Assembly (NCBI RefSeq): GCF_038025025.1 | Contig: NW_027117342.1 | Location: 682,001 to 746,000, forward strand | Origin: Phyllosticta citribraziliensis | Taxonomy: Eukaryota | Reading direction: 5' to 3' | Length of the DNA stretch: 64,000 nt | Shown: in pieces, positions 1-64,000 of the stretch | How positions within the stretch are numbered: the stretch's first letter is position 1 | Layout: the number at the start of each line of letters is the position of its first letter | The notes under the pieces: generated by a model | The model's input: the letters and a program-made list of their open reading frames with translations, nothing else | Told to the model about the DNA's origin: nothing | The model's database searches: none | Made by a program: the position numbers and the translations under genes

Positions 1-3000
1 TGCCGGTGTATCCTGTGTAGATTGTGGTAGTGCCTGCGTATGGCGTCTCAATAAGCACCGTGTCTGGTTCTCCAGTCTCTGTGGCATAGATGGTCGTGGA
101 AGTTGGCGTGAGTCCCGTGTATCCCGAAGTAAGCGTAATTGTGGACGGAATAGCCGAAGAGAAGGGTGTCTCAATCAGAACTGTGTCAGGCTCATCCGTG
201 TCAGTTGCATAGATAGTCGTTGAGGTGGGCGTCAGTCCCGTGTATCCCGAAGTGAGTGTAATCGTGGACGGCACCGCAGAAGAGAACGGCGTTTCAATTA
301 GGACAGTGTCAGGCTCTTCCGTACCAGTCGCGTAGATAGTTGTCGAAGTAGGTGTCAACCCTGTGTATCCCGAAGTTAAAGTGATTGTCGAAGCCGAGGC
401 GTAGGGAGTCTCTATCAAAACCGTGTCCGGTTCGTCCGTAGCTGTTGCGAAAATTGTTGTGGAGGTGGGAGTGAGCCCTGTGTACCCTGAGGTCAATGTA
501 ATCGTGGACGGAGAAGCGAAAGGAGTCTCGACCAAGACCGTATCAGGCTCATTGACGTCGGTGGCGTAAATCGTGGTCGATGTAGGGGTAAGTCCGGTAT
601 ATCCAGAGGTCAACGTGATAGTTGCTCGGCTCGTGGGAATTTCCACAAGAACAGTGTCAGGATCGCTGCTGATTATCGCAAAAATAGTTGTGGATGTGGG
701 GGTGCTTCCAGCGTATCCTGAAGTAAGCGTGACGGTGCTGCGAATTGGTGCAGAAGACGAGTAGGGGGTTTCGAGCAGAACAGTGTCTGGATCATCGCTC
801 GCCGAAGCAAAGATCGTTGTCAGCGAGGGGATGCTGCCAGTATAGCCAGATGTTAATGTGATGGTGCTTCGAGATGCAGAAGATGCAAATGGCGTTTCTA
901 TAAGCACCGTATCTGGGTCCTCGCTCGCCGTTGCAAATATGGTCGTCAAAGAAAGCGTGCTTCCCGAGTATCCTGAGGTCAACGTGATGGTGCTCCGAAT
1001 TCTAGACGACGCGTAAGGGGTTTCCAAGAGGACAGTGTCCGGATCTTCGCTTGCTGTCGCGAAAATCGTCGTCAATGAGGGCGTGATTCCAGAATAGCCG
1101 GAGGTTAGCGTGATTGTGCTCCGAATTGCGGATGACGAGAAGGGAGTTTCGAGAAGTACAGTATCCGGATCCTCACTGGCTGTCGCAAAAATAGTGGTCA
1201 ATGAGGGCGTAAGGCCGGTATATCCAGAAGTCAACGTAATAGTGCTTCGAACTGAAGACGACGCAAAGGGAGTCTCAATAAGGACAGTATCGGGCTCGTT
1301 GCTGGCCGAAGCAAAAATAGTAGTCGTCATGGGAGTGCTGCCAAGATACCCAGAAGTAATCGTAATCGTATTTCCGGTTGCGCTTGAAGGCGTTTCGACG
1401 AGAATCGTATCGGGTGCAGTCGGGTCCGTGGCGTAGATTGTGGTCGAAGTCAGGGAGCTACCGGCATAGCCGGAAGTAATAGTTACAGTTGCTCGTGCCG
1501 ATGTGCTGAAAGGCGTCTCGACGAGAATTGTGTCCGAGTCTTCACTGGCCGAAGCAAAAATGGTTGTCGAAGTGGGAGTGCTTCCGAGATACCCGGATGT
1601 GAGAGTGACAGTAGCCCGCGCCGATGGGCTCAGAGGGGTCTCGACAAGGACCGTATCTGGATCTGCACTGTTTGATGCGTAGATAGTCGTTGAAGTAGGA
1701 GTGCTTCCCAGATAACCAGAGGTAATTGTCAATGTAATTCTTGAAGGCACAGCGCTCGAGGGCACCTCTACGAGCACAGTATCGGGCTCATTGCTGGCAG
1801 TGGCGAAAATTGTAGTAGAAGTGGGCGTCACACCAGTCCACGTGAGAGTCGTGGTCACAGTGTAGCCTTCTTCCGCGGAGCTCAGCGGAGTTTCAATCAG
1901 GACCGTGTCCGGCGCACCAGGAACTGTAGCAAAGATTGTTGTCGAGGTCGGAAGGAGTCCTGTGTATGCAGAAGTAATAGTAATAGTGCTTCCAGGGAAA
2001 GCCGATGATGGAACTTGGACGAGGACGGTATCGGGATCCTCGCTGTTTGTCGCGAAGAGAGTAGTCGATGTGGGTGTGACTCCCGTCCACGTGACCGTCG
2101 TGGTGATTGTGTAATCTTCTACGGAGCTCAAGGGTGTTTCGATGAGCACGGTATCGGGTTGACCCGAGGCTGTGGCAAAGATTGTCGTGGAAGTGGGAGT
2201 GAGTCCCGTGTACGCCGAGGTGATTGTGACCGTGAGAGCGAATTCTGAGCTTGTAGGGGTTTCTATGAGCACAGTATCAGGTTCTCCGCTCTGGGTGGCA
2301 AAAATTGTCGTCGAAGTGGGGACAGAGCCTCCATAGCCGACAGTAGATGTCACCGTCAGAGGATTTGCCGAGGTTGGAGCAAAGTAAGGCGTCTGCACAA
2401 GGTACGTAGTCAGAGAATCCGTGCCAGTGGGGAAAAGACGAATAGTCTGAGTTGTTGAGCCGTCGTAGGCGCCGGTCAGAGTCTGAGACGCGTATTCACC
2501 ACCGAAGGGAGGAGGCGTGCTCGGAGTCGCAATGAAAGATGGCCCGTCGTCAATTGAAACCAAGTTTGTCGTCGTTCCACAGCAGTATCCTCTCGTTGAG
2601 ATTGTCGTTGGTATTCCAAAAGGTGTTTCAATGACAACAGTGATAATTTGCTCTCCGTCGCTTGCAGGTGTCAAAGTCGTGGTCTGAGGCGTTGCTCCAG
2701 TCCAGCCTTGTGTCGTGGTAATTGTGCTGAGAGGCTCTTCGAACGTCGAAGTTGGCACATTAACCTCTACAGTGTCGATCAAATCGCTGCCAGTGGCAAA
2801 CAAAGTTGTCGTAAAGGGCGTGCTTCCTGCGTAGAAATTCGTAATCGTCGTCGTCTGCCCAGCAGGAGAAGTAAAAGGAGTTTCCACTAGAACCGTGGTC
2901 AAGTCACCCATGGAAGATGGCGTCAACGTCGTGGTTGTCGGGACCAATCCTGTATACCCTTGAGTGATGGTCGTGATTCCCGTAGGCGCTGCAGTAGCAG

Positions 3001-6000
3001 ATGCGAGGTTCCATAGCGGGAGTTGCACGAAGACGGTAGTTTGGCGACCCGGCAAAAGCGGAGTAACTGTGGTAGTGCGAGCGACCAAGCCAGTGTACGG
3101 GATTGTCAGTGTGGTGAGCCCCGTGCCCGAAGCTTCCGAAGCAGCACTGAAAGGCGTCTCTACTACGACAGTAGTTTGTTGACCAGACGACAGAGGGAGA
3201 TATGTAGTGGTAGCAACACTTGAACCGAGGTAGGGAATGGTCAGAGTTGTTGCGCCTGGAGTTTCAATGAGAATCGTCGTCAAATCTCCAGGAAGGGTCG
3301 GGGAAATGGTGCGGGTGATTGTCGAGTCTCCCGTGTAGCCAATTGTGAGAATTGTTGCCCCAGGGAGAGAAAGAGAGCTTGAAACCTCAAAGGGCGTCTC
3401 AAAGAGGACAGTCGTGGGATCCCCGGGGAAAGCGGGAGTCAGTGTCGTCAAAAGAGGCATGCTGCCAGAGTATCCCGAAGTCAAAGTCACCACCGCCTGG
3501 CTGGGGAAGGGGGTTTGAAGCAGGACAGTAGTTGGATCTCCAGCCGTCGCAGGAAGAAGCGTGCTGAGGAACGGAATGCTTCCTGAGTATCCAGTAGTCA
3601 AGGTGACTTGATCAAGACTTGGGAAAGGCGTCTCAAGTAACACTGTGGTTGGGTCTCCAGGCGTAGCCGGGAAGAGAGTTGTCAGGTAGGGCACGCTGCC
3701 CAAGTAACCCGAAGTCAGAGTGACAATCCCTGGCACTGAAAACGGCGTCTCGACCAAAATTGTCGTCAATTCATCCGTCGCGGAAGGGAGGATCGTGGTG
3801 GTCCGTGGAGTAGTTCCCGAGTAACCCGTGGTTAAAGAAACGATACCAGACTGAGGGAAAGGTGTTTCGACCAAAACCGTAGTCGGGTCGCCGATTGCAG
3901 AGGGCTGCAGCGTAGTGGTGTAGGGCACACTGCCCGAGTAGCCAGAAGTCACTGACACCACACCTGGGACCGAGAATGGCGTTTCTATCAAAATTGTCGT
4001 CACGCCCCCGGAAACTGAAGGAAGAATTGTCGTCGTCGTAGGCACGCTGCCCGGGTACCCAGTCGTTATGTAAACCACGCCAGGCACCGAAAATGGCGTC
4101 TCAATCAGGACTGTGGTTGGATCGCCCGAGTTCAAGGGTAGCAGAGTTGTCGTGGTCGGGGTCGTCCCAGAATAACCAGATGTCAAAGTAACGATGCTTT
4201 GAGAAGCAAAGGGAGTTTCTACCAACACAGTAGTGGGATCTCCGGGCAATGAGGGTGTCAGCGTCGTCGTGTACGGCGTGGCACCCGAGTATCCTGTAGT
4301 TAAGGAAACCACTCCATTCGGGAAAGGTGTTTGAATCAAGACGGTCGTCTGATCGCCAGAGAATGAGGGCACCAAAGTTAAGGTTGTGGGAACACTGCCT
4401 GAATATCCCGTCGTGATAGTGACTTCTCCTACCGCAGAACTGAAAGGCGTCTCGACCAATACCGTCGTCTGGTCGTCGGGGTCCAGGGGAGTGAGGGTTC
4501 TTGTGAAAGGAATGCTTCCTGTGTACCCCGTCGTGATTGTAATTTGTCCGTCCTCACTGGCGAAGGGCGTCTCAACCAAAACAGTCGTCTGGTCGCCAGG
4601 GAAAGCGGGAGTGAGAGTGTATGTCGTGGGAACACTGCCTGAATAGCCCGTCGTAATCGTAACTTCTCCCGTTACAGAAATAAAAGGGGTTTCGACTAAA
4701 ACAGTTGTTTCATCGTCAGGGTCCGACGGGGTCAGGGTCCTCGTAAATGGAATACTGCCCGAATACCCGGTGGTGATAGTTACTTGGCCGTTGTCGCTGC
4801 TGAATGGCGTTTCTATCAAGACTGTGGTCTGATCTCCGGGGCTCAATGGAGACAGCGTCGTGGTGTAGGGAGTGCTGCCCGAGTAGCCAGTGGTGATGGT
4901 GACTTGGCCATTCTCAGAGCTGTAGGGCGTTTCTATCAAAACCGTAGTTTCGTCCTCAGGATCTAGGGGAAGTAGTGTTGTGGTTCGAGGCACGGCTCCC
5001 GAGTATCCGCTGGTCAAAGTCACCGCGCCTGGGCCAGTAGGAGCAGGCGTTTGGATGAGTACAGTCGTAGGATCTCCAGGGCTTAGCGGCTCGAGCGTAG
5101 TGGTGAAAGGAATGCTTCCAGTGTACCCTGTCGTTAAGGTGACCAATCCTGAGAAAGAAGCATAGGGTATTTGGACTAGAACCGTGGTACTTCCGTCGGA
5201 GAGGAACGGGAGAATGGTCGTCGTCGTAGGAACGCTTCCAGGGTATCCAACGGTGCGAGTAGTGATTCCAGGGACGAAAGACGAACTGAAGGGCGTTTGT
5301 ATCAAAATTGTCGTCAAATCGCCGAGTGCGGTGGGCGCAAACGTCTGCGTGATTGGAATAATGCCAGAGTAGCCGCTGTACAGAGTTGTGACTCCAGCAA
5401 GGGCTGAGCTTGCGGGTGTCTCGATAAGAATAGTTGTCAAGTCGCCGCTCGCGGTGGGAAGGAAAGTTCGCGTCGTTGGGGTCACCCCAGTGTATCCACT
5501 GAACAAGGTAGTCGCACCGGCCAGGCCACTGAATGGTGTTTCGATCAATACTGTTGTTCGATCGCCGCTCACAGTTGGGAGAATAGTGGTGGTCGTCGGA
5601 GTGGATCCTCCGTATCCAAGGGTCACTGTCACAGCCCCTGAGGCAAAAACCGCAGTCGGGGTCTGAATAAGGACCGTAGTTAGATCTCCGGCCGCGCCCG
5701 GGCTCAAGGTGGTAGTGCTGATGATTGAACCCGAGTAGCCTGAAGTGACTGTGGTCACTGTAGCCGGAGCTGCAGTAGGCAGGAATAGGGCCGTCTGGGG
5801 TTGATGGAAGATGATGAAGGCCGGTCCTCCGCGCGTACCGGGAAGAATGGTCACCGCTGTCGGCGTTGACCCCAAGTACGAAGTTGTCAGGCTGATAGTT
5901 CCAGTGCCGGACGCGGGCAAACTAGTAAACAAGGCTGACACCGGAACTTGGACGAGCACAGTGCTCTGACCTCCAGAAGATGTTGGTGCAATTGTAGACG

Positions 6001-9000
6001 TTGTTGGGGTCGTTCCATCATATGCTTCTGTAATGAGGAGAGCACCAGTTGTGGGAACAGGATTAGCCACCACTATGGTCGTCCGGCCACCAGATTCGCT
6101 TGGGAGGAATGTTGCAGTTGTTGGAGTGGAGCCCACATAAGTCTGCGACAAAGTGATGATGCCGCCAATCGCCTGCGACGTGATTGATGGAATACTTGGA
6201 GTCTCGATGAGAACTGTCGTCAATCCGCCCAGACTTCCGGGGGCGAGGGTGGAGGTCAAAGGAGCCGTGATGGGAAGAGAGCCTGTGTACGCTTGGGTCA
6301 ACGTCGTGACTCCTGGCTCTGGTGACGCTATAGGGGTTTGCACGAGGATGGTAGTGAGATCGCCAGAGGCAGTGGGCAGATATGTGCTCGTGAGGGGGGC
6401 AGTGAGTAATTCTGTTCCTGAGTAGGGAACAGTCAAGGAAGTGACACCCAGAAGTTGAGGAGTTTGGACCAAAATTATCGTCGGTTGTCCAGAAATTGTC
6501 GGCAACAGCGTAGAGGTCAATGGAGCCGTAATTTCAACGCTTCCCGTGTAGGGGACGGTCGAATAAACAATACCTGACGCAGCTGGGACTTGAACAAGGA
6601 CAGTGGTCGGATCTCCGAGCGCCGATGGCAGCAGCGTAGACGTCAATGGGGCCGTAATTGGAATGCTTCCCGTGTACGGCACGGTCAGAGAAATAAGGCC
6701 TGACGCAGCTGGGACTTGCACGAGGATAGTAGTAGGCTCGCCGGAAATTGTCGGAAGGAGAGTTGACGTCAAAGGAGCCGTTATTGGGATGCTTCCAGTA
6801 TAGGGAATGGTCAGTGAAGTAATGCCTGGAGCAGCGGACGCGACAGGGGTCTGAATAAGGATAGTTGTCAAATCCCCAGAGGCCGTCGGCAAAATCGTGG
6901 AAGTTAGAGGCGCAATGATGGGCAAACTTCCACTGTACGGAACCGTTAGAGAAGTAATGCCTGGAGCAAGAGTCGGGACTGGAATTTGCACGAGGACTGT
7001 AGTAATTTCGTCGGAAGCCGTCGGCAGAATTGTCGACGTCAAAGCAGCGGTGATGGGGAGAGTGCCCGTGTAAAGTTGCGTCAAAGTTGTGATTCCTGAG
7101 GGATATGCAACGGGGGTCTGGATAATTACTGAAGTAATTTCTCCCGACGCGGTTGGCAGAAGCGTCGACGTCAAGGGAATCGTGATGGGCAGAGAGCCCG
7201 TGTACGCTTGAGTCAACGTCGTGATCCCCAAAGGAGCGGAAGGAGTCTGAATAATGATCGATGTGATTTCTCCTAGTGCGGTTGGTAGAATTGTCGACGT
7301 CAGGGGAGCAGTCAAGGCCTCGGTCCCTACGTAAGGAATTGTCAGAGTAGTAATACCAGAAGCCAAGGCTGCTGCCGGCGTTTGCACCAAAATGGTGGTT
7401 AATTCTCCACTGGCAGTTGGTAGGATCGTCGAAGTCAATGGGGCCGTCAACAGCGCAGTTCCAGTGTACGGAATCGTCAAAGATGTGACACCTGAGGTGG
7501 GCAAGACACTGCTCAGAGGAATTTGCACCAAAATTGTGGTCAAGTCTCCGGTAGCGGTGGGTAGAATGGTTGACGTGAGAGGAGCCGTAAGCAGGGCAGT
7601 GCCTTCGTACGGAAGAGTTACGTAGGTCACGCCAGAAGCGACTGGAGCTTCGCTGTTGGGCGTCTGCACCAAAATTGTGGTCAAATCTCCGGTTGCTGTG
7701 GGTAGAATCGTCGACGTGACAGGGGCCGTGATAAGGGCAGTGCCAGCGTATGGCAAAGTGACGTAGGTCACACCAGTTTCTGCTGTAGACGTAATGGCGG
7801 GGATCTGAATCAGGACCGTCGTTAAATCGCCAGAGGCAGTAGGGAGCAGCGTCGAAGTCAGGGGAGCCGTCAGCAACGCGGTTCCAACGTAGGGCACGGT
7901 CAGGGTGGTAATTCCCGAGGCTGAGGGGGCGCTGGTCGCAGGAATTTGGACTAACACGGTAGTGATCTCGCCCGAGGCGGTCGGAAGCAAAGTCGAGGTC
8001 AAGGGAGCCGTGAGAAGTGCAGTTCCAACGTAGGGAATGGTCAACGTCGTGATGCCCGATGCAGCGGAGGCTGCCCCGGCCGGGGTTTGCACTAAGACTG
8101 TCGTTAAATCGCCCGAGACGGTCGGCAGCAACGTGGAAGTCAAGGGAGTGGTGAGCAACGCGGTTCCCGAGTACGGTATAGTCAATGTGGTAATGCCCTC
8201 GGCCGATGAGACGGCGCCGGGTGGCGTTTGGATGACCACTGAAGTCAATTCGCCAGAAACCGTTGGGAAAACCGTCGAGGTGAGAGGAGCCGACAAATTC
8301 AACGTCCCGGTGTATGGGACTGTGTAGGTGGTAATTCCAGGTTCAAAAGGAGAAGCGGGCGGGGTCTGGATAATGACAGATGTCAAATCACCAGAAATGG
8401 TTGGCAAAATTGTCTGTGTTAAAGCAGCGGACAAACTCAAAGTTCCAGAGTAGGGAATTGTCAGGGTCGTAATTCCCGATGCAGCGGCCGGCGTTTGAAT
8501 GAGGACTGTCGTCAAATCACCCGAGATAGTCGGTACAATAGTGCTGGTCAATGGGGCGGTCAGAATCGCGGTTCCGGTGTACGGGATGGTCAACGAAGTG
8601 ATTCCTGGCGCTGGGGACGCGCCTGGGGGCGTTTGAACAAGTACAGTAGTCAAGCCGTCCGAGGCTGTCGGCAGAAGAGTAGTAGTCGACGGGGCCGTCA
8701 AAAATTCAGTGCCCGTAAAAGGAAGGGTCACAAAAGTGATTCCCCTTGCTGCTGGCGGCGTTTGGATAAGCACTGTCGTTAACTCTCCAGACAAAGTTGG
8801 CAGTAATGTCGTCGTCAGGGGAGCAGTCAGAGACGCAGTTCCAACGTAAGGTACAGTCAAGGTCGTAATTCCACTAATTTGAGGAGCGGCTGGCGGCGTT
8901 TGCACCAAAATAGTTGTCAAATCGCCCGAGACAGTAGGCAGCAGAGTACTTGTCAAAGGGGCACTCAGAGACGCAGTTCCCGTGTAAGGTACCGTAAGAT

Positions 9001-12000
9001 ACGTAATTCCATTGCCTGGAGAAGCAGCTGGCGGAGTTTGGACCAAAATCGTTGTCAAGCCTCCCGAAGACGCAGGGGGTATTATTTGCGTAATTGGGGC
9101 CGTGATTGCCGAAGTTCCATTATACGCCACAGTCAGGGACGTAACGCCCGGAGCTGGGGAGGTAGCTGCAGGTACTTGGACTAGGATTGTCGTCAAATCT
9201 CCCGACGCAGTCGGCACAATGGTAGATGTGAGAGGAGCAGTCAAGAGCGCCGTTCCGGGGTACGGCACCGTCAAAAATGTGACGCCTGAGGGTCGGGGAG
9301 ATGCAGGTGTCTGCACCAAGATGGTAGTCAATTGACCTGACGCGCTAGGTAAAAGAGTGCTCGTAAGAGGGGCCGTCAGGGACGCAGTTCCAGTGTACTC
9401 AATAGTGAGCGACGTTACGCCAGACTCCTGAGGAGCGGCTGATGCGGGCGTCTCGACGAGTACCGTAGTCAAATCACCTGAAATTGATGGCTGGATCGTG
9501 GTCGTAAGAGGGGCCGTGATGAGAGAAGTTCCTGTGTAAGGGCGAGTAAGAGAAGTTACTCCAAATGCAGCAGCCGGTGTCTCCACAAGGATGGTGGTCA
9601 AATCGCCCGATATTGATGGCTGGATTGTGGCCGTAAGAGGAGCCGTGATGAGGGAAGTTCCTGTATAAGGCCGAGTAAGATAAGTGACCCCCGATGCAGC
9701 AGCCGGGGTCTCCACGAGGATTGTGGTCAAATCGCCCGAAACAGTGGGAAGAATAGTCGTGGAAGTCGGCGTGAGGCCTGTCCAAGGCAACGTGACGTAG
9801 GTAATTCCCGAAGCTGAAGGTGTCTCAACCAAAATAGTCGTCAAATCGCCCGAGACAGTCGGCAAAATAGTTGATGTTGTTGGGGTGGCACCGCCGTAGG
9901 GCAAAGTCACGTAAGTGATTCCAGAGGGCGAGGGCGTTTCGACGAGCACAGTGGTCAAATCTCCGGATGCAGTGGGAAGAATAGTCGAAGTAAGAGGCGC
10001 AGTGATTGCCGACGTGCCCGTGTACGGAATTGTCAACGTAGTGATACCAGAAGCACTCGGCGGAGCCGCGGAAGCTGGTGTCTCGACCAGAACTGTCGTC
10101 AAATCTCCAGAGGCAGTTGGGGGAATTGTCAACGTCGTAGTAATGCTTCCGCTCCACGGTCGGGTGACGTAGGTCACGCCAGACGCAGGAGAGGCAGAAA
10201 GCGAAGCAGACGCCGGGATCTGTACGTAGACTGTGGTCAAATCGCCGGATGCAGTCGGGAGAACGGTAAACGTCGTTGGGGTTGTTCCATTGTATCGAGA
10301 CGTCACCGTGGTGATACCCGAAGCAGCAGACTCGGAGGCTTCGTAGTCCGGCGGAATTTCGATGACCACCGTCTCCGGGTCTCCGGAATTGGCGGGCGGG
10401 AGGGTAAAAGTGGTTATTGGAGCATTGCTTGCGCCTGGGAGCGTCACAGTGACAGCATTCACGGGCCCAGTGGATGCGCCTGGCCCAGTGGCCGAAGCCC
10501 CGGGAGCCGAGGACGGAGTCAAAGACGCAGACGTGGACGTCGTCTCTGCGCTCACGGTAGCCGGAGTAAGCAGATCTGAAAGGATGCGTGATACACTTGC
10601 CGCAGGAAGTCTTGAAGAAAGGGCCTGGATGGCCGAAATGATACTGGCCTCAGCGGAAGGAAGAGCAGCGGGATCGATCGACGTGAAACCGAGAAGGTCT
10701 GACAAGATGCTCGAAGCTTCTGGGTCCTCAAGGTCCGCAAGATCGTAGAGAGCGCGAGCGAGCGGGATGTTGTTGAGTGTGCGTCTTATCGATGCAGTTC
10801 TTGGCTGCGTCAAGGAGGCCAGTTCTGAAAGCACAGACGGCTGGACGGCAAAAGAAAGCGATGCCAGCTCGGAGCTGAGGGAAGAAATCGCCGAGATGGA
10901 TTCATCGGGCGGTAGAGAGCTGATGCTCGACAGAGCCGAGATGATGCTAGATATCTCCGACGCTGGGAAGGACGCGCTTGGCGTGATTGGCGTCGAGAAG
11001 TTTCCAGTGGCGTTGAAAGTTGAAAAGCTCGAGAAAGATGGAGTGCCTAAAGTACCAGACACGCTCTCCGACGAAGAAAGGCCAAAGAAGCTCGAAAGAG
11101 ACGCCAGCAATCCAGTGGCGGAGGAGCTGCTCGTTGGCAAAGGCGTAGTGGGGGGAGTCTGGGTAATTGGGGTGACTGTTGGGACAAAAGACGGCGTTTC
11201 CACCACCACAGTTCCAAAGGAATCCGTGCCTGTGGGGAAAAGCGTGATCGTACGAGTAGTGAGGCCGCTGTAACCGGCAGTCAGAGTCTGCGAGGCGAGA
11301 GCTCCAGTGTAGACCGTGGCAGTGACAGGGTAGATCACAAAAGTGCTCTCCGTCAGGCCAGGGTAAGGATTCACGACCAAAGTGTCGGTGCTGACGCCGC
11401 CCACGTACTGCCGCGTCGCGGCGCTTGTGATGAGCGGAGCGGTCGAGCTTGCAGCTGCTGAAGGCGTCTCAATGACCACCGTACCGTACAAGTCGGTTCC
11501 CGTGGGAAGCAGAGTGATAGTCTGGGTAGTAGAGCCGTCGTAAGCTGCGGTCAGGGTCTGTGAAACGACAGGACCAGTGAATAAAGCCGTGGCAGGGGCT
11601 GCAATAATGATCGGTCTTCGGGTTAGTCCCGAAACTGGATTCACGACCAACGTATTTGTGGCCGATCCGCCCACGTAAGATCTTGTCTCGGTGCTGGTTG
11701 ATGGTCCAGCCGATAGCGCAGGGGTCTCGATGACAATGGTTCCAAACGAATCAGTGCCCGTGGGCAAGAGAGTAATTGTTTGCGTAGTGGGACCGTCGTA
11801 TGCAGCAGTCAAGGTCTGGGAAATCACTGGACCAGTGAACAGACTGGTTGCTGGAGCGACAACAAAAGGGCTTTGAGTGATTCCTGAGACGGGGTCCACG
11901 ATCAAGGTGTTGGTGGCCGTTCCACCTACGTAGGACCTCGTAGCAGTGCTCGCACTGGCCGAGGGCCCAGACGTCAGCGCCGGGGTTTCAATAACCACCG

Positions 12001-15000
12001 TGCCAAAAGTGTCTGTCCCAGTAGGGAGAAGCGTAATGGTCTGAGTTGTCGACCCGGAATAAGGAGCAGTCAAAGTCTGAGAGACTACTGGGCCAGTAAA
12101 TATGCCAGTAGCAGGCGAAATTACGAACGGTCCGTCCGAAACACCTTGAGATAGATCGAATTGCAAGGTAGTAGTCACTGTACCGCCCACATAGGACCTC
12201 GTTGCTGTCACGGACGGCGCAGCAGTTAGAGCTGGGGTCTCGATCACAACGGTGCCGAAACCGTCGGTGCCAGTGGGCAAGAGGGTGATGGTTTGAGTGG
12301 TGGAGCCCGCATAGGGAGCCGTCAAAGTCTGCGAGACAACGGGGCCAGTGAAAACGCCAGTGGCAGGTGAGATGATGAAAGGCCCGTCTGATACGCCTTG
12401 AGAAGGATCAAATTGCAGCGTAGCAGTTGTAGTCCCGCCAACATAAGACCTTGTAGAAGTGGAGAACGGTCCGGCAGTCAGTGCCGGAGTTTCGATAACG
12501 ACGGTGCCAAAAACATCGGTACCCGTGGGTAGAAGGGTGATTGTCTGGGTAGTTGAGCCAGCATAGGGAGCAGTCAAGGTCTGAGACACAACAGGGCCAG
12601 TGAAAATTCCTGTTGCAGGTGCAATTACAAAAGGCCCGTCGGAAACACCTTGAGATGGATCAAACAGGAGGGTAGTGGTCGCAACGCCGCCGACATATGA
12701 CCTCGTCGTGAGGGAAGTACTCGACGGGAACGCGGAGCCAGACTCCTCAGGACTGATGCCCGACGCCGAAGACTCCGCTCCAGGGGTCGATGGAATGGTA
12801 GAGTTTGCCGAAGGTGTGATTTGAGGGAAACTGTTGGGCGGGCTACCAGAAGCTGCACTCGAAAACAATGAGCTGATGAAGGAAGATAGACCAACAAATG
12901 ACCCGGTGCTGTTGCTTCCAACAGGAAAAGACGCAGTCATGCTAGCAGTCGGCGCTGACAAAGTCGGCAGCGCCGCCGGCGTCTCGACGACCACAGTAGC
13001 AAAACCACCAGACACGGTTGGCAGCAGAGTGATTGTCCGAGTAGTCGTTCCGTCATACGCTGCCGTCTCCGTGATTGGGTCTACGGGGCCGGTGTAGAGG
13101 GCGTTGTAGGGAATACCGACGATGATACTTCTTCGTCCTTGGCCCCTAGGATTCGGCGTAAGGGTTGCAGTTGTCGTTCCACCTACATAGAACACGGTGT
13201 ACGTAATGGTCTCTTCTGAGCTGGAACTCAATGAAGAAGGCAAGATGCTGCCGCTCTCTGATGGGATTGCCGAAGTAATGGATTCAGGGGTTGAGCTAAG
13301 GGAAAGCGAACCAGAGGGAATCGAGAAGTTTCCGCTTGGACGAAGAGATGAAAAGGCAGTCGGCAAAGTGCTTTCTGAGCTCAGGGAGGGATCTTGAACG
13401 AGAATTGTGGTCAATCCGCCCGAGACAGTTGGCAATATTGTGGACGTCAAAGGCGCAGTAAGGGCAGCCGTCCCGGAATAAGGTACTGTGACAAAAGTTA
13501 CACCGGAGGGAGCGGAAACGGAGGCAGCTGGCCCAGTGGCCGGAGTCTGAATGAGAATTGTGGTCGGCTCGCCCGAAATTGTCGGCAAAATGGTAGAGGT
13601 CAGCGGGGCAGTAATAGAGGCCGTGCCGGAGTAAGCAGCTGTCACAAAAGTAATGCCAGAGGGAGAATTCGTCGATTCAGACGGCCCTGCCACAGGCGTC
13701 TCGACGTAAATCGTCGTCAAATCCCCGGCCGCAGTTGGCAGAATCGTGAAAGTCACGGGCGCCGTGATGAGGGAGGTTCCAGGGTAGGGGACGGTAATGT
13801 AGGTCACGCCAGATTGAGCAGGCTGAATGCTCCCTGGGGTCTGCACTAAAATAGTCGTTGGCTGCCCAGGAGCAGTCGGCAGAAGCGTCTGGGTGATAGG
13901 AGCCGTAAGTGACGACGTGCCGGAGTATGGAAGCGTCAGGTATGTTACTCCTGAAGAAGCAGTAGTCGAGCTGTTTGAGGGAACGCTTTGACCTGCCGGG
14001 GTTTCGACTAGGATCGTCGTCAATTCTCCGGACGCAGTAGGGAGAATCGTGGTCGTTCGAGGCCCTGTCAATGACCCAGTGCCAGCATAAGGCAGCGTGA
14101 CAAAAGTGACGCCAGATGGAGCATTCGATGGAGTGGCTGTGGCACCTTGGCCGACGGGAGTTTCTACGAGGATAGTAGTTGGCTCCCCCGAGATAGTCGG
14201 TAGAATTGTGGTCGTAAAAGGCGCCGTCAGTGATTCAGTGCCTGTGTAGGGCTCCGTAATATAAACAACGCCCAAACCGCGTGGAGTTTGGACCAGGATA
14301 GTAGTGCGCCCGCGGGAATTAGTTGGCAGGATGGTCGTGGTCAACGGCGCCGTCAATGAAGCAGTTCCCGTGTAAGGCACTGTCAACGTAGTGATGCCCG
14401 TGTCTGTTGGAGATTCCGCTTCGTTTGAGACTGGGGTGGCGACCAGAATTGTGGTTGGTTCCCCGGAGACAGTTGGGAGAATTGTAGACGTGATTGGCCC
14501 AGTAAGTGACTCAGTTCCCGTATAGGGCTCCGTTATGTAAACAACGCCCAAACCACGTGGAGTCTGAATCAACACCGTGGTGCGCCCGCGAGAATTCGTC
14601 GGTAGGATGGTAGTGGTGAAAGGCGCGGTCAGTGAGGAAGTTCCCGTGTACGGAAGTGTCAACGTCGTAATTCCAGCATCTGAAGGCGGTGTCTGGACTA
14701 ATACCGTGGTCGATTGTCCTGATGCGGTCGGGAGAAGAGTAGTCGTGATCGGGGCAGTCAGAGACGCGGTTCCATCATACGGGAGAGTGATAGTAATGAT
14801 TCCGGAGACCACGGGCGAGCCTGCTGCTGGTGTTTCGATAACGACGGTGGTTGATCCGCCTGAAGACGAGGGGTAGATTGTCGACGTGATAGGGGCGGTC
14901 AAGGACGAGGTTCCATCATAGGGGAGGTAGATGGTCGTAATTCCAGAAGCTTGAGGAGCATTCGTTGCCCCGGCAGGTGTTTCGACGAGGATTGTGGTCA

Positions 15001-16213
15001 AGCCGCCAGAGATAGTAGGGTAAATCGTCGACGTGATCGGGGCCGTAAGCGAGGAAGTACCATCGTAGGGGAGAGTGATGTACACTACGCCAGATGCCGA
15101 GGATGCGGCTCCAGATTGAGAGGCCGGCAGCGTGTAGGGCGTCTCGACGTACACAGTGGTACCTTGTCCTGAGACGGTCGGGAAAACAGTGTACGTTATC
15201 GGAGCAGTGAGCATTGCTGAAAGGCAAGGCACTGTCAGAGTAGTAATGCCTGCAGCCGCCGACGACGCAGTCCCGGATGCTTCTGTGCCTGCTGACGGGG
15301 GAGTTTCTACTACCACAATGGTTTGACCTCCTGAACTAGACGGCAGAATGGTTGATGTGATAGGGGCCGTCAATGAGGATGTGCCGTCGTAAGGAATTGT
15401 GAAGGTGGTGATAGCCGGTGCGCCTCCTCCAACTCCGCTGGATGTCGCCGCTGGAGGAGTTTCCACAACCACAAGAGTCCGGTCCCCCGAGACAGTGGGA
15501 AAGATTGTCGAGGTGATTGGTCCGGTCAGAGTGGAGGTTCCATCATACGGGATCGTCAAAGTGATGATTCCCGGAGCAACACCGCCAGCTCCGCTAGATG
15601 TCACTGCTGGTGGGGTTTCCACGACCACAATCGTCTGACCCCCTGAGATAGTGGGCAGAATTGTGGAAGTGATGGGAGCCGTCAGTGTAGACGTTCCATC
15701 GTAAGGTATCGTAAAAGTGATGATGCCTGAAGCAGCGGCAGCAGCTCCGCTAGAAGAGATTCCGCTTGAGGATGCAGGTGCAGTGGCTGGAGGAGTAGTG
15801 GTAACTATCAGAGTGTTTGTCAAGGTCGTTGTTGCAACCATTGACGTTATTGCGCTTGCAGAGTCGGGAGGATTCGTGCGCGTGACGGTGCTCGTGACTC
15901 CAGAACCTGGACCGCTGAGGGTCAAAGTCCGGGTCATTCTACCGGTGGTCGTGACAAGGGCCGTAATTAGGGTATCGAGTCTGGTCGGGCCAGGCACAAT
16001 GATGATAGGGCCGCCAGTAATGGTCAAAGCAGTGGCTTGAGAAAGAGAGGTTTCGACATGAATGGGCTGTTCAATCACGGTAGGGCCCTCCCAAATCTCG
16101 ACTAAGCAGTCTGGATCATGGACGAGCGCCTTGGGGACGAGCGCCTTGGGCCAGAGCAGCCCGCCAGCGGCGGACTGCACCAGCAGGCTGGCTATGATGC
16201 CGCCTCGCATCAT
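1..16213 (-). CDS. Giant putatively secreted Thr/Pro/Ser-rich tandem-repeat adhesin/flocculin-like protein (>5,400 aa, 3' end outside the window)
   Basis: ATG at 16213 gives MMRGGIIASLLVQSAAGGLLWP..., a hydrophobic signal-like start. The same frame reads sensibly at 10798 (TASIRRTLNN) and at bases 2-61 (TVLIETPYAGTTTIYTGYTG). The ORF track has no stop-terminated ORF in this frame. More than 100 repeats of ~35-41 aa, e.g. GITTLTIPYTGTASLTAPLTSTILPTVSGDLTTILVQTP (consensus by eye), resemble Candida ALS and S. pombe flocculin repeats. Confidence 0.88.
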   Translation of the reverse strand, partial: MMRGGIIASLLVQSAAGGLLWPKALVPKALVHDPDCLVEIWEGPTVIEQPIHVETSLSQATALTITGGPIIIVPGPTRLDTLITALVTTTGRMTRTLTLSGPGSGVTSTVTRTNPPDSASAITSMVATTTLTNTLIVTTTPPATAPASSSGISSSGAAAAASGIITFTIPYDGTSTLTAPITSTILPTISGGQTIVVVETPPAVTSSGAGGVAPGIITLTIPYDGTSTLTGPITSTIFPTVSGDRTLVVVETPPAATSSGVGGGAPAITTFTIPYDGTSSLTAPITSTILPSSSGGQTIVVVETPPSAGTEASGTASSAAAGITTLTVPCLSAMLTAPITYTVFPTVSGQGTTVYVETPYTLPASQSGAASSASGVVYITLPYDGTSSLTAPITSTIYPTISGGLTTILVETPAGATNAPQASGITTIYLPYDGTSSLTAPITSTIYPSSSGGSTTVVIETPAAGSPVVSGIITITLPYDGTASLTAPITTTLLPTASGQSTTVLVQTPPSDAGITTLTLPYTGTSSLTAPFTTTILPTNSRGRTTVLIQTPRGLGVVYITEPYTGTESLTGPITSTILPTVSGEPTTILVATPVSNEAESPTDTGITTLTVPYTGTASLTAPLTTTILPTNSRGRTTILVQTPRGLGVVYITEPYTGTESLTAPFTTTILPTISGEPTTILVETPVGQGATATPSNAPSGVTFVTLPYAGTGSLTGPRTTTILPTASGELTTILVETPAGQSVPSNSSTTASSGVTYLTLPYSGTSSLTAPITQTLLPTAPGQPTTILVQTPGSIQPAQSGVTYITVPYPGTSLITAPVTFTILPTAAGDLTTIYVETPVAGPSESTNSPSGITFVTAAYSGTASITAPLTSTILPTISGEPTTILIQTPATGPAASVSAPSGVTFVTVPYSGTAALTAPLTSTILPTVSGGLTTILVQDPSLSSESTLPTAFSSLRPSGNFSIPSGSLSLSSTPESITSAIPSESGSILPSSLSSSSEETITYTVFYVGGTTTATLTPNPRGQGRRSIIVGIPYNALYTGPVDPITETAAYDGTTTRTITLLPTVSGGFATVVVETPAALPTLSAPTASMTASFPVGSNSTGSFVGLSSFISSLFSSAASGSPPNSFPQITPSANSTIPSTPGAESSASGISPEESGSAFPSSTSLTTRSYVGGVATTTLLFDPSQGVSDGPFVIAPATGIFTGPVVSQTLTAPYAGSTTQTITLLPTGTDVFGTVVIETPALTAGPFSTSTRSYVGGTTTATLQFDPSQGVSDGPFIISPATGVFTGPVVSQTLTAPYAGSTTQTITLLPTGTDGFGTVVIETPALTAAPSVTATRSYVGGTVTTTLQFDLSQGVSDGPFVISPATGIFTGPVVSQTLTAPYSGSTTQTITLLPTGTDTFGTVVIETPALTSGPSASASTATRSYVGGTATNTLIVDPVSGITQSPFVVAPATSLFTGPVISQTLTAAYDGPTTQTITLLPTGTDSFGTIVIETPALSAGPSTSTETRSYVGGSATNTLVVNPVSGLTRRPIIIAAPATALFTGPVVSQTLTAAYDGSTTQTITLLPTGTDLYGTVVIETPSAAASSTAPLITSAATRQYVGGVSTDTLVVNPYPGLTESTFVIYPVTATVYTGALASQTLTAGYSGLTTRTITLFPTGTDSFGTVVVETPSFVPTVTPITQTPPTTPLPTSSSSATGLLASLSSFFGLSSSESVSGTLGTPSFSSFSTFNATGNFSTPITPSASFPASEISSIISALSSISSLPPDESISAISSLSSELASLSFAVQPSVLSELASLTQPRTASIRRTLNNIPLARALYDLADLEDPEASSILSDLLGFTSIDPAALPSAEASIISAIQALSSRLPAASVSRILSDLLTPATVSAETTSTSASLTPSSAPGASATGPGASTGPVNAVTVTLPGASNAPITTFTLPPANSGDPETVVIEIPPDYEASESAASGITTVTSRYNGTTPTTFTVLPTASGDLTTVYVQIPASASLSASPASGVTYVTRPWSGSITTTLTIPPTASGDLTTVLVETPASAAPPSASGITTLTIPYTGTSAITAPLTSTILPTASGDLTTVLVETPSPSGITYVTLPYGGATPTTSTILPTVSGDLTTILVETPSASGITYVTLPWTGLTPTSTTILPTVSGDLTTILVETPAAASGVTYLTRPYTGTSLITAPLTATIQPSISGDLTTILVETPAAAFGVTSLTRPYTGTSLITAPLTTTIQPSISGDLTTVLVETPASAAPQESGVTSLTIEYTGTASLTAPLTSTLLPSASGQLTTILVQTPASPRPSGVTFLTVPYPGTALLTAPLTSTIVPTASGDLTTILVQVPAATSPAPGVTSLTVAYNGTSAITAPITQIIPPASSGGLTTILVQTPPAASPGNGITYLTVPYTGTASLSAPLTSTLLPTVSGDLTTILVQTPPAAPQISGITTLTVPYVGTASLTAPLTTTLLPTLSGELTTVLIQTPPAARGITFVTLPFTGTEFLTAPSTTTLLPTASDGLTTVLVQTPPGASPAPGITSLTIPYTGTAILTAPLTSTIVPTISGDLTTVLIQTPAAASGITTLTIPYSGTLSLSAALTQTILPTISGDLTSVIIQTPPASPFEPGITTYTVPYTGTLNLSAPLTSTVFPTVSGELTSVVIQTPPGAVSSAEGITTLTIPYSGTALLTTPLTSTLLPTVSGDLTTVLVQTPAGAASAASGITTLTIPYVGTALLTAPLTSTLLPTASGEITTVLVQIPATSAPSASGITTLTVPYVGTALLTAPLTSTLLPTASGDLTTVLIQIPAITSTAETGVTYVTLPYAGTALITAPVTSTILPTATGDLTTILVQTPNSEAPVASGVTYVTLPYEGTALLTAPLTSTILPTATGDLTTILVQIPLSSVLPTSGVTSLTIPYTGTALLTAPLTSTILPTASGELTTILVQTPAAALASGITTLTIPYVGTEALTAPLTSTILPTALGEITSIIIQTPSAPLGITTLTQAYTGSLPITIPLTSTLLPTASGEITSVIIQTPVAYPSGITTLTQLYTGTLPITAALTSTILPTASDEITTVLVQIPVPTLAPGITSLTVPYSGSLPIIAPLTSTILPTASGDLTTILIQTPVASAAPGITSLTIPYTGSIPITAPLTSTLLPTISGEPTTILVQVPAASGLISLTVPYTGSIPITAPLTSTLLPSALGDPTTVLVQVPAASGIVYSTVPYTGSVEITAPLTSTLLPTISGQPTIILVQTPQLLGVTSLTVPYSGTELLTAPLTSTYLPTASGDLTTILVQTPIASPEPGVTTLTQAYTGSLPITAPLTSTLAPGSLGGLTTVLIETPSIPSITSQAIGGIITLSQTYVGSTPTTATFLPSESGGRTTIVVANPVPTTGALLITEAYDGTTPTTSTIAPTSSGGQSTVLVQVPVSALFTSLPASGTGTISLTTSYLGSTPTAVTILPGTRGGPAFIIFHQPQTALFLPTAAPATVTTVTSGYSGSIISTTTLSPGAAGDLTTVLIQTPTAVFASGAVTVTLGYGGSTPTTTTILPTVSGDRTTVLIETPFSGLAGATTLFSGYTGVTPTTRTFLPTASGDLTTILIETPASSALAGVTTLYSGYSGIIPITQTFAPTALGDLTTILIQTPFSSSFVPGITTRTVGYPGSVPTTTTILPFLSDGSTTVLVQIPYASFSGLVTLTTGYTGSIPFTTTLEPLSPGDPTTVLIQTPAPTGPGAVTLTSGYSGAVPRTTTLLPLDPEDETTVLIETPYSSENGQVTITTGYSGSTPYTTTLSPLSPGDQTTVLIETPFSSDNGQVTITTGYSGSIPFTRTLTPSDPDDETTVLVETPFISVTGEVTITTGYSGSVPTTYTLTPAFPGDQTTVLVETPFASEDGQITITTGYTGSIPFTRTLTPLDPDDQTTVLVETPFSSAVGEVTITTGYSGSVPTTLTLVPSFSGDQTTVLIQTPFPNGVVSLTTGYSGATPYTTTLTPSLPGDPTTVLVETPFASQSIVTLTSGYSGTTPTTTTLLPLNSGDPTTVLIETPFSVPGVVYITTGYPGSVPTTTTILPSVSGGVTTILIETPFSVPGVVSVTSGYSGSVPYTTTLQPSAIGDPTTVLVETPFPQSGIVSLTTGYSGTTPRTTTILPSATDELTTILVETPFSVPGIVTLTSGYLGSVPYLTTLFPATPGDPTTVLLETPFPSLDQVTLTTGYSGSIPFLSTLLPATAGDPTTVLLQTPFPSQAVVTLTSGYSGSMPLLTTLTPAFPGDPTTVLFETPFEVSSSLSLPGATILTIGYTGDSTITRTISPTLPGDLTTILIETPGATTLTIPYLGSSVATTTYLPLSSGQQTTVVVETPFSAASEASGTGLTTLTIPYTGLVARTTTVTPLLPGRQTTVFVQLPLWNLASATAAPTGITTITQGYTGLVPTTTTLTPSSMGDLTTVLVETPFTSPAGQTTTITNFYAGSTPFTTTLFATGSDLIDTVEVNVPTSTFEEPLSTITTTQGWTGATPQTTTLTPASDGEQIITVVIETPFGIPTTISTRGYCCGTTTNLVSIDDGPSFIATPSTPPPFGGEYASQTLTGAYDGSTTQTIRLFPTGTDSLTTYLVQTPYFAPTSANPLTVTSTVGYGGSVPTSTTIFATQSGEPDTVLIETPTSSEFALTVTITSAYTGLTPTSTTIFATASGQPDTVLIETPLSSVEDYTITTTVTWTGVTPTSTTLFATNSEDPDTVLVQVPSSAFPGSTITITSAYTGLLPTSTTIFATVPGAPDTVLIETPLSSAEEGYTVTTTLTWTGVTPTSTTIFATASNEPDTVLVEVPSSAVPSRITLTITSGYLGSTPTSTTIYASNSADPDTVLVETPLSPSARATVTLTSGYLGSTPTSTTIFASASEDSDTILVETPFSTSARATVTITSGYAGSSLTSTTIYATDPTAPDTILVETPSSATGNTITITSGYLGSTPMTTTIFASASNEPDTVLIETPFASSSVRSTITLTSGYTGLTPSLTTIFATASEDPDTVLLETPFSSSAIRSTITLTSGYSGITPSLTTIFATASEDPDTVLLETPYASSRIRSTITLTSGYSGSTLSLTTIFATASEDPDTVLIETPFASSASRSTITLTSGYTGSIPSLTTIFASASDDPDTVLLETPYSSSAPIRSTVTLTSGYAGSTPTSTTIFAIISSDPDTVLVEIPTSRATITLTSGYTGLTPTSTTIYATDVNEPDTVLVETPFASPSTITLTSGYTGLTPTSTTIFATATDEPDTVLIETPYASASTITLTSGYTGLTPTSTTIYATGTEEPDTVLIETPFSSAVPSTITLTSGYTGLTPTSTTIYATDTDEPDTVLIETPFSSAIPSTITLTSGYTGLTPTSTTIYATETGEPDTVLIETPYAGTTTIYTGYTG

Positions 16214-17200
16214 GTCCACCTGTCGTCAGCAATCTCTCTGTGAAAACTTACCTCTAGCTTCTCCAATCTCTGTGTTTTGGGTAAAAAGTCTTGCTGTGGA
16301 GGGTGAAGGCCAAATGCGCTGACTGGCAAACGACAGACTTTGGGCGTAGAACAACGAATGAACGGTAGGGAAGAGACCGTGAGAGCTTGCCCGAGGCAAT
16401 GCGGAAAAGAGCGTGTGTATTTTTTTACTGGCGACGCGGCTTTGAAAGTCTTTGAGCAAAACAACGCGCAAATCGATTTACAAACACCCCATCGCGTTCT
16501 TCCCGTCCTTGCCTCCTGCACCGTGAGAGGTATTCCAACAGTCGCCAATAGCATCCTTCTCTCCGCATTTGGGCACGCCTTTTCGTGCCATCTGCTGTCC
16601 CCATACGAGGCTCTTTGATCTTTGCGGTGGCCATGGCCCTTGATTGGCCCGGAATGTAGTTGACAGAGCCAGAGAAGCTCTGGTTGGGAATGCATCAACA
16701 GAAAATTGTGGCTCCATTGACCGTGCTGAGAATGCGTGACAATCACCGAACTCAGGGTCGGACATTGTTCAGTTTGCGCAAACAATCGCTGAAAGAAACC
16801 AAAAAGACAAAGCAGAGCGTGATGAGTTGTAGATGGTCAATTCCGCTGTGCCGTTTGAGGGGTCTGTGGGGTTGTGGGTCTTACATAAGCATTTTCCACG
16901 CGAGCTTGGCCCGATTGGCGAAGCTTGACCGGCCAAGACTTTCTCCCCAAACCACCAGGGCACCTCGTCGACCTCAACCACCTCCTCTCTTCTCTCCCCT
17001 CCCCCTTGCTGCAAGAGCCTTGACTCTCTGAACAGCCATCGCAAATGGCTCCGTCGGTGACCCCTTGACTGCATGCTGATCAAGGCCGAAGGCGACGGTG
17101 CTTACCTCTTTCTCAGAGCAATCCTTTGGTGTCGGCCCCGTCTACCTCGTGTCGCCCATCCCCGGCCCTGCTTCTCGAAATGCGACTCGACCAACACTTA

Positions 17201-17379
17201 CAGCGGGTGTCGAAAGAAATGAGACCTCCTGGCAAGGAATATGCGTCTGGCTAGGGAGCATCCAATCGCTGCTGCAGCTGCACTTGAGGAGCATACATGC
17301 GCTGCTATAGTTGCGCTGAGGGAGCAGTCGTCCATTGCCAGCCAGACCCAGGGAGTCACATTTCTTTCGACCCCTACTG
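17201..17379. mobile_element. MITE (~179 bp), Tc1/mariner-like termini, with internal 33-bp repeats
   Basis: Left end CAGCGGGTGTCGAAAGAAATGAGACCTCCTGG. Reverse complement of the right end is CAGTAGGGGTCGAAAGAAATGTGACTCCCTGG. TA on the left flank, TG on the right. About 3 internal 33-bp GGAGCA-containing units. Confidence 0.7.
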
Positions 17380-17973
17380 TGGCCCAGGCTTCGTAGCTTC
17401 GAATCTCTAAGGTGTCGGCCTTGCCCTTCGGTCTGTCTCCACACTCAATCGCCACCACAATTTCACACAGTGGGCTGTTTGTTGAAGTTGGTGCTCCACG
17501 TTGAGATGGTGCGACTCAAAAATCTGGAGCAAAGAATTTCGCAGGGACGTGACAAGGTGAGCTCGGCTTGTGCTGCTCCAAGCTGTCCCTTGCTTCAAGG
17601 TTTGCTGCACATATTTTCTATTTTCTTTCTGCGATTCTACTCCTACTCCTACCAAAGAAAAGGAAGAACATAAGGCCTTGATGGCAAACGCACGGAGCAG
17701 ACCGCAAGCGGCATTGAGCCTTGGAGAGCCTTGTTTCTCAGGCCTTTTGCCTCCTCGCTCTTCCCCGTGATTGTCTCAACCATTTGAAATCAATTCGCCA
17801 TCCCGGGCCGCATTTCCATCAATCTTCTCCGTAGACATCCGTCTTTTCTTTTCATTCCATCGTCAAATCATCAATGCAGGCAGCAAATAGCAGCGCTCTA
17901 ATCTCTCCATCTTTGCCATACTTTCATTCCAGTACCTCTCGTCAGCCAATTGCCACCGCAAGTTTCTGTCAAG

Positions 17974-19071
17974 TCAGCGCGTCTTCGTCAAAGAGTCCGA
18001 GGCTCGATCGCAGACGTCATGGCACAAGTGACCATACCATGGCTGCTCCCTGTCTGCGACCCTTCTTTTTCTGCTTTGTGCGTGCCACGACGTCGGCACC
18101 AAGCCTCGATCCAAAAGCTTACCCAGGTTTCGCTCGTCCCAGTGTACCCTCCGCTTGCGCCGCAATGACATGGTCTGCTTCATGCGCATTTCAACCTCCT
18201 TTACCGGTTTAATCATGGTTTTGACTCTCAACTCTTCCAACTCTTCGCCGACGACCCACGAGCGAGGCACGTCGTAGCCACATCTTGCAGTGTCAAAAGC
18301 GCCCCCGCTCGCAGGGAAGATAGGAATGAACTGCGTATCCTCTCGCTCCCTTTCTCTCGCAAAAGGCAGCTCGGGCAACACGGGCGGACCTCCGCCTCTG
18401 GCTCCTTCGTCCCCACAGCCACAGCCGTCCCCAAAGATCGACCAATCATCTGCCTCCCCTTGCTCTTCCCACAAGTCCTCATGGAATGTGTAAACCTCCG
18501 GCCGTGGCTCTCGCTCAAGGAGTCCGCATCCAATCCACACCTCTTCGAGTCTGATGTCCACGCCGTCGCGCAGCCGACGATACCGCTCCCACGCCTCCCA
18601 CAGCTGCTTGCAACGCCTCTTCTCCGTGCATACATGCCTCTCGAGGAGATGAAAGAAGCGGCGCTTGGCTTGGAGAGATTCTTGTACGTGTCGCGCAAAA
18701 TCTTGCGTCGGTAGCAGCGCGGCGCACTCGTGGGCCCCGTCTTGCACTCTCACCATGCGCGATTTGCTGGGCGTGTAGGGAGAGTGAGCTGGATCTTCGG
18801 CTGCAGGGTTCGCGTTTGCGTCTGCGTTTGCGGTATCGTTGCCGGAGCTCCGAGCGGCGTGCAAGCGTTGCGCGATCAGTGGCTTTGGCCGCTCGTACGT
18901 GCGTACCACGCGCGTTTGCGCGGAGCCGAGCGAGCTGAATGGATTGTTCGAGACGGTAGAGGGACATTCGATGTCTTCGTCGGCGATGGGGTCTCCTGGT
19001 TTGCATCGGTTTGGGGTCTTCTTTTTCAGAGTTTCCAAAACGGAACGAAGTAATTTGAACATGGTCATCAT
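17974..19071 (-). CDS. Hypothetical protein, 365 aa
   Basis: Long ATG-initiated ORF with a charged, helical-looking middle. No family recognised. Confidence 0.55.
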   Translation of the reverse strand: MMTMFKLLRSVLETLKKKTPNRCKPGDPIADEDIECPSTVSNNPFSSLGSAQTRVVRTYERPKPLIAQRLHAARSSGNDTANADANANPAAEDPAHSPYTPSKSRMVRVQDGAHECAALLPTQDFARHVQESLQAKRRFFHLLERHVCTEKRRCKQLWEAWERYRRLRDGVDIRLEEVWIGCGLLEREPRPEVYTFHEDLWEEQGEADDWSIFGDGCGCGDEGARGGGPPVLPELPFAREREREDTQFIPIFPASGGAFDTARCGYDVPRSWVVGEELEELRVKTMIKPVKEVEMRMKQTMSLRRKRRVHWDERNLGKLLDRGLVPTSWHAQSRKRRVADREQPWYGHLCHDVCDRASDSLTKTR

Positions 19072-20674
19072 TAAATCATGAAAGTGAAAAGGCTCGAAGT
19101 GGACAGAGAGTGGAAGAAATAATGGGCTCTTGTTTGTTCATAGCCGAACCTTTGCATGTTTTTGATGCGTCGTGCCCATGCTGCTGTCTAAGCACTGAGC
19201 AGAGGATCATGTCTTGGATAAGAGGGACCGGCCAGCCCCTGACTCGGTGCGCCTGTCTTGCACGGTATACAAAAGCCTTCGGGGGACTCTCCCGGGTTTT
19301 GAGTCGCTCGTAGATAGAAGTCTTTGATTGTGACTTGCCACCAGAGGTCAGGGAATACCACCACGATTTATCTCAAGCGGAGGTCATACAGTGGTTCGAG
19401 GGCAGTCCTAGGAGCATTCAAGTACTCACGTTTAAATTCGAATGATATTTTTACGTGGACGTCTGCCGCATATGAAGTCTGCGAAAAACATTATTTGCAA
19501 AACAGCTCGATTTAATTTGGAGGATGAAAAATGAATTTTTTGTTAAAAGGGCGTCTAACCACGAAGCAGATGCTCCCTTTTAGTCGTCGGTACAGGGTAT
19601 GAATGGTCTATCATGGGCGAGACTGAGTCCCTACTTTTGTTGTTCATGCCACAAATTTTTGGACCGAGCCTTGAACGTCACGAAGCGTCGATGCATCAAC
19701 CTCCGACACCAACAAGCAACACCAGACACGAGCTGCCGCTGCACCTCTGCTGGCCTTCAGTAATCATGGGAATTTCGATGTCTATTTGTCTTACCATTGT
19801 GTTGATGTAATCATTCTCGCGCTTCGGCGCTAGCATTTCCCCATCAAATGGCGACCTCTCAAAGAGGCCAAGATGTCGCACAGCACCGCACAAACGGTGG
19901 TTCTCATGCGCATACGGCTTGGGGTATTCCAGAAGCACGACCAAGTGCAGAGAGACTAGCACTTTGAATATGAGAAGGACCTTCATTGCGCCCACGAGAG
20001 TAATGGCAAGGGTGCACACTGCGCACCTCCAATCTACTCTCATTCATTCGCAGCAATGGGGGAGGTCAAGTAGATGATGCACAATGGTAGGGAGCACCCA
20101 ACTCAAGCTCCTCAAACTTCGAAAGTTCGACTTGTGTGTGACTCCAGCTGCGTTTGTGGATGGACAGTCTTGTAGCCTCCAGCGAAGTCACCAGCCAACT
20201 TTTCGTCGCCGAGATTACCGCCTTTGGACGGCTCCTCCCTCCACCTCGGCGCACGCGGCCATGGCAGCGCAGCGCGACTCAAAATCACCTCCACACCCCA
20301 CTCCATCCTCCGCTTCGCCCTCTGCATCACTCACCCCTCAACCAAGGCATGTACCGCCTCATCCATCAGATCACCCTCAATCAGACCATCCTCATCCAGA
20401 TCATGCATTGAATCTTCAACTGACGATCCGCGCTTGCGCTTATTCAGGTTTTGAGCGCCGCGCAAGCTTCACACTCGCCCTGCTGTCACAGACACCGATC
20501 CGCCCTCCTTCTGAAGACGCGTGACTGAGCGCCTCTCCCTTCATTCGCGAACCATCGTCCTTACACTCCACTCCGCTAGACCTCGAAAGGCTTTTTCACA
20601 AATAGCTCCTCGCCAATCTCTACGGTGAGTTCAAAGTCCCGTCCAGATCACAATCAACGATACTAACCAGCTCA

Positions 20675-21375
20675 AGAAATTCGAGTAAGCCTACCCCGTG
20701 TACCCGGAATTCTCCTGGAGACACACATCCACCCGAGCACGAGGAACTTTCAAGTGAAGACTAATAATTTCAGTAGTCCTACCCCGTGTACCCATCACAA
20801 CCTCCAACTTCCCCCTCTATCATCGACTCAAATTTGAGTAGTCCTACTGGAATTGCCCCTCTAGAGAGTACATTAAGCGCCTCTCTCTTCGGCCCAGTCA
20901 ATCTTCCTCAAGCTCCACTACCGTACACTCACCAGAATTGGCCCGCCTCGCCCACCCTCACAACCTCCGAATTCCCTCTCCGTCATTGGCCGAAATTTGA
21001 GTAGTTCTACTGGAATCACCGTTCCAGAGGGTATATCAAGCGAATCTCTCGTCGGCCTAAGCGATTTTCCTCAAGCTCCACTACACTCACCAGAATCGGG
21101 CTGCTCCGCCCACCCTCACAACGTCCGATTTCCCTCTTGGTCAGTGGCCGAAATCGAGTAGTCCTACTGGAATCGCACTTCCAGAGGGTATATCAAGCGC
21201 CTCTCTCTTCAGCCCGAGCAATCTTCCTCAAAATCCACCGCAGTCGCCAGAGCCGGCCCGTTTCGCCCGCACCCAAAACCTCAAACTTCCCTGTTTGCTG
21301 CTGGCCAATATTCGAGTAGGCTTACCAAAATCGTCCTTCCAGAGGGTATATCAACCGCCTCTCTCTTCGGTACCA
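20675..21375. repeat. Degenerate ~160-bp tandem repeat (~3.5 units plus two shorter upstream partial units)
   Basis: The core GAGTAG(T/G)..TAC..AAT...CCAGAGGGTATATCAAGCGCCTCTCTCTTC recurs with GAGTA at 20836, 20999, 21156 and 21314 (spacings 163, 157, 158). Partial units at 20683 and 20771. Confidence 0.8.
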
Positions 21376-21915
21376 TCCTCCTTTCTTACCCTCCACTCCG
21401 TCCACCGAAATCTTTTGTAGACGCGTAGGCTACGAATTCCGCCTGCAGCCTCAAGATCACGCACTCGCCTCAGAAGCCTATATCAGCTCTCGGCCCTTCA
21501 GTCACCAACCATCCTCCTCACACTCCACTCCACCGACCTCAAATACGTCTTTCACGCCCCTTCCGGTTTGTCCAATCCCACAGATCACGTCCACAACTAC
21601 TGCTAACCTACATCCAGCCAGTGCGCCGCCCCAGCCAGCAAGCTGAACGGAGGTCGCCATTACTTCCCCAACCAAATCTCACTAGTCTGCCAAGTCCGTC
21701 AACAACACCAACCAACAGCCCAAGTGAACACCCAACACGGATCCAACCTCACCATCGCCACTCCGCTGTCCGGAGTCTACCACGAGCCCAGGCTGAGCTC
21801 AATCAGCCACACCGCTGCCCTCAGAGCTCTACTTCACTTCACTCTGAAAGTTGCCGCACTCACTTCCGACTGCAGTCGGTAGCAAAAACCCTCGCTCACA
21901 TCCAAATCCAGCACC

Positions 21916-24900
21916 ATGTCTTTGCCATCTACTCCCGCGAAGACCCCCCGCACTAAAACGAGTTCGCCTGCTGGGTCGAATGCAACTCTCACGCCATCTT
22001 CGGCATCCAAGAGGAGATCACTTGCCGAATCACCTACTGATAGGCGCAATCGTGTCAGCAAGGCTTTGAAGACGAACCCTGATGGTGCATCCGTGCTTGA
22101 CATTGCGAGTATCGGGGACAGCTACCATCGGACGGCTGGCTACCTCAATCTTGGTGTTCAAGAGCTTCAGAAGATCATTCGTCCCGCCAAAAATCAGGGC
22201 AGCGATGGAGCTTCGATACCCAAGGATGTTTCAGGCTGGATCGCCAATTTCATCAGCGTTCGTGATGTTCTACGGACCCCACAATCTGACAAGGGTTTCA
22301 GCATCCAGATGACGGCCATCAAGTGGTTTCTCGATAAAGAAGAATTCGGCAATGTCCTTGGGCCCCTTTTCAATGACGAAACTACACAGCTCCCCTTGCC
22401 CAAGGATCCCCCGGCGTATCTGCCTTTGGACAAGGCATCGATGTACTTCAAGGTTGAGACGGGTCAAGACCGAGCGCGAAAGTCCCATATCCGGTGGGCG
22501 CATCTCAACGTTCTCTTCGTTGTGTACCGGATACTGCGCCTGCTTCCTTCTGGCTGTGTAACAGGAGCCCCTTCGCCAGATTTCGAGAATGCAAGAAAGA
22601 CTCTCAGTTTTCATCCAGAAGACTGGACAAGAAGTCTTTGCCTGCTCAAGTATGCCAGCACAGACTTGAAGGGCAAGAAAGTTTCCCACAGGGGTCAGCC
22701 TACAGCCCCCGAATTCTTCACTCTCGAAGAGAAGATAGGCAGCACCTCCACTTCTTTCACAGCGCGTCGCTCAGAGGTCGAGCGGCCGTTCCAGTTTGAA
22801 CCATTCGACGACTGGATGAGGGACATGCTCAAAGCATCTACTCAAGTCCGCACAACTGAGGAGAAGGAGAAGGTCCAGGAAAGGGCTGTCAAGGCCATGC
22901 ACACTGCGATGAAATCAAGGGACTCCAGCATCCAAGTTTCACAAGGCCAACAGAAGAGTTTCCTCTTGGCACTTTACGAGAAGTATGGCCGTGAAGGAAT
23001 CCGATTTCCGGAGCAAAGACAAGGAGAGGGACCACTGGCCTTTTTCAATCGTTCAGAAGCGCAGAATGATGCTGAAGCTACCAGGAGCTTTTATGAGTTG
23101 CAGTCGGCTCTGAACAAGACGACAGCACAATCTCGCACTATTGAAGAGGCCTGCACGGCACTGGGATTTCCCTCCGACCCCACCCGTTGGTGTCTCAGAA
23201 ACAGTACACGAACCCTCAAGCCGCACCAAGTGCTGTCTCTGGATTGGGCATTGCAAATGATCACTACGCTTGGCTTCGCGTACCTCAGTAGTGATGTCGG
23301 AATGGGCAAGACAGCAGTGGCAGCTGCCCTCATTCTGAAGCTGCTGGAAGAAAGAAAGGCAGAGCAAGTCGGTCAGGCTTCTGGCTCCAGTGGCTTTCGC
23401 CCGACGTACAAGCCAACACTCATCTTGATCCCTCGCGATGCCATGTTGTCCTTGTGTGATGATCTCAAGGCTTTCCCAGACATCACGGCCTACCAATGGT
23501 ATGGACCGCCTGGAAACTCCATCTTCAATCGCGCCATTGGTACCTCGATTGAGGACTTGATCGAGAAGCTGGACAGCTTCGACCAGAATGATCCACTTAC
23601 AGCGCACCAGGTGGTGGTAACCACCTACGCCAAGTATCGGGCAATGGCGACACACTTGGACGACCATGGACTTCACAACACCAAGGGCAAGGGCAAGGCT
23701 GCCCATGTGCAAAACGATGCGGAAGAGCTCGATGAACAAGATGAAGAAGAAGAAGAGGATGAAGCTGGGGAGGAGGGGAACAACAAGCAGTATGGTGGTA
23801 AATATGAACACCTGGTGTGCTATGTCGAGGGACGTTTCGGTCTCGTTATTCTCGACCAAGCGCACAAGGCCAAGAATCCCCTGACTCGGACCCATGTGTC
23901 CATCAGCAGAACTCGTCCTGAGCAGCTGCTGGGCCTTACATCGACGCCAATCATGCAGTCGCCAGCGGACCTTCTCGGATACATCAAGCTTGCTTGGGAA
24001 GTAGCCAAGTCCCGAGACCTTGTCGGTGAAACCAACTTTCATCCAAGCCGAAACGCCTACGACCCGTTGGCTGAACAGCTCACTGATGCATCGGTCGTTG
24101 ACTTGCCTGCTTTGCTCCCGCTTCTCAATCCAGCGTCTTTCAAAACTCACCTCGGGTACTCAACATCGCACAGGAATCTGATCTCCTCGGTTGAGCACGC
24201 GCAGCAAATTGTGAAGCCAATCTTGCGCTTCTGCTTCCTCCGTTTCTACAAGGGACAGGACCTGAGTTCATTTGGACTCAACGAGGTTGCCGGTGGAGAA
24301 ATTCCTCGATACAAGCCCCTCGTGATGGAGCTGCAATATGACAAATATCAACAGCAGAAGCATGACAAGACATTCAGGGCCCTTATCCAAGACCGGGTCA
24401 TCGGCTCGAATGATCCTTTCCATGACGGCTGGAATGATCATGGTCACGTCCATCCCGCGGCGCACAAAGAGTTGGTGCAATTGGCGTCGAACTACTACCA
24501 CGGGAGAATTTGGAAAAAGATGGGCAGCATCAAAGCCGATGACATCCATGAGCTGAAGGCAAGATCGGACAGTGGATTCAAATTCCTCTTCTTTGCAATC
24601 ATTGGGAGATTTGTCGTCTACAAGACAGCACTTGAAAGGGTGGAGTGGATTGCCAGCTTGCATCCCAAGTGGGGTGTTCTCGCAGGAATATTGCAAGAGG
24701 TACGTTCTTTGCTACTGAGTCCATTCGGGCTCGCCGATTGCAGTCTGTAGCAACAGTCTACTGACAATAATTCAGGTCCTCTACAAACAGAAGAGCAAGG
24801 TGCTGGTCTTCGTTTCCTCGCCATTTACGCATCAAATTCTGGATACCTTTTTGCTGCACCTTGGAATCCAGTACGCCTCAATCAACTCGTCTGTCAGCAT

Positions 24901-25804
24901 GGATGACCGAGACAAGGCCTACGAAACATTCAACGACCCAGAGGACTTAACATGCGTCATGACCGTCAACACCAACCTCGGCTGCTCGTCTTTCCAGGCG
25001 CAACGGGCGTGTCATATCACGGTTCTTCTGGACTTTCCCGCCTTTCCCTCGCCTCGCCTCTTTGATCAGCTGATCGGACGAACTTGGCGCATGGGCCAGG
25101 AGCACTCGCCTTTGTTCATCACGATGACCACGATTGCCACCTACGACCACATTCTGCAAGGAATCTTTGCGCACAAGGCAATCTTGCAGACTGCAGTTCT
25201 GGCAGACATCCCAACAAAGCGCCAGCCAGCGGTTGAAAACGCCAACGACGATCAAAACCAGGACGAAGCGGCCCAAGATCAGGCGACTGGCAATGCCAAT
25301 GCAGAGGAGCAGCAAGAGGAGCGGGTGCAAGGAGAAGCAGATGCAGACGAAGCTGCAGATGAAGCTGCGGACGGAGCGACAGATGAGTTTGCAGATGACG
25401 CTGTGCGCAAAGAGCTTGACTCATTCATCGAAAGGACGACCGAACTCTACATGGAAGCCGTTGGCTTATCTTCGTCGCGCCTGGGCTGGGACAGGGCGAG
25501 TTGCGAACAGGTCCAGCAGCTTGGACCGTGTGCCGATGCCACTCGCGCTTATTCGGTCCTCCCCCCCGAGCTGGGAGGAAGAGCCGGTCCGCGGATAGGC
25601 CAACCGGTAGTTCTAGACGTTGACGAGGACAGTGATTTGTCCAATGACGAGCAGCAGGATATTGTCGAGGGGCCGGGTGAGTGTTCTTCTTCAGGAAGGG
25701 CGACTGGAGGGGCGACAAGTCAGGGAAAACGGGCAGCAAGCCGCGAGCCCGAGAATCCGGCGAAGAGGCAGGCGATGGAGGGGGAAGCTTCTTCGAGCAA
25801 ATGA
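21916..25804 (+). CDS. SNF2-family (SF2) ATPase/helicase-like protein, ~1270 aa, two exons (intron 24700-24775)
   Basis: Motifs LKPHQ, SDVGMGKT (I), ILDQAH (II), LTSTP (III) and QLIGRTWRMGQ (VI). A phase-0 GTACGT...CTGAC...TTCAG intron joins ORFs 21916 and 24800 in frame (ILQE|VLYKQKSKVLVF). Confidence 0.88.
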
Positions 25805-26358
25805 GCAAGCGACATGGGAACGAGTTGCTTTGAGCGAGGAGGAGCATAAGGGATGCGAGTGAAAGTGGGTTCTTAAAAGTTGATTTGCATTTTCGGGTTT
25901 TGATTCTGGTTTCTGCACATGGCTGCAGTCTTGGTTGGACTGAAGGTCATCAAAGGTTGGATATTTGGAAGGAGGGTTGATTTTGTCCCTAGCAGGCACA
26001 CTGGAGGCTCATTTGGTTGGCAGGTCGTCAAAACTTGCTGGCATTTAATTTGAGGGTTGAGATCATCTTCTGCTTTCTTCGAGTCAATCTGAATTGCTCT
26101 GAGTCCGGTGACTTTCCCAGAGAATCCCGCAGAAACATGTCAGGAATCTATCAGACCTTTGAAACCCTACCACGGTACTGATCGGACCTCTCTCTGGGAA
26201 AATCAGAAACACGCAGACTCTGACTTCTTATCACTTAGAAACAACGCCTACCGGTACGTCCGTCACTTTTCACGCAACAGACAGCAACCCTCCATCCTCC
26301 ACCTCCAGCCTCTCTCTTGCATTCAAACGTTTTTACCAAGGAAAACGACAATCATGTC

Positions 26359-27420
26359 ATGTCAGCCAACAATCCATCCAATCGTCCGTCACGCGGCAAA
26401 CAAAACCTGGGCCTGGCGGCTACTGAGCACATGGTGTTTAAGGCAAGATCATCGAGCATCCAGCAACGAATTGAAGCGACTAACAATGTACAGAGTGCCG
26501 AAAAGCATATCGAGCTGACAGAGTTGGCCGACAAGGCTCACAAAGAGCACAACATCCCGTGGGCGCCCAACTGCGTCGACTCCCGCCGCAACTTTCGGCC
26601 GACTGCCAAGCAGATTGAGGTTGCAGAAAAGGTATGAGCACTCCTACTTTGGCCGAAGTGCAATTTACTTACCGAGAGCAGTTTCGGCAGGAGTTCCAGA
26701 GACTTGCGCATGAAATCAAGCGTGTTATCCAAGTCTTCGGCGTCCCAACACCTATCATTTTGAGAGATTCACCAACCCGTAGCACCGATGAGTACTTGAG
26801 CCCGGAATGGACTATACGTGCGACTCTAGTAAGATCTTGCCTGCCATGGAACTAAACTTCACTGACGACACGCAGTTGGGAAAGACGGTAGCCGCCACTG
26901 CACAACACTGGGCGCATATGATGCTTGGCAACGGCCAAGCAGACATAGGTGCAGAGGTTGAAGTCAGCGCCGACGCGGTCGTCCACTTGGTACCAACCTC
27001 ATCTTCCCCTGTCACATGCACAGAACTCACAAGTCAATAGATTCTCGAAAATACATTCGACCACGAAAAGCTCCTCGCTCTCTCTGATCAATCCCTTGCG
27101 GAGATCAGCAAGGAGGTAGGTGATACTGCGATCGACGCATGAGTCTCGCTTACGAGTATTCAGGCCAAGAAGACTGTCTGTCAATCGATCCACGGCAAGG
27201 CCAACAAATCTCCGCACCTGTCTCTTCCGGAAATTTACAGGAAAGTTAGCGAGATGCGGGTTGTCGTCCCTGCCACTGTCGAGGGCAAGCTTGTCCCAAA
27301 GACCATCGCAGACTTTCACGATTGAAACCACGTTACAGGCGAACAAGTGGGTACACAAACGGATGGGTACACATAAGACGGAGCGGCGGAGCTGGATTTG
27401 ACAAGATAGGAGCAAATTGG
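26359..27420 (+). pseudogene. Degraded hypothetical gene
   Basis: MSANNPSN... exon, then a GTATGA...CAG intron at 26632-26681 in frame. A frameshift near 26810 follows, then several in-frame TAG/TGA stops in otherwise coding-like sequence. Confidence 0.5.
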
Positions 27421-27854
27421 GAGTTCATGGAATGGAGTTGATACAAATCCGACTATTTGGGACCCACAAACTCAAGCGGCAGTGATGGGTGGCCTGCAAA
27501 TGTTGAATTCGAATCTGGAAGGGAGGCTTGGGACGTGGTATTGGTAGGGCCGAAAGGCGGCAAAACTCTTCGAGAGTAGGTAGCGGAAGGCCACTCAAAA
27601 AAAAGGGGAACAAATAAAGAGCTTCAATGCGCGTCACCCAGCGGACGACTGCTGAGAAACATTCAAGCGCTCCTACAGTAGAGTGCACAAAACCCTCTTG
27701 AATCTGACAAGCATCTGCAGGCTGGTGGTATCAAAGAGCATAGAGCAATCGAATTCGAGCCTTCGGGTGTCCACTTCGACGGTAAGTTAACGGGAAGCTT
27801 TTGTGCAACAAGACGCAATTGTATTCTGGAGTATCTGAGGGGGGGGGTGTGCGG

Positions 27855-29629
27855 TCACGAGGAGCATTCAGGTGCAAACACCAGTGGAGCTTCCTTCGCC
27901 GCGGTCGTCCAACTTCTCGTCTGCGGCGGCCTTTGCTGAGGGTTTTTCTTCCGACGCGTGTCCAGCCCAACATCAACGTTGCCAAGTTCCAGCTCAATCC
28001 AAAGGTGACGATCACTGCGGAAGCCGAAAGCCTGGGCGGACGTCTTAGTGGCATCTTTGATCAGTCTTGCGCTCTTGGCGTCTTTCTCTGCACCTGGATC
28101 CATCCCGTCTTCCGGCTCGTCGAGGTCCTCATCATCGTCGAGGTCCAAGTTGGCAAGAATGGAGTTTTGAATAATTGTCTTGCGCGCGAACCTTCCTTGC
28201 AGGACTTGGTCGTACGTGTCAATCGTTGTTAGAATGAGGAACAATGGCGTCTTCCTCTGGCCGATGCGCCAGGTACGACCGATCAGCTGGTCAAGAAGCC
28301 GCGGCGATGGGAACGCAGGGAACTTCAGCAGGATTAAAGTCCAGCAGCGCCTTTGAGCATTGAAACCCGAGCTGTCCAAATTTACATTGATTGATGATGC
28401 CAACCTTGTCACCCGGATTGTTGAAGCGTTGGTAGAACTGAGTCCGTTGGTCCGATGAGACGGAGGAGTTAACCGAGTAATGATTGATGCCAAGGTTTGC
28501 AAGAAACATATCAAGAATTTAATGTGTCAGAGGGTTGCTGACGAAGACCAAAAGCTTGGACTTCTCAATCAACAAAACCTAGAAATGTTAGCCAAATCAA
28601 TGAGGTTTTCATGTGGACCTCCTTGCATACCTGGTTCAGTACGCCTGCCAGGGAGCCCCATTTGGGGTGCAGCGTGGCGATGTATATTGCACGATCCTCT
28701 GGATCCGTATAGAGCGGAAGGTTCGCTTCTTCGATGGTCTTTCTGAAAATGAAAGAAAATCCAGCGTCTGGCTTTGCCTTCAGTGCGTGGAACTGGTTGA
28801 CCTTCATGGAACCATAGCGTTTCACCAAGATTCCCGCCTTGACGTTAGAGTTGAGCTGGACGAGCTGGGAGTGCACGCCGTTGTCGATCGTACCGTGACT
28901 ACCACCATCACCCGTGTCATCGCTGCTGGTGCCACCATTTTTGAGGCGAGGAATCAGAGACTCGTACGCTTCGTCGTGGGATTTGTATTGGTGACGGTAA
29001 AGTCGAAGCTCGACGACGAGAGACTTGGAGATCGAACTTCGTTGGCCACGGTGTGTTCAATTCCGAAACAGCCCAGGTTTTGTCCCTTGTGGAAACGCAG
29101 CACGAGCATCTTGAGGACGGGAAGAACCACCATCTTTGCGTTCTTGGCCACAGAACCCAAGTCCGCGCGGCTTGACAGGGCTGCCAAGCATTTGGCGAAG
29201 TTCTGGGGGTGCAGAATCGAGAGAATTTCGGCTGGAGGAAAGGCGATCCAGACCGTTCAAGTCCTTCACTGCATTCGAGCGCATGCTCGTAAGTTTCGAC
29301 ATCGGCTCCAACATCGGATTCGTTGACCAATTGTCTGTTTTGGATCATGGACCAAGCCAGCGCGACGAATCCGTGCAAGTCGAACGGGGATGTGTACATG
29401 GGGGTTGCACTCGGAGTGAGTACATGGGAGGCCTGCATCCTCATAATGGCGCCATGCGTGAAGATCTTAACGGTCTTGACCTTGTTGGACTCGTCGAGAA
29501 TGACAAGACCGAGCAAATCTTCGACGTGGCTGATGTGACTGCCGGGCTGTTTTGGGGCCAAGGAGACTTTCCATCCCTTATCCTGTATTTCCTCGTCCCC
29601 CTCCGCTTCCGGGCCCCCATCCTCCAGCA
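27855..29629 (-). pseudogene. SNF2-family ATPase pseudogene (C-terminal half), paralogue of 21916-25804
   Basis: LVILDESNK, LTPSATP, LHPKWGSLAGVL and FPAFPSPRLLDQLIGRTWRIGQ align with the intact copy. Same intron position (LNQ|VLLIEKSK). Premature TAA at 28519-28521 where the intact copy has Gln, plus several frameshifts. Confidence 0.85.
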
Positions 29630-29768
29630 CAGTGGGTGTTGAAACAAATGAGACCTCCTAGCAATGATATTGCGCTTGGGGAGCATTCATTTGCTGTCGT
29701 GGTTGCACATAGGGAGCAGTCGTTTGTTGTCGTGGTTGCGCGTAGGGAGTAGTCCTTTGTTGCTGCAC
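29630..29768. mobile_element. Truncated copy of the 17201 MITE family
   Basis: Starts CAGTGGGTGTTGAAACAAATGAGACCTCCTAGCAA, matching the left terminus at 17201. Three 33-bp GGGAG(C/T)A units follow. No right TIR. Confidence 0.7.
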
Positions 29769-30170
29769 TTGTCACCGACGGGAGAAGGTCGTTCCTCGGA
29801 CGATTTGTACGCGCGGATCAGCTCGCGCTCGATGGCGTACAGTTATTCAGCCATTCTCTCATCCATAGGGTTGGCAGTGCGCTGGGCTCTGGGATTGTCC
29901 CAGGAGCTCTCTGTGTCGTGCCTGATACTAGATTCCGTATCCCTCGAATGAAGGCGGACGAAAACGACTTGTTCGTCAGTGTGAAGCTCCTGTGCAGTCT
30001 CATTTGCCTTGAGCTCGACCCTTCTAGCCAGTGGTAGCGGAAACGATCAGCACGCCCGTCTTGTGGTGCTCTTCCTCGAAATACACCAGCGGCATGACCA
30101 CAGCGCAGGAAACCTCGGTCTTGCCAGTACTGGGTGGGCATTGGATCATAGCCATACCGTATGGCATGGC
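29769..30170 (-). pseudogene. SF1 (Upf1-like) helicase fragment
   Basis: MPYGMAMIQCPPSTGKT...PLVY...VLIVSAT, then after a frameshift VVFVRLHSRDTESSI...LIRAYKSSEERPSPVGDK. These match GIGIVQGPPGTGKT...VVVRVHARHTESSI...LTGVYRRAIHKPFGVGDK of 34050-37085. Confidence 0.8.
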
Positions 30171-30175
30171 TCACA

Positions 30176-31863
30176 CTAGAGACAGAGAATTGAGGGCGCC
30201 GCAAAGTCCTGAAACTCGGACTTGACGAGGTTGACGAGGCAGGGGTGCCGATTTCCGCACTTGCATCGCGACTTCGATTCGAAACAGATCTTCCGTTCAT
30301 TGTTCTCCACGTTGGACTCCAAGATTAGGTGGGCGGCGTTAACACAGTGGCGGTTGCCACAACGGTGGGAACAGTCCAGTCCGCCCAGCACATATTGATC
30401 GAAGTGATTGTGTGAACTGTCGATTCAACTATCTACTGAGCTGTCCGTTTTATGGAAAACACCAGATGGCTTGCCTAATTCGGCATCGCCGTCTGCAAAC
30501 GGACCTCCGCGATATCGCGGACTAGGCGCGCTGGTTGAGCAGGTTGCCTGATTCGATCCGACACGTATGCCCTCCATTCGTCCCTAATCATGAGACCGCA
30601 GCCAATGGTGACTGCAAGGGCGATGTTGATTGAAAGAGTATCACGGCGGTCACAGGCCTCGCAAAGGCCAGAAGAACAGTCCTTACGTCGAACGCTGGGT
30701 TGGGTTGCCGTCGCGTAGATTCTAGGAGCGACGTGCAGACAACCACCATTGGTTGAGAGGTTGTCTGGGAGTTGGTTGTCTGGGAGTTGGTTGTCTGGGA
30801 ATTTGCCGGGGTTCTCGCTGAAGATCGTTTGGACTTTGCTTGCATTCTACCGATTCAGGTTGGGGACAAAGCGGGACATGATGTTGTAGGCGAAGTCGCT
30901 CATCCCCTTCATCCATTTGTGGTCATCCCAGATAGCGATGGCCTGCCGCATGCACGCCTGTTGCTGGAGGCTGCGCATTGGCCGGTGGTCGTCCGGGATT
31001 TCCGCCAAGTACCCGCGCGAAGTCTGGCGATAGTGTTGGGCTCCTTTGGGGCCACAGTGGTCGATCGCTTGTATCCTTTCATTTTTTCGCCAGACCGAGG
31101 CATCCCTGGACAAGAAGCCGAAGCCGAGCGCGGTGCTAAAGAAATGTAAGCTTCAAGGGTATTGCACGTAGGACTAGGTTCTTACAGTCTGGCGTAGTGC
31201 TCATCATCCACAAATGATGATGCTGGTGACACGGACCGTGAAGATGTCGGGGTTGGAGAGCGACTGCGAGATGGGCTTGACGGCGACCTGCTTCGTGGGC
31301 GGGGTTGGCGACGTCCACGGCGAGGGCTCTCGTTGTCTTCGTCCTGCTGGCCGTCGTCCTGTTGGCCGTCGTCATACTCGTCATCGTCGTTCTGCTCGCC
31401 GTTGTAGACATCGGAGTCCGTGCCGCGTTGGGAGTCTTGGAGCTCAAGCTCCTCGTCAACCGAGGACTCGACACGTAGGCGCTTGCTGCGGCGACGCGAT
31501 GACTCCCTTGACTTTCTGTAAGAGGGATTAGAGTGTGATGGAAATGCGGTGGGGCCTTCACTTACGTAGCAGACGCGGATGCTTGAGCGACGGCTCTGGG
31601 GCGGCGACGCGAGGGCTCTTCCGACTTGCTGTGAGAGGGATTAGAGGGTGTTGAAAACGCGATGAGGCCTCCACTTACATTTCAGACGCGGATGCTTGAG
31701 CGACGTCTTCGGGCTCGCTTTCGTCAAGGTTGATTGCATTGCTTGCCGACGAGCCACTGACATGAAACTTTCTGGCAATGCTGAGCATCGCAAGTTCCTG
31801 GTAGGCGTCAAACTCAGCCTTGGACTTCACGCTTTTGAGCGCGTCAGTGAGTGCTTTGTCCAT
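30176..31863 (-). pseudogene. His-Me finger (zinc-binding loop) endonuclease family gene, disrupted
   Basis: C-terminal DCSHRCGNRHCVNAAHLILESNVENNERKIC...CKC...PCL. The upstream domain aligns with 52382-53440 (NR*NASKVQTIFSENPGKFP; IGCGLMIRDEWRAY). Stop at 30847 where paralogues have Trp, and a ~170-bp insertion at ~30391-30563. Multi-exon 5' part from ATG 31863. Confidence 0.8.
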
Positions 31864-32191
31864 CGTGAGGTGGACCCCGGTGCGAAGCGGGCAAAGTGCA
31901 GGAAATGGTGAGGTCGGAGGGATTGGATGAAATTTGGAGAGAAAAGATGGGCAGAATTGCTGAGGTAGCTCGCCGTCCGATGCAGGCAAAGTCGTGAAAC
32001 GGGCGAAATCAGAGGGAACAGGTGAAGGTGGGAGAGAGAAGAAGAGCAGAATAATGGCTTTCCTGGGGGGCATTGTGGGGCTCAATCGGGGTTAGCGCTG
32101 GGAGGCTTCAGCCAATGGCATGTTGCCCATTCGGCGTGACCTTTGGCAGCTGTCCTTTCCTTTCCACTCCTGGCGCTAAACCCTTGAATTT

Positions 32192-33440
32192 ATGGCGCAC
32201 CTACTGACAAGACCCAGCAGAGACGCACACACCACCGCAGTCAACCTCCAATCCTCTCGACAAGTAAGTTGATTCGTTTTCCTCTTGACGTTCGCATCGA
32301 CTTCACCTTGATACTGACACGCAGTAGTCGATTCCCACCACGGAAGAGCGTTACCTGCAACTGTCCAAGCAAGCGAAGACCGTTGCCGAGGTCGAACGGT
32401 TGGAGAATGCCTGGCTCACCTTCACGGCCCATCGCGCCCGATGTGAAACCAGCGGCACCAACGGCATCAATTCGGAAGAGGATGACGTCGTCAAGGCTGA
32501 AGAGGAGATCAAGGCCGAGCCTGGCACGCCCGAGACTCGCGAGACTCCCAAGATAGACTCGTCTTTGTTCAGGACTGGGGCCAGCGAGGATGACCCCGTA
32601 TGCATCGACTCGGACAACGACGGAGAAACCACTACCCGCCTCGACGAGCCCTCTTCATCGTCAGCCTCTTCTGGGTCTCATTCCTCTCTCTCCAACACCC
32701 TCACCAATGCCGCTACCTTCTCGTCTTCCCGTTCGTTCTCCTCGAAATCCGCTCAACCGGCAACAACTTCATCTGTCGATGCCATGGACGGGCTTCGAAC
32801 AGGAGACGGTCGATTCAAGAAGAGCACCCGCCGCCGTCCCGTCGTGCTTGACACTGATGACGACGAATCAATGACACCTTCCGACAACTCAAGGACCCCG
32901 TAGCCAGCGCGAGACGTTGCCAACAGCCCGACCCCGACGCCAGCGCCAGCGCAAAACGTCACCGGAAGCGGCCGCTCAGCGCCAAACCCCCTCCCAACTC
33001 CAGCCGACCAGTAAGAAAGCATCCAATGTTCTCTGTCGAGTGGATACTGACACTGAACAGAGCGCCGCTGCCGGGTTCGCCTTCATCAACGGCAGAAGGT
33101 TGGGACCGGAAAAGTACAAATGCAGGGTCGAAGGTTTCGCAGCAGAGCATCACATCCACGGCAAGATGGATTGGGGTCTACCAAAGCAGAACCTCGCGCG
33201 CGCTATTTCCCCCCCCCCGGTCCCCCAAGCACAAGCCCGCAAGCAGGAGGGTGGGCAGGTCATGCTTTGCGTTTGCCGTCACCATGTACGACAATCGCGA
33301 GTTTTTGCAGGACCTGCAGCGGTTCGCGCGTCGCTACGTCGTGTGTTGGATTGACCAGTCCCAGCCTTTGAAGCACTGGGACCCCTCATTGGGACAGACC
33401 ATCTTTTCCGAGAACCCTTGGTTGAACCAACCAGGAAATT
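32192..33440 (+). pseudogene. Truncated paralogue of the His-Me endonuclease family (N-terminal domain only)
   Basis: HHIHGKMDWGL...KHKPASRRVGRSC...LKHWDPSLGQTIFSENP aligns with DHPQGTQDFGL...EHKSVRRQTEKAC...LNHWDPTKGQTILSANP. Stop at 32901, frameshift in the C-run near 33210, introns near 32264 and 33012. No nuclease motif downstream. Confidence 0.7.
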
Positions 33441-33599
33441 TAAACCAACCACTAGAAATAGAGCTTTGCACCTTCAACTACCTAAGTAGTAAAATGAAGT
33501 GTCGGCTCAGGATTTGTCCCCTTGTCCATGCCGTGTCGTGTAAATTCCTAATGGCCTCGAGGATAGCATCTAAAGCAGCATTCAAAGCAGGCTTGCGAA

Positions 33600-33850
33600 T
33601 AATCCCTACTCACTGTTTCGAGCGCATGATGGAGGCGCTGATGCGGCGACAGGCGGAACTGTGCTCCTCCGGCGCAACCACCAGGGGCTGGATGGGCGTA
33701 GCGCTGCGGTACGTCTTGTCTATTCCTGGATGGCCTTGAATGATACCGACCGCGGTTGGCAGCGCTCAGTCAGGACATGATCATCGCGGCTTTCTGCTCG
33801 GCGTTGAGCTTGTTCTGAAGGAAGCTCATCGCCTTTGTGGCAGGCTCAGA
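33600..33850 (-). pseudogene. SF1 helicase fragment (Q motif and decayed Walker A)
   Basis: KAMSFLQNKLNAEQKAAMIMS*, a 4-bp CTGA duplication, then ALPTAVGIIQGHPGIDKTY...IQPLV. This matches CAMELVESRLNPGQVAAVTMTRSLPSGIGIVQGPPGTGKTF...VQPLI. Confidence 0.75.
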
Positions 33851-34049
33851 CTGTGACAGACGACTGCTCCCAAGGTGTGAGCGTGGTGTTGAATGGGAAC
33901 CCCTTGGCCTCGTACCTGCTGGTATACGAACGCTCCCGGAACGATGAGGAGCACCCATGCTCAACATCCAATCATCAATGAGTTGCACTTGGAGATTAAG
34001 GTATTCAATTCACTGAGCAGCTTGCTATCTAGCCTCCAAATTCATGCTC

Positions 34050-37000
34050 TCAGACATGCTCGAACTCCGGCAATTTCAAGACCTTCGGCTCGTCAAAGTA
34101 GACGGCAGAGCGTCTCGTCTTTTTGAGTACTCGCGAGACATCGTACAAGCCCGAAGGTCGCCATCCCTTTGTGAGGGGAAGGCGTCGGTCCATCATGACT
34201 ATCATGCCGAAGCGTGCCCGTGACAATGCGACGTTGATGCGGTTGCCTTCGGACAGGAAACCAAGCTTGTCGCTGCGAACGAAGTCGACTATGGTGTAGT
34301 CGAATTCTCGGCCTTGGATGCTGTCGAATGTCTCGATCATGAGGTCCGAAAAGCCTTCATTCTGCTCACTCATCTCGGCTTTGGCTGCGATGTACTGCGA
34401 CACTTGGCTGGCGTAGGGCGTGAGCACGGCGACGCGCGAAGGGTCGATGCCGTACGTGTACAGGTCTGAGATGACCTGCATTGTGACTCGCACGCTTGTC
34501 AAGTTATACGAGGAACCGGAAGCGTCGAATCTGGACTCGCCGTGTGCCAAATCGAATTGCACTGCGGGCTGCGGACATTCGATGTGGTGGACTTCTCGAA
34601 GAAACCTCTCGAACGGGGCCGTATGCTCGCGAAATTCCTCGTCAAGACCCTCAGGCGTCTCGATGGCATCGCCGTAGTACGGCTTGTTGTACACGCTGGC
34701 GATTGCGCTGGCGCTGCGGCGTTGCTCGATCAGCTGTACGTGCGGATAACCGAGAGACTGCAAGCGCGTCATGGCAGAATGCGACAAATGCTCACGCAGA
34801 GGGTTGTTGTACTCGGCGACCGGTTGCAACTGGCGCGAATCGCCAACAAGAAGTCTAGTGGTGCTTTGGGAGTACCAAGCGAAGATCGGCCAGAGGTCTG
34901 GGTCTGATGCTCGGGCTGCCTCGTCCACAATGATGACTTTGGGGTTGATACTCTTGGCCAGCTCGCTATCACCAGCGTTCGAGAGCGTCATGACGAGTAT
35001 GTCCGTTCGCGCTAACGCCACGTCTCTTAGAGCCTTCTGCGCCGCTTGGAATGTGACCATTTCCTCGTCGCCCAATTTGCCTTCCTTGTATCGCGAGTAA
35101 ATTTGACGAAAGCATGAGACGACAGATCTTTCGTTTCCTTTGAGCTCATCGCGCGGGAGGGCTGCGATTGCAAGAATAAAACTGCCGAGACTGTTGTCGA
35201 GTAGCCTTAGGCGCTTATCTCCAACACCGAAAGGCTTGTGGATCGCCCTTCTGTACACGCCGGTCAAGGCCTTCGCAGAAGGGGACTGGTCCTCAATTTG
35301 ACTTGATGATAGACCAGAAGACGATGGACGATGAGAGGGTCTCGAAAGGTCAGCTTCCCGTGTAACAATCGACGACTCGGTGTGTCTCGCGTGTACCCTT
35401 ACCACGACGGGAGTGCGACGGGCGGAGAGCTCGTTTGCAAACACCGCGCAGGTACTCTGCACACGCATCGTGATGTCGTCGACGCTGAGGTTGGAAGTCG
35501 ACAAAATCAACACTTTCGGTCCCTTGTGCGGCTTCGAGTTGAAAATGAGGGGTTGCACGAGGTTCGCGATCGTGAACGTCTTGCCAGTCCCTGGAGGCCC
35601 TTGAACAATGCCGATGCCGCTGGGCAGAGAACGAGTCATTGTCACCGCCGCTACTTGGCCAGGGTTGAGCCTTGATTCCACCAGCTCCATGGCGCAAGAA
35701 GCCTGCATATCATGCTCGATGCCCTCGAACAAGTCAACCGTCGACTCGTTTGAGATGCTGCGGCCCAGAAGAGCGGCCTTTGCCCATCCGAGACCGCTGC
35801 ATTCTTCGAATTCTGTCATGCTGTCTGTAATCCTTGTCCAGGGCTGGTCGGCACCGAGAGTGTACAAAACAGGCACTGGGATAGCGTCCAGTAGCGCTCT
35901 TTGTGATTCTTGAAGCGAAAGCATGGTCTCCATCGGCAGGTAGGCGATTTCAGCGCTGTCATAGTGTCCGTTCTCGTCTGAATATCCTCGGTAAAGGATG
36001 ACCGATGTGCTGTTCGAAGGGGCGAATGGGATACGGGAAGTAACCTTGGCGGTCCACAGAATGCCTTCACTCTGCTCATCCTCTTCATTGTTACAATTCA
36101 CGCGAACTAGTAGAGTGTCCCCTTCGCTGAGCCGATACGCCGCTGCGTTGTGGTTAAGGATGCCGAGGAATTGTGTGTTTCCAGTGTTCGGGACGGAAAT
36201 TAAATGCATCGCTCCTTGCAAGGCCTGGGACTGCTTGCCAAGGACTTCAATTTCTTCGGCAATGGCGCAATTGAACAACGTTCGATAGTGCTGCCAGCTG
36301 GAGAAGACGACCTGCTTTCCGGTGAAAATGGGAGGTCTCGTAGACTTTTGAAGAAGCTGCCCCACGGCGTTGTAGAAACTTGCCAGGGGGTCCTGCAAGC
36401 GGTATTGATGCAGTCGATTGTTCAACCTCTCGAGCTTTTCGTCCATCAACATTTCACTGATGAGGATGTGGACCGATCCGTGCTTAGAGAAGGCTGCCTT
36501 TGTGCGATTGAAAACTTCGAAGACCGACTCGTGAGGCGCCGACGTTCCCATGAGATTTCCAGAAGGCGGGTTTGGAGAAAACGGCACAGTGACCAGATAC
36601 AATGAACAGCCTTTGAGAACCGCGGCATTCATGTACGACTGCACAACCTCCCCTGAGAAACCAAAGAGCTTAAGGACAGTTTCCTTTGTGTCTCCAGTGA
36701 CTTTACACCATTCGACTAGTGCGGGCTGGTCGCTGGCGTTTGCGATGCTGTCATGGGTGAGCCGAATTGTGGCAGCGGTAGAACTTTGGAAACTCTGGAC
36801 TCCTTGAGCTTCTACGAAGTCCATGGATAGTTCGATGTAAGAGTCGAAGCCGTCAAAATTTGCAACCGTAATGTAGGTCGCCACCTTGCTCTCGCGTGCG
36901 GGCGGAGGTTCAAGCATGACTTTGCCCTCTTTGCGCTGGCGGACGGCAGCTTCATGCTCCAAGCCATTGCCAACGACAAGCGACGGCTGAGAATCGGCGC

Positions 37001-37085
37001 AGGAGGCGATTGCAAGGACACAGGAGTATGTGCGTTTTTGCCCCGATGCTTTGGCCCTGTATTCGAGTGCCGTTCGATAGGCCAT
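34050..37085 (-). CDS. Superfamily-1 helicase, Upf1/Sen1/DNA2-NAM7-like, 1011 aa, intronless
   Basis: QGPPGTGKT, IIVDEAAR, LVGDSRQLQP, EQRRS, TFDSIQGREFD and NRINVALSRAR. The ~470 aa N-terminal region is unrecognised. Confidence 0.92.
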   Translation of the reverse strand: MAYRTALEYRAKASGQKRTYSCVLAIASCADSQPSLVVGNGLEHEAAVRQRKEGKVMLEPPPARESKVATYITVANFDGFDSYIELSMDFVEAQGVQSFQSSTAATIRLTHDSIANASDQPALVEWCKVTGDTKETVLKLFGFSGEVVQSYMNAAVLKGCSLYLVTVPFSPNPPSGNLMGTSAPHESVFEVFNRTKAAFSKHGSVHILISEMLMDEKLERLNNRLHQYRLQDPLASFYNAVGQLLQKSTRPPIFTGKQVVFSSWQHYRTLFNCAIAEEIEVLGKQSQALQGAMHLISVPNTGNTQFLGILNHNAAAYRLSEGDTLLVRVNCNNEEDEQSEGILWTAKVTSRIPFAPSNSTSVILYRGYSDENGHYDSAEIAYLPMETMLSLQESQRALLDAIPVPVLYTLGADQPWTRITDSMTEFEECSGLGWAKAALLGRSISNESTVDLFEGIEHDMQASCAMELVESRLNPGQVAAVTMTRSLPSGIGIVQGPPGTGKTFTIANLVQPLIFNSKPHKGPKVLILSTSNLSVDDITMRVQSTCAVFANELSARRTPVVVRVHARHTESSIVTREADLSRPSHRPSSSGLSSSQIEDQSPSAKALTGVYRRAIHKPFGVGDKRLRLLDNSLGSFILAIAALPRDELKGNERSVVSCFRQIYSRYKEGKLGDEEMVTFQAAQKALRDVALARTDILVMTLSNAGDSELAKSINPKVIIVDEAARASDPDLWPIFAWYSQSTTRLLVGDSRQLQPVAEYNNPLREHLSHSAMTRLQSLGYPHVQLIEQRRSASAIASVYNKPYYGDAIETPEGLDEEFREHTAPFERFLREVHHIECPQPAVQFDLAHGESRFDASGSSYNLTSVRVTMQVISDLYTYGIDPSRVAVLTPYASQVSQYIAAKAEMSEQNEGFSDLMIETFDSIQGREFDYTIVDFVRSDKLGFLSEGNRINVALSRARFGMIVMMDRRLPLTKGWRPSGLYDVSRVLKKTRRSAVYFDEPKVLKLPEFEHV

Positions 37086-39906
37086 TTCTATGGTGTCGGC
37101 AAAAACGGGTGAAGGGGTAGTGGTGCTGATCCCAGGGATTTGTTTCGGGTCCGTGGGTGGTGAAGGATGTGCGACGGCCCGATGATCTGGTGAAAGTCAA
37201 AGATTCTGAGTCTGAATTCGAAGGCAGGAATGTCGATGACGGCTTGAGAGCGGTAGAGTAAGAGCGTGGCGACAAGATTTTGATGTCGGTGGGAGGGATC
37301 GCGGTGGTGTTGATTCGGTCGGAAGTGGGCGCCAGACTCCGGGGAGGCCTCAGTTGGTTTTGCGGGTACGAAAGCAGGCGATAGCAGCCAAAAGGTTGAC
37401 CTGCGCCAGTGGGTGGTATTTTGCGTTGGCGGGTAGAAGCGACGCCGTTAGTGTCAAATTCTGCACGGTGTTAACTCCCGTACAGTTTTAATTTCTGTCT
37501 AGTAATAAAGTGTGTTAAACTTGCGACCACCCTTACACATCAGGTCTCGAATGGTCCTGCGTCGTATTCGCGAAAGATCATGAATGCTCCCCCTGTGCCG
37601 GATCAAAAGGCTCGGCAGTGTCCACTGAAATACAGCTGAATGCTGCAAGAAATGAAGAAGTACATAGCCCAGCAAGCCGTGACTCATTGTGTTGACGCAC
37701 CTGCAAAACAATCCAGAGTTTGGTTGCTTTGTCCCCAATGTGTTCACCCGAATGGGATGAGGTTGGTTCAAGCATCGGTGATAGGCCCGAAAACTTCGCT
37801 AAGCGAATCCTCCCGCTGGTCCCTGATCCAGCGCGTCGGGCCGTCGTACTACTCCACGGCGGGGCACGCACCGCCACCCCCCACATGGATGCTTGCAAAC
37901 ACCACAACTGCCCGAGAGCGCGCTTACCTGTCGGCCGACTGCAATAAGTCAGTGAGTAGACATCGCGCAATCGAGGGAATGCTCCAAGCGGCGCAGCGGG
38001 AATGCATTTCCCACCACTACTCGTCCTGGAAAATCTGAGTCCGCAACGACGACATCAAGTAAGGAATTTGCATTTAGCTGGTCAGCTCCGTCTCCACCGA
38101 CCAGTGCCAGCCGATTCTCCGCGGCGGCCCCAAACGCAAAGCTTGCTGCCCTCTCTACCTCTCAACACTACCCCACAACAACACCATTTGGAGCTTTCAG
38201 AGCCCTGTGCGCGACGAAGAAGCATTCATACTTTCATACCAATCAAACCTGAGCCCTACCGACTCGAAGCAGGCGCTGGTACCTGACCCACCGCGTAGGG
38301 ACGTCGCACATTTTCCGCGGCAGGGCACGCGCGTACCCCCACCTCCTCGCAAACACCAAAACCACCAACTCAACGACCGGCCAATCCAACTTCAAATCGT
38401 AGAAACGGGCTTTTCAACCATTCATGTATCTTTTCTATCGCTCCCGACCCCAAAGCCGGTCACCCACTCTTTCTGTACCACTGCCCGGGGCATGAGGCCG
38501 ACTTTCGCATCCGCAAAGAAGGAAAAAACAGCTCTACACTCGAATGCGTCAGTACCACCATGCCGACCCTTTGATCCAGCTTTACAAAGCAAGCCTCCTC
38601 TTCTGCAAGCGGAGTCGCCCTGGAATCACGGGCGGCAAAAGCGGCAAACTCTGTGGCGGGGAATAATACGGGACAAATTTTGAGTGCGCGGTTGCGGGGC
38701 GGAAATCAAGAGGTCAGCGCAAGGGTTGCAAAGGCAGCATGCGGTCGCTTTTGTGCCGCACTGGGGAAACAGGCAATACATTAGTATTCTGAAAGATGAG
38801 TTGGCTTCCTGCGCAGAGAGTGACGGCTACAGTCTGGTTCTTTCCGCAAATTCCGGCGTGTAGCTGAACATCTGGAAGTTTCATGGGAAGCAAAACTCGC
38901 TTCGCGTATCCCTTTTGCGCCCGACGACGGCAAGTCTCAATCACACAGCGCACACCAGTCTGACCGCTACAACGTGGTAGCATCCGGCAGGACGCGATTG
39001 TCTCCCCGCGGAAGCCTGCGCTTGGCCACTATATCAATGACTCTGTTCGCTCTACGGTACACACTTGATTGCCTAGACATCACCCGCTCGAGTCCAGACT
39101 CTGACACTCTTCTCTCTGCGTCTGCTTCGTGCGCCAAAGCCCGAATTGAGCCCTCGTCACCTTGCACGCACCTCGCCGAAATTTCATGATTGAGATTCTT
39201 TGCCGCAATGCGGGTTTCGAGCGGCTTCTGGCTTGTTTGCCAGAAGTGTAGCATGATCAGTTCCAGGTCCGCCGTTCTCTTTGAGCTCTCCCGCACCTCC
39301 ACTATCGACGCTTCTGGATCCGTCTATTGCCAGGGGCTATGATGGGGAGGCTGTCAGCCCCTACCAAAGTTGCGCTGAGGGAGCATTCACACGACACGCC
39401 ACGAAGCACCTACAATACTTTGTGGCTGACGAGCCAGAAGAGCGCTGGCTCGCGCCAGCTGCGGGAAGAGAAAGATGAGGATCAGAAAGCTCAGGAAACA
39501 GCGGCTGTAGCGCCGCTGGTTTTGTGATATCAATGTGGCAGGCTTCTTGAAATTCGGTAGAAGGCAGCGGCCGACTCAACTGCTACTTTCAAGTAGTCTC
39601 TCATTGGCTCCCTCCGCCTTCATCTCTGCGGCGCGAGCTTCAAAGTCACCTAAGTCACGACCAGCGGAACCAAAAATAAGTCAATGTCTCTCATTCAATG
39701 TCTGCGGGCCAACCGCTTCCTGCCTGTATCCTGACTGTCGCAACCAGAAACCAAGCCATTCGGGGCGCGATGTGCAAATAACCTAGGCAAGAGTCTAATG
39801 GATTATCGCCGAGCCGCCCTACTTGTTGCCACCCCACCGGACAGACAGGGTCTTGAGTGGAGACCGCATTCGCTCACGTCGCCCTGCGAGACAGGCCGAG
39901 CAAGGA

Positions 39907-40813
39907 CTAGACGGTGACAGGAATGTCTTCGATGCTAGGGACGACCACCCTTGGATCCATCGGCATGTTCTTCCACAGTGTGTACTCCGTTTCCTTCTTC
40001 TGCTTGAGCTCAGCAATCACTGCCGGTCTGCTCTTGGCCAGGATGCGAAACAGGAAAGAATTCTCGGCCGCCAGGATCCAGCACTGGAGGATGTAGTCGT
40101 GGCAAGCCTGCAGCTTGGCCTTGATCTCGTCGTTGGTCGACTCGGGAGGGTAGAAGATGGCGTCGTAGTCGACGGCGGAGATGGGCTTCCACATTTCCTT
40201 CGCGACGCCGAGAGGATTGCGACGGAAGTAGGCCGCCCAGATGTCGTGGCGCTCCTCTTCCGTAAGGTCGCCCATGTCTTTGCCCTGCGCGCGGCTCTTC
40301 ACGATGTTCTCGACTTGACCAGCGACAAATTTGAGGATTTGTCCCTGCCATCCACCTCCAGTGCGCACGTCCAGTTGGTTGGCGGTGCACCTCTGCATGT
40401 CCTCACCCTGCCTGGCCCTCTTGGGCAGAACCCCGACCTGGTCGGGGCCGAGTTGGTGGCGCACGAAGTACACCAAGAACTTGATCCTGTTCCATTTGGA
40501 TGGAAGGTGGTAGATGTCGCCTGGAGCCGGTCAGTGGAAGCAGCCAACGGGCGACAAGGCATCATCCCGCGGGTCAGGTTGTCGAAACATCCCGAGGGGC
40601 CGGCAAGGCGCGTTCTGCGTCCGGTAACACCACCGGAAGTGGGGAGAGCCACTCGGTCGATGTCAAAGCCCGCCATAATGCGCTTTTTGGAATCTGGTGC
40701 AGGGAATGTCTGTCCAGAACATCCAAATTAGAAGGGCTGCTTGCGTTGAGATGGAGATTTGCCTACCTGACAATTTGAGGCAGGACGATGGAGTAGCTGG
40801 TAAGATCAGGCGT
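39907..40813 (-). pseudogene. 'Family X' unknown protein, degraded copy 1
   Basis: RRTRLAGPSGCFDNL, KWNRIKFLVYFVRH, WAAYFRRNPLGV, WILAAENSF and KETEYTLWKNMP align with 48260-49310. The start position reads CAGATC-ACG instead of CAGATC-ATG, and the frames are broken. Confidence 0.75.
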
Positions 40814-41024
40814 GATCTGGGCCAGAAACGCACAGCTGGCATGGCAGAGCAGAGGGAGATGAAGAGTTGGAGCCGGTGAGTTGGAGCCTGAGGTGTAAGG
40901 TGTTTTGAGGTGATGAGATTGGGAAAAAGGCTGCAAGGTCCAGAAGCAAGTAGAGCCCTGATATTTTCACTTCGGTTCACTTCGCGCAGGCAAAAGTCTA
41001 TGAAGACATATGAAGCAAAGGACA

Positions 41025-41170
41025 CCGAGGAGGAGCTATCCCTGCAGATTGGTGATGGCGACGAAGGCGTGTCCTGTCTTCTAGGAAACTTTGCGCCGCT
41101 TGCTTTTAGCCCATACTTTGCCGACACTTTGCCCATTCTGATATCATTTGATGGACGCATGATGTGATTT
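41025..41170 (-). pseudogene. Orphan duplicated 3' tail of a family X gene
   Basis: KRRKVS*KTGHAFVAITNLQG* versus KRRKVAVKTGHSFVPITGLQG* at 41302-41365, with the downstream flank (GAGGAGCTATCCCTG) also shared. Confidence 0.7.
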
Positions 41171-42162
41171 GGCTATGAACGGTAAATAAAAAACCCCCAG
41201 CTTTACCTGGAAGGAAAGCCAACCCGCCCACGTGCCTGCCATTGACTTAGAAATGAAGAAGAAACCACTCACTCCTGTACAAGAACATGACCCCGGAGGA
41301 GCTATCCCTGTAGACCAGTGATGGGGACAAAGCTGTGTCCCGTCTTGACAGCGACTTTGCGCCGCTTGTTGGCCGCATCCTTGCCGGACGTGACGGGGAG
41401 TGTCTTGAGGTCAGGGATGATAATGTAGTCCTCCCTAACCAGGCGCTTCCAGTGGTTGTACACCGACTCGCCTTGAGGCACACCTCCAGTTGCACGGCCA
41501 AGGTACTCTGGCACAAGCTGCATCTTCAGAGATGCTTCGGCGGAGAGGATGAAACACCACATCAAGTAAGTGCGCCAAGCCTGAAGCTTTCTGGCCAGTT
41601 CATCGTCGAGGTCGTTAGGTGGATCAAGGATCACCTCAAAGTCGATGACTTTGTCCATTGAGCCGTACATGCCCTTCACCAGTGTCATTTTGTCTTTGCG
41701 CCACATGGGCACCCAGAGGTTGTCTCTCCTGTTGGCGTTGGACATGCGGGTGATATCGGTGTGGTCGGCCATCTTTTGCTCGTACGTCTCCTCGACAAGC
41801 TTCTTCATGTACGTCAGGGCGGTCGTTTGCATCGTCTGGACGGCCCGGACGTTGGACCTTTCCATCCACAAGTACTCGAAACTGTGGGCTGGATGCTTGT
41901 GCAGAATTTGCTCCATGTCGGCGCGATGAATGTCATGGGCGACAAAGTACACGAGAGTACTCAGGTCTCGCATCTTCCCGGAGGATTCTCCGCTTTCCGC
42001 TGTGTCATAGGTCCGATTGACCAGTGCGTCGTCTGCGGCAATGTGGCGCGTCAATCCATCAAGGTAGCCTGCCGAACCGGCGAGAATCACGCGTTTTCCA
42101 TTGAGGTTTGGCTCTGTCGGGAGGACGTCCAACTCGTCAGGGATGGCCTCGCGGCGGCTGCG

Positions 42163-42429
42163 TGTTGGTGGTCCTGTGTAACAACACCAAGCAGTCTCCC
42201 GTCGCGTCGTCTCAGCTGCAGTTCGCCTGGACGACTGCAGCTTGTCCGGACGACGACTCGCTGCTTCAGTCGAGATGCGCTTGTCTGTCGGCTTCGCGCG
42301 TCTCAACGAGTTCAGGACTCGTCGGCAGTTGGCACCGGCTACTGCTCCCCCTAGCGGTTTCAGCAGTATATAGATAGCTCTCAGAGTAGCCTCGAATGGA
42401 GTCTTCAGTTCTCTCATCTTACTTCGTCA
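42163..42429 (+). repeat. 5' LTR
   Basis: TG...CA ends, 267 bp, two mismatches to the 3' LTR. Confidence 0.95.
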
Positions 42430-42441
42430 GGTTATGAGCCC
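42430..42441 (+). promoter_or_regulatory. Primer-binding site
   Basis: GGTTATGAGCCC directly after the 5' LTR, the type of PBS seen in copia elements primed by an internal tRNA-iMet fragment. Confidence 0.8.
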
Positions 42442-42644
42442 TCGCGTTACACGCATAAATCGCTTATCCAGCTTGTTTTGGTGTTGCACCGCGACACCGT
42501 CCACACGATCGTCGCCGACGGTTGTTTTGTTGTTTCGTCGTTTCGTCCCTCGTCGTCTCGCACGATTCCTGCTCTTCAGCAAATTTGTTAGCGTTGTCTG
42601 TCTCCACGACTCCAAGCAACGTACCGACAGTCATCGCCTTCGCC

Positions 42645-45600
42645 ATGACTTCACCTTCCCTTCCTCCCTCGTCGTCCGGCAGTTCAGGCTTCACCGCCGC
42701 CTCATCTTCCGCACCGGCCAAGCAGGCCGAGGCCAAAGAAGAGGTGGACCTGACCACAAACGACAGCAAGTTCAGTATCCCTTCAAAGAACATCCAGCCA
42801 CTCAAAGGCCCCGCCGACTGGGTGACCTTCAAGATGATGGTCGAGATGAGGCTTGGTCCATTCCATTGCGCCCATCTGCTCAAGGACGAGCCGAAAAATG
42901 CCACTGATCATGAGAAGGATGCGTATATCGTCTGCTGGTTCACGATGATTATCACGCTTCCTATCATGATAGCGCTACAGGGGCATACCGGTTCAGCTCG
43001 CTCTATATGGCGGAAGCTTTGCGACATGTACGACGCCAAGGGTATCCTCTCTGAGGCCGACGTTATCAAGGACTTCATCTTCTGTCGACGCGGCGATTTC
43101 GCGACGGCGAAGGAATTCTGTGATGCCCTGTACGAACGAAGGCAAGCCTGCATTAGCCGCATCCAATGGCAAGTTGAGGACCGGATTCTCTGCGTTCTGC
43201 TCCTAGAAAACTTACAGGACGACATTCCCGTCTGGTGTACGACTCAGCGCACGAATTGGCGCGACAAGAAGGAGACGCCCAAGTTTGAGGATCTCTTCTA
43301 CGCTGCAACCGACGAGATCAAACGCGCTGGTGAGAATGGTACCACAGCTCTCACTGTTCGCACCGGTCAGCAGTCCGCCAAGCAGTCCAAGTCCAACCGT
43401 GCCACCTGCGATCACTGCGGAAAGAAGGGGCATATCAAGGCCAAGTGTGGCCATCTTCACCTCGAACACCGTCCCACCCATTGGAAGCCAGTATCAGGGG
43501 TATTCCACGTACCAGACAATCGAGTCTCCAAACCGCCGACGGCGGCGACAGCGACAACAACGTCAACAACCAACCCTCCAGCGCAAGGCGCAAACTACTT
43601 CGCCACCCTGCGCCTATATCCAGCTTCGACAAAGGATGAATGGATCGTTGACACCGGGGCTGACACCCACTGCACGCCGAATTCAACCAAGCTGACGAAC
43701 TACTCACGGTTCGCGCAGCCGGTCCAGGTACGCGGTTTAGGTACGGCAACAGCTGTTGGCCGCGGCGACGCCGTACTCCACTGTCCCATGAATGGTGTGG
43801 TCAACACTCTCACAATAGAGGGTGTTCTGCACATTCCGGCGCTGACAGTCAGTCTTGTCTCAGCTTCAAAACTCAAGCAGAAGGGACTGTACCTGGATCA
43901 GCTCACCTCCACGTTACAAACGCAAAACCATGGAACGGCTGTTGCGGCTTGCCCTGACAGTTCGGGGGTGAACATTCTGATGGTCGTCGACGACAATCAT
44001 GCGGCGCAAGCATTTGCTGCAGCGACTCCTCCTGCAGCAACGTATGAGACGTGGCACCAGCGATTGGGGCATGTCCACACTGGCGCGCTCGACGAGCTCC
44101 AGCGCCAGGGACAACTCGTCGTCACCGGCGACCGAGACTTCCATTGCGAATCCTGCCATGTGGCCAAGTCCCACCGGACGGTGTCATACAAACTGATGCC
44201 TCAAGCAGACGCGCCCTTCGGACGCGTCCACGTTGACGTATTTGGACTGCTTGTGGTCAGCCATGACGGCTGCCGTTGGGGGGTGGTGTTCATGGACGAC
44301 TACTTGCGTCTGCGACACTTGTCAGTTACGAAGACCAAGGGCGACGCCTTTGACAGCATTCAAAACTTCAGCGAATGGACCAAAACCCAGTTCCAACGCA
44401 AGATCCAAGCCCTCCGAATGGATAATGGCATGGAGTTTGGCGGCCAAAAGCTGCTGGCATGGGCAAAGACAGAGGGCATTGAGGTTGAAAAGACGGCACC
44501 GTACTCACCTGAGCAAAACGGTATCAGTGAGTCGTCCGTACGCCTCATCACTGGTATGGCCCGCTCCATGAGTATCGCGTTAAATACGCCTCGATCATTG
44601 TGGACGGAAGCCTGTCGACATGCGGTGTATCTTCTCAACTGTCTTCCCACTTGCGCACTTGACGGCAAGACACCGGTTGACGTTTTCAATGATGCTGTCG
44701 GCAGGCATGAGGACGTCCAGTTGCCAGTGCCAGTCTTTAGTATCACCGCATACGCTCATATCCCGGCTGAGAAGCGTCTCAAGAGCGCCAAATTTAATGC
44801 AAGAGCGGAGAAAGGACAGTTCGTTGGCTATGACTGTGAGCACATCTTCCGGGTGTATCTCCCTCGAATGAACCGGGTTATCCGCACTCGGGACGTACGT
44901 TTTGGACCTCCTCAGCAGCCAGACTCGACAGCCGCTGCAAACGATGCAGAAGACGGAAAAGTCGAGAACGGCGACGACGAGACGCTTGTTGTGCGTCTCA
45001 CATTAAAAACAGTTCGAGACGCTCTCAAAGGCAACGCTGAAGCAATCCGCAACGTGGCGGAACAAGCAATTGAAGTGGTGGAGAGGTCCGACGTGGGTGG
45101 TGTGGATGTTAGTAGTGGAGGTGAGGAGGACGCGTTCGTGGATGTCATGCCATCAGCAGATGAAATGGATCGGATCAACGTCTCTCCAGCCAATGAACGC
45201 GCCGGATCTGATGATTCAGCACTCACCGACCTGACTTCAACCCCGCCGCCGCCCTCACCGTCTCCATCACCTGCACCTACTCCACCACTGACAGCACCAT
45301 CACGATACCCTCAGCGGATTCGCACCAAGACACAATTCTTTGACGAGAAACACGGTTCAGACGATGCTCGACCTCCTCAACCATCTGCTCACTGCGTGCG
45401 CGCCTTCGCCGCTGCAGAAAACGCCGCTCGTCACCAACAAGACGCCATCCCTACTGACGAGGTTCCGCCTCGCTCATGGCGTGAGGCCCTTACAGGGCCG
45501 AAATCCATCCATTGGAGACCCTCCATGGACAAGCAGATACGGGAGTTGACCGACGCCGGCACCTTCGAAGAGACTGACTACCCGTCAGATGGCTCTCAGG

Positions 45601-47009
45601 TGCTGCCACTACAATGGGTCTGGGTCCACAAGCTCAACGAGCTGGGCGAGAAGGTTGTCCACAAGAGCCGCGTCGTGGTTTTGGGCAATCTTCAACGCAA
45701 GGGATTTGATACATCTAAAGTGTCGTCACCGGTTGTCGCATTTCCTGCTTTCATGCTGTTTTTAGCAATCAACATCCATCATCACCTATTTTGTAAGCAA
45801 GGGGATGTTGAGACAGCCTTCCTCAATGCACCACTGAAAGACCTGGTCTACACCTATATGCCTCCCGGATACCAGGTCCCACGACGAGTTTGGCGTCTCC
45901 GAAGAGCCTTGTACGGCTTACGCCAGTCACCACTCGCTTGGTTTCAGTGCCTCCACGATTTCTTACGCCGCCTGGGTTTCTGCTCTCTCCCTTCAGAACC
46001 CTGCATCATGAGACGCCGGGACGAGCTCACGTTCGTCCTCATCTACGTTGACGATCTCTGTATTGCCGCCAAAACCGAGTCCGAAGTCGACAAAATCATC
46101 TCGCTACTCAACACCAAGATCCGCTTCAAAGACATGGGCCGACTACATCACTTCCTTGGTCTTCGCATTGATCAACGCGCAAACGGCACAATCACACTGT
46201 CCCAAGGTGGATACGTTCGAAACGTTCTTGCACGGTTTGGTATGAGCGATGCCGCGCGCGTCCTCACGCCAATGGATTCCCATGAATTACGCGCGTACAA
46301 CGGCGAGAACGACCCGGACCGTCAACAGCTTTATGGCGAGATTGTTGGCTCACTCATGTGGTGCGCGACAAGATGCCACCCAGCCATTCTTTTCCCTGCT
46401 GCTCGTCTCTCACGATACACCCACAACCCGTCAAACGAACACCTCGCTGCCGCTCGCCGAGTCCTTCGATACTTGCAGGGCGTACGCGATCACGGAATCA
46501 TTCTGCGCCCCAGCGATGACGGCACTCTCGGCTTGCGAATCCACGCGGATGCCGCTTTCGCTGACGATCCGGATACTCGTTGGTCCTCATCAGGCTACGT
46601 TGTCATGGCTTTAGGCGGTTCACTGTACGCAAAGAGTAGGAGACAGAAGCTCATCAGTACGTCTACGACGGAAGCCGAGTTTGTCAACCTCACTCCCGCC
46701 ATCAAACAAGCCATCTGGATGACTCGAGTTCTCGCTGAAATGGGTTACAAGGGCCCTGATACTCGACCAATCCAGCTCTACAACGACAACGAGAACGCCG
46801 TCCGATTTGCCAATGGTGCGGAGTTCAATGCTGCCACAAAACACATTGATCTGTACTACCGGTACGTCAAGCAGGCAGTTGCAGACGGAACCGCAACCGT
46901 CTCTCACGTCTCCACTGACGAGATGATTGCGGACGGGCTCACCAAAGCATTGGCGACAGTCAAGCACCGCCGCTTTTGTGACCTTATTGGGTATGGACCG
47001 ACGCAGTAA
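42645..47009 (+). CDS. Copia gag-pol polyprotein
   Basis: CDHCGKKGHIKAKC zinc knuckle, WIVDTGA protease, WHQRLGH...CESC integrase zinc domain, VHVD...MDNGMEF...EQNG core, YVDDL reverse transcriptase, and HADAAFADD...EAEF RNase H. Confidence 0.95.
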   Translation: MTSPSLPPSSSGSSGFTAASSSAPAKQAEAKEEVDLTTNDSKFSIPSKNIQPLKGPADWVTFKMMVEMRLGPFHCAHLLKDEPKNATDHEKDAYIVCWFTMIITLPIMIALQGHTGSARSIWRKLCDMYDAKGILSEADVIKDFIFCRRGDFATAKEFCDALYERRQACISRIQWQVEDRILCVLLLENLQDDIPVWCTTQRTNWRDKKETPKFEDLFYAATDEIKRAGENGTTALTVRTGQQSAKQSKSNRATCDHCGKKGHIKAKCGHLHLEHRPTHWKPVSGVFHVPDNRVSKPPTAATATTTSTTNPPAQGANYFATLRLYPASTKDEWIVDTGADTHCTPNSTKLTNYSRFAQPVQVRGLGTATAVGRGDAVLHCPMNGVVNTLTIEGVLHIPALTVSLVSASKLKQKGLYLDQLTSTLQTQNHGTAVAACPDSSGVNILMVVDDNHAAQAFAAATPPAATYETWHQRLGHVHTGALDELQRQGQLVVTGDRDFHCESCHVAKSHRTVSYKLMPQADAPFGRVHVDVFGLLVVSHDGCRWGVVFMDDYLRLRHLSVTKTKGDAFDSIQNFSEWTKTQFQRKIQALRMDNGMEFGGQKLLAWAKTEGIEVEKTAPYSPEQNGISESSVRLITGMARSMSIALNTPRSLWTEACRHAVYLLNCLPTCALDGKTPVDVFNDAVGRHEDVQLPVPVFSITAYAHIPAEKRLKSAKFNARAEKGQFVGYDCEHIFRVYLPRMNRVIRTRDVRFGPPQQPDSTAAANDAEDGKVENGDDETLVVRLTLKTVRDALKGNAEAIRNVAEQAIEVVERSDVGGVDVSSGGEEDAFVDVMPSADEMDRINVSPANERAGSDDSALTDLTSTPPPPSPSPSPAPTPPLTAPSRYPQRIRTKTQFFDEKHGSDDARPPQPSAHCVRAFAAAENAARHQQDAIPTDEVPPRSWREALTGPKSIHWRPSMDKQIRELTDAGTFEETDYPSDGSQVLPLQWVWVHKLNELGEKVVHKSRVVVLGNLQRKGFDTSKVSSPVVAFPAFMLFLAINIHHHLFCKQGDVETAFLNAPLKDLVYTYMPPGYQVPRRVWRLRRALYGLRQSPLAWFQCLHDFLRRLGFCSLPSEPCIMRRRDELTFVLIYVDDLCIAAKTESEVDKIISLLNTKIRFKDMGRLHHFLGLRIDQRANGTITLSQGGYVRNVLARFGMSDAARVLTPMDSHELRAYNGENDPDRQQLYGEIVGSLMWCATRCHPAILFPAARLSRYTHNPSNEHLAAARRVLRYLQGVRDHGIILRPSDDGTLGLRIHADAAFADDPDTRWSSSGYVVMALGGSLYAKSRRQKLISTSTTEAEFVNLTPAIKQAIWMTRVLAEMGYKGPDTRPIQLYNDNENAVRFANGAEFNAATKHIDLYYRYVKQAVADGTATVSHVSTDEMIADGLTKALATVKHRRFCDLIGYGPTQ

Positions 47010-47084
47010 GTTTTCCATTCAGTCAATACGACTACTCATGTATCTACTCTACTACGACTGTCTCTTTTCTCGTCCTGGGGGGTG

Positions 47085-47351
47085 TATTGGTGGTCCTGTG
47101 TAACAACACCAAGCAGTCTCCCGTCGCGTCGTCTCAGCTGCAGTTCGCCTGGACGACTGCAGCTTGTCCGGACGACGACTCGCTGCTTCAGTCGAGATGC
47201 GCTTGTCTGTCGGCTTCGCGCGTCTCAACGAGTTCAGGACTCGTCGGCAGTTGGCACCGGCTACTGCTCCCCCTGGCGGTTTCAGCAGTATATAGATAGC
47301 TCTCAGAGTAGCCTCGAATGGAGTCTTCAGTTCTCTCATCTTACTTCGTCA
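47085..47351 (+). repeat. 3' LTR
   Basis: 267 bp. Begins TA rather than TG and ends CA. Confidence 0.95.
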
Positions 47352-48259
47352 CTGCGCTTGCGAGCGCTGCTTGTAGGGTCTTTGGGGACATCGCTATACA
47401 TCTGTCAGCAGCGCTTCTCTGTAGAGCGGGAAAGCCTTACGCCTCTTCATAAGCTTTGCGGGGCATGTGGGGCGTGCGGGGAGTCCGGGAAGTACGAGGA
47501 GTGCCAGCCATGATCTGGTTGTGGAACTTTTGTGTGGGGAGTTTCTTCAGGTCATGAGAGCGAGTTGGGTGGTGGTTGGAGAGAACGACGCCGTTGGCTC
47601 ACAAGAATCTGCGCTAGTCCCAATTTTGTCGACCGCTTCCAGAGAGTATTCTGAGGGTCTCTTGGGGCGCGACACATCCAAGAAATATTGATTTGACTGC
47701 AAGTGAGGGTGTGCGCTATGAGCGGAGGTGGGGAGATGCATCGGACCCACTTCCTTACCCCGGGAAAAAGAGAGAGAAGCAACGAGTAGTCGTAGTGGAA
47801 ACTGCAGAAAAGAAATGAATTTTGGTTTCAAACGCGCTGCACATGTCGAAAGAGCATCCATTCACCACGTTGTCGCGCCCCGAGGAGCATTCGAACATTC
47901 GAACGCCTTTTAAGAACTTCATCATCCTTCTGCCACATTCTCTCTGTCTATCTACCTCTGTTTGCCGCACCATGTCAATGTGAAAGCCGCCAACTCACGA
48001 TATATTTGCCGCTCGTCGCCGCCGCCATGGCCGAAGCCAGCCACCGAAAAAGAGAAGCACAAAAGGACGCCGAAATCAAAGACGATATCAGACCCAAGAG
48101 ACCGAGATCCCAACCGCCATGCAATGCTGCACCAAGTGCTTCCGCTGTTTGACAAATGCGCTCGCCGGCGGCTGACAGCGGCTGCTGTTGGTGATGCAAT
48201 TGAATCGCTGTTCGAGATGCATCTCGTCGACGGAAGGGCCGTTTCGCGGCCGGCGAGGA

Positions 48260-49310
48260 TCATGTGTCGGTCGGGTGGGAGGCGATTTCCTCGACGTCAT
48301 TGAAGGCAGGACAGTCAGACTTGGCCTCCACTTCATTTCCGAGAGTGCTGGTAGCCTGCACTGGAATTTCCTCAATGGTAGGAGTGCCCTTCATCCACGT
48401 CTCAAGAGGCATCTTCTTCCAGAGGCTGTACTCCGTTTCCTTCCCGCAATGCAGAAGGACTTCAGGTCCCTTCGCAGGCGCGAGCCATCGAAATAGGAAG
48501 GAGGCCTCAGCACCGTAGAGCCAGTTCTTGAAGCAGTAAGTCGCCCAGCGCTGCAAGGTGCCCCGAATCTTGTCGGACACCCCATTGGGGATGTGGAACA
48601 TCATGTCAAACGCAATGATCTTGACGAACGGCTTCCACATGCGGAGGCAAACGCCAAGGGGATTCTTCCTGAAGTGAGCGGCCCATACCTTCTTCCGCTC
48701 TTGCTTGTCCATGTCGCCCAAGCTCTTGGCTCCAATGGGGTCTCGCGATCTTATGATGGCCTTTATCTCATTCCGGATGGCCTCGAGAATTGCGTGCTGG
48801 TACCGAGCAACTGCGGAGTCATGCTTTTTGCAAAGCAGCTCCCTCTTTGGATCAAGTGGGCTCACAGACTGGACGAGATTGCCCATATCATCATGGTCAA
48901 TGTCATGCTTGACGAAGTATGCCAGAGCGCGTAGATCGGACCATTTCCTTCCGAGTGGGTTGACTAATCCATATTAGTAGGGTAAGGTAATGGAAGATGA
49001 CATGCTTACGGTCGGGCGAGGGATCCTTCCGCTGGTTGTCGTCGTTGATGCCCTCAATCAGGTCATCAAAATAACCACATGATCCGGCAAGGTTGACCTT
49101 TCGCGCGGTCATGGCACCACGAGGGGTTGGCTCAGCCACCTGCTCCAGATCGACCTCAGCATGCTTGCGCTTCTTGCTTGCGGGTGTTCCATGGCTAAAC
49201 ATCGTTCATCAAGTTAGACAACTAGGTAGAGGAGCTAATGGTTGTCAGAGCTTTGCTTACCTGGAGCCTGGCTTCGGGCGAATGGGAGTTGATGGCGGCG
49301 TCGTAGGCAT
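48260..49310 (-). CDS. 'Family X' unknown protein, intact copy 3 (~312 aa, introns 49195-49260 and 48964-49009)
   Basis: Two canonical GTAAGC...CTAAY...TAG introns give a 939-nt ORF, MPTTPPSTP...SKKRK...RKVNLAGSCGYFDDL...KWSDLRALAYFVKHD...WAAHFRKNPLGV...KETEYSLWKKMP. Confidence 0.85.
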
Positions 49311-49626
49311 GATCTGAGGTGGCGTCGATGTGGAAGGTAGAAATAGGATGGGTGAGGTGAGATGTTGGCGAGGAAACTGGCAGTTGGCGACTTTGAACGG
49401 GGCGCGTCTGACGGACCCTGTCAGGTGAAGCTCGCGTGATGGCTGTCAAGCTTTGCCCTGTCAGGTCGAGAGGATTCAATGGGCCCGTCTTCGGCCAAAG
49501 AAGCTCGCGCAATGCTGTCCAGGCTCGCCAGATGTGGTTGGGGTGAAGAGATTGAGAGGTGGGTCAGAGGTGGTTGAGGTGACGAGGTTGAGAAGTGGGT
49601 CGGAGGTGCGTTTGAGGTGACGAGGT

Positions 49627-50700
49627 TTAAAAGGTTGGCGGAAGAGCCTCGCGTATGATCTTCGGAGGCGAGTGTTCGATTGGGCGAGCAAAGTAGGTAC
49701 AGACTGCGCCTGGCTGACGATGGGAAGTCACAGTGGATGCAAAGAGACTATCAAAACCAGACTTCATGCCGGCGGAGAGTTTGTCGATTCGGCTATTCAG
49801 TCTCGCCACCTCCGCGTCTCTCTTGGACACTTGTTTATCGCGCCTGGCCTCGGCATCCCTTCCTCCTTGGCGGTACCAATGCCGTTCAAGGGTACGGGGG
49901 TCTGGCCGGTCTTGGACCGCGATGATACCATCTTGGTCCAGAATGTCGATAACGTCCTTCCTTGCCTTGGCGATCGTGACCTTTCGGCTGGTGTCTGAGT
50001 ATCCGCGAATGCCATGGTAGTCGGGGCACATGCTGCTGAGGTGATTCTCGGCCTCGTTGAAAGTGCTGAACTTCGTGTGGATCACTTTGAGAGGCAATCG
50101 GTGGGCGAAAGGACAGGCTGAGCCTCGCTCGCTCCTCTGATATACGCCGTCAGTCAAGTGCTCAATGGAAGATGTCATTCAGAGGACCTGCCTTCGTTGA
50201 ACAATGGTGCAACTGTGATCGCTGCGTTTGAGCCTACGGCCTTTGCCGCCGACCAGCTGCTCGAGGGAGTCGCCGCCGACGACTGCGTCGTTCGAGGCGT
50301 GGTTGCCGTCAAACGCATCGGGCTCCGATCACGGTATTTGTTGCGACCTGCAAATGGATCAGTAAGGTGCTCAGTAGAAGGCGTTGTTCAGAGGGCTTGC
50401 CTTGGCCCGAGCCGACGACCTTTGTCGTCGACCGGCGGCTTGAGGGAGATGCCGACGGCACGCGGATGGGGCTCCGGCCACGATCTGGGTTGCGGCGGCT
50501 GGCATAGGGCGACGGGCTGCGCTGGCGGCGACCTGCAAGGGGAGACACGCTGCGCTGGCGGCTGCGTTGATGACTGCGCTGGTGGCTGGCATAGGGAGAA
50601 ACGCTGCGCTGGAGGCGGCGTGCAAAACGATTCTCCATCTGGACAGAAACGCAAGGGTAGACAGAGGGCGACGCGAGGGGACGATTGAAGCCAGAGAGTT
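49627..50700 (-). pseudogene. Hypothetical gene with Ser/Arg-rich N-terminus, probably disrupted
   Basis: RSVSP/RSPSP repeats at 50450-50640, a candidate GC-AG intron near 50350-50400 and a 183-aa 3' ORF. I found no clean splice that avoids the TGA just upstream of 50178. Confidence 0.4.
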
Positions 50701-51679
50701 TGGAGGCGAGGGAACGAATGAAGGTAGAAACTTTGGAGGAGAGGAAGAGGCGGCCGCGGCGATACAAAGTGGCAACTTCGAAAGCGGCAATGGCGATGCT
50801 GAGAGAAGAAAGAGAGGCCCGAGTTTCCGTTGGGTGCTATGGGGAGTTTTTTCGTTGGGTGATTACGTTTCTGAGAGCAAGTATTCGTTAGTAGGAAGCA
50901 ACAAAGATGTAGGTGCGAGTAGTAGCGTACCATTGGCTAGGCGTATAGCTCGCCTTCATGCTTGTCGGGGTGGATCGTCCAGCGGCGGATCCTTCTTCTT
51001 TCGGCGTGGAGGTCGATGTGAGCCTTCAAAAGGCCAGCCCACAGTCCAGTCGACAGGCAACTGGGACCCAGCCCAGCAGGCTCAGAGCCGGAGAGCCAGA
51101 CTGGGCGGGTGGTGAAAAGAGATGGAGGTGTGACCTGACGCGGAACGATACTTTTGCGGGCCGGGCGTCGCTTGTGGCGCTCGGGCCATCCCGTCCAAGC
51201 CACAGTTGGTTGCGCCCCACCACCACGGCAGCCACCTTCGCCCGCTGATGCCATGAAAGGGTTAGGTTAGTTTACATACCTAACTCTTCCACCCAAAATA
51301 TACGCTCTGTGCCATCACTTCAACTCTACAACAGCCAAACTTTCAACCGCGCACCAAAGCCACATACAAATACGAGTATCACGTTTCGATGAGGTGCATA
51401 GCAAGGCCTTTTGAGGACGCGACACATCGTGTTCGATGCGAACGCAAGCAAGGAACGATTGTGTGCTAGCCATGTGCGGAAGTTTGTGGCGATGGCGCGT
51501 CAAAGGGTTCAGGATTCTTTAGCCTTTGACAAATGGCAAGTACCACCTACCACCCTACCGGCAACGGCACCTGGGCAGGGTCCAGGTCCGAGCAGGCGGG
51601 AGCTAGCCCGAGCTACTGTAGACCCCGGCCCAGAGAAGAGAGAGGCCTGAAAAAGTATAAGCCGTTGAAGTCGACCATT

Positions 51680-51800
51680 TCTGCGTCCAGGGAGCATTCA
51701 TCCAACGACACGTCTGCACTCATGGAGCAGTCATTCATTATCACGTCCGCGCTCAGGGAGCAGCCATCCAATACCACATCCGCACTCAGAATGCACGTTG
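51680..51800 (+). repeat. 33-bp tandem repeat (~3.5 units) of the MITE-internal family
   Basis: Units such as TCCGCGCTCAGGGAGCAGCCATCCAATACCACA with a 33-bp period. Confidence 0.7.
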
Positions 51801-52381
51801 ATGACTCAGGTGGAGTTTTGAGGCCCAGTATGTCCGATAGTCAACCTCGGCAACGAAGCCGCAGCCAATGGACGTTCGGGACGCACATTCGGAGCATTCT
51901 GCAACGCCACACTGGTATTTGGGACAGATGCGATGTTCACGAAGGGGGACGGACGAGGCCAGCAGATCTTTAGCTCATTTGGACGTGGAGACGACGCTCA
52001 TGTCATGGCGGCTGCTTCGGAGTGAAGGAACAGGCGCGAGTTGCACGGGTAGAGCGGGCCAAATCTCGTTGAGCATCTGCGCTGCGCCATGCGGGCGAGA
52101 GGGAAGCTATGTAAAATGTGCCGGACTCGAAGGATGGAAGCGTGTGGGTACTTAATGTGAGTACTGATGTCTTTCTTGTGGTCGAGGTAGCAATGGTGGC
52201 GAGTTCATCTTCATTTTCTGCCTGGTGGTGTTGATTGTACAGATTTTGCATTGGCTCTCCCTTATACCCTGAGCCTTCGAAATCAAATCGTTCTCGTCAA
52301 GCAAAAAGCAAGATTGACCGCGTAAAATTCATGACAAAGGAAACCGACGAAGATACAGCGGGTAAACTCGAGGATTTGGGG

Positions 52382-54120
52382 TTATGCGCGAGAAGAAGTA
52401 GATGGAAACAGAGGATGTTGTGCTGGACGGAAAGGATGCGAGCGAATGGAAACTTCTGACGTCAGGCTCGTAATCGGATGGCAACTGTGCCTGGTGGTAG
52501 CCACCCTACCGCCCAGGGCTTTGCAAGATCGACTCCCATCATTCGGCTGTTGTTGCTGGCATTTCGGGTGCTGCTGGATGACAATGCGGGCGAGTTCGGG
52601 GTCTCCTCTCCAGACTATGGTCTGTGCCTTTCCCGAGATGGCACCCTTGTCGTCTGGACGCAGGGTGGGGTTGTGATCGAGGATGTGAAACAACATCCTC
52701 ATGCTCGACTCTTGGTACGAAGGTACAACCTTCTCCAGGAGGCAGCGGTTGTCTTGCGGACAGGTGCAGACTCTGTTTCTGACGCAAGTGTTGCGCAGCT
52801 CGTTGTGACTGGCCGTCTCCAAGATGAGATGCCATGGGTTGATGCATGTCTTGTTGTGGCAGCGATGACTCACGTGCAGTCTCGCGCCCCAGTATGCCTG
52901 CCAGTCCTCTTCCGTGACAAATCCGCAACCTGCTGATATCACCATGCCGATTGAAACTTGCATCAAGTCCTCGACTTTCATGTTCTGACCGGACTTCTTC
53001 TCCCTGCCAGCTCGAGGGGGGGGGCAACGGTTGCAAGGGAAGCACACATGCTTCCGCTTTGCGTGTTCCTCTGCCTTGATCTTGGTGTCAGAAGAGGGTG
53101 GCGTCAGGATGCAGCCGTTGATTCGTGCTGAGATGTCGCGGGGATGTTCTCGTCCAGGAGGGAACTTGTTGGGGTTGGCGGACAAGATTGTCTGACCCTT
53201 CGTTGGGTCCCAGTGGTTGAGATGTCCGATGAAGAACGTCAACCACCAACGTGCATACTCGGCAAATACTCTCAAGGTCGTGCCATCGTGCCAATTCGAC
53301 AGTATTCCAGCCAGGCATGCTTTTTCTGTCTGTCGGCGAACGGACTTGTGCTCGAAGGGCAACTTGCGGAGCATGCCGAAAGAGACAAGCCCAAAGTCTT
53401 GGGTGCCTTGTGGGTGGTCCGTGGCCTTGATGGCGATCAACCTGTAGTCGTCCCTGTCGTCCCTGAAGACGCGGTGCCAGTTGACGCGGACTTGTTGACC
53501 ACTGAGGTTGTGTCAGTACAAGTCTTGCATGATGGGAAGGGTCACTTACGACGAAGGTGGGGTTGACCGGTCGGCAAGATTTTGTCGACGCCGGACAGGT
53601 GCGGCGGTGTTCTGGTTGCCATCGTCGTTCTGAAGAATTCGACGCTGGGCGGAACGCGTCACGATCATATTCGGCCCGGGGCTACAAGGGGGTTAGCTTT
53701 GCATGAGAGAGGAGTAGCAAACCAAAATACCTCGCTTGTCTCCTTCCACGGTCGTTACCGAGATGCCATTCAGCCCCGTCGCCGTCTTCGTCCGAGGAGG
53801 AAGCCAAGTCAACAACATGCACATCGCGCTCTGGCTGGATGTTGTCGGCTGTGGTGCCATTGGCTGGCTGGGTGTTGTTGTCTTGCTCGACACTGTTGAT
53901 TGGCTGGATGTCGTTGGCCTGCTCGACATGGTTGACCGGCTCGATGTTGTTCGCTGGTGCGGCGTCGTCGCCTGTCAGGTCGATCACAGGAGGAAGACAG
54001 AGAACCGGACGTTGAGGACAAAGGGCTTGAATGAAGAGAGGCGGAAGAGGCGGGTGGTGAGGACAAGCGGCTTGGAGGAAAAGAGAGGCGAGGCGGGGGA
54101 GACGGGTGGCGAGTAGTCAT
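52382..54120 (-). CDS. His-Me finger (zinc-binding loop) endonuclease family protein, most complete copy; 5' structure uncertain
   Basis: LHVSHRCHNKTCINPWHLILETASHNELRNTC...CTC...RCL motif and a CNRC pair in the 352-aa ORF. Upstream exons are separated by introns near 53500-53550 and at 53682-53730. The link to ATG 54120 needs a frameshift or an unseen intron. Confidence 0.75.
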
Positions 54121-54967
54121 TGCTTGAAGAGCCTCTGAGCAGGTATTCATGAGCCAAGAGCGACAGAGAAGGGAAGCGCCATCGTGGCTACCCACCTCCA
54201 TCGGCGCGGCATCCTTGCGTGCCTTCACTTCAGGCTTGTCGGAGCGGATCGTCGAACGGCGGATCCTTCTTTCTTTGGCTCGGAGGCGCGCACGACAGCA
54301 TCGCCCAGGCCGAGGTTGTCAAGGCGGGTCTTCCAAAGGCCAGCCCGCGAAACAGTCCACAGGCGAGCAGTGTGCCTCGAACGAAAGTCCGTACGGTAGC
54401 TCGGTAGATTTGAGAGAGAGGCGAGAGGTGGTGGAATCTGCGTCGATGCTTCGTGGGGTGCGTCGCGTCGGAGTCGGCGTTTGCGCGCGTCTCAAGCAGG
54501 AAGCCAATGTTGTGCTCACAGGGCTCAACCTTTGGCGAGGGCCCGGCTGCTCCCCGAGCGTGCCCGGATTAGCAGAGGATCGCTCCCTGGGCGCAACCAT
54601 TGCAATTAATGGTCAGATGGGCCACGATTCCAAGACGTTGTACCAAAAATCTGCGTCGGGGTGGCGGCGGCGGTGTGGGGTGCCCGTCCGCTTGGTTGCT
54701 GAGTGAGCTTGAATCAACTTCATCCTGTGAGTTTTGCTCGAAATTGTAGACTTTGCAAATGCATAGATACCATGGCCCTCGTGCTGCGGGGCACTGAGGG
54801 TCTCCACCAGCGGGAAAAAGTTGAGGACGGTAACGAGTTGGCTTAGTTGGAAACTGGAGGCACCAATCTTTCATTCGCTGCTTTCTATTGGCCTTTGGTC
54901 GATTTCATCTCTTCATCATCCACCACCCAATGTTGAAAGCTCCCAAAATGCCAGCCCAATATTCCTT

Positions 54968-57931
54968 TTAGCGTCGCCCACGCCCGGCCTTCGCTGAGGC
55001 AGCCTCGTCTAGGCCGCTAATCGCCGCAAGCTTGTTGACTTGAGCCTTCGAGAAAGAGAATACCTGCTTCAAATGACGGTAAACCTGGGGAAATGAGCTC
55101 CGATCAAATGCATACTCATCCTTGTTTTTAAGTGAGTCCCTGTTCAGGACGATGATGAGGCCGTATTGCGCTCGAGAAATTGCAACGTTGACTCGGTTGT
55201 TCTCTTTCAGAAACCCAATTTTGCTCGTTCTCACAAAATCCACGATGACAAAGTCGAATTCTCGCCCTTGAACTGAGTCGAAAGTTTCAAGCTGCAAATC
55301 GGAGATCGAAGGGGTCGCCTTGGCCAACTCGCTTCGCGCGATGTCATAGAGATCTCGTTGTGCAGTGTACGGGACCAGAAGAGCGATTCTGGAGGCGGAA
55401 ATTCCCTCGTGAACAAGTCTGCGAATGCAGTCCATGACAATCTTCACATTGACAACGTTGAAGTGCGACTTGGAAGCGCTCTCGCGCTGGTCGTCGCCAT
55501 ATTTGACATGAAAGAAAAAGGCACTGCGGTCGTCGGCTCCCAACGAATATTCCTTTTGCATGGCGCGTCGAAAGGGCAGCGCTTGCTCATTCAGTCTCTT
55601 GTTGACGCTCGCCGGGGTAACCAGTCCACCCTCGTAGAAAGTGTCTGAGTATATCTTGGCGATTGAGCTCACGCTTCTACGCTGCTCAACAAGCATTTTG
55701 GCCGGATATCCGATCTTGCGGAGCCTGGTCATGGCTGACAGAAGCCTTTGGTCGCGGAAAGAGTTCTGGAAGCTTGTTGCAGGCTGCAGCTGCTTGGAAT
55801 CACCCACAAGAAGCTTTGTGCCCTTTGGATACCTTGCGAAAATAGGCCAGAGATCCGGGTCAGTGGCGCGGGAGGCTTCATCAACAATGATTGCGCTGGG
55901 CTTGATGAAGTTGAAGAGCTGGCGATCGCCGGCAACTCCGAGAGATGCCACCACAACGTCGGCTTTCATCAACGCGGCTGTGCGGAGCTCCTCTACCAGT
56001 AAATCAAGCTGGGCTTTTAACTCTTGGTCAGCCATTTCTTTCCGCCGGAAGCACTGGCAAAGATTGCGCAATGAAGAGAAGCGCGACTGTCCCTTCTTGG
56101 CATACAGGCTGTCCATAAAGCCCGACATCTGGAACATCAGGTTTGCCAGGCTGTACTCTTCGAGCCTCAAGCGCTCATCCACAATCTCGGCGTTATGGTA
56201 TGTCGGAAGATTGTTGAGAAAAAGCAATCTCTCGGTTTCCATGGAGTGTAGCCTAACGACCGTCAAATTCCGAGTCGAGGCAAGTTGGCGACTCGTCTGG
56301 TCGCAGAGAGACTTGACACGCACAGCGATGTCATCGACGCTAAGATTGGACGTCGAGAGGAGCAACACGGGCGGACCCTTCGTCATGCTGCGGCGGTCGG
56401 AGAAAACCAAAGGCTGGACCATGTTGGCAATTAAGAAGGTTTTCCCTGTGCCAGGTGGTCCCTCCACGATCCCGACACCATTTGGCAAAGCCCTGGTTAA
56501 TTCCAAAGCTGCGGCCTGTCCGGGATTGAGTCTTGACATGGCCAGCCACAGAGCCTCGGAGGCTTGCTCGTCACGTTCAACATCAGCGTACATGTCGATG
56601 GACTTTTGCTTCGGAATCATGTGGCCCAGCAAGACACCTTTGACCCATTGGCAACCGGGCTCCTCAGTGATGATCTGCAGGGCTCTCAGGGACCTTTGGA
56701 TGTGAATGGCCTTTCCTTCGTCATGATTGCGGTAGTCGACACCGAGTTGCGGAGCCTGGCGGATGGCGTCACAGATGGTACTTTCAGACGCTGTGCTTCC
56801 CACGGTAATTGCAGCCGAAAGCACATTCGCATTCCATTGATTTGTCCAGTCGTTGACGTCCTGGCGAATCCGGAGAGTAACTGTCTTTGGAAGTGTCGAG
56901 AAATTTTTCTCCACAACGGTTGCATTGGCACTGGGCCTCTCCATGTCGTCAGAGGCATCCTCATTGTCAGAAACCGTCTCCGAGGTGGGCCTTCCGAAGT
57001 AAATCTTGAGCATTTCGCCCCTGCCAAGTCGGTATTTCTGGGGATCATGCTCGAGGACACCGAAAAGACAGCCACTCGCAGAGTCCGCGATCAAAACCAA
57101 ACGGATTTTTGACTGATTGGTATCAAAACGTGCCGCGTCCCCTTCCTCTTCCTCAGTGGCTGCGATGCGCATGATTGTGGCATACTGAAGCCACTCGCTG
57201 AAGACAATCTGAGCGGGCAATCTCAGGCTTTTCCGCTCTTCTTTTGCCTTAAGGTCGGAACACGTGAAGTTTATGGCAGACGAGCGATAGAACTGGTGTA
57301 AAGGTTCCACTTGTCGAAGCTTTTCGAACAATCTGTTAAACTCTTCCAACTCTTTTGTCGGCTCGAACAACCTCCAGCCAAGGGCGTAAATAGTTCCATT
57401 TTGAGCAAAGCATTGCCGTACTTTCTCGATCGTAGCTTGATGCGATCCATGCGATATCCAGCGAGTCTCTAGGCCTATGGATGGCGGGTATTTGGCGTAG
57501 GAGACTTTGAGAATGTGCAGCGGCCTGCTCATTTTCGCTGCGACCCCGATGCAACGAGCGAGGTCTCCGCGTTCCAGACCAAAAAGACTCATGGCTTTGT
57601 CCATTGTATCGTCGGTCAGCATTTCAGCCGTCATGCGAGATGGCTTGCCGTTCTCATCGACAACTGTAGTGCGATTCAACCGCACGAGGATATCGGAAGT
57701 ATGTTTGACACACACATTGTTGTTGCGCAGATCATAGCATCGGAGATTGCAATCTACGACGGAGTCATAACCGCGATGTTCCTCGAAGAGCAGAGAGGAG
57801 TCGATGTGTGGAATACCGTCGCGTATCTTGAGATCGTTTACATATGCCTCAGCGCCAACGACAGTGGGCTCGGTGTCGCCCATGGGCTTGATTGCCAGAA
57901 TGCAAGGAAAATTGAAAGCGCGGCCTGTCAT
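54968..57931 (-). CDS. Second Upf1/Sen1-like SF1 helicase, ~987 aa, intronless
   Basis: EGPPGTGKT, IIVDEASR, LVGDSKQLQP, EQRRS, TFDSVQGREFD and NRVNVAISRAQ. MTGRAFNFPCILAI aligns with the N-terminus of 34050-37085, which places the start at 57931. Confidence 0.9.
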   Translation of the reverse strand: MTGRAFNFPCILAIKPMGDTEPTVVGAEAYVNDLKIRDGIPHIDSSLLFEEHRGYDSVVDCNLRCYDLRNNNVCVKHTSDILVRLNRTTVVDENGKPSRMTAEMLTDDTMDKAMSLFGLERGDLARCIGVAAKMSRPLHILKVSYAKYPPSIGLETRWISHGSHQATIEKVRQCFAQNGTIYALGWRLFEPTKELEEFNRLFEKLRQVEPLHQFYRSSAINFTCSDLKAKEERKSLRLPAQIVFSEWLQYATIMRIAATEEEEGDAARFDTNQSKIRLVLIADSASGCLFGVLEHDPQKYRLGRGEMLKIYFGRPTSETVSDNEDASDDMERPSANATVVEKNFSTLPKTVTLRIRQDVNDWTNQWNANVLSAAITVGSTASESTICDAIRQAPQLGVDYRNHDEGKAIHIQRSLRALQIITEEPGCQWVKGVLLGHMIPKQKSIDMYADVERDEQASEALWLAMSRLNPGQAAALELTRALPNGVGIVEGPPGTGKTFLIANMVQPLVFSDRRSMTKGPPVLLLSTSNLSVDDIAVRVKSLCDQTSRQLASTRNLTVVRLHSMETERLLFLNNLPTYHNAEIVDERLRLEEYSLANLMFQMSGFMDSLYAKKGQSRFSSLRNLCQCFRRKEMADQELKAQLDLLVEELRTAALMKADVVVASLGVAGDRQLFNFIKPSAIIVDEASRATDPDLWPIFARYPKGTKLLVGDSKQLQPATSFQNSFRDQRLLSAMTRLRKIGYPAKMLVEQRRSVSSIAKIYSDTFYEGGLVTPASVNKRLNEQALPFRRAMQKEYSLGADDRSAFFFHVKYGDDQRESASKSHFNVVNVKIVMDCIRRLVHEGISASRIALLVPYTAQRDLYDIARSELAKATPSISDLQLETFDSVQGREFDFVIVDFVRTSKIGFLKENNRVNVAISRAQYGLIIVLNRDSLKNKDEYAFDRSSFPQVYRHLKQVFSFSKAQVNKLAAISGLDEAASAKAGRGRR

Positions 57932-58830
57932 GGCTGCGCGTACTGGGTCACTGTTGTTTGGCCGTACGAATTTCAGCTCCAGCGCGTTGCATGAGTACGG
58001 AGGGGGGAACCAACCTTTGCAAGAATCCGGGCGGAGTAAATTGGAATGTTGACCAGATCTTGAGTTTGGTCCAATGCGAGCGTGGTGATGAGAGTTGAAT
58101 GGAAGTGTGGGGTTCGGTGGGCTGCAAGCGGTGATGGCTGAGGTAGAAGTGGGCACAGCAACCTGAGGCAGGATGGAGTTTCTGGTGCTCGCTGTCGGTG
58201 GTAACTGGCGGGAAGCGATCGTCTGCCCTGCGTAAGAAGCTGGGGAGCTGTGATTCAACACCACACTTACGCCTATGACGGAGGACGATGGAGAGAGGAA
58301 GATGGCGGGTGACGGGGTCTTTGGTGTGTTTGGCAGAGTGGACAGGTGAGCGCTACTCATGAACACTCCTCGGGGATGGCTCTTTTGCTGGCTCGGGTAG
58401 CGGTAGGGCACCAGTTCGAAAAATGGCAGGCAATCTGCCAAGTTGTTGTCGCCCTGTGGGAGTGTTAAAAATGGAAATTTGCGGTGTCAAAATTGCTCAG
58501 CCGACCAAAATTCGTTCCTCCAGCCATGATCTTCCGCACAGTCCAGCACCCTCCATCTCCTCCAAGACAAGGAAAAGTTTGCGCCAACGGGTATACTCTC
58601 CCCTCTCGTCTGCTCCGTCTCTCAAGCCCCCCGTTCACTCGAATTTCTCAAACACAACGCTTCCTGACAAGTCCTTCTCCTCTTTTGCACAGCTCTCTAC
58701 CATTTTCGTCGCCGACCAAACCCCAAGCTCCCCGAAGACGCGCTCTCCTCATTCCACCTCGGTCTACGCTTCCTCTCTCTATCCTTGAAGTCTCTCTCCG
58801 CGCTTCAGCCCCGCAGAAAACCACAGAAGC

Positions 58831-60587
58831 ATGGCGGCGCGCAGCCAAATCGCCGCCTCTATCCAGGCTTTTGCGGATGGCGCTGGCAGCGAAGCTGCAC
58901 GAGACGAAAGGATCGAAGATATTATGGACATCTGTCGCATGATTAAGAGCCGAACTTGGAACGGGAATGGACTTGGCGACATCACCAACGCCGTTGAACT
59001 CCATCCGGTGACCTCTGGATTCGAAGCGGCCAACAAAAGACAAGGAGCGGCCAACACTGCGCGGGCTACAAACAAGCGCCCAGCCTCTCAACTTCCCACA
59101 GGAGACGAGGCTCCGAGTTCCAAAAGGCGGACCGCTGGCTCGAGGGCGGCTACAAATTCGATCAACCAGGAGGCCAAAGGCCAGAAGCTGCGCCCGAGTC
59201 CAGATGCAGGAAACAGTCAAGAGACTCTTGCGGAGGAGCCTGTGAGGTCCTTTGATCATCTCATTATTTCCTTGGCTTACACGTTCACAGGAAGATGAGC
59301 CCGACCGAGTTCCAGTCTCATTCCAACTTGCCGTGGACCGGGCCAAATTTCCAGACTCGCGCATGACCTTCTACGACGGCGGAGAGAGCATCGTCGATCT
59401 CAGCCACACTGCCCTACAGAACTTGGCACATCGGCCGCTCACCACGGCAAAGGAATTGAAAGACGTGGAATATGTGAGAGACGCAACAATCTATCTCTGC
59501 AAAGTGCTGGGAATTGCTGGAATTGAAGCTCTCCGACGCAAGATGTCTCACTTGCGTGAGAGCAGGCCAGTCCCATCATCTCAGGAACCGATCACCTCAG
59601 CAGTAGATGTGCCAACTGAGCTCCGGATGATTTTGCAAAATCTCTTCACGGGTGCTGGCTACCTCGCTTCTTTCGAAAACAAGGAGTACGTGCTTTGCAA
59701 GTCCGCCGCTGAGCTCGCACGTTTGTGGCATCTTCTTAAAGAGCGACTTGCTCGCGAGGATGATGAGTACACTGGCTTCATAGAGCAGAACGAAGATTGC
59801 CGTATGCTCAAGCGAGACAATCGCAACAGGACTAATGAGGCTCTCTGCCTAGGGTGGCTTACTCTACAGTATCATCCCCATGCAAGACACCATGCCAGCG
59901 GGATCCGTACGAAGGAGTTCGCAAAAGCACGGGAGCAAATCAAGCACAAGATTGGTGCCGGTGAGCACATGATGCTGCTCGAGGACTATTTCGGAGATGC
60001 CGTCTTTTTGCTGATCCTTCCAGGATGGACAGGCATGTACGTCAAGCCATTCCATCCCACTCCTTCTGTACTGAAATTGCTTTAGATTCAAGAAGGGCCG
60101 TTGCCAATTCACTCAACAGGTGTTGGACGACATTTTCCTTGAGCATTGTCCAGACCTTCCCGCCATTTGTCGCCAACTTGCCCCCGCCGCTTCTGGCTTT
60201 GACCAAGAGGGTGGCTCGCTGCCCAAGTTCGAATTCGAAATCCCAGGTGCGCTCGATGGGGGCAACTTGTCTCTGGCTCATCTGCTTTCTACTGTTGAAG
60301 GTGGAGCAAATCCCTTCCGATCTGAGAATGATGCACCTGGAACAGTGATGGCCGTGGGTCTTGCAGGCGCTACAGCTGGTGCCGACCCTGTTTTGGGCCC
60401 GACCAGTGGTGTAGACCCGACGACCGCAAGTTTTGCAGCATCTGAGCACGAGAAAGAGCACACCAGCGGCTGGAGCAACAATCCCGCTGTTATTCAGGAC
60501 GAGAGTGCAGTGGAGGAGTCTGAGGATCCCAACGATACGTCCCCTGCTTCTAACTTCACTGAAGACGAGGATGAGGAGGACTATTGA
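58831..60587 (+). CDS. Hypothetical protein, ~552 aa, three exons (introns 59242-59290 and 60037-60085)
   Basis: Two 49-nt GT-AG introns join three ORFs into a 1659-nt frame. Acidic C-terminal tail. Divergently oriented from the SF1 helicase. Confidence 0.75.
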
Positions 60588-61099
60588 GCCAGTCGCCGTA
60601 TTGGACGATCAGGGAGGACAATAGTGCGCTGCCGGATGGGTTGAGGCGTATGAAGCATTACAACAGCAAATCATTAGCGGTGAAAACACTGAGAAATAAC
60701 TCATAATGAAGGATGTCAATTGGAGAATGCCCACAAAGAAATACAGAGCCAATCTGGCTTTTTTCTGGCTGATGCTCGTGACGAACCGAAGTACAAAACA
60801 ACCGTGGATCGCTCATTGCTTTCCCAATTTGCCAAAGGTTCGGTTTCTTTGTTTGAGTTCAATACCTACTCATTGTTTGCACTTTCCGAACAATGGTGGA
60901 GTCTGCATGAATGCTCCTCGGGGCGCTGGCGCAAAAGTCTGCTACTAACGCGTCACTGTGGCAGCACAAGGTTGCTCCAAGCATGCTCGCAGCAGCTGCC
61001 GCCTCGAGCGACGTATAATATATCTCAGGAAGAAGTTAATGCAGTTGGCTCTTTTTATCTACTGCAGAATTTGCTTCACATCATAGGCACGTGGTGCTC

Positions 61100-62270
61100 C
61101 ATAACCAGGGTTTGAATGTTTGGATGCTCCCGAACATCTTCCTCCTACTTCCTGCTCACAACTGCCAAACCCACTCCGACAGGCATGCCGAGGACACCAA
61201 TGAACTCGATTTTCTCCCAGATCTGGCAATGCTCGCAGTGAAAAGTATACAATTTTCGGGTCCGCGAAGTAGCCTTCTTGCTGGGGCCACCGATCAGAGG
61301 GATGAGGATGCAGTGAGGGACACGTCGCAACGAGCCTCTGATGTCGTCGCGGTGAGGGAAATTGTTTGTCGCCGGTAAATCCTTTCCGTCCGTAAGGATT
61401 TAGAAGTGAGGGCGACCGATGAAGGGCTCAAGAAGGGTCTTGGCATACTTCGCCATTTCAAAGTGGAAATTCGGGTCGTCCCAGACAGAGATCGACCTCT
61501 GAGGCAGCTTTCACCATTTGTCTTTGGACGGTTGGCCAATGCAGTGAGGGACTTGGCGTGAAATGTCGCAAGTATCGTTACGGCCCGCGGAAAAATCCTA
61601 AGTAGAGAGGATATTCTCCCCATTCGCAATGACAAAGTGCTTGATGTCTCCAATGAACGGCTCAAGTAACGATTTGGCATTCAGTTGCATCTCAAAAAGA
61701 AACGCTGGGTTGCAAAATACTGCGATATGTCCCATCAAGTAGCTGGGTTCGCTTGGGCGGAGTAGGTTCAACAGCACGCTCCCATTTGGTGGTTTGTAGA
61801 CTCGGCCTTGGGTACGAACGCGGAGCAGATTCTTCATGCCCCAAGTCTGCGGGCCATCTCGACCGGAGTGGCGAATGATTTTTTTGATCGCATGGCGGTC
61901 AAATTGTAACCATGGCAAGCGGGCTTGTGGTGGGACGGCGCCTTGAACGACGACCTGGTTGTTTGCTTTGTTGGTTCTGGATGCAGATCCGCTGGTGGTG
62001 CTTACCCATCGTCATCATCGTCGTCTTCAGCAAGCGTCAGATCGATCACAACCTTGGGCTTTTTTGGCGCAGGGCCTTCTTCGTCGTGGTCTGTTGTTGG
62101 ACGTGTCGGTGGAGGTGGAGCACCAGCCTCGGGCTTAATTTTTGGCGTCGTGCTTGCGCTTGTAATTGCATTGGTAGCAAGGATGGCCAGGTTTCGGCGG
62201 ACTTCTGAAGACGTGGACTGCGTGCTCTGCCTGGGCAGGAGGCTGATAAGCTCGTCCGTGGAAATCTATT
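61100..62270 (-). pseudogene. Fourth, degraded His-Me endonuclease family paralogue
   Basis: HSGRDGPQTWGM...FIGDIKHFVIANGENILST*DFSAGRNDTCDISRQVPHCI matches HPQGTQDFGL...FIGHLNHWDPTKGQTILSANPNKFPPGREHPRDISARINGCI. FHCEHC matches FPCNRC. Multiple stops, and no intact nuclease motif seen. Confidence 0.65.
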
Positions 62271-62786
62271 TCACACACAAGTAGTTAGCTTTCTACTCGT
62301 CTTTACCAGGCTGCAGCAGGGATCCTGACTTCTGATCTGGACATTTTGGCGTGAGAGAGATGGTGATGTAGGGTAAAAGAGGTGAGGGGAAAAGGCGGGA
62401 AAGAGAGCGATGGGTATTTCATTGAAAGGTCCGGCATGGCCTGCTGCCGGGATAGGCAGGTTAACCATTGTTATCATTTTTGTCTCCATCAACCGTGAGA
62501 TTGATCACAACCTTGAGCCTTTTCGGCGCCGGGGCTTGTTCGTCGTGGTCTGTTGGCGGACGTGTCGGAAGGCGCGCATGATCGTCCTCCGACTTGATTG
62601 CTATCCGTGACTGTCCGATGCTGTGTGCGGTGGGAGGGAACAGACTCTGACGCTTGGACCGGGGGACTTCTTCGTCGACATCACTCGCGTCGTCGACTCT
62701 CGCACGCTTCAAGGCGAAGACCTCTTCCTCAGTCAACTCTCTGGGCTTCCGCTGCCTGGGATACGAGCCAGAATGCGGCAATACAC

Positions 62787-62973
62787 GACTGCTCCCTGAG
62801 TGCGGCTGCAGCAGCAGATGGACGCTCCTGAAGCGCAACTGTATCAGGGAGTGAATGCTTCAAAAGCGCGGCTGGAGCAGCAGACGGATGCTCCTAAAGT
62901 TCAACTGCAGCAGCAGATGAATGGTCCTGAAGCGCGACTGTGGCAGCGGAGGAACGCTCCCCAGATGCACTCG
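62787..62973 (-). repeat. 33-bp tandem repeat (~5.5 units), MITE-internal family, inverted orientation
   Basis: The reverse-complement unit ATCTGCTGCTGCAGCCGCACTCAGGGAGCAGTC closely matches AATCGCTGCTGCAGCTGCACTTGAGGAGCATAC at ~17264. Confidence 0.8.
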
Positions 62974-63234
62974 CTGCCCTGTCTCCTCATTCGTTTCCTA
63001 AAGCGGGCCGTGGATATCACAACATGGGTCGAGGGGAAAAGCTTCGAGTTTTCAAACCAGGGCTGCATCGCTCAAGGCCACTGGCAACATTTTGTGAACA
63101 GTCATTTCTCCTAAATGCTGTCTATCCTATCTTCCATGAACAAACAGCTGCAGTCCGCCCGATGTGGCACTCCTCCAAGGAAAGACGGGCCTTCGCGATA
63201 TCTCGGTGCAAGGCGCGACGTTGCCGGTTTCGTC

Positions 63235-64000
63235 AGCCGCGGTCGTCTTCCCCAAGCCAAAGTCAAGTCCAAGGCATGCATAACCAAGCTTAAAAAGCAT
63301 TTCCACTGTCCAGTCCAACGGCAAAACCTGATGGGCTTTCAGCTGCCGGCTGCTTCCCTCGACCATCCAGGTTTCTGGGTCGTCCTTGGTGAAACCAAAC
63401 GGATCGCATGCCGCCTGAAATGAGCGTGCTTTAGCAGATGACTTGTTGAGCATGGCTTGCAAAGCAAAGAAGTCCCGATTTCCTTCACAACCTTGGTCCA
63501 TGATCTCTTTGGCAGTCAGATCGATGTCGGGTTGGGCCGTATCCATCGGTTGTGCTGTTTTTCCGTTCAACAAGTGGTCAAGAGGCAGGCTTGGCTTCTG
63601 CATCTGTGGGTAAACGACGTGTTTTCCTTTTTGCGTTGACTGGAAAATAGAAAGAAGGATCTTCTCACCATGGTGAGGAGGGATCGAGGGGCGGTGAGGC
63701 AGTTTGGTGAACGACTCGTGGATTGACTTGATGAGCACCTTTTGCATCGACTGGAAAATGGAAAGAAGGATCTTCTCACGGTGGTGAGGAGGGATGGAGG
63801 GGCGGTGAGGCAACTTGGCGTAAGACTCGTGAATTGACTTGATGAGCACCCCTTGCGCACCCCCAAACCTCTTTTGCGTCGACTGGAAAATGGGAAGAAG
63901 AATCTTCTCACGGTGGTGAGAATGGATCGAGGGGCGGTGAGGCAGTCTGGCGAACGACTCGTGGATTGACTTGATGAGCACCCTTTGCGCATTCTCAACC
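63235..64000 (-). pseudogene. Third SNF2-family paralogue, N-terminal fragment truncated after motif I
   Basis: LQAMLNKSSAKARSFQAAC...LKAHQVLPLDWTVEMLFKLGYACLGLDFGLGKT versus LQSALNKTTAQSRTIEEAC...LKPHQVLSLDWALQMITTLGFAYLSSDVGMGKT. Confidence 0.8.
63635..63992. repeat. 111/132-bp tandem repeat (3 units) inside the SNF2 relic
   Basis: GACTGGAAAAT recurs at 63638, 63749 and 63881. Confidence 0.9.

Follow-up and report, generated by a model that had tools for sequence, protein, structure and literature searches.

Gene families in the window

The window analysed here is a 64,000-nucleotide stretch of DNA from Phyllosticta citribraziliensis, a fungus of citrus leaves. Between 21.9 and 64 kb, almost all recognisable genes belong to four families: SNF2 ATPases (an intact gene plus two partial pieces), Upf1-like SF1 helicases (a pair of intact genes plus three fragments), I-PpoI-type His-Cys-box nucleases (a single intact gene that is transcribed and spliced, a decayed copy and two or three fragments) and a family designated X (three copies) (Table 1). 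Families were first assigned by a Pfam search of 25 ORFs, and copies were mapped by self-BLASTP of 536 ORFs together with tBLASTn and profile scans of all six frames. These analyses confirm the multi-copy island of four families described in the first-pass annotation, including the three places at which nuclease and helicase pieces lie side by side, and support its view that the region is unlike ordinary core genome.

Table 1. Features of the window, with positions counted from its first nucleotide
Feature	Position	Strand	Description
MITE-like element	17200-17372	+	173 bp, outside the island, ~12 kb left of the block
Tandem repeats	20792-21399	+	four ~157-nt units immediately upstream of SNF2a
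SNF2a	21883-25804	+	intact divergent SNF2 ATPase gene
SNF2b	27858-29657	-	decayed C-terminal two-thirds of SNF2 paralogue, several frames
Left block end	29628-29763	+	TIR CACAGTGGGTGTTGAAAC... and three 33-nt units; inner TIR absent
Helicase fragment	29768-30200	-	Walker A region, HEL1 residues ~513-661; joined to HisMe-b on its downstream side
HisMe-b	30206-32091	-	decayed nuclease gene; acidic N-terminal ORFs upstream of body
HisMe-d	32328-33436	+	truncated, opposite strand; acidic N-terminus and N-domain only
Helicase fragment	33661-33765	-	short Walker A piece just 3' of HEL1, E 2.5e-6
HEL1	34053-37085	-	intact Upf1-like SF1 helicase, annotated 1011 aa
Helicase fragment	38514-38937	+	N-terminal region, HEL1 residues 252-398; tBLASTn E 2e-9
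X1	39907-40727	-	family X copy, status uncertain; frame needs putative 35-nt intron
X2	41305-42147	-	family X copy; 223-aa annotation starting at 41973
Copia-type LTR retrotransposon	42162-47351	+	uninterrupted 1516-aa gag-pol; 268-nt LTRs
X3	48263-49310	-	intact family X gene, annotated 312 aa
Arg/Ser-rich gene	49627-51060	-	transcribed, spliced; between X3 and HisMe-a
Repeat units and nuclease fragment	51682-51776 / 51798-51875	+ / -	units E 5e-6; 25-residue nuclease motif, E 3.8e-7
HisMe-a	52385-54364	-	intact nuclease gene of the I-PpoI His-Cys-box type, annotated 474 aa
HEL2	54971-58360	-	intact Upf1-like SF1 helicase, annotated 1130 aa
Two ORFs	59246-60587	+	279 and 170 aa; no family, no paralogue in window
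Possible decayed nuclease-family gene	61529-62900	-	weak N-domain similarity, acidic N-terminal motif
Right block end	62777-63012	-	~six 33-nt units and degenerate TIR; inverted relative to left end
SNF2c	63127-64000	-	N-terminal part of SNF2 paralogue to motif I (GLGKT); leaves window

SNF2a consists of two ORFs, 21883-24750(+) with SNF2-rel_dom/ResIII and 24719-25804(+) with Helicase_C in Pfam, linked through a 76-nt intron (24700-24775, GTACGT..CAG). Its motif II reads DQAH where DExH is expected, and a PDB sequence search with it gave no match. By self-BLASTP and tBLASTn, SNF2b matches SNF2a from about residue 600 to the C-terminal end, the copy mapping placing the start of the match at residue ~618. 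The segment 63235-63489(-) of SNF2c matches SNF2a residues 397-480; the N-terminus of SNF2c carries tandem repeats, and its ORF continues past the window edge.

AAA_11/AAA_12 domains were found by Pfam on the helicase ORFs 34050-37196(-) and 54968-58486(-). HEL2 is 31% identical to HEL1 over ~1000 residues spanning the N-terminal region and the core (E 1e-154), so that the cluster is real and a chance pattern is excluded. The AAA_11/AAA_12 core matches Upf1 with E 8e-29 and MkoA with E 5e-55, and the N-terminal region of ~500 aa has no Pfam match and no known family or relative. A search of 5.8 billion proteins found no close relative of the helicases: the two window copies head the list, the next match (E 2.9e-19) covers the core only, and these two are the only full copies known. 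The four helicase copies previously counted are present, and the count rises to five with the unlisted fragment at 38514-38937(+), which a two-sequence profile missed.

The nuclease HisMe-a is recognised as zf-His_Me_endon by Pfam (ORF 52382-53512(-)). It is transcribed with three spliceosomal introns, and in two RNA runs spliced contigs with GT..AG introns cover both HisMe-a and X3. Its catalytic His and Asn and its Cys/His zinc ligands align with those of I-PpoI. The body of HisMe-b, 30206-31089(-), is spread over three frames and mostly keeps the His-Cys box (Pfam 6.8e-9); the piece of HisMe-d that matches the family in the copy mapping is 33227-33436(+). These three hold up among the four nuclease copies proposed earlier. 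The fourth, placed at 61.1 kb, is weak: the similarity at 61529-61768(-) reaches E 0.005 by tBLASTn and is absent from the profile scan. A spliced RNA contig of low depth (intron 62266-62329) overlaps this candidate, which also contains a 139-nt internal duplication.

X1, X2 and X3, the three copies expected for family X, are mutually 22-37% identical, and X3 is transcribed, with introns at 48964-49009 and 49195-49260 spliced out. This is a Dothideomycete family, widespread in Phyllosticta as well as beyond it, with members on several chromosomes. Its structure is predicted confidently as a helical model, for which the Homeo-prospero domain is the sole distinct structural match. Family X proteins are helical by this model and may bind DNA.

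A Copia element (gag-pol ORF 42459-47009(+) by Pfam), whose 5' LTR adjoins the 5' end of X2, is a recent insertion; its LTRs are 99% identical and its ORF is uninterrupted. The 5' exon region of the Arg/Ser-rich gene, 50954-51058, duplicates the 5' region of HisMe-a, 54228-54364. RIP indices were negative in 18 of the 18 segments tested, and the old gene copies appear to have been broken by deletions and rearrangements rather than by RIP.

A block with inverted ends between two SNF2 pieces

The MITE-like element defines an end sequence that recurs at 29.6 and 63.0 kb. It has ~30-nt TIRs, outer ends TACAGCG and CACAGTA and three internal 33-nt units, and the TIR pattern was matched three times, against none expected in 100 shuffles. 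With this element as the nhmmer query, the left end matches MITE positions 5-144 (E 2e-15), and the right end matches in two segments, 62997-62877(-) (E 1e-8) and 62862-62777(-) (E 5e-10). Both ends are of one type: 33-nt subterminal repeats adjoin a TIR beginning CACAGTG. In the right-hand TIR, the outermost ~15 nt are degenerate. The terminal repeats whose presence the first-pass annotation had raised are found, as inverted TIR-type ends. Each match comprises the outer TIR and the units without the inner TIR, as expected if the two ends belong to one long element. They delimit a 33.4-kb block, 29.6-63.0 kb, flanked by SNF2b and SNF2c.

The two SNF2 pieces share the minus strand and follow the order of the gene, the N-terminal third lying upstream of the C-terminal two-thirds. 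SNF2b terminates at the left repeat end, and the part of its sequence that immediately flanks the left TIR on the outside can be aligned with the linker and motif II of SNF2a at a score of 61, equalled by none of 300 shuffles. SNF2c homology can be demonstrated as far as 63235, 223 nt short of the right repeat end; a motif-like stretch up to that end is not significant, its score being equalled by 85 of 500 shuffles. Judging from sequence, SNF2b and SNF2c can be read as complementary halves of one paralogue. The three SNF2 pieces noted earlier are all there, and they probably represent two genes. Because complementary same-strand halves each abut an inverted end, 29.6-63.0 kb reads as a single insertion, and SNF2, broken around the block, looks like the insertion target rather than cargo.

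A static cluster, with gain and loss of copies but no movement as a unit, would explain the same region differently: the four families would have expanded by local tandem and segmental duplication where the chromosome evolves fast and is permissive for transposons. The two end copies of the MITE, at 29.6 and 63.0 kb, would then be independent insertions or inversion mediators, and SNF2b and SNF2c separately truncated paralogues. Neither the block nor the MITE shows a target-site duplication, and a scan of 161 ORFs between 16.2 and 64 kb revealed no transposase or recombinase, a DUF3435 captain included; both absences suit a static cluster. So do internal duplications, such as that shared by the Arg/Ser-rich gene and HisMe-a and two further ones, and weak internal copies of the 33-nt unit (51682-51776, 60920-61031 and 39348-39389 by nhmmer), which show that the repeat is not confined to the ends. 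However, two independent MITE insertions are unlikely to leave ends that both lack the inward-facing TIR and are mutually inverted, or SNF2 pieces that are complementary, on one strand, ordered and placed one per block end. A static origin is unlikely on balance, while keeping a substantial chance.

Relatives and descent of the block genes

In P. citriasiana, the nuclease KAK7510939 and the X protein KAK7510940 have consecutive accessions, with further X genes at ...946 and ...947 on the same contig; neighbourhood in other species is read here from accession order, not from coordinates. In strain BC567, two X accessions are two numbers apart. At a second locus of the P. citribraziliensis genome, an X domain and a nuclease N-domain that is 52% identical with that of HisMe-a occur in one annotated protein (P0152).

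In the X tree, KAK7510940 is the partner of X1 (support 100/100) and KAK7510947 that of X3 (93/90). X1 is 57% identical to its orthologue, and orthologues between the two species share only ~57% identity. The P. citriasiana orthologues of X1 and X3 show the cluster to be old and inherited vertically. Such descent with fast divergence speaks against the repeated recent re-insertion suggested earlier and suits a static cluster equally well, as inheritance from the ancestor shared with P. citriasiana, as does the very great age or divergence of the paralogues (22-37% for X, 31% for the helicases). No helicase relative was found in the Phyllosticta and Dothideomycete species that carry family X. 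Because family X is widespread where helicase relatives were not found, the four families form no obligate module. Of the co-inherited module proposed in the first-pass annotation, what stands is that nuclease and X recur as neighbours and that the block has inverted ends.

Homing-type drive, in which the nuclease cuts an uninterrupted SNF2b/c allele and repair copies the block as a giant free-standing homing-endonuclease element, would fit a transcribed nuclease with an intact catalytic set and a block that interrupts a gene without a target-site duplication, as homing would leave. However, homing needs no TIRs, whereas the block has them; the nuclease is present in the block as several diverged copies instead of a single one; and the X orthologues of P. 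citriasiana point to a long-standing presence. We regard homing as improbable.

Origin and possible role of the block

Large DNA viruses commonly combine helicase, SNF2 and HNH-type nuclease genes. This set, and a helicase without a close cellular relative among billions of proteins, would fit the remnant of a large DNA virus that integrated here, or of another foreign element. Against such a relic, scans of viral contigs using helicase, nuclease and SNF2a as queries found no relative, and the family X model had no match in a viral structure library. The genes have short fungal GT..AG introns and a GC3 of 0.59-0.79, similar to 0.64 in the neighbouring gene, and the 161-ORF scan found no capsid, polymerase (polB included) or packaging genes. 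The viral origin considered earlier is largely refuted and extremely unlikely.

Slightly less remote, but still very unlikely, is that the region is cargo of a Starship or other recombinase-driven giant element with its captain beyond the window. It is large and lineage-restricted, carries accessory genes and extends past the right window edge. In contrast, the ORFs scanned hold no DUF3435 tyrosine recombinase or other recombinase, the block lies entirely within the window between long TIRs, and a literature search found nothing relevant on a Starship with SNF2 cargo. Starship-type cargo, as first proposed, is already weakened by these observations.

We tentatively favour, at somewhat less than an even chance, insertion of the 33.4-kb block into an SNF2 paralogue as a transposon-like element whose cargo is a nuclease-X genetic-conflict cluster. 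A large non-autonomous element, or a small one that grew later, would have entered one of two convergent SNF2 genes. Its cargo would be a cluster in which three fast-evolving families repeatedly gain and lose copies. These are an I-PpoI-type nuclease that is nuclear, free-standing and intact in its catalytic residues; the helical, possibly DNA-binding family X, which accompanies the nuclease in at least two species; and a pair of Upf1-like helicases whose N-terminal region lies outside known families. Nuclease and X would most likely cooperate on DNA in a conflict role of the killer/antidote, allorecognition or defence type, with the helicases as accessories. We infer a joint function of nuclease, X and helicase from position alone. 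With its fast-evolving, partly decayed nuclease copies, unusual helicases and DNA-binding-like family X copies, the 33-kb block looks like a candidate genetic-conflict island.

Comparison with known systems

The CACTA/EnSpm-CMC superfamily comprises gene-carrying TIR transposons with subterminal repeats, a 3-bp target-site duplication and MITEs. The block resembles them in termini that begin CACAGTG (CACAGTA in the MITE), in subterminal repeat arrays within both ends, in a short derivative made of the same ends and in an interior that is a large captured gene set. It differs in having no 3-bp or other target-site duplication, no transposase and a degenerate right terminus, and a single long copy is known. 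With the Starships of Pezizomycotina it shares the form of a lineage-restricted accessory-gene block of tens of kilobases in a filamentous ascomycete. However, it has long TIRs with subterminal repeats and no DUF3435 captain; to our knowledge, Starships have no long TIRs, and we know of none of its cargo families among typical Starship cargo.

HEL1 and HEL2 share the AAA_11/AAA_12 core with Upf1-like SF1B helicases (Upf1, IGHMBP2, ZNFX1, Sen1 and bacterial Mokosh MkoA). Unlike Upf1, they have no CH domain; unlike Mokosh, they have no PLD nuclease partner; and their unmatched N-terminal region sets them apart from the whole group. The I-PpoI/His-Cys-box homing endonucleases (PF05551) are group 12 of the His-Me finger classification (PMC5714182). 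HisMe-a keeps their His-Cys box, catalytic His, metal-binding Asn and Cys/His zinc ligands. However, HisMe-a is a free-standing nuclear protein-coding gene with three spliceosomal introns instead of an ORF of a group I rDNA intron; it has an N-terminal extension of ~300 aa (acidic motif and conserved N-domain) and belongs to a paralogue family with decayed copies.

Bacterial polymorphic nuclease toxin/immunity loci differ from the window genes, which are eukaryotic and nuclear and have no secretion or delivery domain; for X, neither a sequence nor a fold relation to known immunity proteins was found. The likeness lies in gene layout: a His-Me nuclease gene beside a small all-helical protein, both diversifying fast, with extra "orphan" copies and nuclease fragments in arrays.

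Gene content of the cluster

The first-pass annotation reported a cluster of SNF2 ATPases, Upf1-like SF1 helicases, His-Me nucleases and an unknown family X between 21.9 and 64 kb. This cluster is real and unusual, as Pfam searches of 25 long ORFs, self-BLASTP of 536 ORFs of at least 60 aa, tBLASTn with the intact members and six-frame profile scans agree on it. Pfam searches were extended to 136 of the remaining 250 ORFs of at least 80 aa, picked so that the intervals separating recognised genes were sampled on either strand, and the sole match among them was HisMe-b, a decayed nuclease copy. Of the nuclease copies, HisMe-a, HisMe-b and shorter pieces are confirmed, but the copy at 61 kb is doubtful. 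SNF2 pieces are present at all three sites recorded earlier, but they probably represent two genes, the broken one being read as a target. No account of such a cluster was found in the literature on fungal His-Cys-box/I-PpoI nucleases and on Starship/SNF2 transposons.

Positions and state of the genes, gene fragments and retrotransposon
Feature	Position	Strand	State
SNF2a	21883-25804	+	intact after removal of a 76-nt intron, 24700-24775 (GTACGT..CAG)
SNF2b	27858-29657	-	decayed, several frames; SNF2a residues ~600 to end
Helicase fragment	29768-30200	-	
HisMe-b	30206-31089	-	split over three frames; still detected by Pfam (6.8e-9)
Nuclease fragment	33227-33436	+	
Helicase fragment	33661-33765	-	
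HEL1	34053-37085	-	intact
Helicase fragment	38514-38937	+	
X1	39907-40727	-	
X2	41305-42147	-	
Copia-type retrotransposon	42162-47351	+	uninterrupted 1516-aa gag-pol; LTRs 99% identical
X3	48263-49310	-	introns 48964-49009, 49195-49260
Nuclease fragment	51798-51875	-	
HisMe-a	52385-54364	-	intact; spliced, introns 53502-53549, 53682-53730, 54135-54195
HEL2	54971-58360	-	intact
Doubtful nuclease copy	61529-61768		tBLASTn E 0.005; missed by the profile
SNF2c	63127-64000	-	residues up to motif I; runs off the window

The Copia element, which abuts the 5' end of X2, is likely to be young and possibly active. Upstream of the cluster, an open frame of at least 5408 aa (2-16225, minus strand) runs off the window and contains dozens of ~35-45-residue Thr/Ser/Pro-rich repeats with an ITTLTIPY.GTSSLTAP.TSTILPT.SG..TT.LVETP-like pattern. 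It probably encodes a giant cell-wall mucin or adhesin, and it accounts for the strongly positive GC skew seen over the first 16 kb. Across the window the GC content stays within 0.51-0.57, and no AT-rich tract is present.

A proposed insertion of a 33.4-kb block into an SNF2 gene

SNF2a, the intact SNF2 gene, matches SNF2-rel_dom (1.4e-7) and Helicase_C (3e-9) in Pfam. It is a very divergent SNF2 protein: its neighbours among the best 10 of 30 Atlas matches are generic (SNF2 or ResIII families) and it has no sequence match in PDB. Motif II, canonically DExH in SNF2 proteins, is DQAH in SNF2a (23.8 kb) and DESN in the decayed SNF2b. Thus, in the sole intact SNF2 gene Gln replaces the Walker B/DExH glutamate; the same replacement stops hydrolysis in other ATPases. 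Tandem repeats lie 5' of SNF2a (20792-21399, ~157-nt period) and of SNF2c (63628-63998, 111-132-nt), those of SNF2c being in frame and giving a 37-44-residue protein repeat.

The two partial pieces, SNF2b and SNF2c, are complementary (from residue ~600 and up to residue 480, respectively) and lie on the same strand in the correct order. The first SNF2b residues outside the left end of the block between them align to the linker and motif II of SNF2a with a score of 61, which none of 300 shuffles equals. Outside the right end, demonstrable SNF2c homology ends 223 nt short of the repeat end. A stretch at 63071-63012 that resembles SNF2 motifs Ia/Ib and extends to the right end was rejected as a continuation, since 85 of 500 shuffles score at least as high. 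Because each of the complementary halves lies outside one end, 29628-63012 is read as a 33.4-kb insertion. Of two convergent SNF2 genes it would have hit the second, and this broken copy would then be the target of the insertion, not its cargo.

The ends of the block are marked by a 33-nt periodic repeat. A repeat search finds copies of it at 17.2, 29.6, 39.3 and 51.7 kb, plus one in inverted orientation at 62.8 kb. At 17200-17372 it forms a complete 173-bp MITE with ~30-nt terminal inverted repeats (TIRs) and three 33-nt units. With this MITE as the nhmmer query, matches are found at 29628-29763 on the plus strand (E 2e-15, MITE positions 5-144) and at 62997-62877 (E 1e-8) and 62862-62777 (E 5e-10) on the minus strand. 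Both end copies keep the outer TIR and the units without the inner TIR and are mutually inverted, and this is the layout expected of the two ends of a single long element, of which the MITE appears to be a short derivative. The sequence is CACAGTG at the left terminus, and TACAGCG and CACAGTA at the ends of the MITE; the right terminus is degenerate in its outer ~15 nt. A 37-nt piece of the MITE-related repeat (62932-62969) sits in abundant RNA contigs of other loci with loose ends on both sides, indicating that the repeat family is present and transcribed elsewhere.

Several features count against an insertion. There is no target-site duplication, as no duplicated bases are common to the two flanks of the block or to those of the MITE; Pfam detects no transposase domain in the ORFs scanned except the Copia integrase; and weak copies of the repeat unit occur inside the block. 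A non-autonomous element would lack a transposase. In the best-supported reading of the sequence, the block entered an SNF2 paralogue long ago as a TIR-bounded insertion. As cargo it would carry a partly decayed and rapidly evolving gene cluster built around an I-PpoI-type nuclease and the family X that accompanies it, together with the two Upf1-like helicases without known relatives. The block may be mobile as a unit, and its genes may act jointly.

An inner unit bounded by repeat copies (51682-61031, with HisMe-a and HEL2) is only a lead: the repeat copy on its right is weak (E 0.0026, nhmmer) and the one on its left has no TIR. Records identical in sequence to HisMe-a and HEL2 (P0001 and P0003) come from one contig only, and those identical to HEL1, X2 and X3 (P0004, P0123 and P0124) from two contigs. 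The two single-contig genes are those within the candidate inner unit at 51.7-61.0 kb. This difference in record could reflect a strain difference or a mere difference in gene models.

The helicases

HEL1 and HEL2, the two intact Upf1-like helicases, are 31% identical over ~1000 residues. Both are of the SF1B type, with an AAA_11 (8.3e-28 and 2.2e-25) plus AAA_12 (4.9e-30 and 3.8e-35) core carrying Walker A and B motifs. The core matches Upf1 structures in PDB (E 8e-29), and the PDB matches begin at residue ~668 or later. For the ~500 residues before the core, scanned over the N-terminal 480-490, Pfam returns nothing at a cutoff as loose as E 5, and an AlphaFold model of this region built from two sequences reaches a pLDDT of only 41. 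In a search of 5.8 billion proteins (8000 candidates scored, 248 proteins at E <= 0.001), the two copies of the window come first, and the third match (E 2.9e-19) covers the core only. What makes these helicases unusual is thus a ~500-residue N-terminal region without relatives among the billions of proteins searched.

Among metagenome contigs, 64 loci match the helicase core only, with a best-segment identity of 21-57% (longer core matches mostly 21-33%), and none of the 64 carries a relative of SNF2a, the nuclease or X. These loci are unrelated SF1 helicases and hence provide no test of linkage.

The nuclease and family X

HisMe-a matches zf-His_Me_endon in Pfam (3.3e-10), and its ORF at 52382-53512 on the minus strand is 100% identical to an annotated P. 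citribraziliensis protein. Aligned with I-PpoI chains, it keeps the catalytic His and metal-binding Asn as well as the zinc ligands (H98, C100, H101, C105, H110, N119 and C125). In the His-Me classification (PMC5714182) it falls in the I-PpoI group. No relatives of the nuclease were found in metagenome contigs. The N-termini of the nuclease family (53.8-54.0, 62.5, 31.7 and 32.5-32.9 kb, and the X-nuclease fusion protein P0152) contain Ser/Asp/Glu stretches that come directly after short hydrophobic runs, as in VVDLASSSDEDGD, VVLDTDDDES and EIISLISDDESDDD; these may resemble SUMO-interaction motifs.

The X copies of the window share 22-37% identity with one another. Family X has no Pfam domain, and X3 has no usable Protein Atlas match. 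A word-indexed search with X returns the copies of the window only; a full HMMER search returns 99 cluster representatives at E <= 0.001, 35 of them at <= 1e-10. Names were obtained for 30 proteins, namely 29 X matches and the P. citriasiana nuclease P0002. The named members come from Phyllosticta (two strains of P. citribraziliensis, P. capitalensis, P. citrichinensis and P. citriasiana) and from Botryosphaeria, Diplodia, Periconia, Aaosphaeria, Trypethelium and Viridothelium, which makes X a family of the Dothideomycetes whose members occupy several scattered loci in each genome.

A confident all-helical AlphaFold model of X was obtained from 71 sequences (pLDDT 82, pTM 0.75). Neither PDB nor the viral library yields a Foldseek match to this model at E <= 0.001, and a sequence profile against PDB is likewise without a match. 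VIA-align superimposes X on the Homeo-prospero domain 1mij_A with a Z of 8.1 (rmsd 3.9, 131 of 139 residues; next row Z 3.8), where a Z below ~13 can be a common helical arrangement. Because of this caution on helical proteins, DNA binding by X is a possible function to be treated as a lead, not a finding. In X1 the coding parts lie in different frames and can be joined only by a putative 35-nt intron (GTCGCC..ACTGAC..CAG; 40521-40560, minus strand), which is unusually short and lies at the same position as the 46-nt intron of X3.

Expression, decay and origin

Contigs from two sequencing runs were compared with 47501-64000. Neither run is on record as RNA, and the minus-strand GT..AG joints in the contigs indicate that they are RNA-derived. 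Spliced contigs cover X3, an Arg/Ser-rich gene (49.6-51.06 kb) and HisMe-a, and a further one covers 61.25-62.9 kb at low depth; in these two runs none lies on HEL2 or at 54.65-61.2 kb. A segment of ~105-135 nt at the 5' end of HisMe-a (54228-54364) is duplicated at the 5' end of the Arg/Ser-rich gene (50954-51058) with 72-83% identity. Since both genes are transcribed, this suggests that they share a promoter or first exon.

The decayed copies look like a patchwork: a helicase piece starting at the Walker A region follows HisMe-b within a few bases, and a second Walker A piece lies directly downstream of HEL1. RIP was considered as the cause of decay and rejected. TpA/ApT is 0.21-0.66 and the substrate index 1.10-1.59 in segments of the cluster, and by the customary thresholds none of the 18 segments examined shows a RIP signal. 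A search of PMC9073689 for repeats and RIP gave nothing relevant.

A recent foreign origin of the cluster is unlikely, because the GC3 of its genes (0.59-0.79) is like that of the flanking gene (0.64) and they have short introns typical of fungi. A viral relic, as had been proposed, finds no support either: scans of viral contigs with the helicase, the nuclease and SNF2a gave no relative, and there is no viral hallmark, and no polymerase, in the 161 ORFs scanned by Pfam.

Linkage in other genomes

In P. citriasiana, the nuclease P0002 (KAK7510939) and three X genes (KAK7510940, KAK7510946 and KAK7510947) are all on one 1.02-Mb contig, and the consecutive accessions of the nuclease and the first X gene suggest that these are neighbours. 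A tree built from 26 X proteins groups X1 with KAK7510940 (support 100/100) and X3 with KAK7510947 (93/90). These pairings place the cluster, or at least its nuclease-X part, before the split of the two species. Identity to the P. citriasiana partner is 57% for X1 and 42% for the nuclease, which for members of one genus is very fast divergence. At another locus of the 2.47-Mb contig that holds the cluster, P0152 joins an X domain (38-276) to a nuclease N-domain (336-417) that is 52% identical to that of HisMe-a, and in the other P. citribraziliensis strain an X gene is two accession numbers from P0152. The P. citriasiana accessions and the P0152 fusion indicate that the nuclease-X association recurs.

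The helicase and SNF2a have no relatives in the proteomes of those species within the reach of the helicase protein search, and in one P. capitalensis strain X is on four different contigs. The four families are therefore not an obligate unit, and of the co-inherited four-family module first envisaged it is the repeated association of nuclease and X that stands.

Implications and comparison with known systems

One fungal free-standing nuclear His-Cys-box nuclease is here intact, transcribed, tied to a helical X protein across species and located in a block whose ends are of transposon type; we know of no role assigned to such nucleases. A possible but improbable proposal is a nuclear killer/antidote or allorecognition system, in which a domesticated I-PpoI-type nuclease and the undescribed helical X would diversify in arrays like bacterial nuclease-toxin/immunity loci and would be carried with helicases in a 33-kb TIR-bounded giant transposon that disabled an SNF2 gene. 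If nuclease and X act as a pair, the locus would be of a new kind among eukaryotic conflict or incompatibility systems, and it might yield new sequence-specific nucleases.

I-PpoI-type homing endonucleases have a His-Cys box whose catalytic and zinc-ligand residues are also found in HisMe-a. They cleave an intron-less or empty allele at a specific site, and homing follows. However, they are encoded inside a self-splicing group I intron of nuclear rDNA, whereas HisMe-a stands free and is itself interrupted by three spliceosomal introns of the GT..AG type. Upf1 proper has an N-terminal CH zinc-knuckle domain, which the helicases of the window lack. From the Mokosh, DISARM and Zorya defence systems, the ATPase cores alone match (the bacterial MkoA model at 5e-55; ZorD, BrxH and DrmD weakly), and none of the defence partners (the MkoB PLD nuclease, DrmA-C, ZorA-C) is among 10 proteins scanned. 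AcademH elements have a helicase of DEAD/Helicase_C type, according to PMC10799480.

CACTA/CMC-type TIR transposons have subterminal repeat arrays, and here 33-nt units lie in both ends of the block and in the MITE. Their termini are inverted repeats of CAC type, to be compared with CACAGTG at the left end of the block and a degenerate right end. However, such transposons also have a short target-site duplication and, in autonomous copies, a DDE transposase, neither of which was found at the block. Starships have a DUF3435 tyrosine-recombinase captain at one end; the suggestion of a Starship-type element finds no support on this point, as none of the 161 ORFs scanned from 16.2 to 64 kb encodes such a captain. 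Should the block have moved as a unit, the giant mobile elements of ascomycetes would gain a TIR element that carries genes and differs from Starships.

Follow-up and report, generated by a model that had tools for sequence, protein, structure and literature searches.

The window analyzed here is a 64-kb stretch of nuclear DNA from the citrus-associated fungus Phyllosticta citribraziliensis (64,000 nucleotides of contig NW_027117342.1). It contains a spliced, free-standing gene for an endonuclease of the I-PpoI type (His-Cys box), located on the reverse strand and surrounded by decayed copies of itself and by several other multi-copy gene families. The sort of enzyme encoded by this main gene is already known, whereas its front domain is new, and the gene does not constitute a new system. 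Its features are as follows.

52382..53668 (−), main nuclease gene, minimal RNA-supported coding region: 412 aa, 100% match to the annotated protein P0001
53502..54195 (−), 5' region with three GT..AG introns: 53502–53549, 53682–53730, and 54135–54195 (run X1, one contig)
53123..53497 (−), orphan N-domain, ~125 aa (P0001 residues 104–228), HMM E 2.8e-59
52751..53122 (−), Cys-rich linker (GC, CFPCNRC, GCG), followed by the predicted beta-beta-alpha-metal His-Cys box nuclease domain
52763–52882 (−), match to Pfam PF05551 (E 2.1e-10)
52802..52867 (−), active-site span, by HMMER residue alignment to I-PpoI, with coordinates checked

Structure and Expression of the Nuclease Gene

The supported coding region begins at an ATG at 53666–53668, which is M63 of P0001, ends at a TAA at 52382–52384, and is interrupted by the intron at 53502–53549. 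The annotated model P0001 is longer (474 aa, start at 53929), and its start depends on a 26-nt "intron" (53868–53893) that is unspliced in the transcript contig; upstream of M63, frame analysis revealed that the frame stays open without an ATG. This 5' region also contains a 36-nt coding tandem repeat at 53860–53951. Both the N-domain and the nuclease domain are encoded in one exon, and the gene contains a 376-codon open frame (52385–53512, −).

Two sequencing runs that had been labeled RNA by guess were taken as transcript assemblies because their contigs carry GT..AG joints. Spliced contigs cover the main gene, where three of the nine GT..AG joints in contigs of the two runs fall. The contig depths were left unused for ranking genes, and the contigs leave 54292–60583 uncovered, an interval that includes the second of the helicase genes described below and has no bearing on the expression of that helicase. 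The initial annotation had called the genes free-standing and had ascribed spliceosomal introns to them. Both descriptions hold for the main gene: the three GT..AG introns in its 5' part are present in transcript contigs, group I introns and rDNA were absent from the 64-kb window by Rfam at gathering threshold (0 families), and ARAGORN found no tRNAs in the window.

The Nuclease Domain and its Active Site

The C-terminal motif, which had been recognized from the letters alone as that of His-Cys box/His-Me nucleases, matched PF05551 with 41.3 bits (cut-off, 27), and I-PpoI was the best counterpart of the main protein both by sequence (best PDB sequence match, E 0.004) and by fold. The HMMER alignment, which spans I-PpoI residues 92–126, placed identical residues at eight alignable positions, S97, H98, C100, C105, H110, E114, N119, and C125. 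The His codon equivalent to H98 lies at 52865–52867 and the Asn codon equivalent to N119 at 52802–52804, with the equivalents of C100, C105, H110, and E114 at 52859–52861, 52844–52846, 52829–52831, and 52817–52819, and those of S97 and C125 at 52868–52870 and 52784–52786, respectively. For Kojima and Bao (2022; PMC9587614), in part of their report, the catalytic motif includes H98, H110, and N119, and the group also conserves S97 and E114; H98 is the catalytic His and N119 the metal-binding Asn. The active-site H, C, C, and H were near-invariant across 95 aligned proteins.

The first zinc site of I-PpoI consists of C41, C100, C105, and H110, and the second consists of C125, C132, H134, and C138. 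Three residues of the first site (C100, C105, and H110) are aligned in the main protein, with the invariant Cys of GCG, the upstream GC, or the C-x2-C pair as candidate equivalents of C41. At the second site C125 is aligned, and further Cys residues at +6, +8, and +14 give, by eye, a C-x5-C-x-C-x5-C arrangement, in which the spacing is unlike that of I-PpoI and Cys replaces His. As aligned, the nuclease core keeps the predicted catalytic His and Asn together with the aligned zinc ligands.

AlphaFold2 modeled the nuclease core with pLDDT of 94–96 in blocks 181–250 and 89 in 251–260, with E208-211, E224-227, and H229-241 forming a strand-strand-helix. When the 285-aa model was compared with the PDB by Foldseek, I-PpoI alone was matched (prob 0.91–0.92, E 0.37–0.44, over 30–47 columns), and no match reached E ≤ 0.001. 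The VIA wide search likewise placed I-PpoI at the top, with Z 4.8 over 124 residues; the next row was at 2.9, and the rows below I-PpoI were generic helical matches (Z ≤ 2.9). The predicted model, with I-PpoI as its top though weak match, shows a beta-beta-alpha-metal fold. The DNA-reading strands of I-PpoI were not recognizable in the main protein.

An Orphan N-Terminal Domain

In front of the nuclease, the initial annotation had placed a conserved, unrecognized domain of ~200 aa. The domain is indeed unrecognized, since it had no match in Pfam, the PDB, or the ESM Atlas, and fold searches found no well-characterized family either. Its length is ~125 aa (53123–53497), however, and what lies between it and the His-Cys box is part of the nuclease domain or of the linker. 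Its conservation is one within the genus Phyllosticta. The domain contains a W-rich helical hairpin and an HWDP..GQT..NP motif. In the AlphaFold2 model the predicted hairpin (H55-71/H73-90) had pLDDT of about 78–90 while the remainder of the domain fell below 50, and modeling of the domain alone with 19 sequences gave pLDDT 50 and pTM 0.26, i.e., no confident fold apart from the one helical hairpin. The best ESM Atlas feature score was 0.79 and the best structural TM 0.35, all below the bars of the tool, and the VIA wide search returned nothing for this domain. To judge from these models, the region could be largely disordered instead of a true domain.

Among 1.84 billion representatives, 93 proteins were matched at E ≤ 1e-3, of which P0002, P0003, P0004, and P0005, all from Phyllosticta, extend into the N-domain, as do the query itself and one low-complexity repeat protein. 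A profile of the N-domain searched against 5.8 billion proteins found five, from Phyllosticta in every case. Weak further members are P0026 and P0086, the latter from P. capitalensis and representing a cluster of 10 sequences, in which all six named ones are from that species. By sequence similarity, the N-domain thus appears to occur almost only in the genus Phyllosticta, with the two weak relatives in addition. A role for the domain in setting target specificity, as proposed at the outset, is possible.

Decayed Copies of the Nuclease Gene

Four further copies of the family lie within 34 kb, and only the 52-kb copy, i.e., the main gene, is intact; of the others, one has an open frame that is catalytically dead, and three are relics.

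30206..31092 (−), copy A, pseudogene: N-domain with an in-frame TAG (30847–30849) at a conserved Trp
32861..33736 (+), copy B, open 292-codon frame: N-domain (33098–33460) intact, HMM E 3.9e-44
51798..51872 (−), nuclease-domain fragment of 25 codons (SIGCGFV...LHLSHQ), E 1e-5, 56% identity
61226..61768 (−), tandem pair of decayed N-domain relics interrupted by in-frame stops; C-x2-C kept in one, a His-Cys box in neither

A tblastn search of the window with the 376-aa frame at 52385–53512(−) matched 30550–31074(−) (E 1.2e-19), a His-Cys exon at 30206–30403(−) (E 1.5e-7), 33227–33436(+) (E 3e-7), 61529–61768(−) (E 0.005), and 61226–61492(−) (E 0.019), as well as the fragment at 51798–51872(−) (E 1e-5), which lies ~500 bp downstream of the main gene and was absent from the initial annotation. 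An HMM of the N-domain from which the 61-kb copies had been left out, run on six-frame pieces of the window, matched 52385–53512 (E 2.8e-59), 32861–33736 (E 3.9e-44), 30850–31152 (E 1.2e-31), 30478–30846 (E 3.9e-7), 61403–61510 (E 1.9e-4), and 61601–62011 (E 5.2e-5); the next match had E 0.033. All four loci that had been said to share a domain were therefore found by tblastn and by HMM, well beyond chance.

The main copy reads GTQDF...LNHWDPTKGQTILSANP, CFPCNRC, and SHRCHNKTCINPWHLILE, and copy A reads GAQHY...LNR*NASKVQTIFSENP, CEAC, and SHRCGNRHCVNAAHLILE. Copy B carries LKHWDPSLGQTIFSENP and the 61-kb copy CEHC, both without a His-Cys box. The translated motifs bear out the earlier counts of three copies with C-x2-C and two with SHRC...HLILE. 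Copy A is annotated as a truncated protein, P0099, which ends at the TAG, and its piece at 30206–30403(−), in another frame, has a complete His-Cys box motif. The nuclease region of copy B is colinear with that of the main gene, but its catalytic and zinc residues are lost (ASRIASKAAF...). The stops were also considered as products of RIP; TpA/ApT of 0.38–0.61 and (CpA+TpG)/(ApC+GpT) of 1.14–1.45 gave no RIP signature. The paralogues are 23–35% identical in their tblastn matches and are therefore old duplicates rather than products of recent transposition, with no sign of recent spread.

Catalytic decay is also seen in other species, where by eye P0002, P0005/P0094, and P0086 lack the catalytic residues, while the closest relatives, P0003 and P0098, retain all eight aligned catalytic and zinc residues. 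Two alternatives bear on this pattern. The family might be without function and decaying, with the main copy the last not yet broken, a view to which four broken or dead copies of the five in the window and the lack of any database orthologue of the main protein above ~45% identity would conform. It is highly improbable given a main copy with a 376-codon open frame and a complete active-site motif that is transcribed and spliced. Alternatively, the family may have been domesticated as mostly non-catalytic DNA-binding or regulatory proteins, the His-Cys box serving only as a zinc-stabilized binding fold. Open frames kept despite catalytic loss, e.g., in copy B and the P0086 cluster of 10 sequences, would fit such a role, as would the loss of catalytic residues from P0002 and P0094, but those frames may simply be young pseudogenes, and retention of all eight residues by the main copy, P0003, and P0098 makes this proposal very doubtful.

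Neighboring Helicase, ATPase, and Orphan Families

Copies of the nuclease gene lie intermingled with three further sets of paralogues: Upf1-like SF1 helicases, SNF2 ATPases, and an orphan family termed famX. Each of the four families occurs in several copies within 48 kb.

54971..58486 (−), SF1 (Upf1-like, AAA_11/AAA_12) helicase 2, single 1172-codon frame, annotated as P0100
34053..37322 (−), SF1 helicase 1, 31% identical to helicase 2 over ~1000 aa
29924..30200 (−), SF1 helicase fragment, Walker A region, 6 bp from copy A
38514–38937 (+), second SF1 helicase fragment
21883..25801 (+), SNF2-type ATPase 1
28149–29552 (−) and 63130–63999 (−), SNF2 paralogous pieces
48263..49205 (−), famX copy 3, covered by spliced transcript contigs
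39790–40727 (−) and 41365–42102 (−), famX paralogues

Helicase 2 shares the strand of the main nuclease gene and lies 1.3 kb upstream of it, and helicase 1 is tail-to-tail with copy B, 593 bp apart; the two helicase fragments were found at E 1.6e-7 and 2.2e-9. The distances from the His-Me pieces to the nearest SF1 piece are 6, 593, 1306, 2740, and 3099 bp, with three His-Me members within 1.4 kb of one. Helicase 2 matches Upf1 (E 8e-29), no close orthologue of it was found, and a search seeded with its first 500 residues returned only itself and two proteins at 27–28% identity. A PDB search with SNF2 ATPase 1 gave 0 matches, and famX had no Pfam match and no usable ESM Atlas match. At E ≤ 0.1, Pfam yielded nothing but a sub-threshold SRPRB match for famX, the N-terminal halves of the helicases, copy B, P0004, and P0099. 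Elsewhere on the same contig, which has the size of a chromosome, P0004 is annotated as a single protein in which famX is followed by a truncated N-domain. Codon composition offered no indication of foreign origin, GC3 being uniform (0.59–0.67) in all cluster genes. The region also carries a young Copia element with a 5-bp target duplication and LTRs that are 99.25% identical.

Less ordinary is that the nuclease is paired more than once with a fast-evolving Upf1-like helicase. This pairing might reflect a two-gene module, in which an SF1 helicase and the nuclease serve in fungal nucleic-acid surveillance or defense, e.g., against transposons or mycoviruses, with the N-domain coupling nuclease to helicase and the SNF2 ATPase and famX as extra components. 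Mokosh, a defense pair of the MkoA helicase and a PLD nuclease, offers a parallel suggested by PADLOC: there too an SF1 Upf1-like helicase adjoins a nuclease gene, and the cores of helicases 1 and 2 match MkoA (E 5e-55 and 5e-52, respectively). The likeness is limited, however, to the generic SF1 helicase core, for which Upf1 scores similarly, and the nuclease here is His-Me rather than PLD, in a eukaryotic host. The adjacency itself (6, 593, and 1306 bp for three members, 2.7 kb for the relics), the multiplicity of all four families in the same 48 kb, the joining of famX to the N-domain in P0004, and the scarcity of relatives of the first 500 residues of helicase 2 all speak for such a module. 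Yet block duplication of neutral neighbors in one region could give the same adjacency, the orientation of the genes differs from pair to pair, and the evidence comes from one window, so that the surveillance or defense proposal seems unlikely. In complex prediction, helicase 2 residues 150–650 and the 285-aa nuclease fragment scored 0.00, but the controls were not folded, so the score speaks neither for nor against an interaction.

A related proposal would be that the Upf1-like helicase and the N-domain/His-Cys box protein form a heritable module that duplicates as a unit and acts as a conflict system, whether defensive or selfish. Capture of a homing-type nuclease would underlie it, and the orphan domain would tether this nuclease to, or license it through, the helicase, with SNF2 and famX as accessories. 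We regard this version as decidedly unlikely.

Mobile Elements

His-Cys box nucleases have more recently been described from one animal transposon lineage, KolobokP, in whose members, according to part of the account of Kojima and Bao (2022; PMC9587614), long terminal direct repeats enclose the gene for a small I-PpoI-like nuclease and an adjoining DDD/E transposase. As in those elements, to the extent that the same account describes them, the nuclease here is of I-PpoI type, resides outside introns in a eukaryotic nuclear genome, and keeps S97, H98, H110, E114, and N119. In contrast to KolobokP, the main gene has no accompanying transposase in the 41 ORFs scanned and no flanking repeats by self-blastn, and its host is a fungus.

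The locus had been viewed initially as an island with the nuclease as its effector or mobilizer, a view that found no backing in the form of an element boundary or terminal repeat around the gene, or of a transposase or recombinase among the ORFs scanned. Self-blastn revealed no DNA-level repeats among the copies and no terminal or long direct repeats around them. Apart from the Copia pol, neither a transposase nor a tyrosine recombinase was present in the 41 largest ORFs scanned, of 158 (at least 110 aa), a scan that could miss a Kolobok transposase if the latter lacks a Pfam model. Starship elements carry a captain tyrosine recombinase (DUF3435) at one end and are marked by an empty site in relatives. 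No DUF3435 domain was found in the 41 ORFs scanned, and element ends could lie outside the window.

The cluster might nevertheless derive from a large mobile element (Starship-like, KolobokP-like, or another giant transposon) whose nuclease aided multiplication while the helicases and famX were carried along. The KolobokP precedent, as partly reported (PMC9587614), favors this origin, as do families that are multi-copy, lineage-restricted, and partly decayed, and the young Copia element (LTRs 99.25% identical) indicates that the region tolerates insertions. The empty scan of 41 of the 158 ORFs, the absence of terminal or long direct repeats in self-blastn, the 23–35% protein identity of the copies in tblastn matches, uniform GC3, and the missing RIP signature count against it, and such an origin is accordingly quite improbable.

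Relationship to Known Homing Nucleases

The literature describes His-Cys box nucleases as encoded by group I introns of nuclear rDNA. Jablonska et al. (2017; PMC5714182), in part of their survey, place the His-Cys box homing endonucleases in the His-Me finger superfamily as group 12 (PF05551). The main protein shares with I-PpoI the core S-H-x-C-x4-C-x-N-P-x-H-L-x-x-E...N...C, with its eight identical residues, and the predicted beta-beta-alpha-metal topology matches. It differs in being encoded outside a group I intron and rDNA by an ordinary spliced mRNA, in its length (~2.5 times longer, 412–474 aa vs. 162–163 aa), which includes the orphan N-domain and the Cys-rich linker, and in the unrecognizable DNA-reading strands and, by eye, the C-x5-C-x-C-x5-C zinc site.

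Free-standing PF05551 proteins occur in fungi and other eukaryotes: PF05551 was present in 88 of the 95 aligned proteins, whose N-terminal parts vary; Lipomyces, Thelotrema, Massariosphaeria, and a nematode are among the named sources. None shares the N-domain of the main protein beyond Phyllosticta and the two weak relatives. Although databases hold many such proteins, none of the results listed in the literature searches pointed to a study of free-standing fungal His-Cys box genes.

The HO endonuclease and WHO elements of yeasts are free-standing genes that arose from homing endonucleases and have many decayed copies nearby. The main gene resembles them as a homing-type nuclease that has become an ordinary nuclear gene with decayed copies close by. 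HO and WHO are LAGLIDADG/intein-derived, however, rather than of the His-Cys box type, and both their targets and the way they cluster at the target gene are known.

A Possible Selfish or Conflict-Type Nuclease Family

On balance, we lean toward regarding the main gene as free-standing and as encoding a site-specific DNase that is probably active, with birth-and-death evolution of a selfish or conflict type. The protein consists of an acidic, repeat-containing, probably disordered N-terminus, the N-domain, the Cys-rich linker, and the nuclease core, in that order, and it would cut DNA in a metal-dependent manner, as does I-PpoI. Because the DNA-reading sheet of I-PpoI is unrecognizable, target choice or partner binding would probably fall to the new N-domain and the Cys-rich linker. 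The family may run the invade-degenerate-lose cycle of selfish nuclease genes or undergo the birth and death of conflict genes, duplicating locally, it would seem, along with the adjacent Upf1-like helicase gene. The selfish or conflict-type character is suggested by pattern, namely the decay of copies and their patchy distribution.

The locus thus provides an expressed example of a free-standing His-Cys box gene with a complete active-site motif, a new front domain, and its own fossils around it. It opens to test the re-use of a homing nuclease that has left its intron, the source of its target specificity, and whether it still behaves selfishly. If the enzyme is active, it would be a candidate new rare-cutting nuclease, and a helicase pairing that recurs in other genomes would suggest a fungal helicase-nuclease system not yet described. 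A metagenome scan returned five short loci (1.0–4.3 kb) with generic PF05551 ORFs, too little to bear on helicase linkage. One metagenome PF05551 ORF adjoins a Mutator-like transposase.

The nuclease and its closest relative of known structure

The nuclease gene at 52382-53668(-) is an expressed, free-standing His-Cys box gene with an intact active site and an orphan front domain, and decayed paralogues lie around it. Its product matches Pfam PF05551 above the family cut-off, and among proteins of solved structure I-PpoI is closest to it in sequence. Residues S97, H98, C100, C105, H110, E114, N119, and C125 are identical in the I-PpoI alignment; according to Kojima and Bao (2022, PMC9587614), H98, H110, and N119 are the catalytic-motif residues, S97 and E114 are conserved, and eight His/Cys residues form two zinc sites. 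By eye, the spacing of the second zinc site in this protein differs from that of I-PpoI, and no placement was found in it for an equivalent of I-PpoI C41 or for the DNA-reading strands. An AlphaFold2 model of a 285-aa fragment (95 sequences) gave residues 181-250 a pLDDT of 94-96 with a strand-strand-helix topology. I-PpoI was the sole meaningful structural match, both in Foldseek (probability 0.91-0.92 across 30-47 columns, although at E 0.37-0.44) and in VIA (Z 4.8 over 124 residues vs 2.9 for the next row). The protein presumably cleaves DNA.

In the classification of Jablonska et al. (2017, PMC5714182), the PF05551 enzymes form group 12 (I-PpoI), for which 62 eukaryotic (fungal) sequences are given; I-PpoI-like nucleases are also encoded by animal KolobokP transposons (Kojima and Bao, 2022, PMC9587614). 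Searched by title and abstract, the literature outside subscription journals yielded no study of His-Cys box genes that stand free in fungal genomes. What is new here is a variant of a known I-PpoI-type enzyme that carries its own front domain. The initial annotation had called the gene free-standing and interrupted by spliceosomal introns; the window holds neither a group I intron nor rDNA, and a transcript contig of the gene contains GT..AG joints, in agreement with both statements.

Transcript and start codon

The annotated protein P0001 (474 aa, P. citribraziliensis, from a 2.47 Mb contig) is 100% identical to the 376-codon open frame 52385-53512(-) and maps back onto the window as four annotated exons, the last of which holds both the front domain and the nuclease domain. 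Minus-strand GT..AG joints are present in contigs from two public runs; the runs themselves have no RNA label on record, and the contigs were taken as transcript assemblies because of these joints. One contig of run X1 defines the following introns of the nuclease gene:

53502-53549, minus strand, intron
53682-53730, minus strand, intron
54135-54195, minus strand, intron

The public gene model relies on a further "intron", the annotated first one, of 26 nt (53868-53893(-)), to connect its start codon with the nuclease frame. These 26 nt are retained in the X1 transcript contig, which places the annotated ATG at 53929 out of frame, and the annotated N-terminus is therefore probably wrong. With the 26 nt retained, the first in-frame ATG is at 53666-53668 (M63 of P0001) and would give a protein of 412 aa. 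This is a candidate start; the frame is open further upstream, where it has no ATG and by eye resembles the N-terminus of a relative, P0003.

The front domain

The front domain spans ~125 aa (53123-53497) and was first described as an unrecognised conserved domain of ~200 aa. It indeed matches no well-characterised family, with no match in Pfam or in an ESM Atlas search, but its conservation proved to be genus-level rather than broad. HMMER run in full against 1.84 billion representatives returned 93 proteins at E<=1e-3, 87 of which matched the His-Cys box region alone. Matches reached into the front domain in the query, in the low-complexity repeat protein P0039, and in P0002, P0003, P0004, and P0005, which come from P. 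citrichinensis, P. citriasiana, or P. citribraziliensis. When 5.8 billion proteins were searched with a profile, five were found, all from Phyllosticta. A local HMM run against 109 fetched proteins added P0026 (1.1e-5) and P0086 (1.7e-4); the latter is a 10-sequence cluster whose six named members are all P. capitalensis. In alignment, the main family, P0026, and the environmental P0022 cluster have in common the W-rich hairpin, an invariant GCG, and the His-Cys box. The helical hairpin alone is modelled with some confidence (pLDDT about 78-90), and the domain modelled by itself has a pLDDT of 50. It is a genus-level, fast-evolving module, perhaps partly disordered.

Decay of the paralogues

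A tblastn search of the window with the frame 52385-53512(-) recovered three other loci and a 25-codon fragment at 51798-51872. The front-domain HMM, built from seven sequences with the 61-kb copies left out, recovered all four loci, its top unrelated piece in the window scoring 0.033:

52382-53668, minus strand, main copy, 2.8e-59
30206-31092, minus strand, copy A, two pieces, 1.2e-31 and 3.9e-7
32861-33736, plus strand, copy B, 3.9e-44
61226-61768, minus strand, 61-kb copies, two pieces, 5.2e-5 and 1.9e-4

The initial claim that four loci share a domain is thus borne out: the copies align, failure of which had been named as a refuting test, and the motifs and their counts across copies agree with the translated sequences. 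Of these copies, the main one alone is intact. In copy A, a TAG replaces the HWDP Trp found in the others; its source annotation (P0099) ends at this stop, and its His-Cys box lies in a different frame beyond a partly duplicated stretch. Copy B has an open frame of 292 codons that runs colinear with the main copy but has lost the nuclease motif, while the 61-kb locus consists of two tandem relics with several stops. RIP as the cause of decay was ruled out, as no RIP signature was present.

Elsewhere in the genus, the full motif is kept in P0003 and P0098 of P. citrichinensis, and catalytic residues are lost, by eye, in P0002 and P0005/P0094 of P. citriasiana and in P0086 of P. capitalensis. 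The nearest relative of the main copy is just 37-51% identical overall. Because one intact copy stands among four broken or dead ones, sister species show similar decay, and close orthologues are absent, we infer an invade-decay or birth-and-death cycle for the family. The copies in the window have no DNA-level similarity to one another and GC3 is uniform across the cluster genes, so that neither a recent nor a foreign origin is indicated. Nothing was found in support of the earlier proposal that the nuclease mobilises the island.

Helicases and other neighbours

Four families are co-clustered in the window: the His-Me nucleases, Upf1-like SF1 helicases, SNF2 ATPases (a single long gene plus two partial copies), and the orphan family famX. 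The SF1 helicases comprise two intact genes (34053-37322(-) and 54971-58486(-)), 31% identical, and two fragments. Their cores match Upf1 in the PDB (8e-29) and, in PADLOC, the model of the Mokosh helicase MkoA (5e-55), and the N-terminal ~500-640 residues of both have no Pfam match. A search seeded by words from the N-terminal 500 residues of the second helicase found only itself and two distant proteins, with no close orthologue. Distances from a His-Me piece to the nearest SF1 piece are 6, 593, 1306, 2740, and 3099 bp, in varying orientations. This repeated adjacency suggests that the nuclease/helicase pairs duplicate together, and it may or may not reflect a joint function; the pairing is the part most worth pursuing.

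The remaining features are as follows:

39790-40727, minus strand, famX paralogue, no Pfam or Atlas match
41365-42102, minus strand, famX paralogue, no Pfam or Atlas match
48263-49205, minus strand, famX paralogue (copy 3), no Pfam or Atlas match
42163-47352, plus strand, young Copia LTR retrotransposon, 268-bp LTRs 99.25% identical, 5-bp target duplication CTGCG
2-16225, minus strand, giant ALS-repeat adhesin-like ORF, one open frame, 5408 codons or longer, running off the window start

Spliced transcript contigs cover famX copy 3, and P0004, from a different locus on the 2.47 Mb contig, is annotated as one protein combining famX with a truncated front domain. At 49261-51095(-), a spliced transcript contig has four joints, three of them GT..AG and one GC..AG; the frames it covers include an Arg/Ser-rich stretch, and it runs on through two more GT..AG introns into famX copy 3. 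The Copia element has an intact gag-pol frame of 1516 codons, and the frame of famX copy 2 (41305-42426) extends into its left LTR. The C-terminal third of the adhesin-like ORF carries Candida ALS-type repeats (Pfam E 9.6e-119), and the first 16 kb of the window are strongly GC-skewed (about +0.2). Directly upstream of the SNF2 gene, a 158-bp unit is repeated 3.6 times (77% matches) at 20790-21370. In a metagenome, a generic PF05551 ORF on a 3.9-kb contig (L004:397-2385(-)) adjoins a Mutator-like transposase (Pfam E 4.1e-36).
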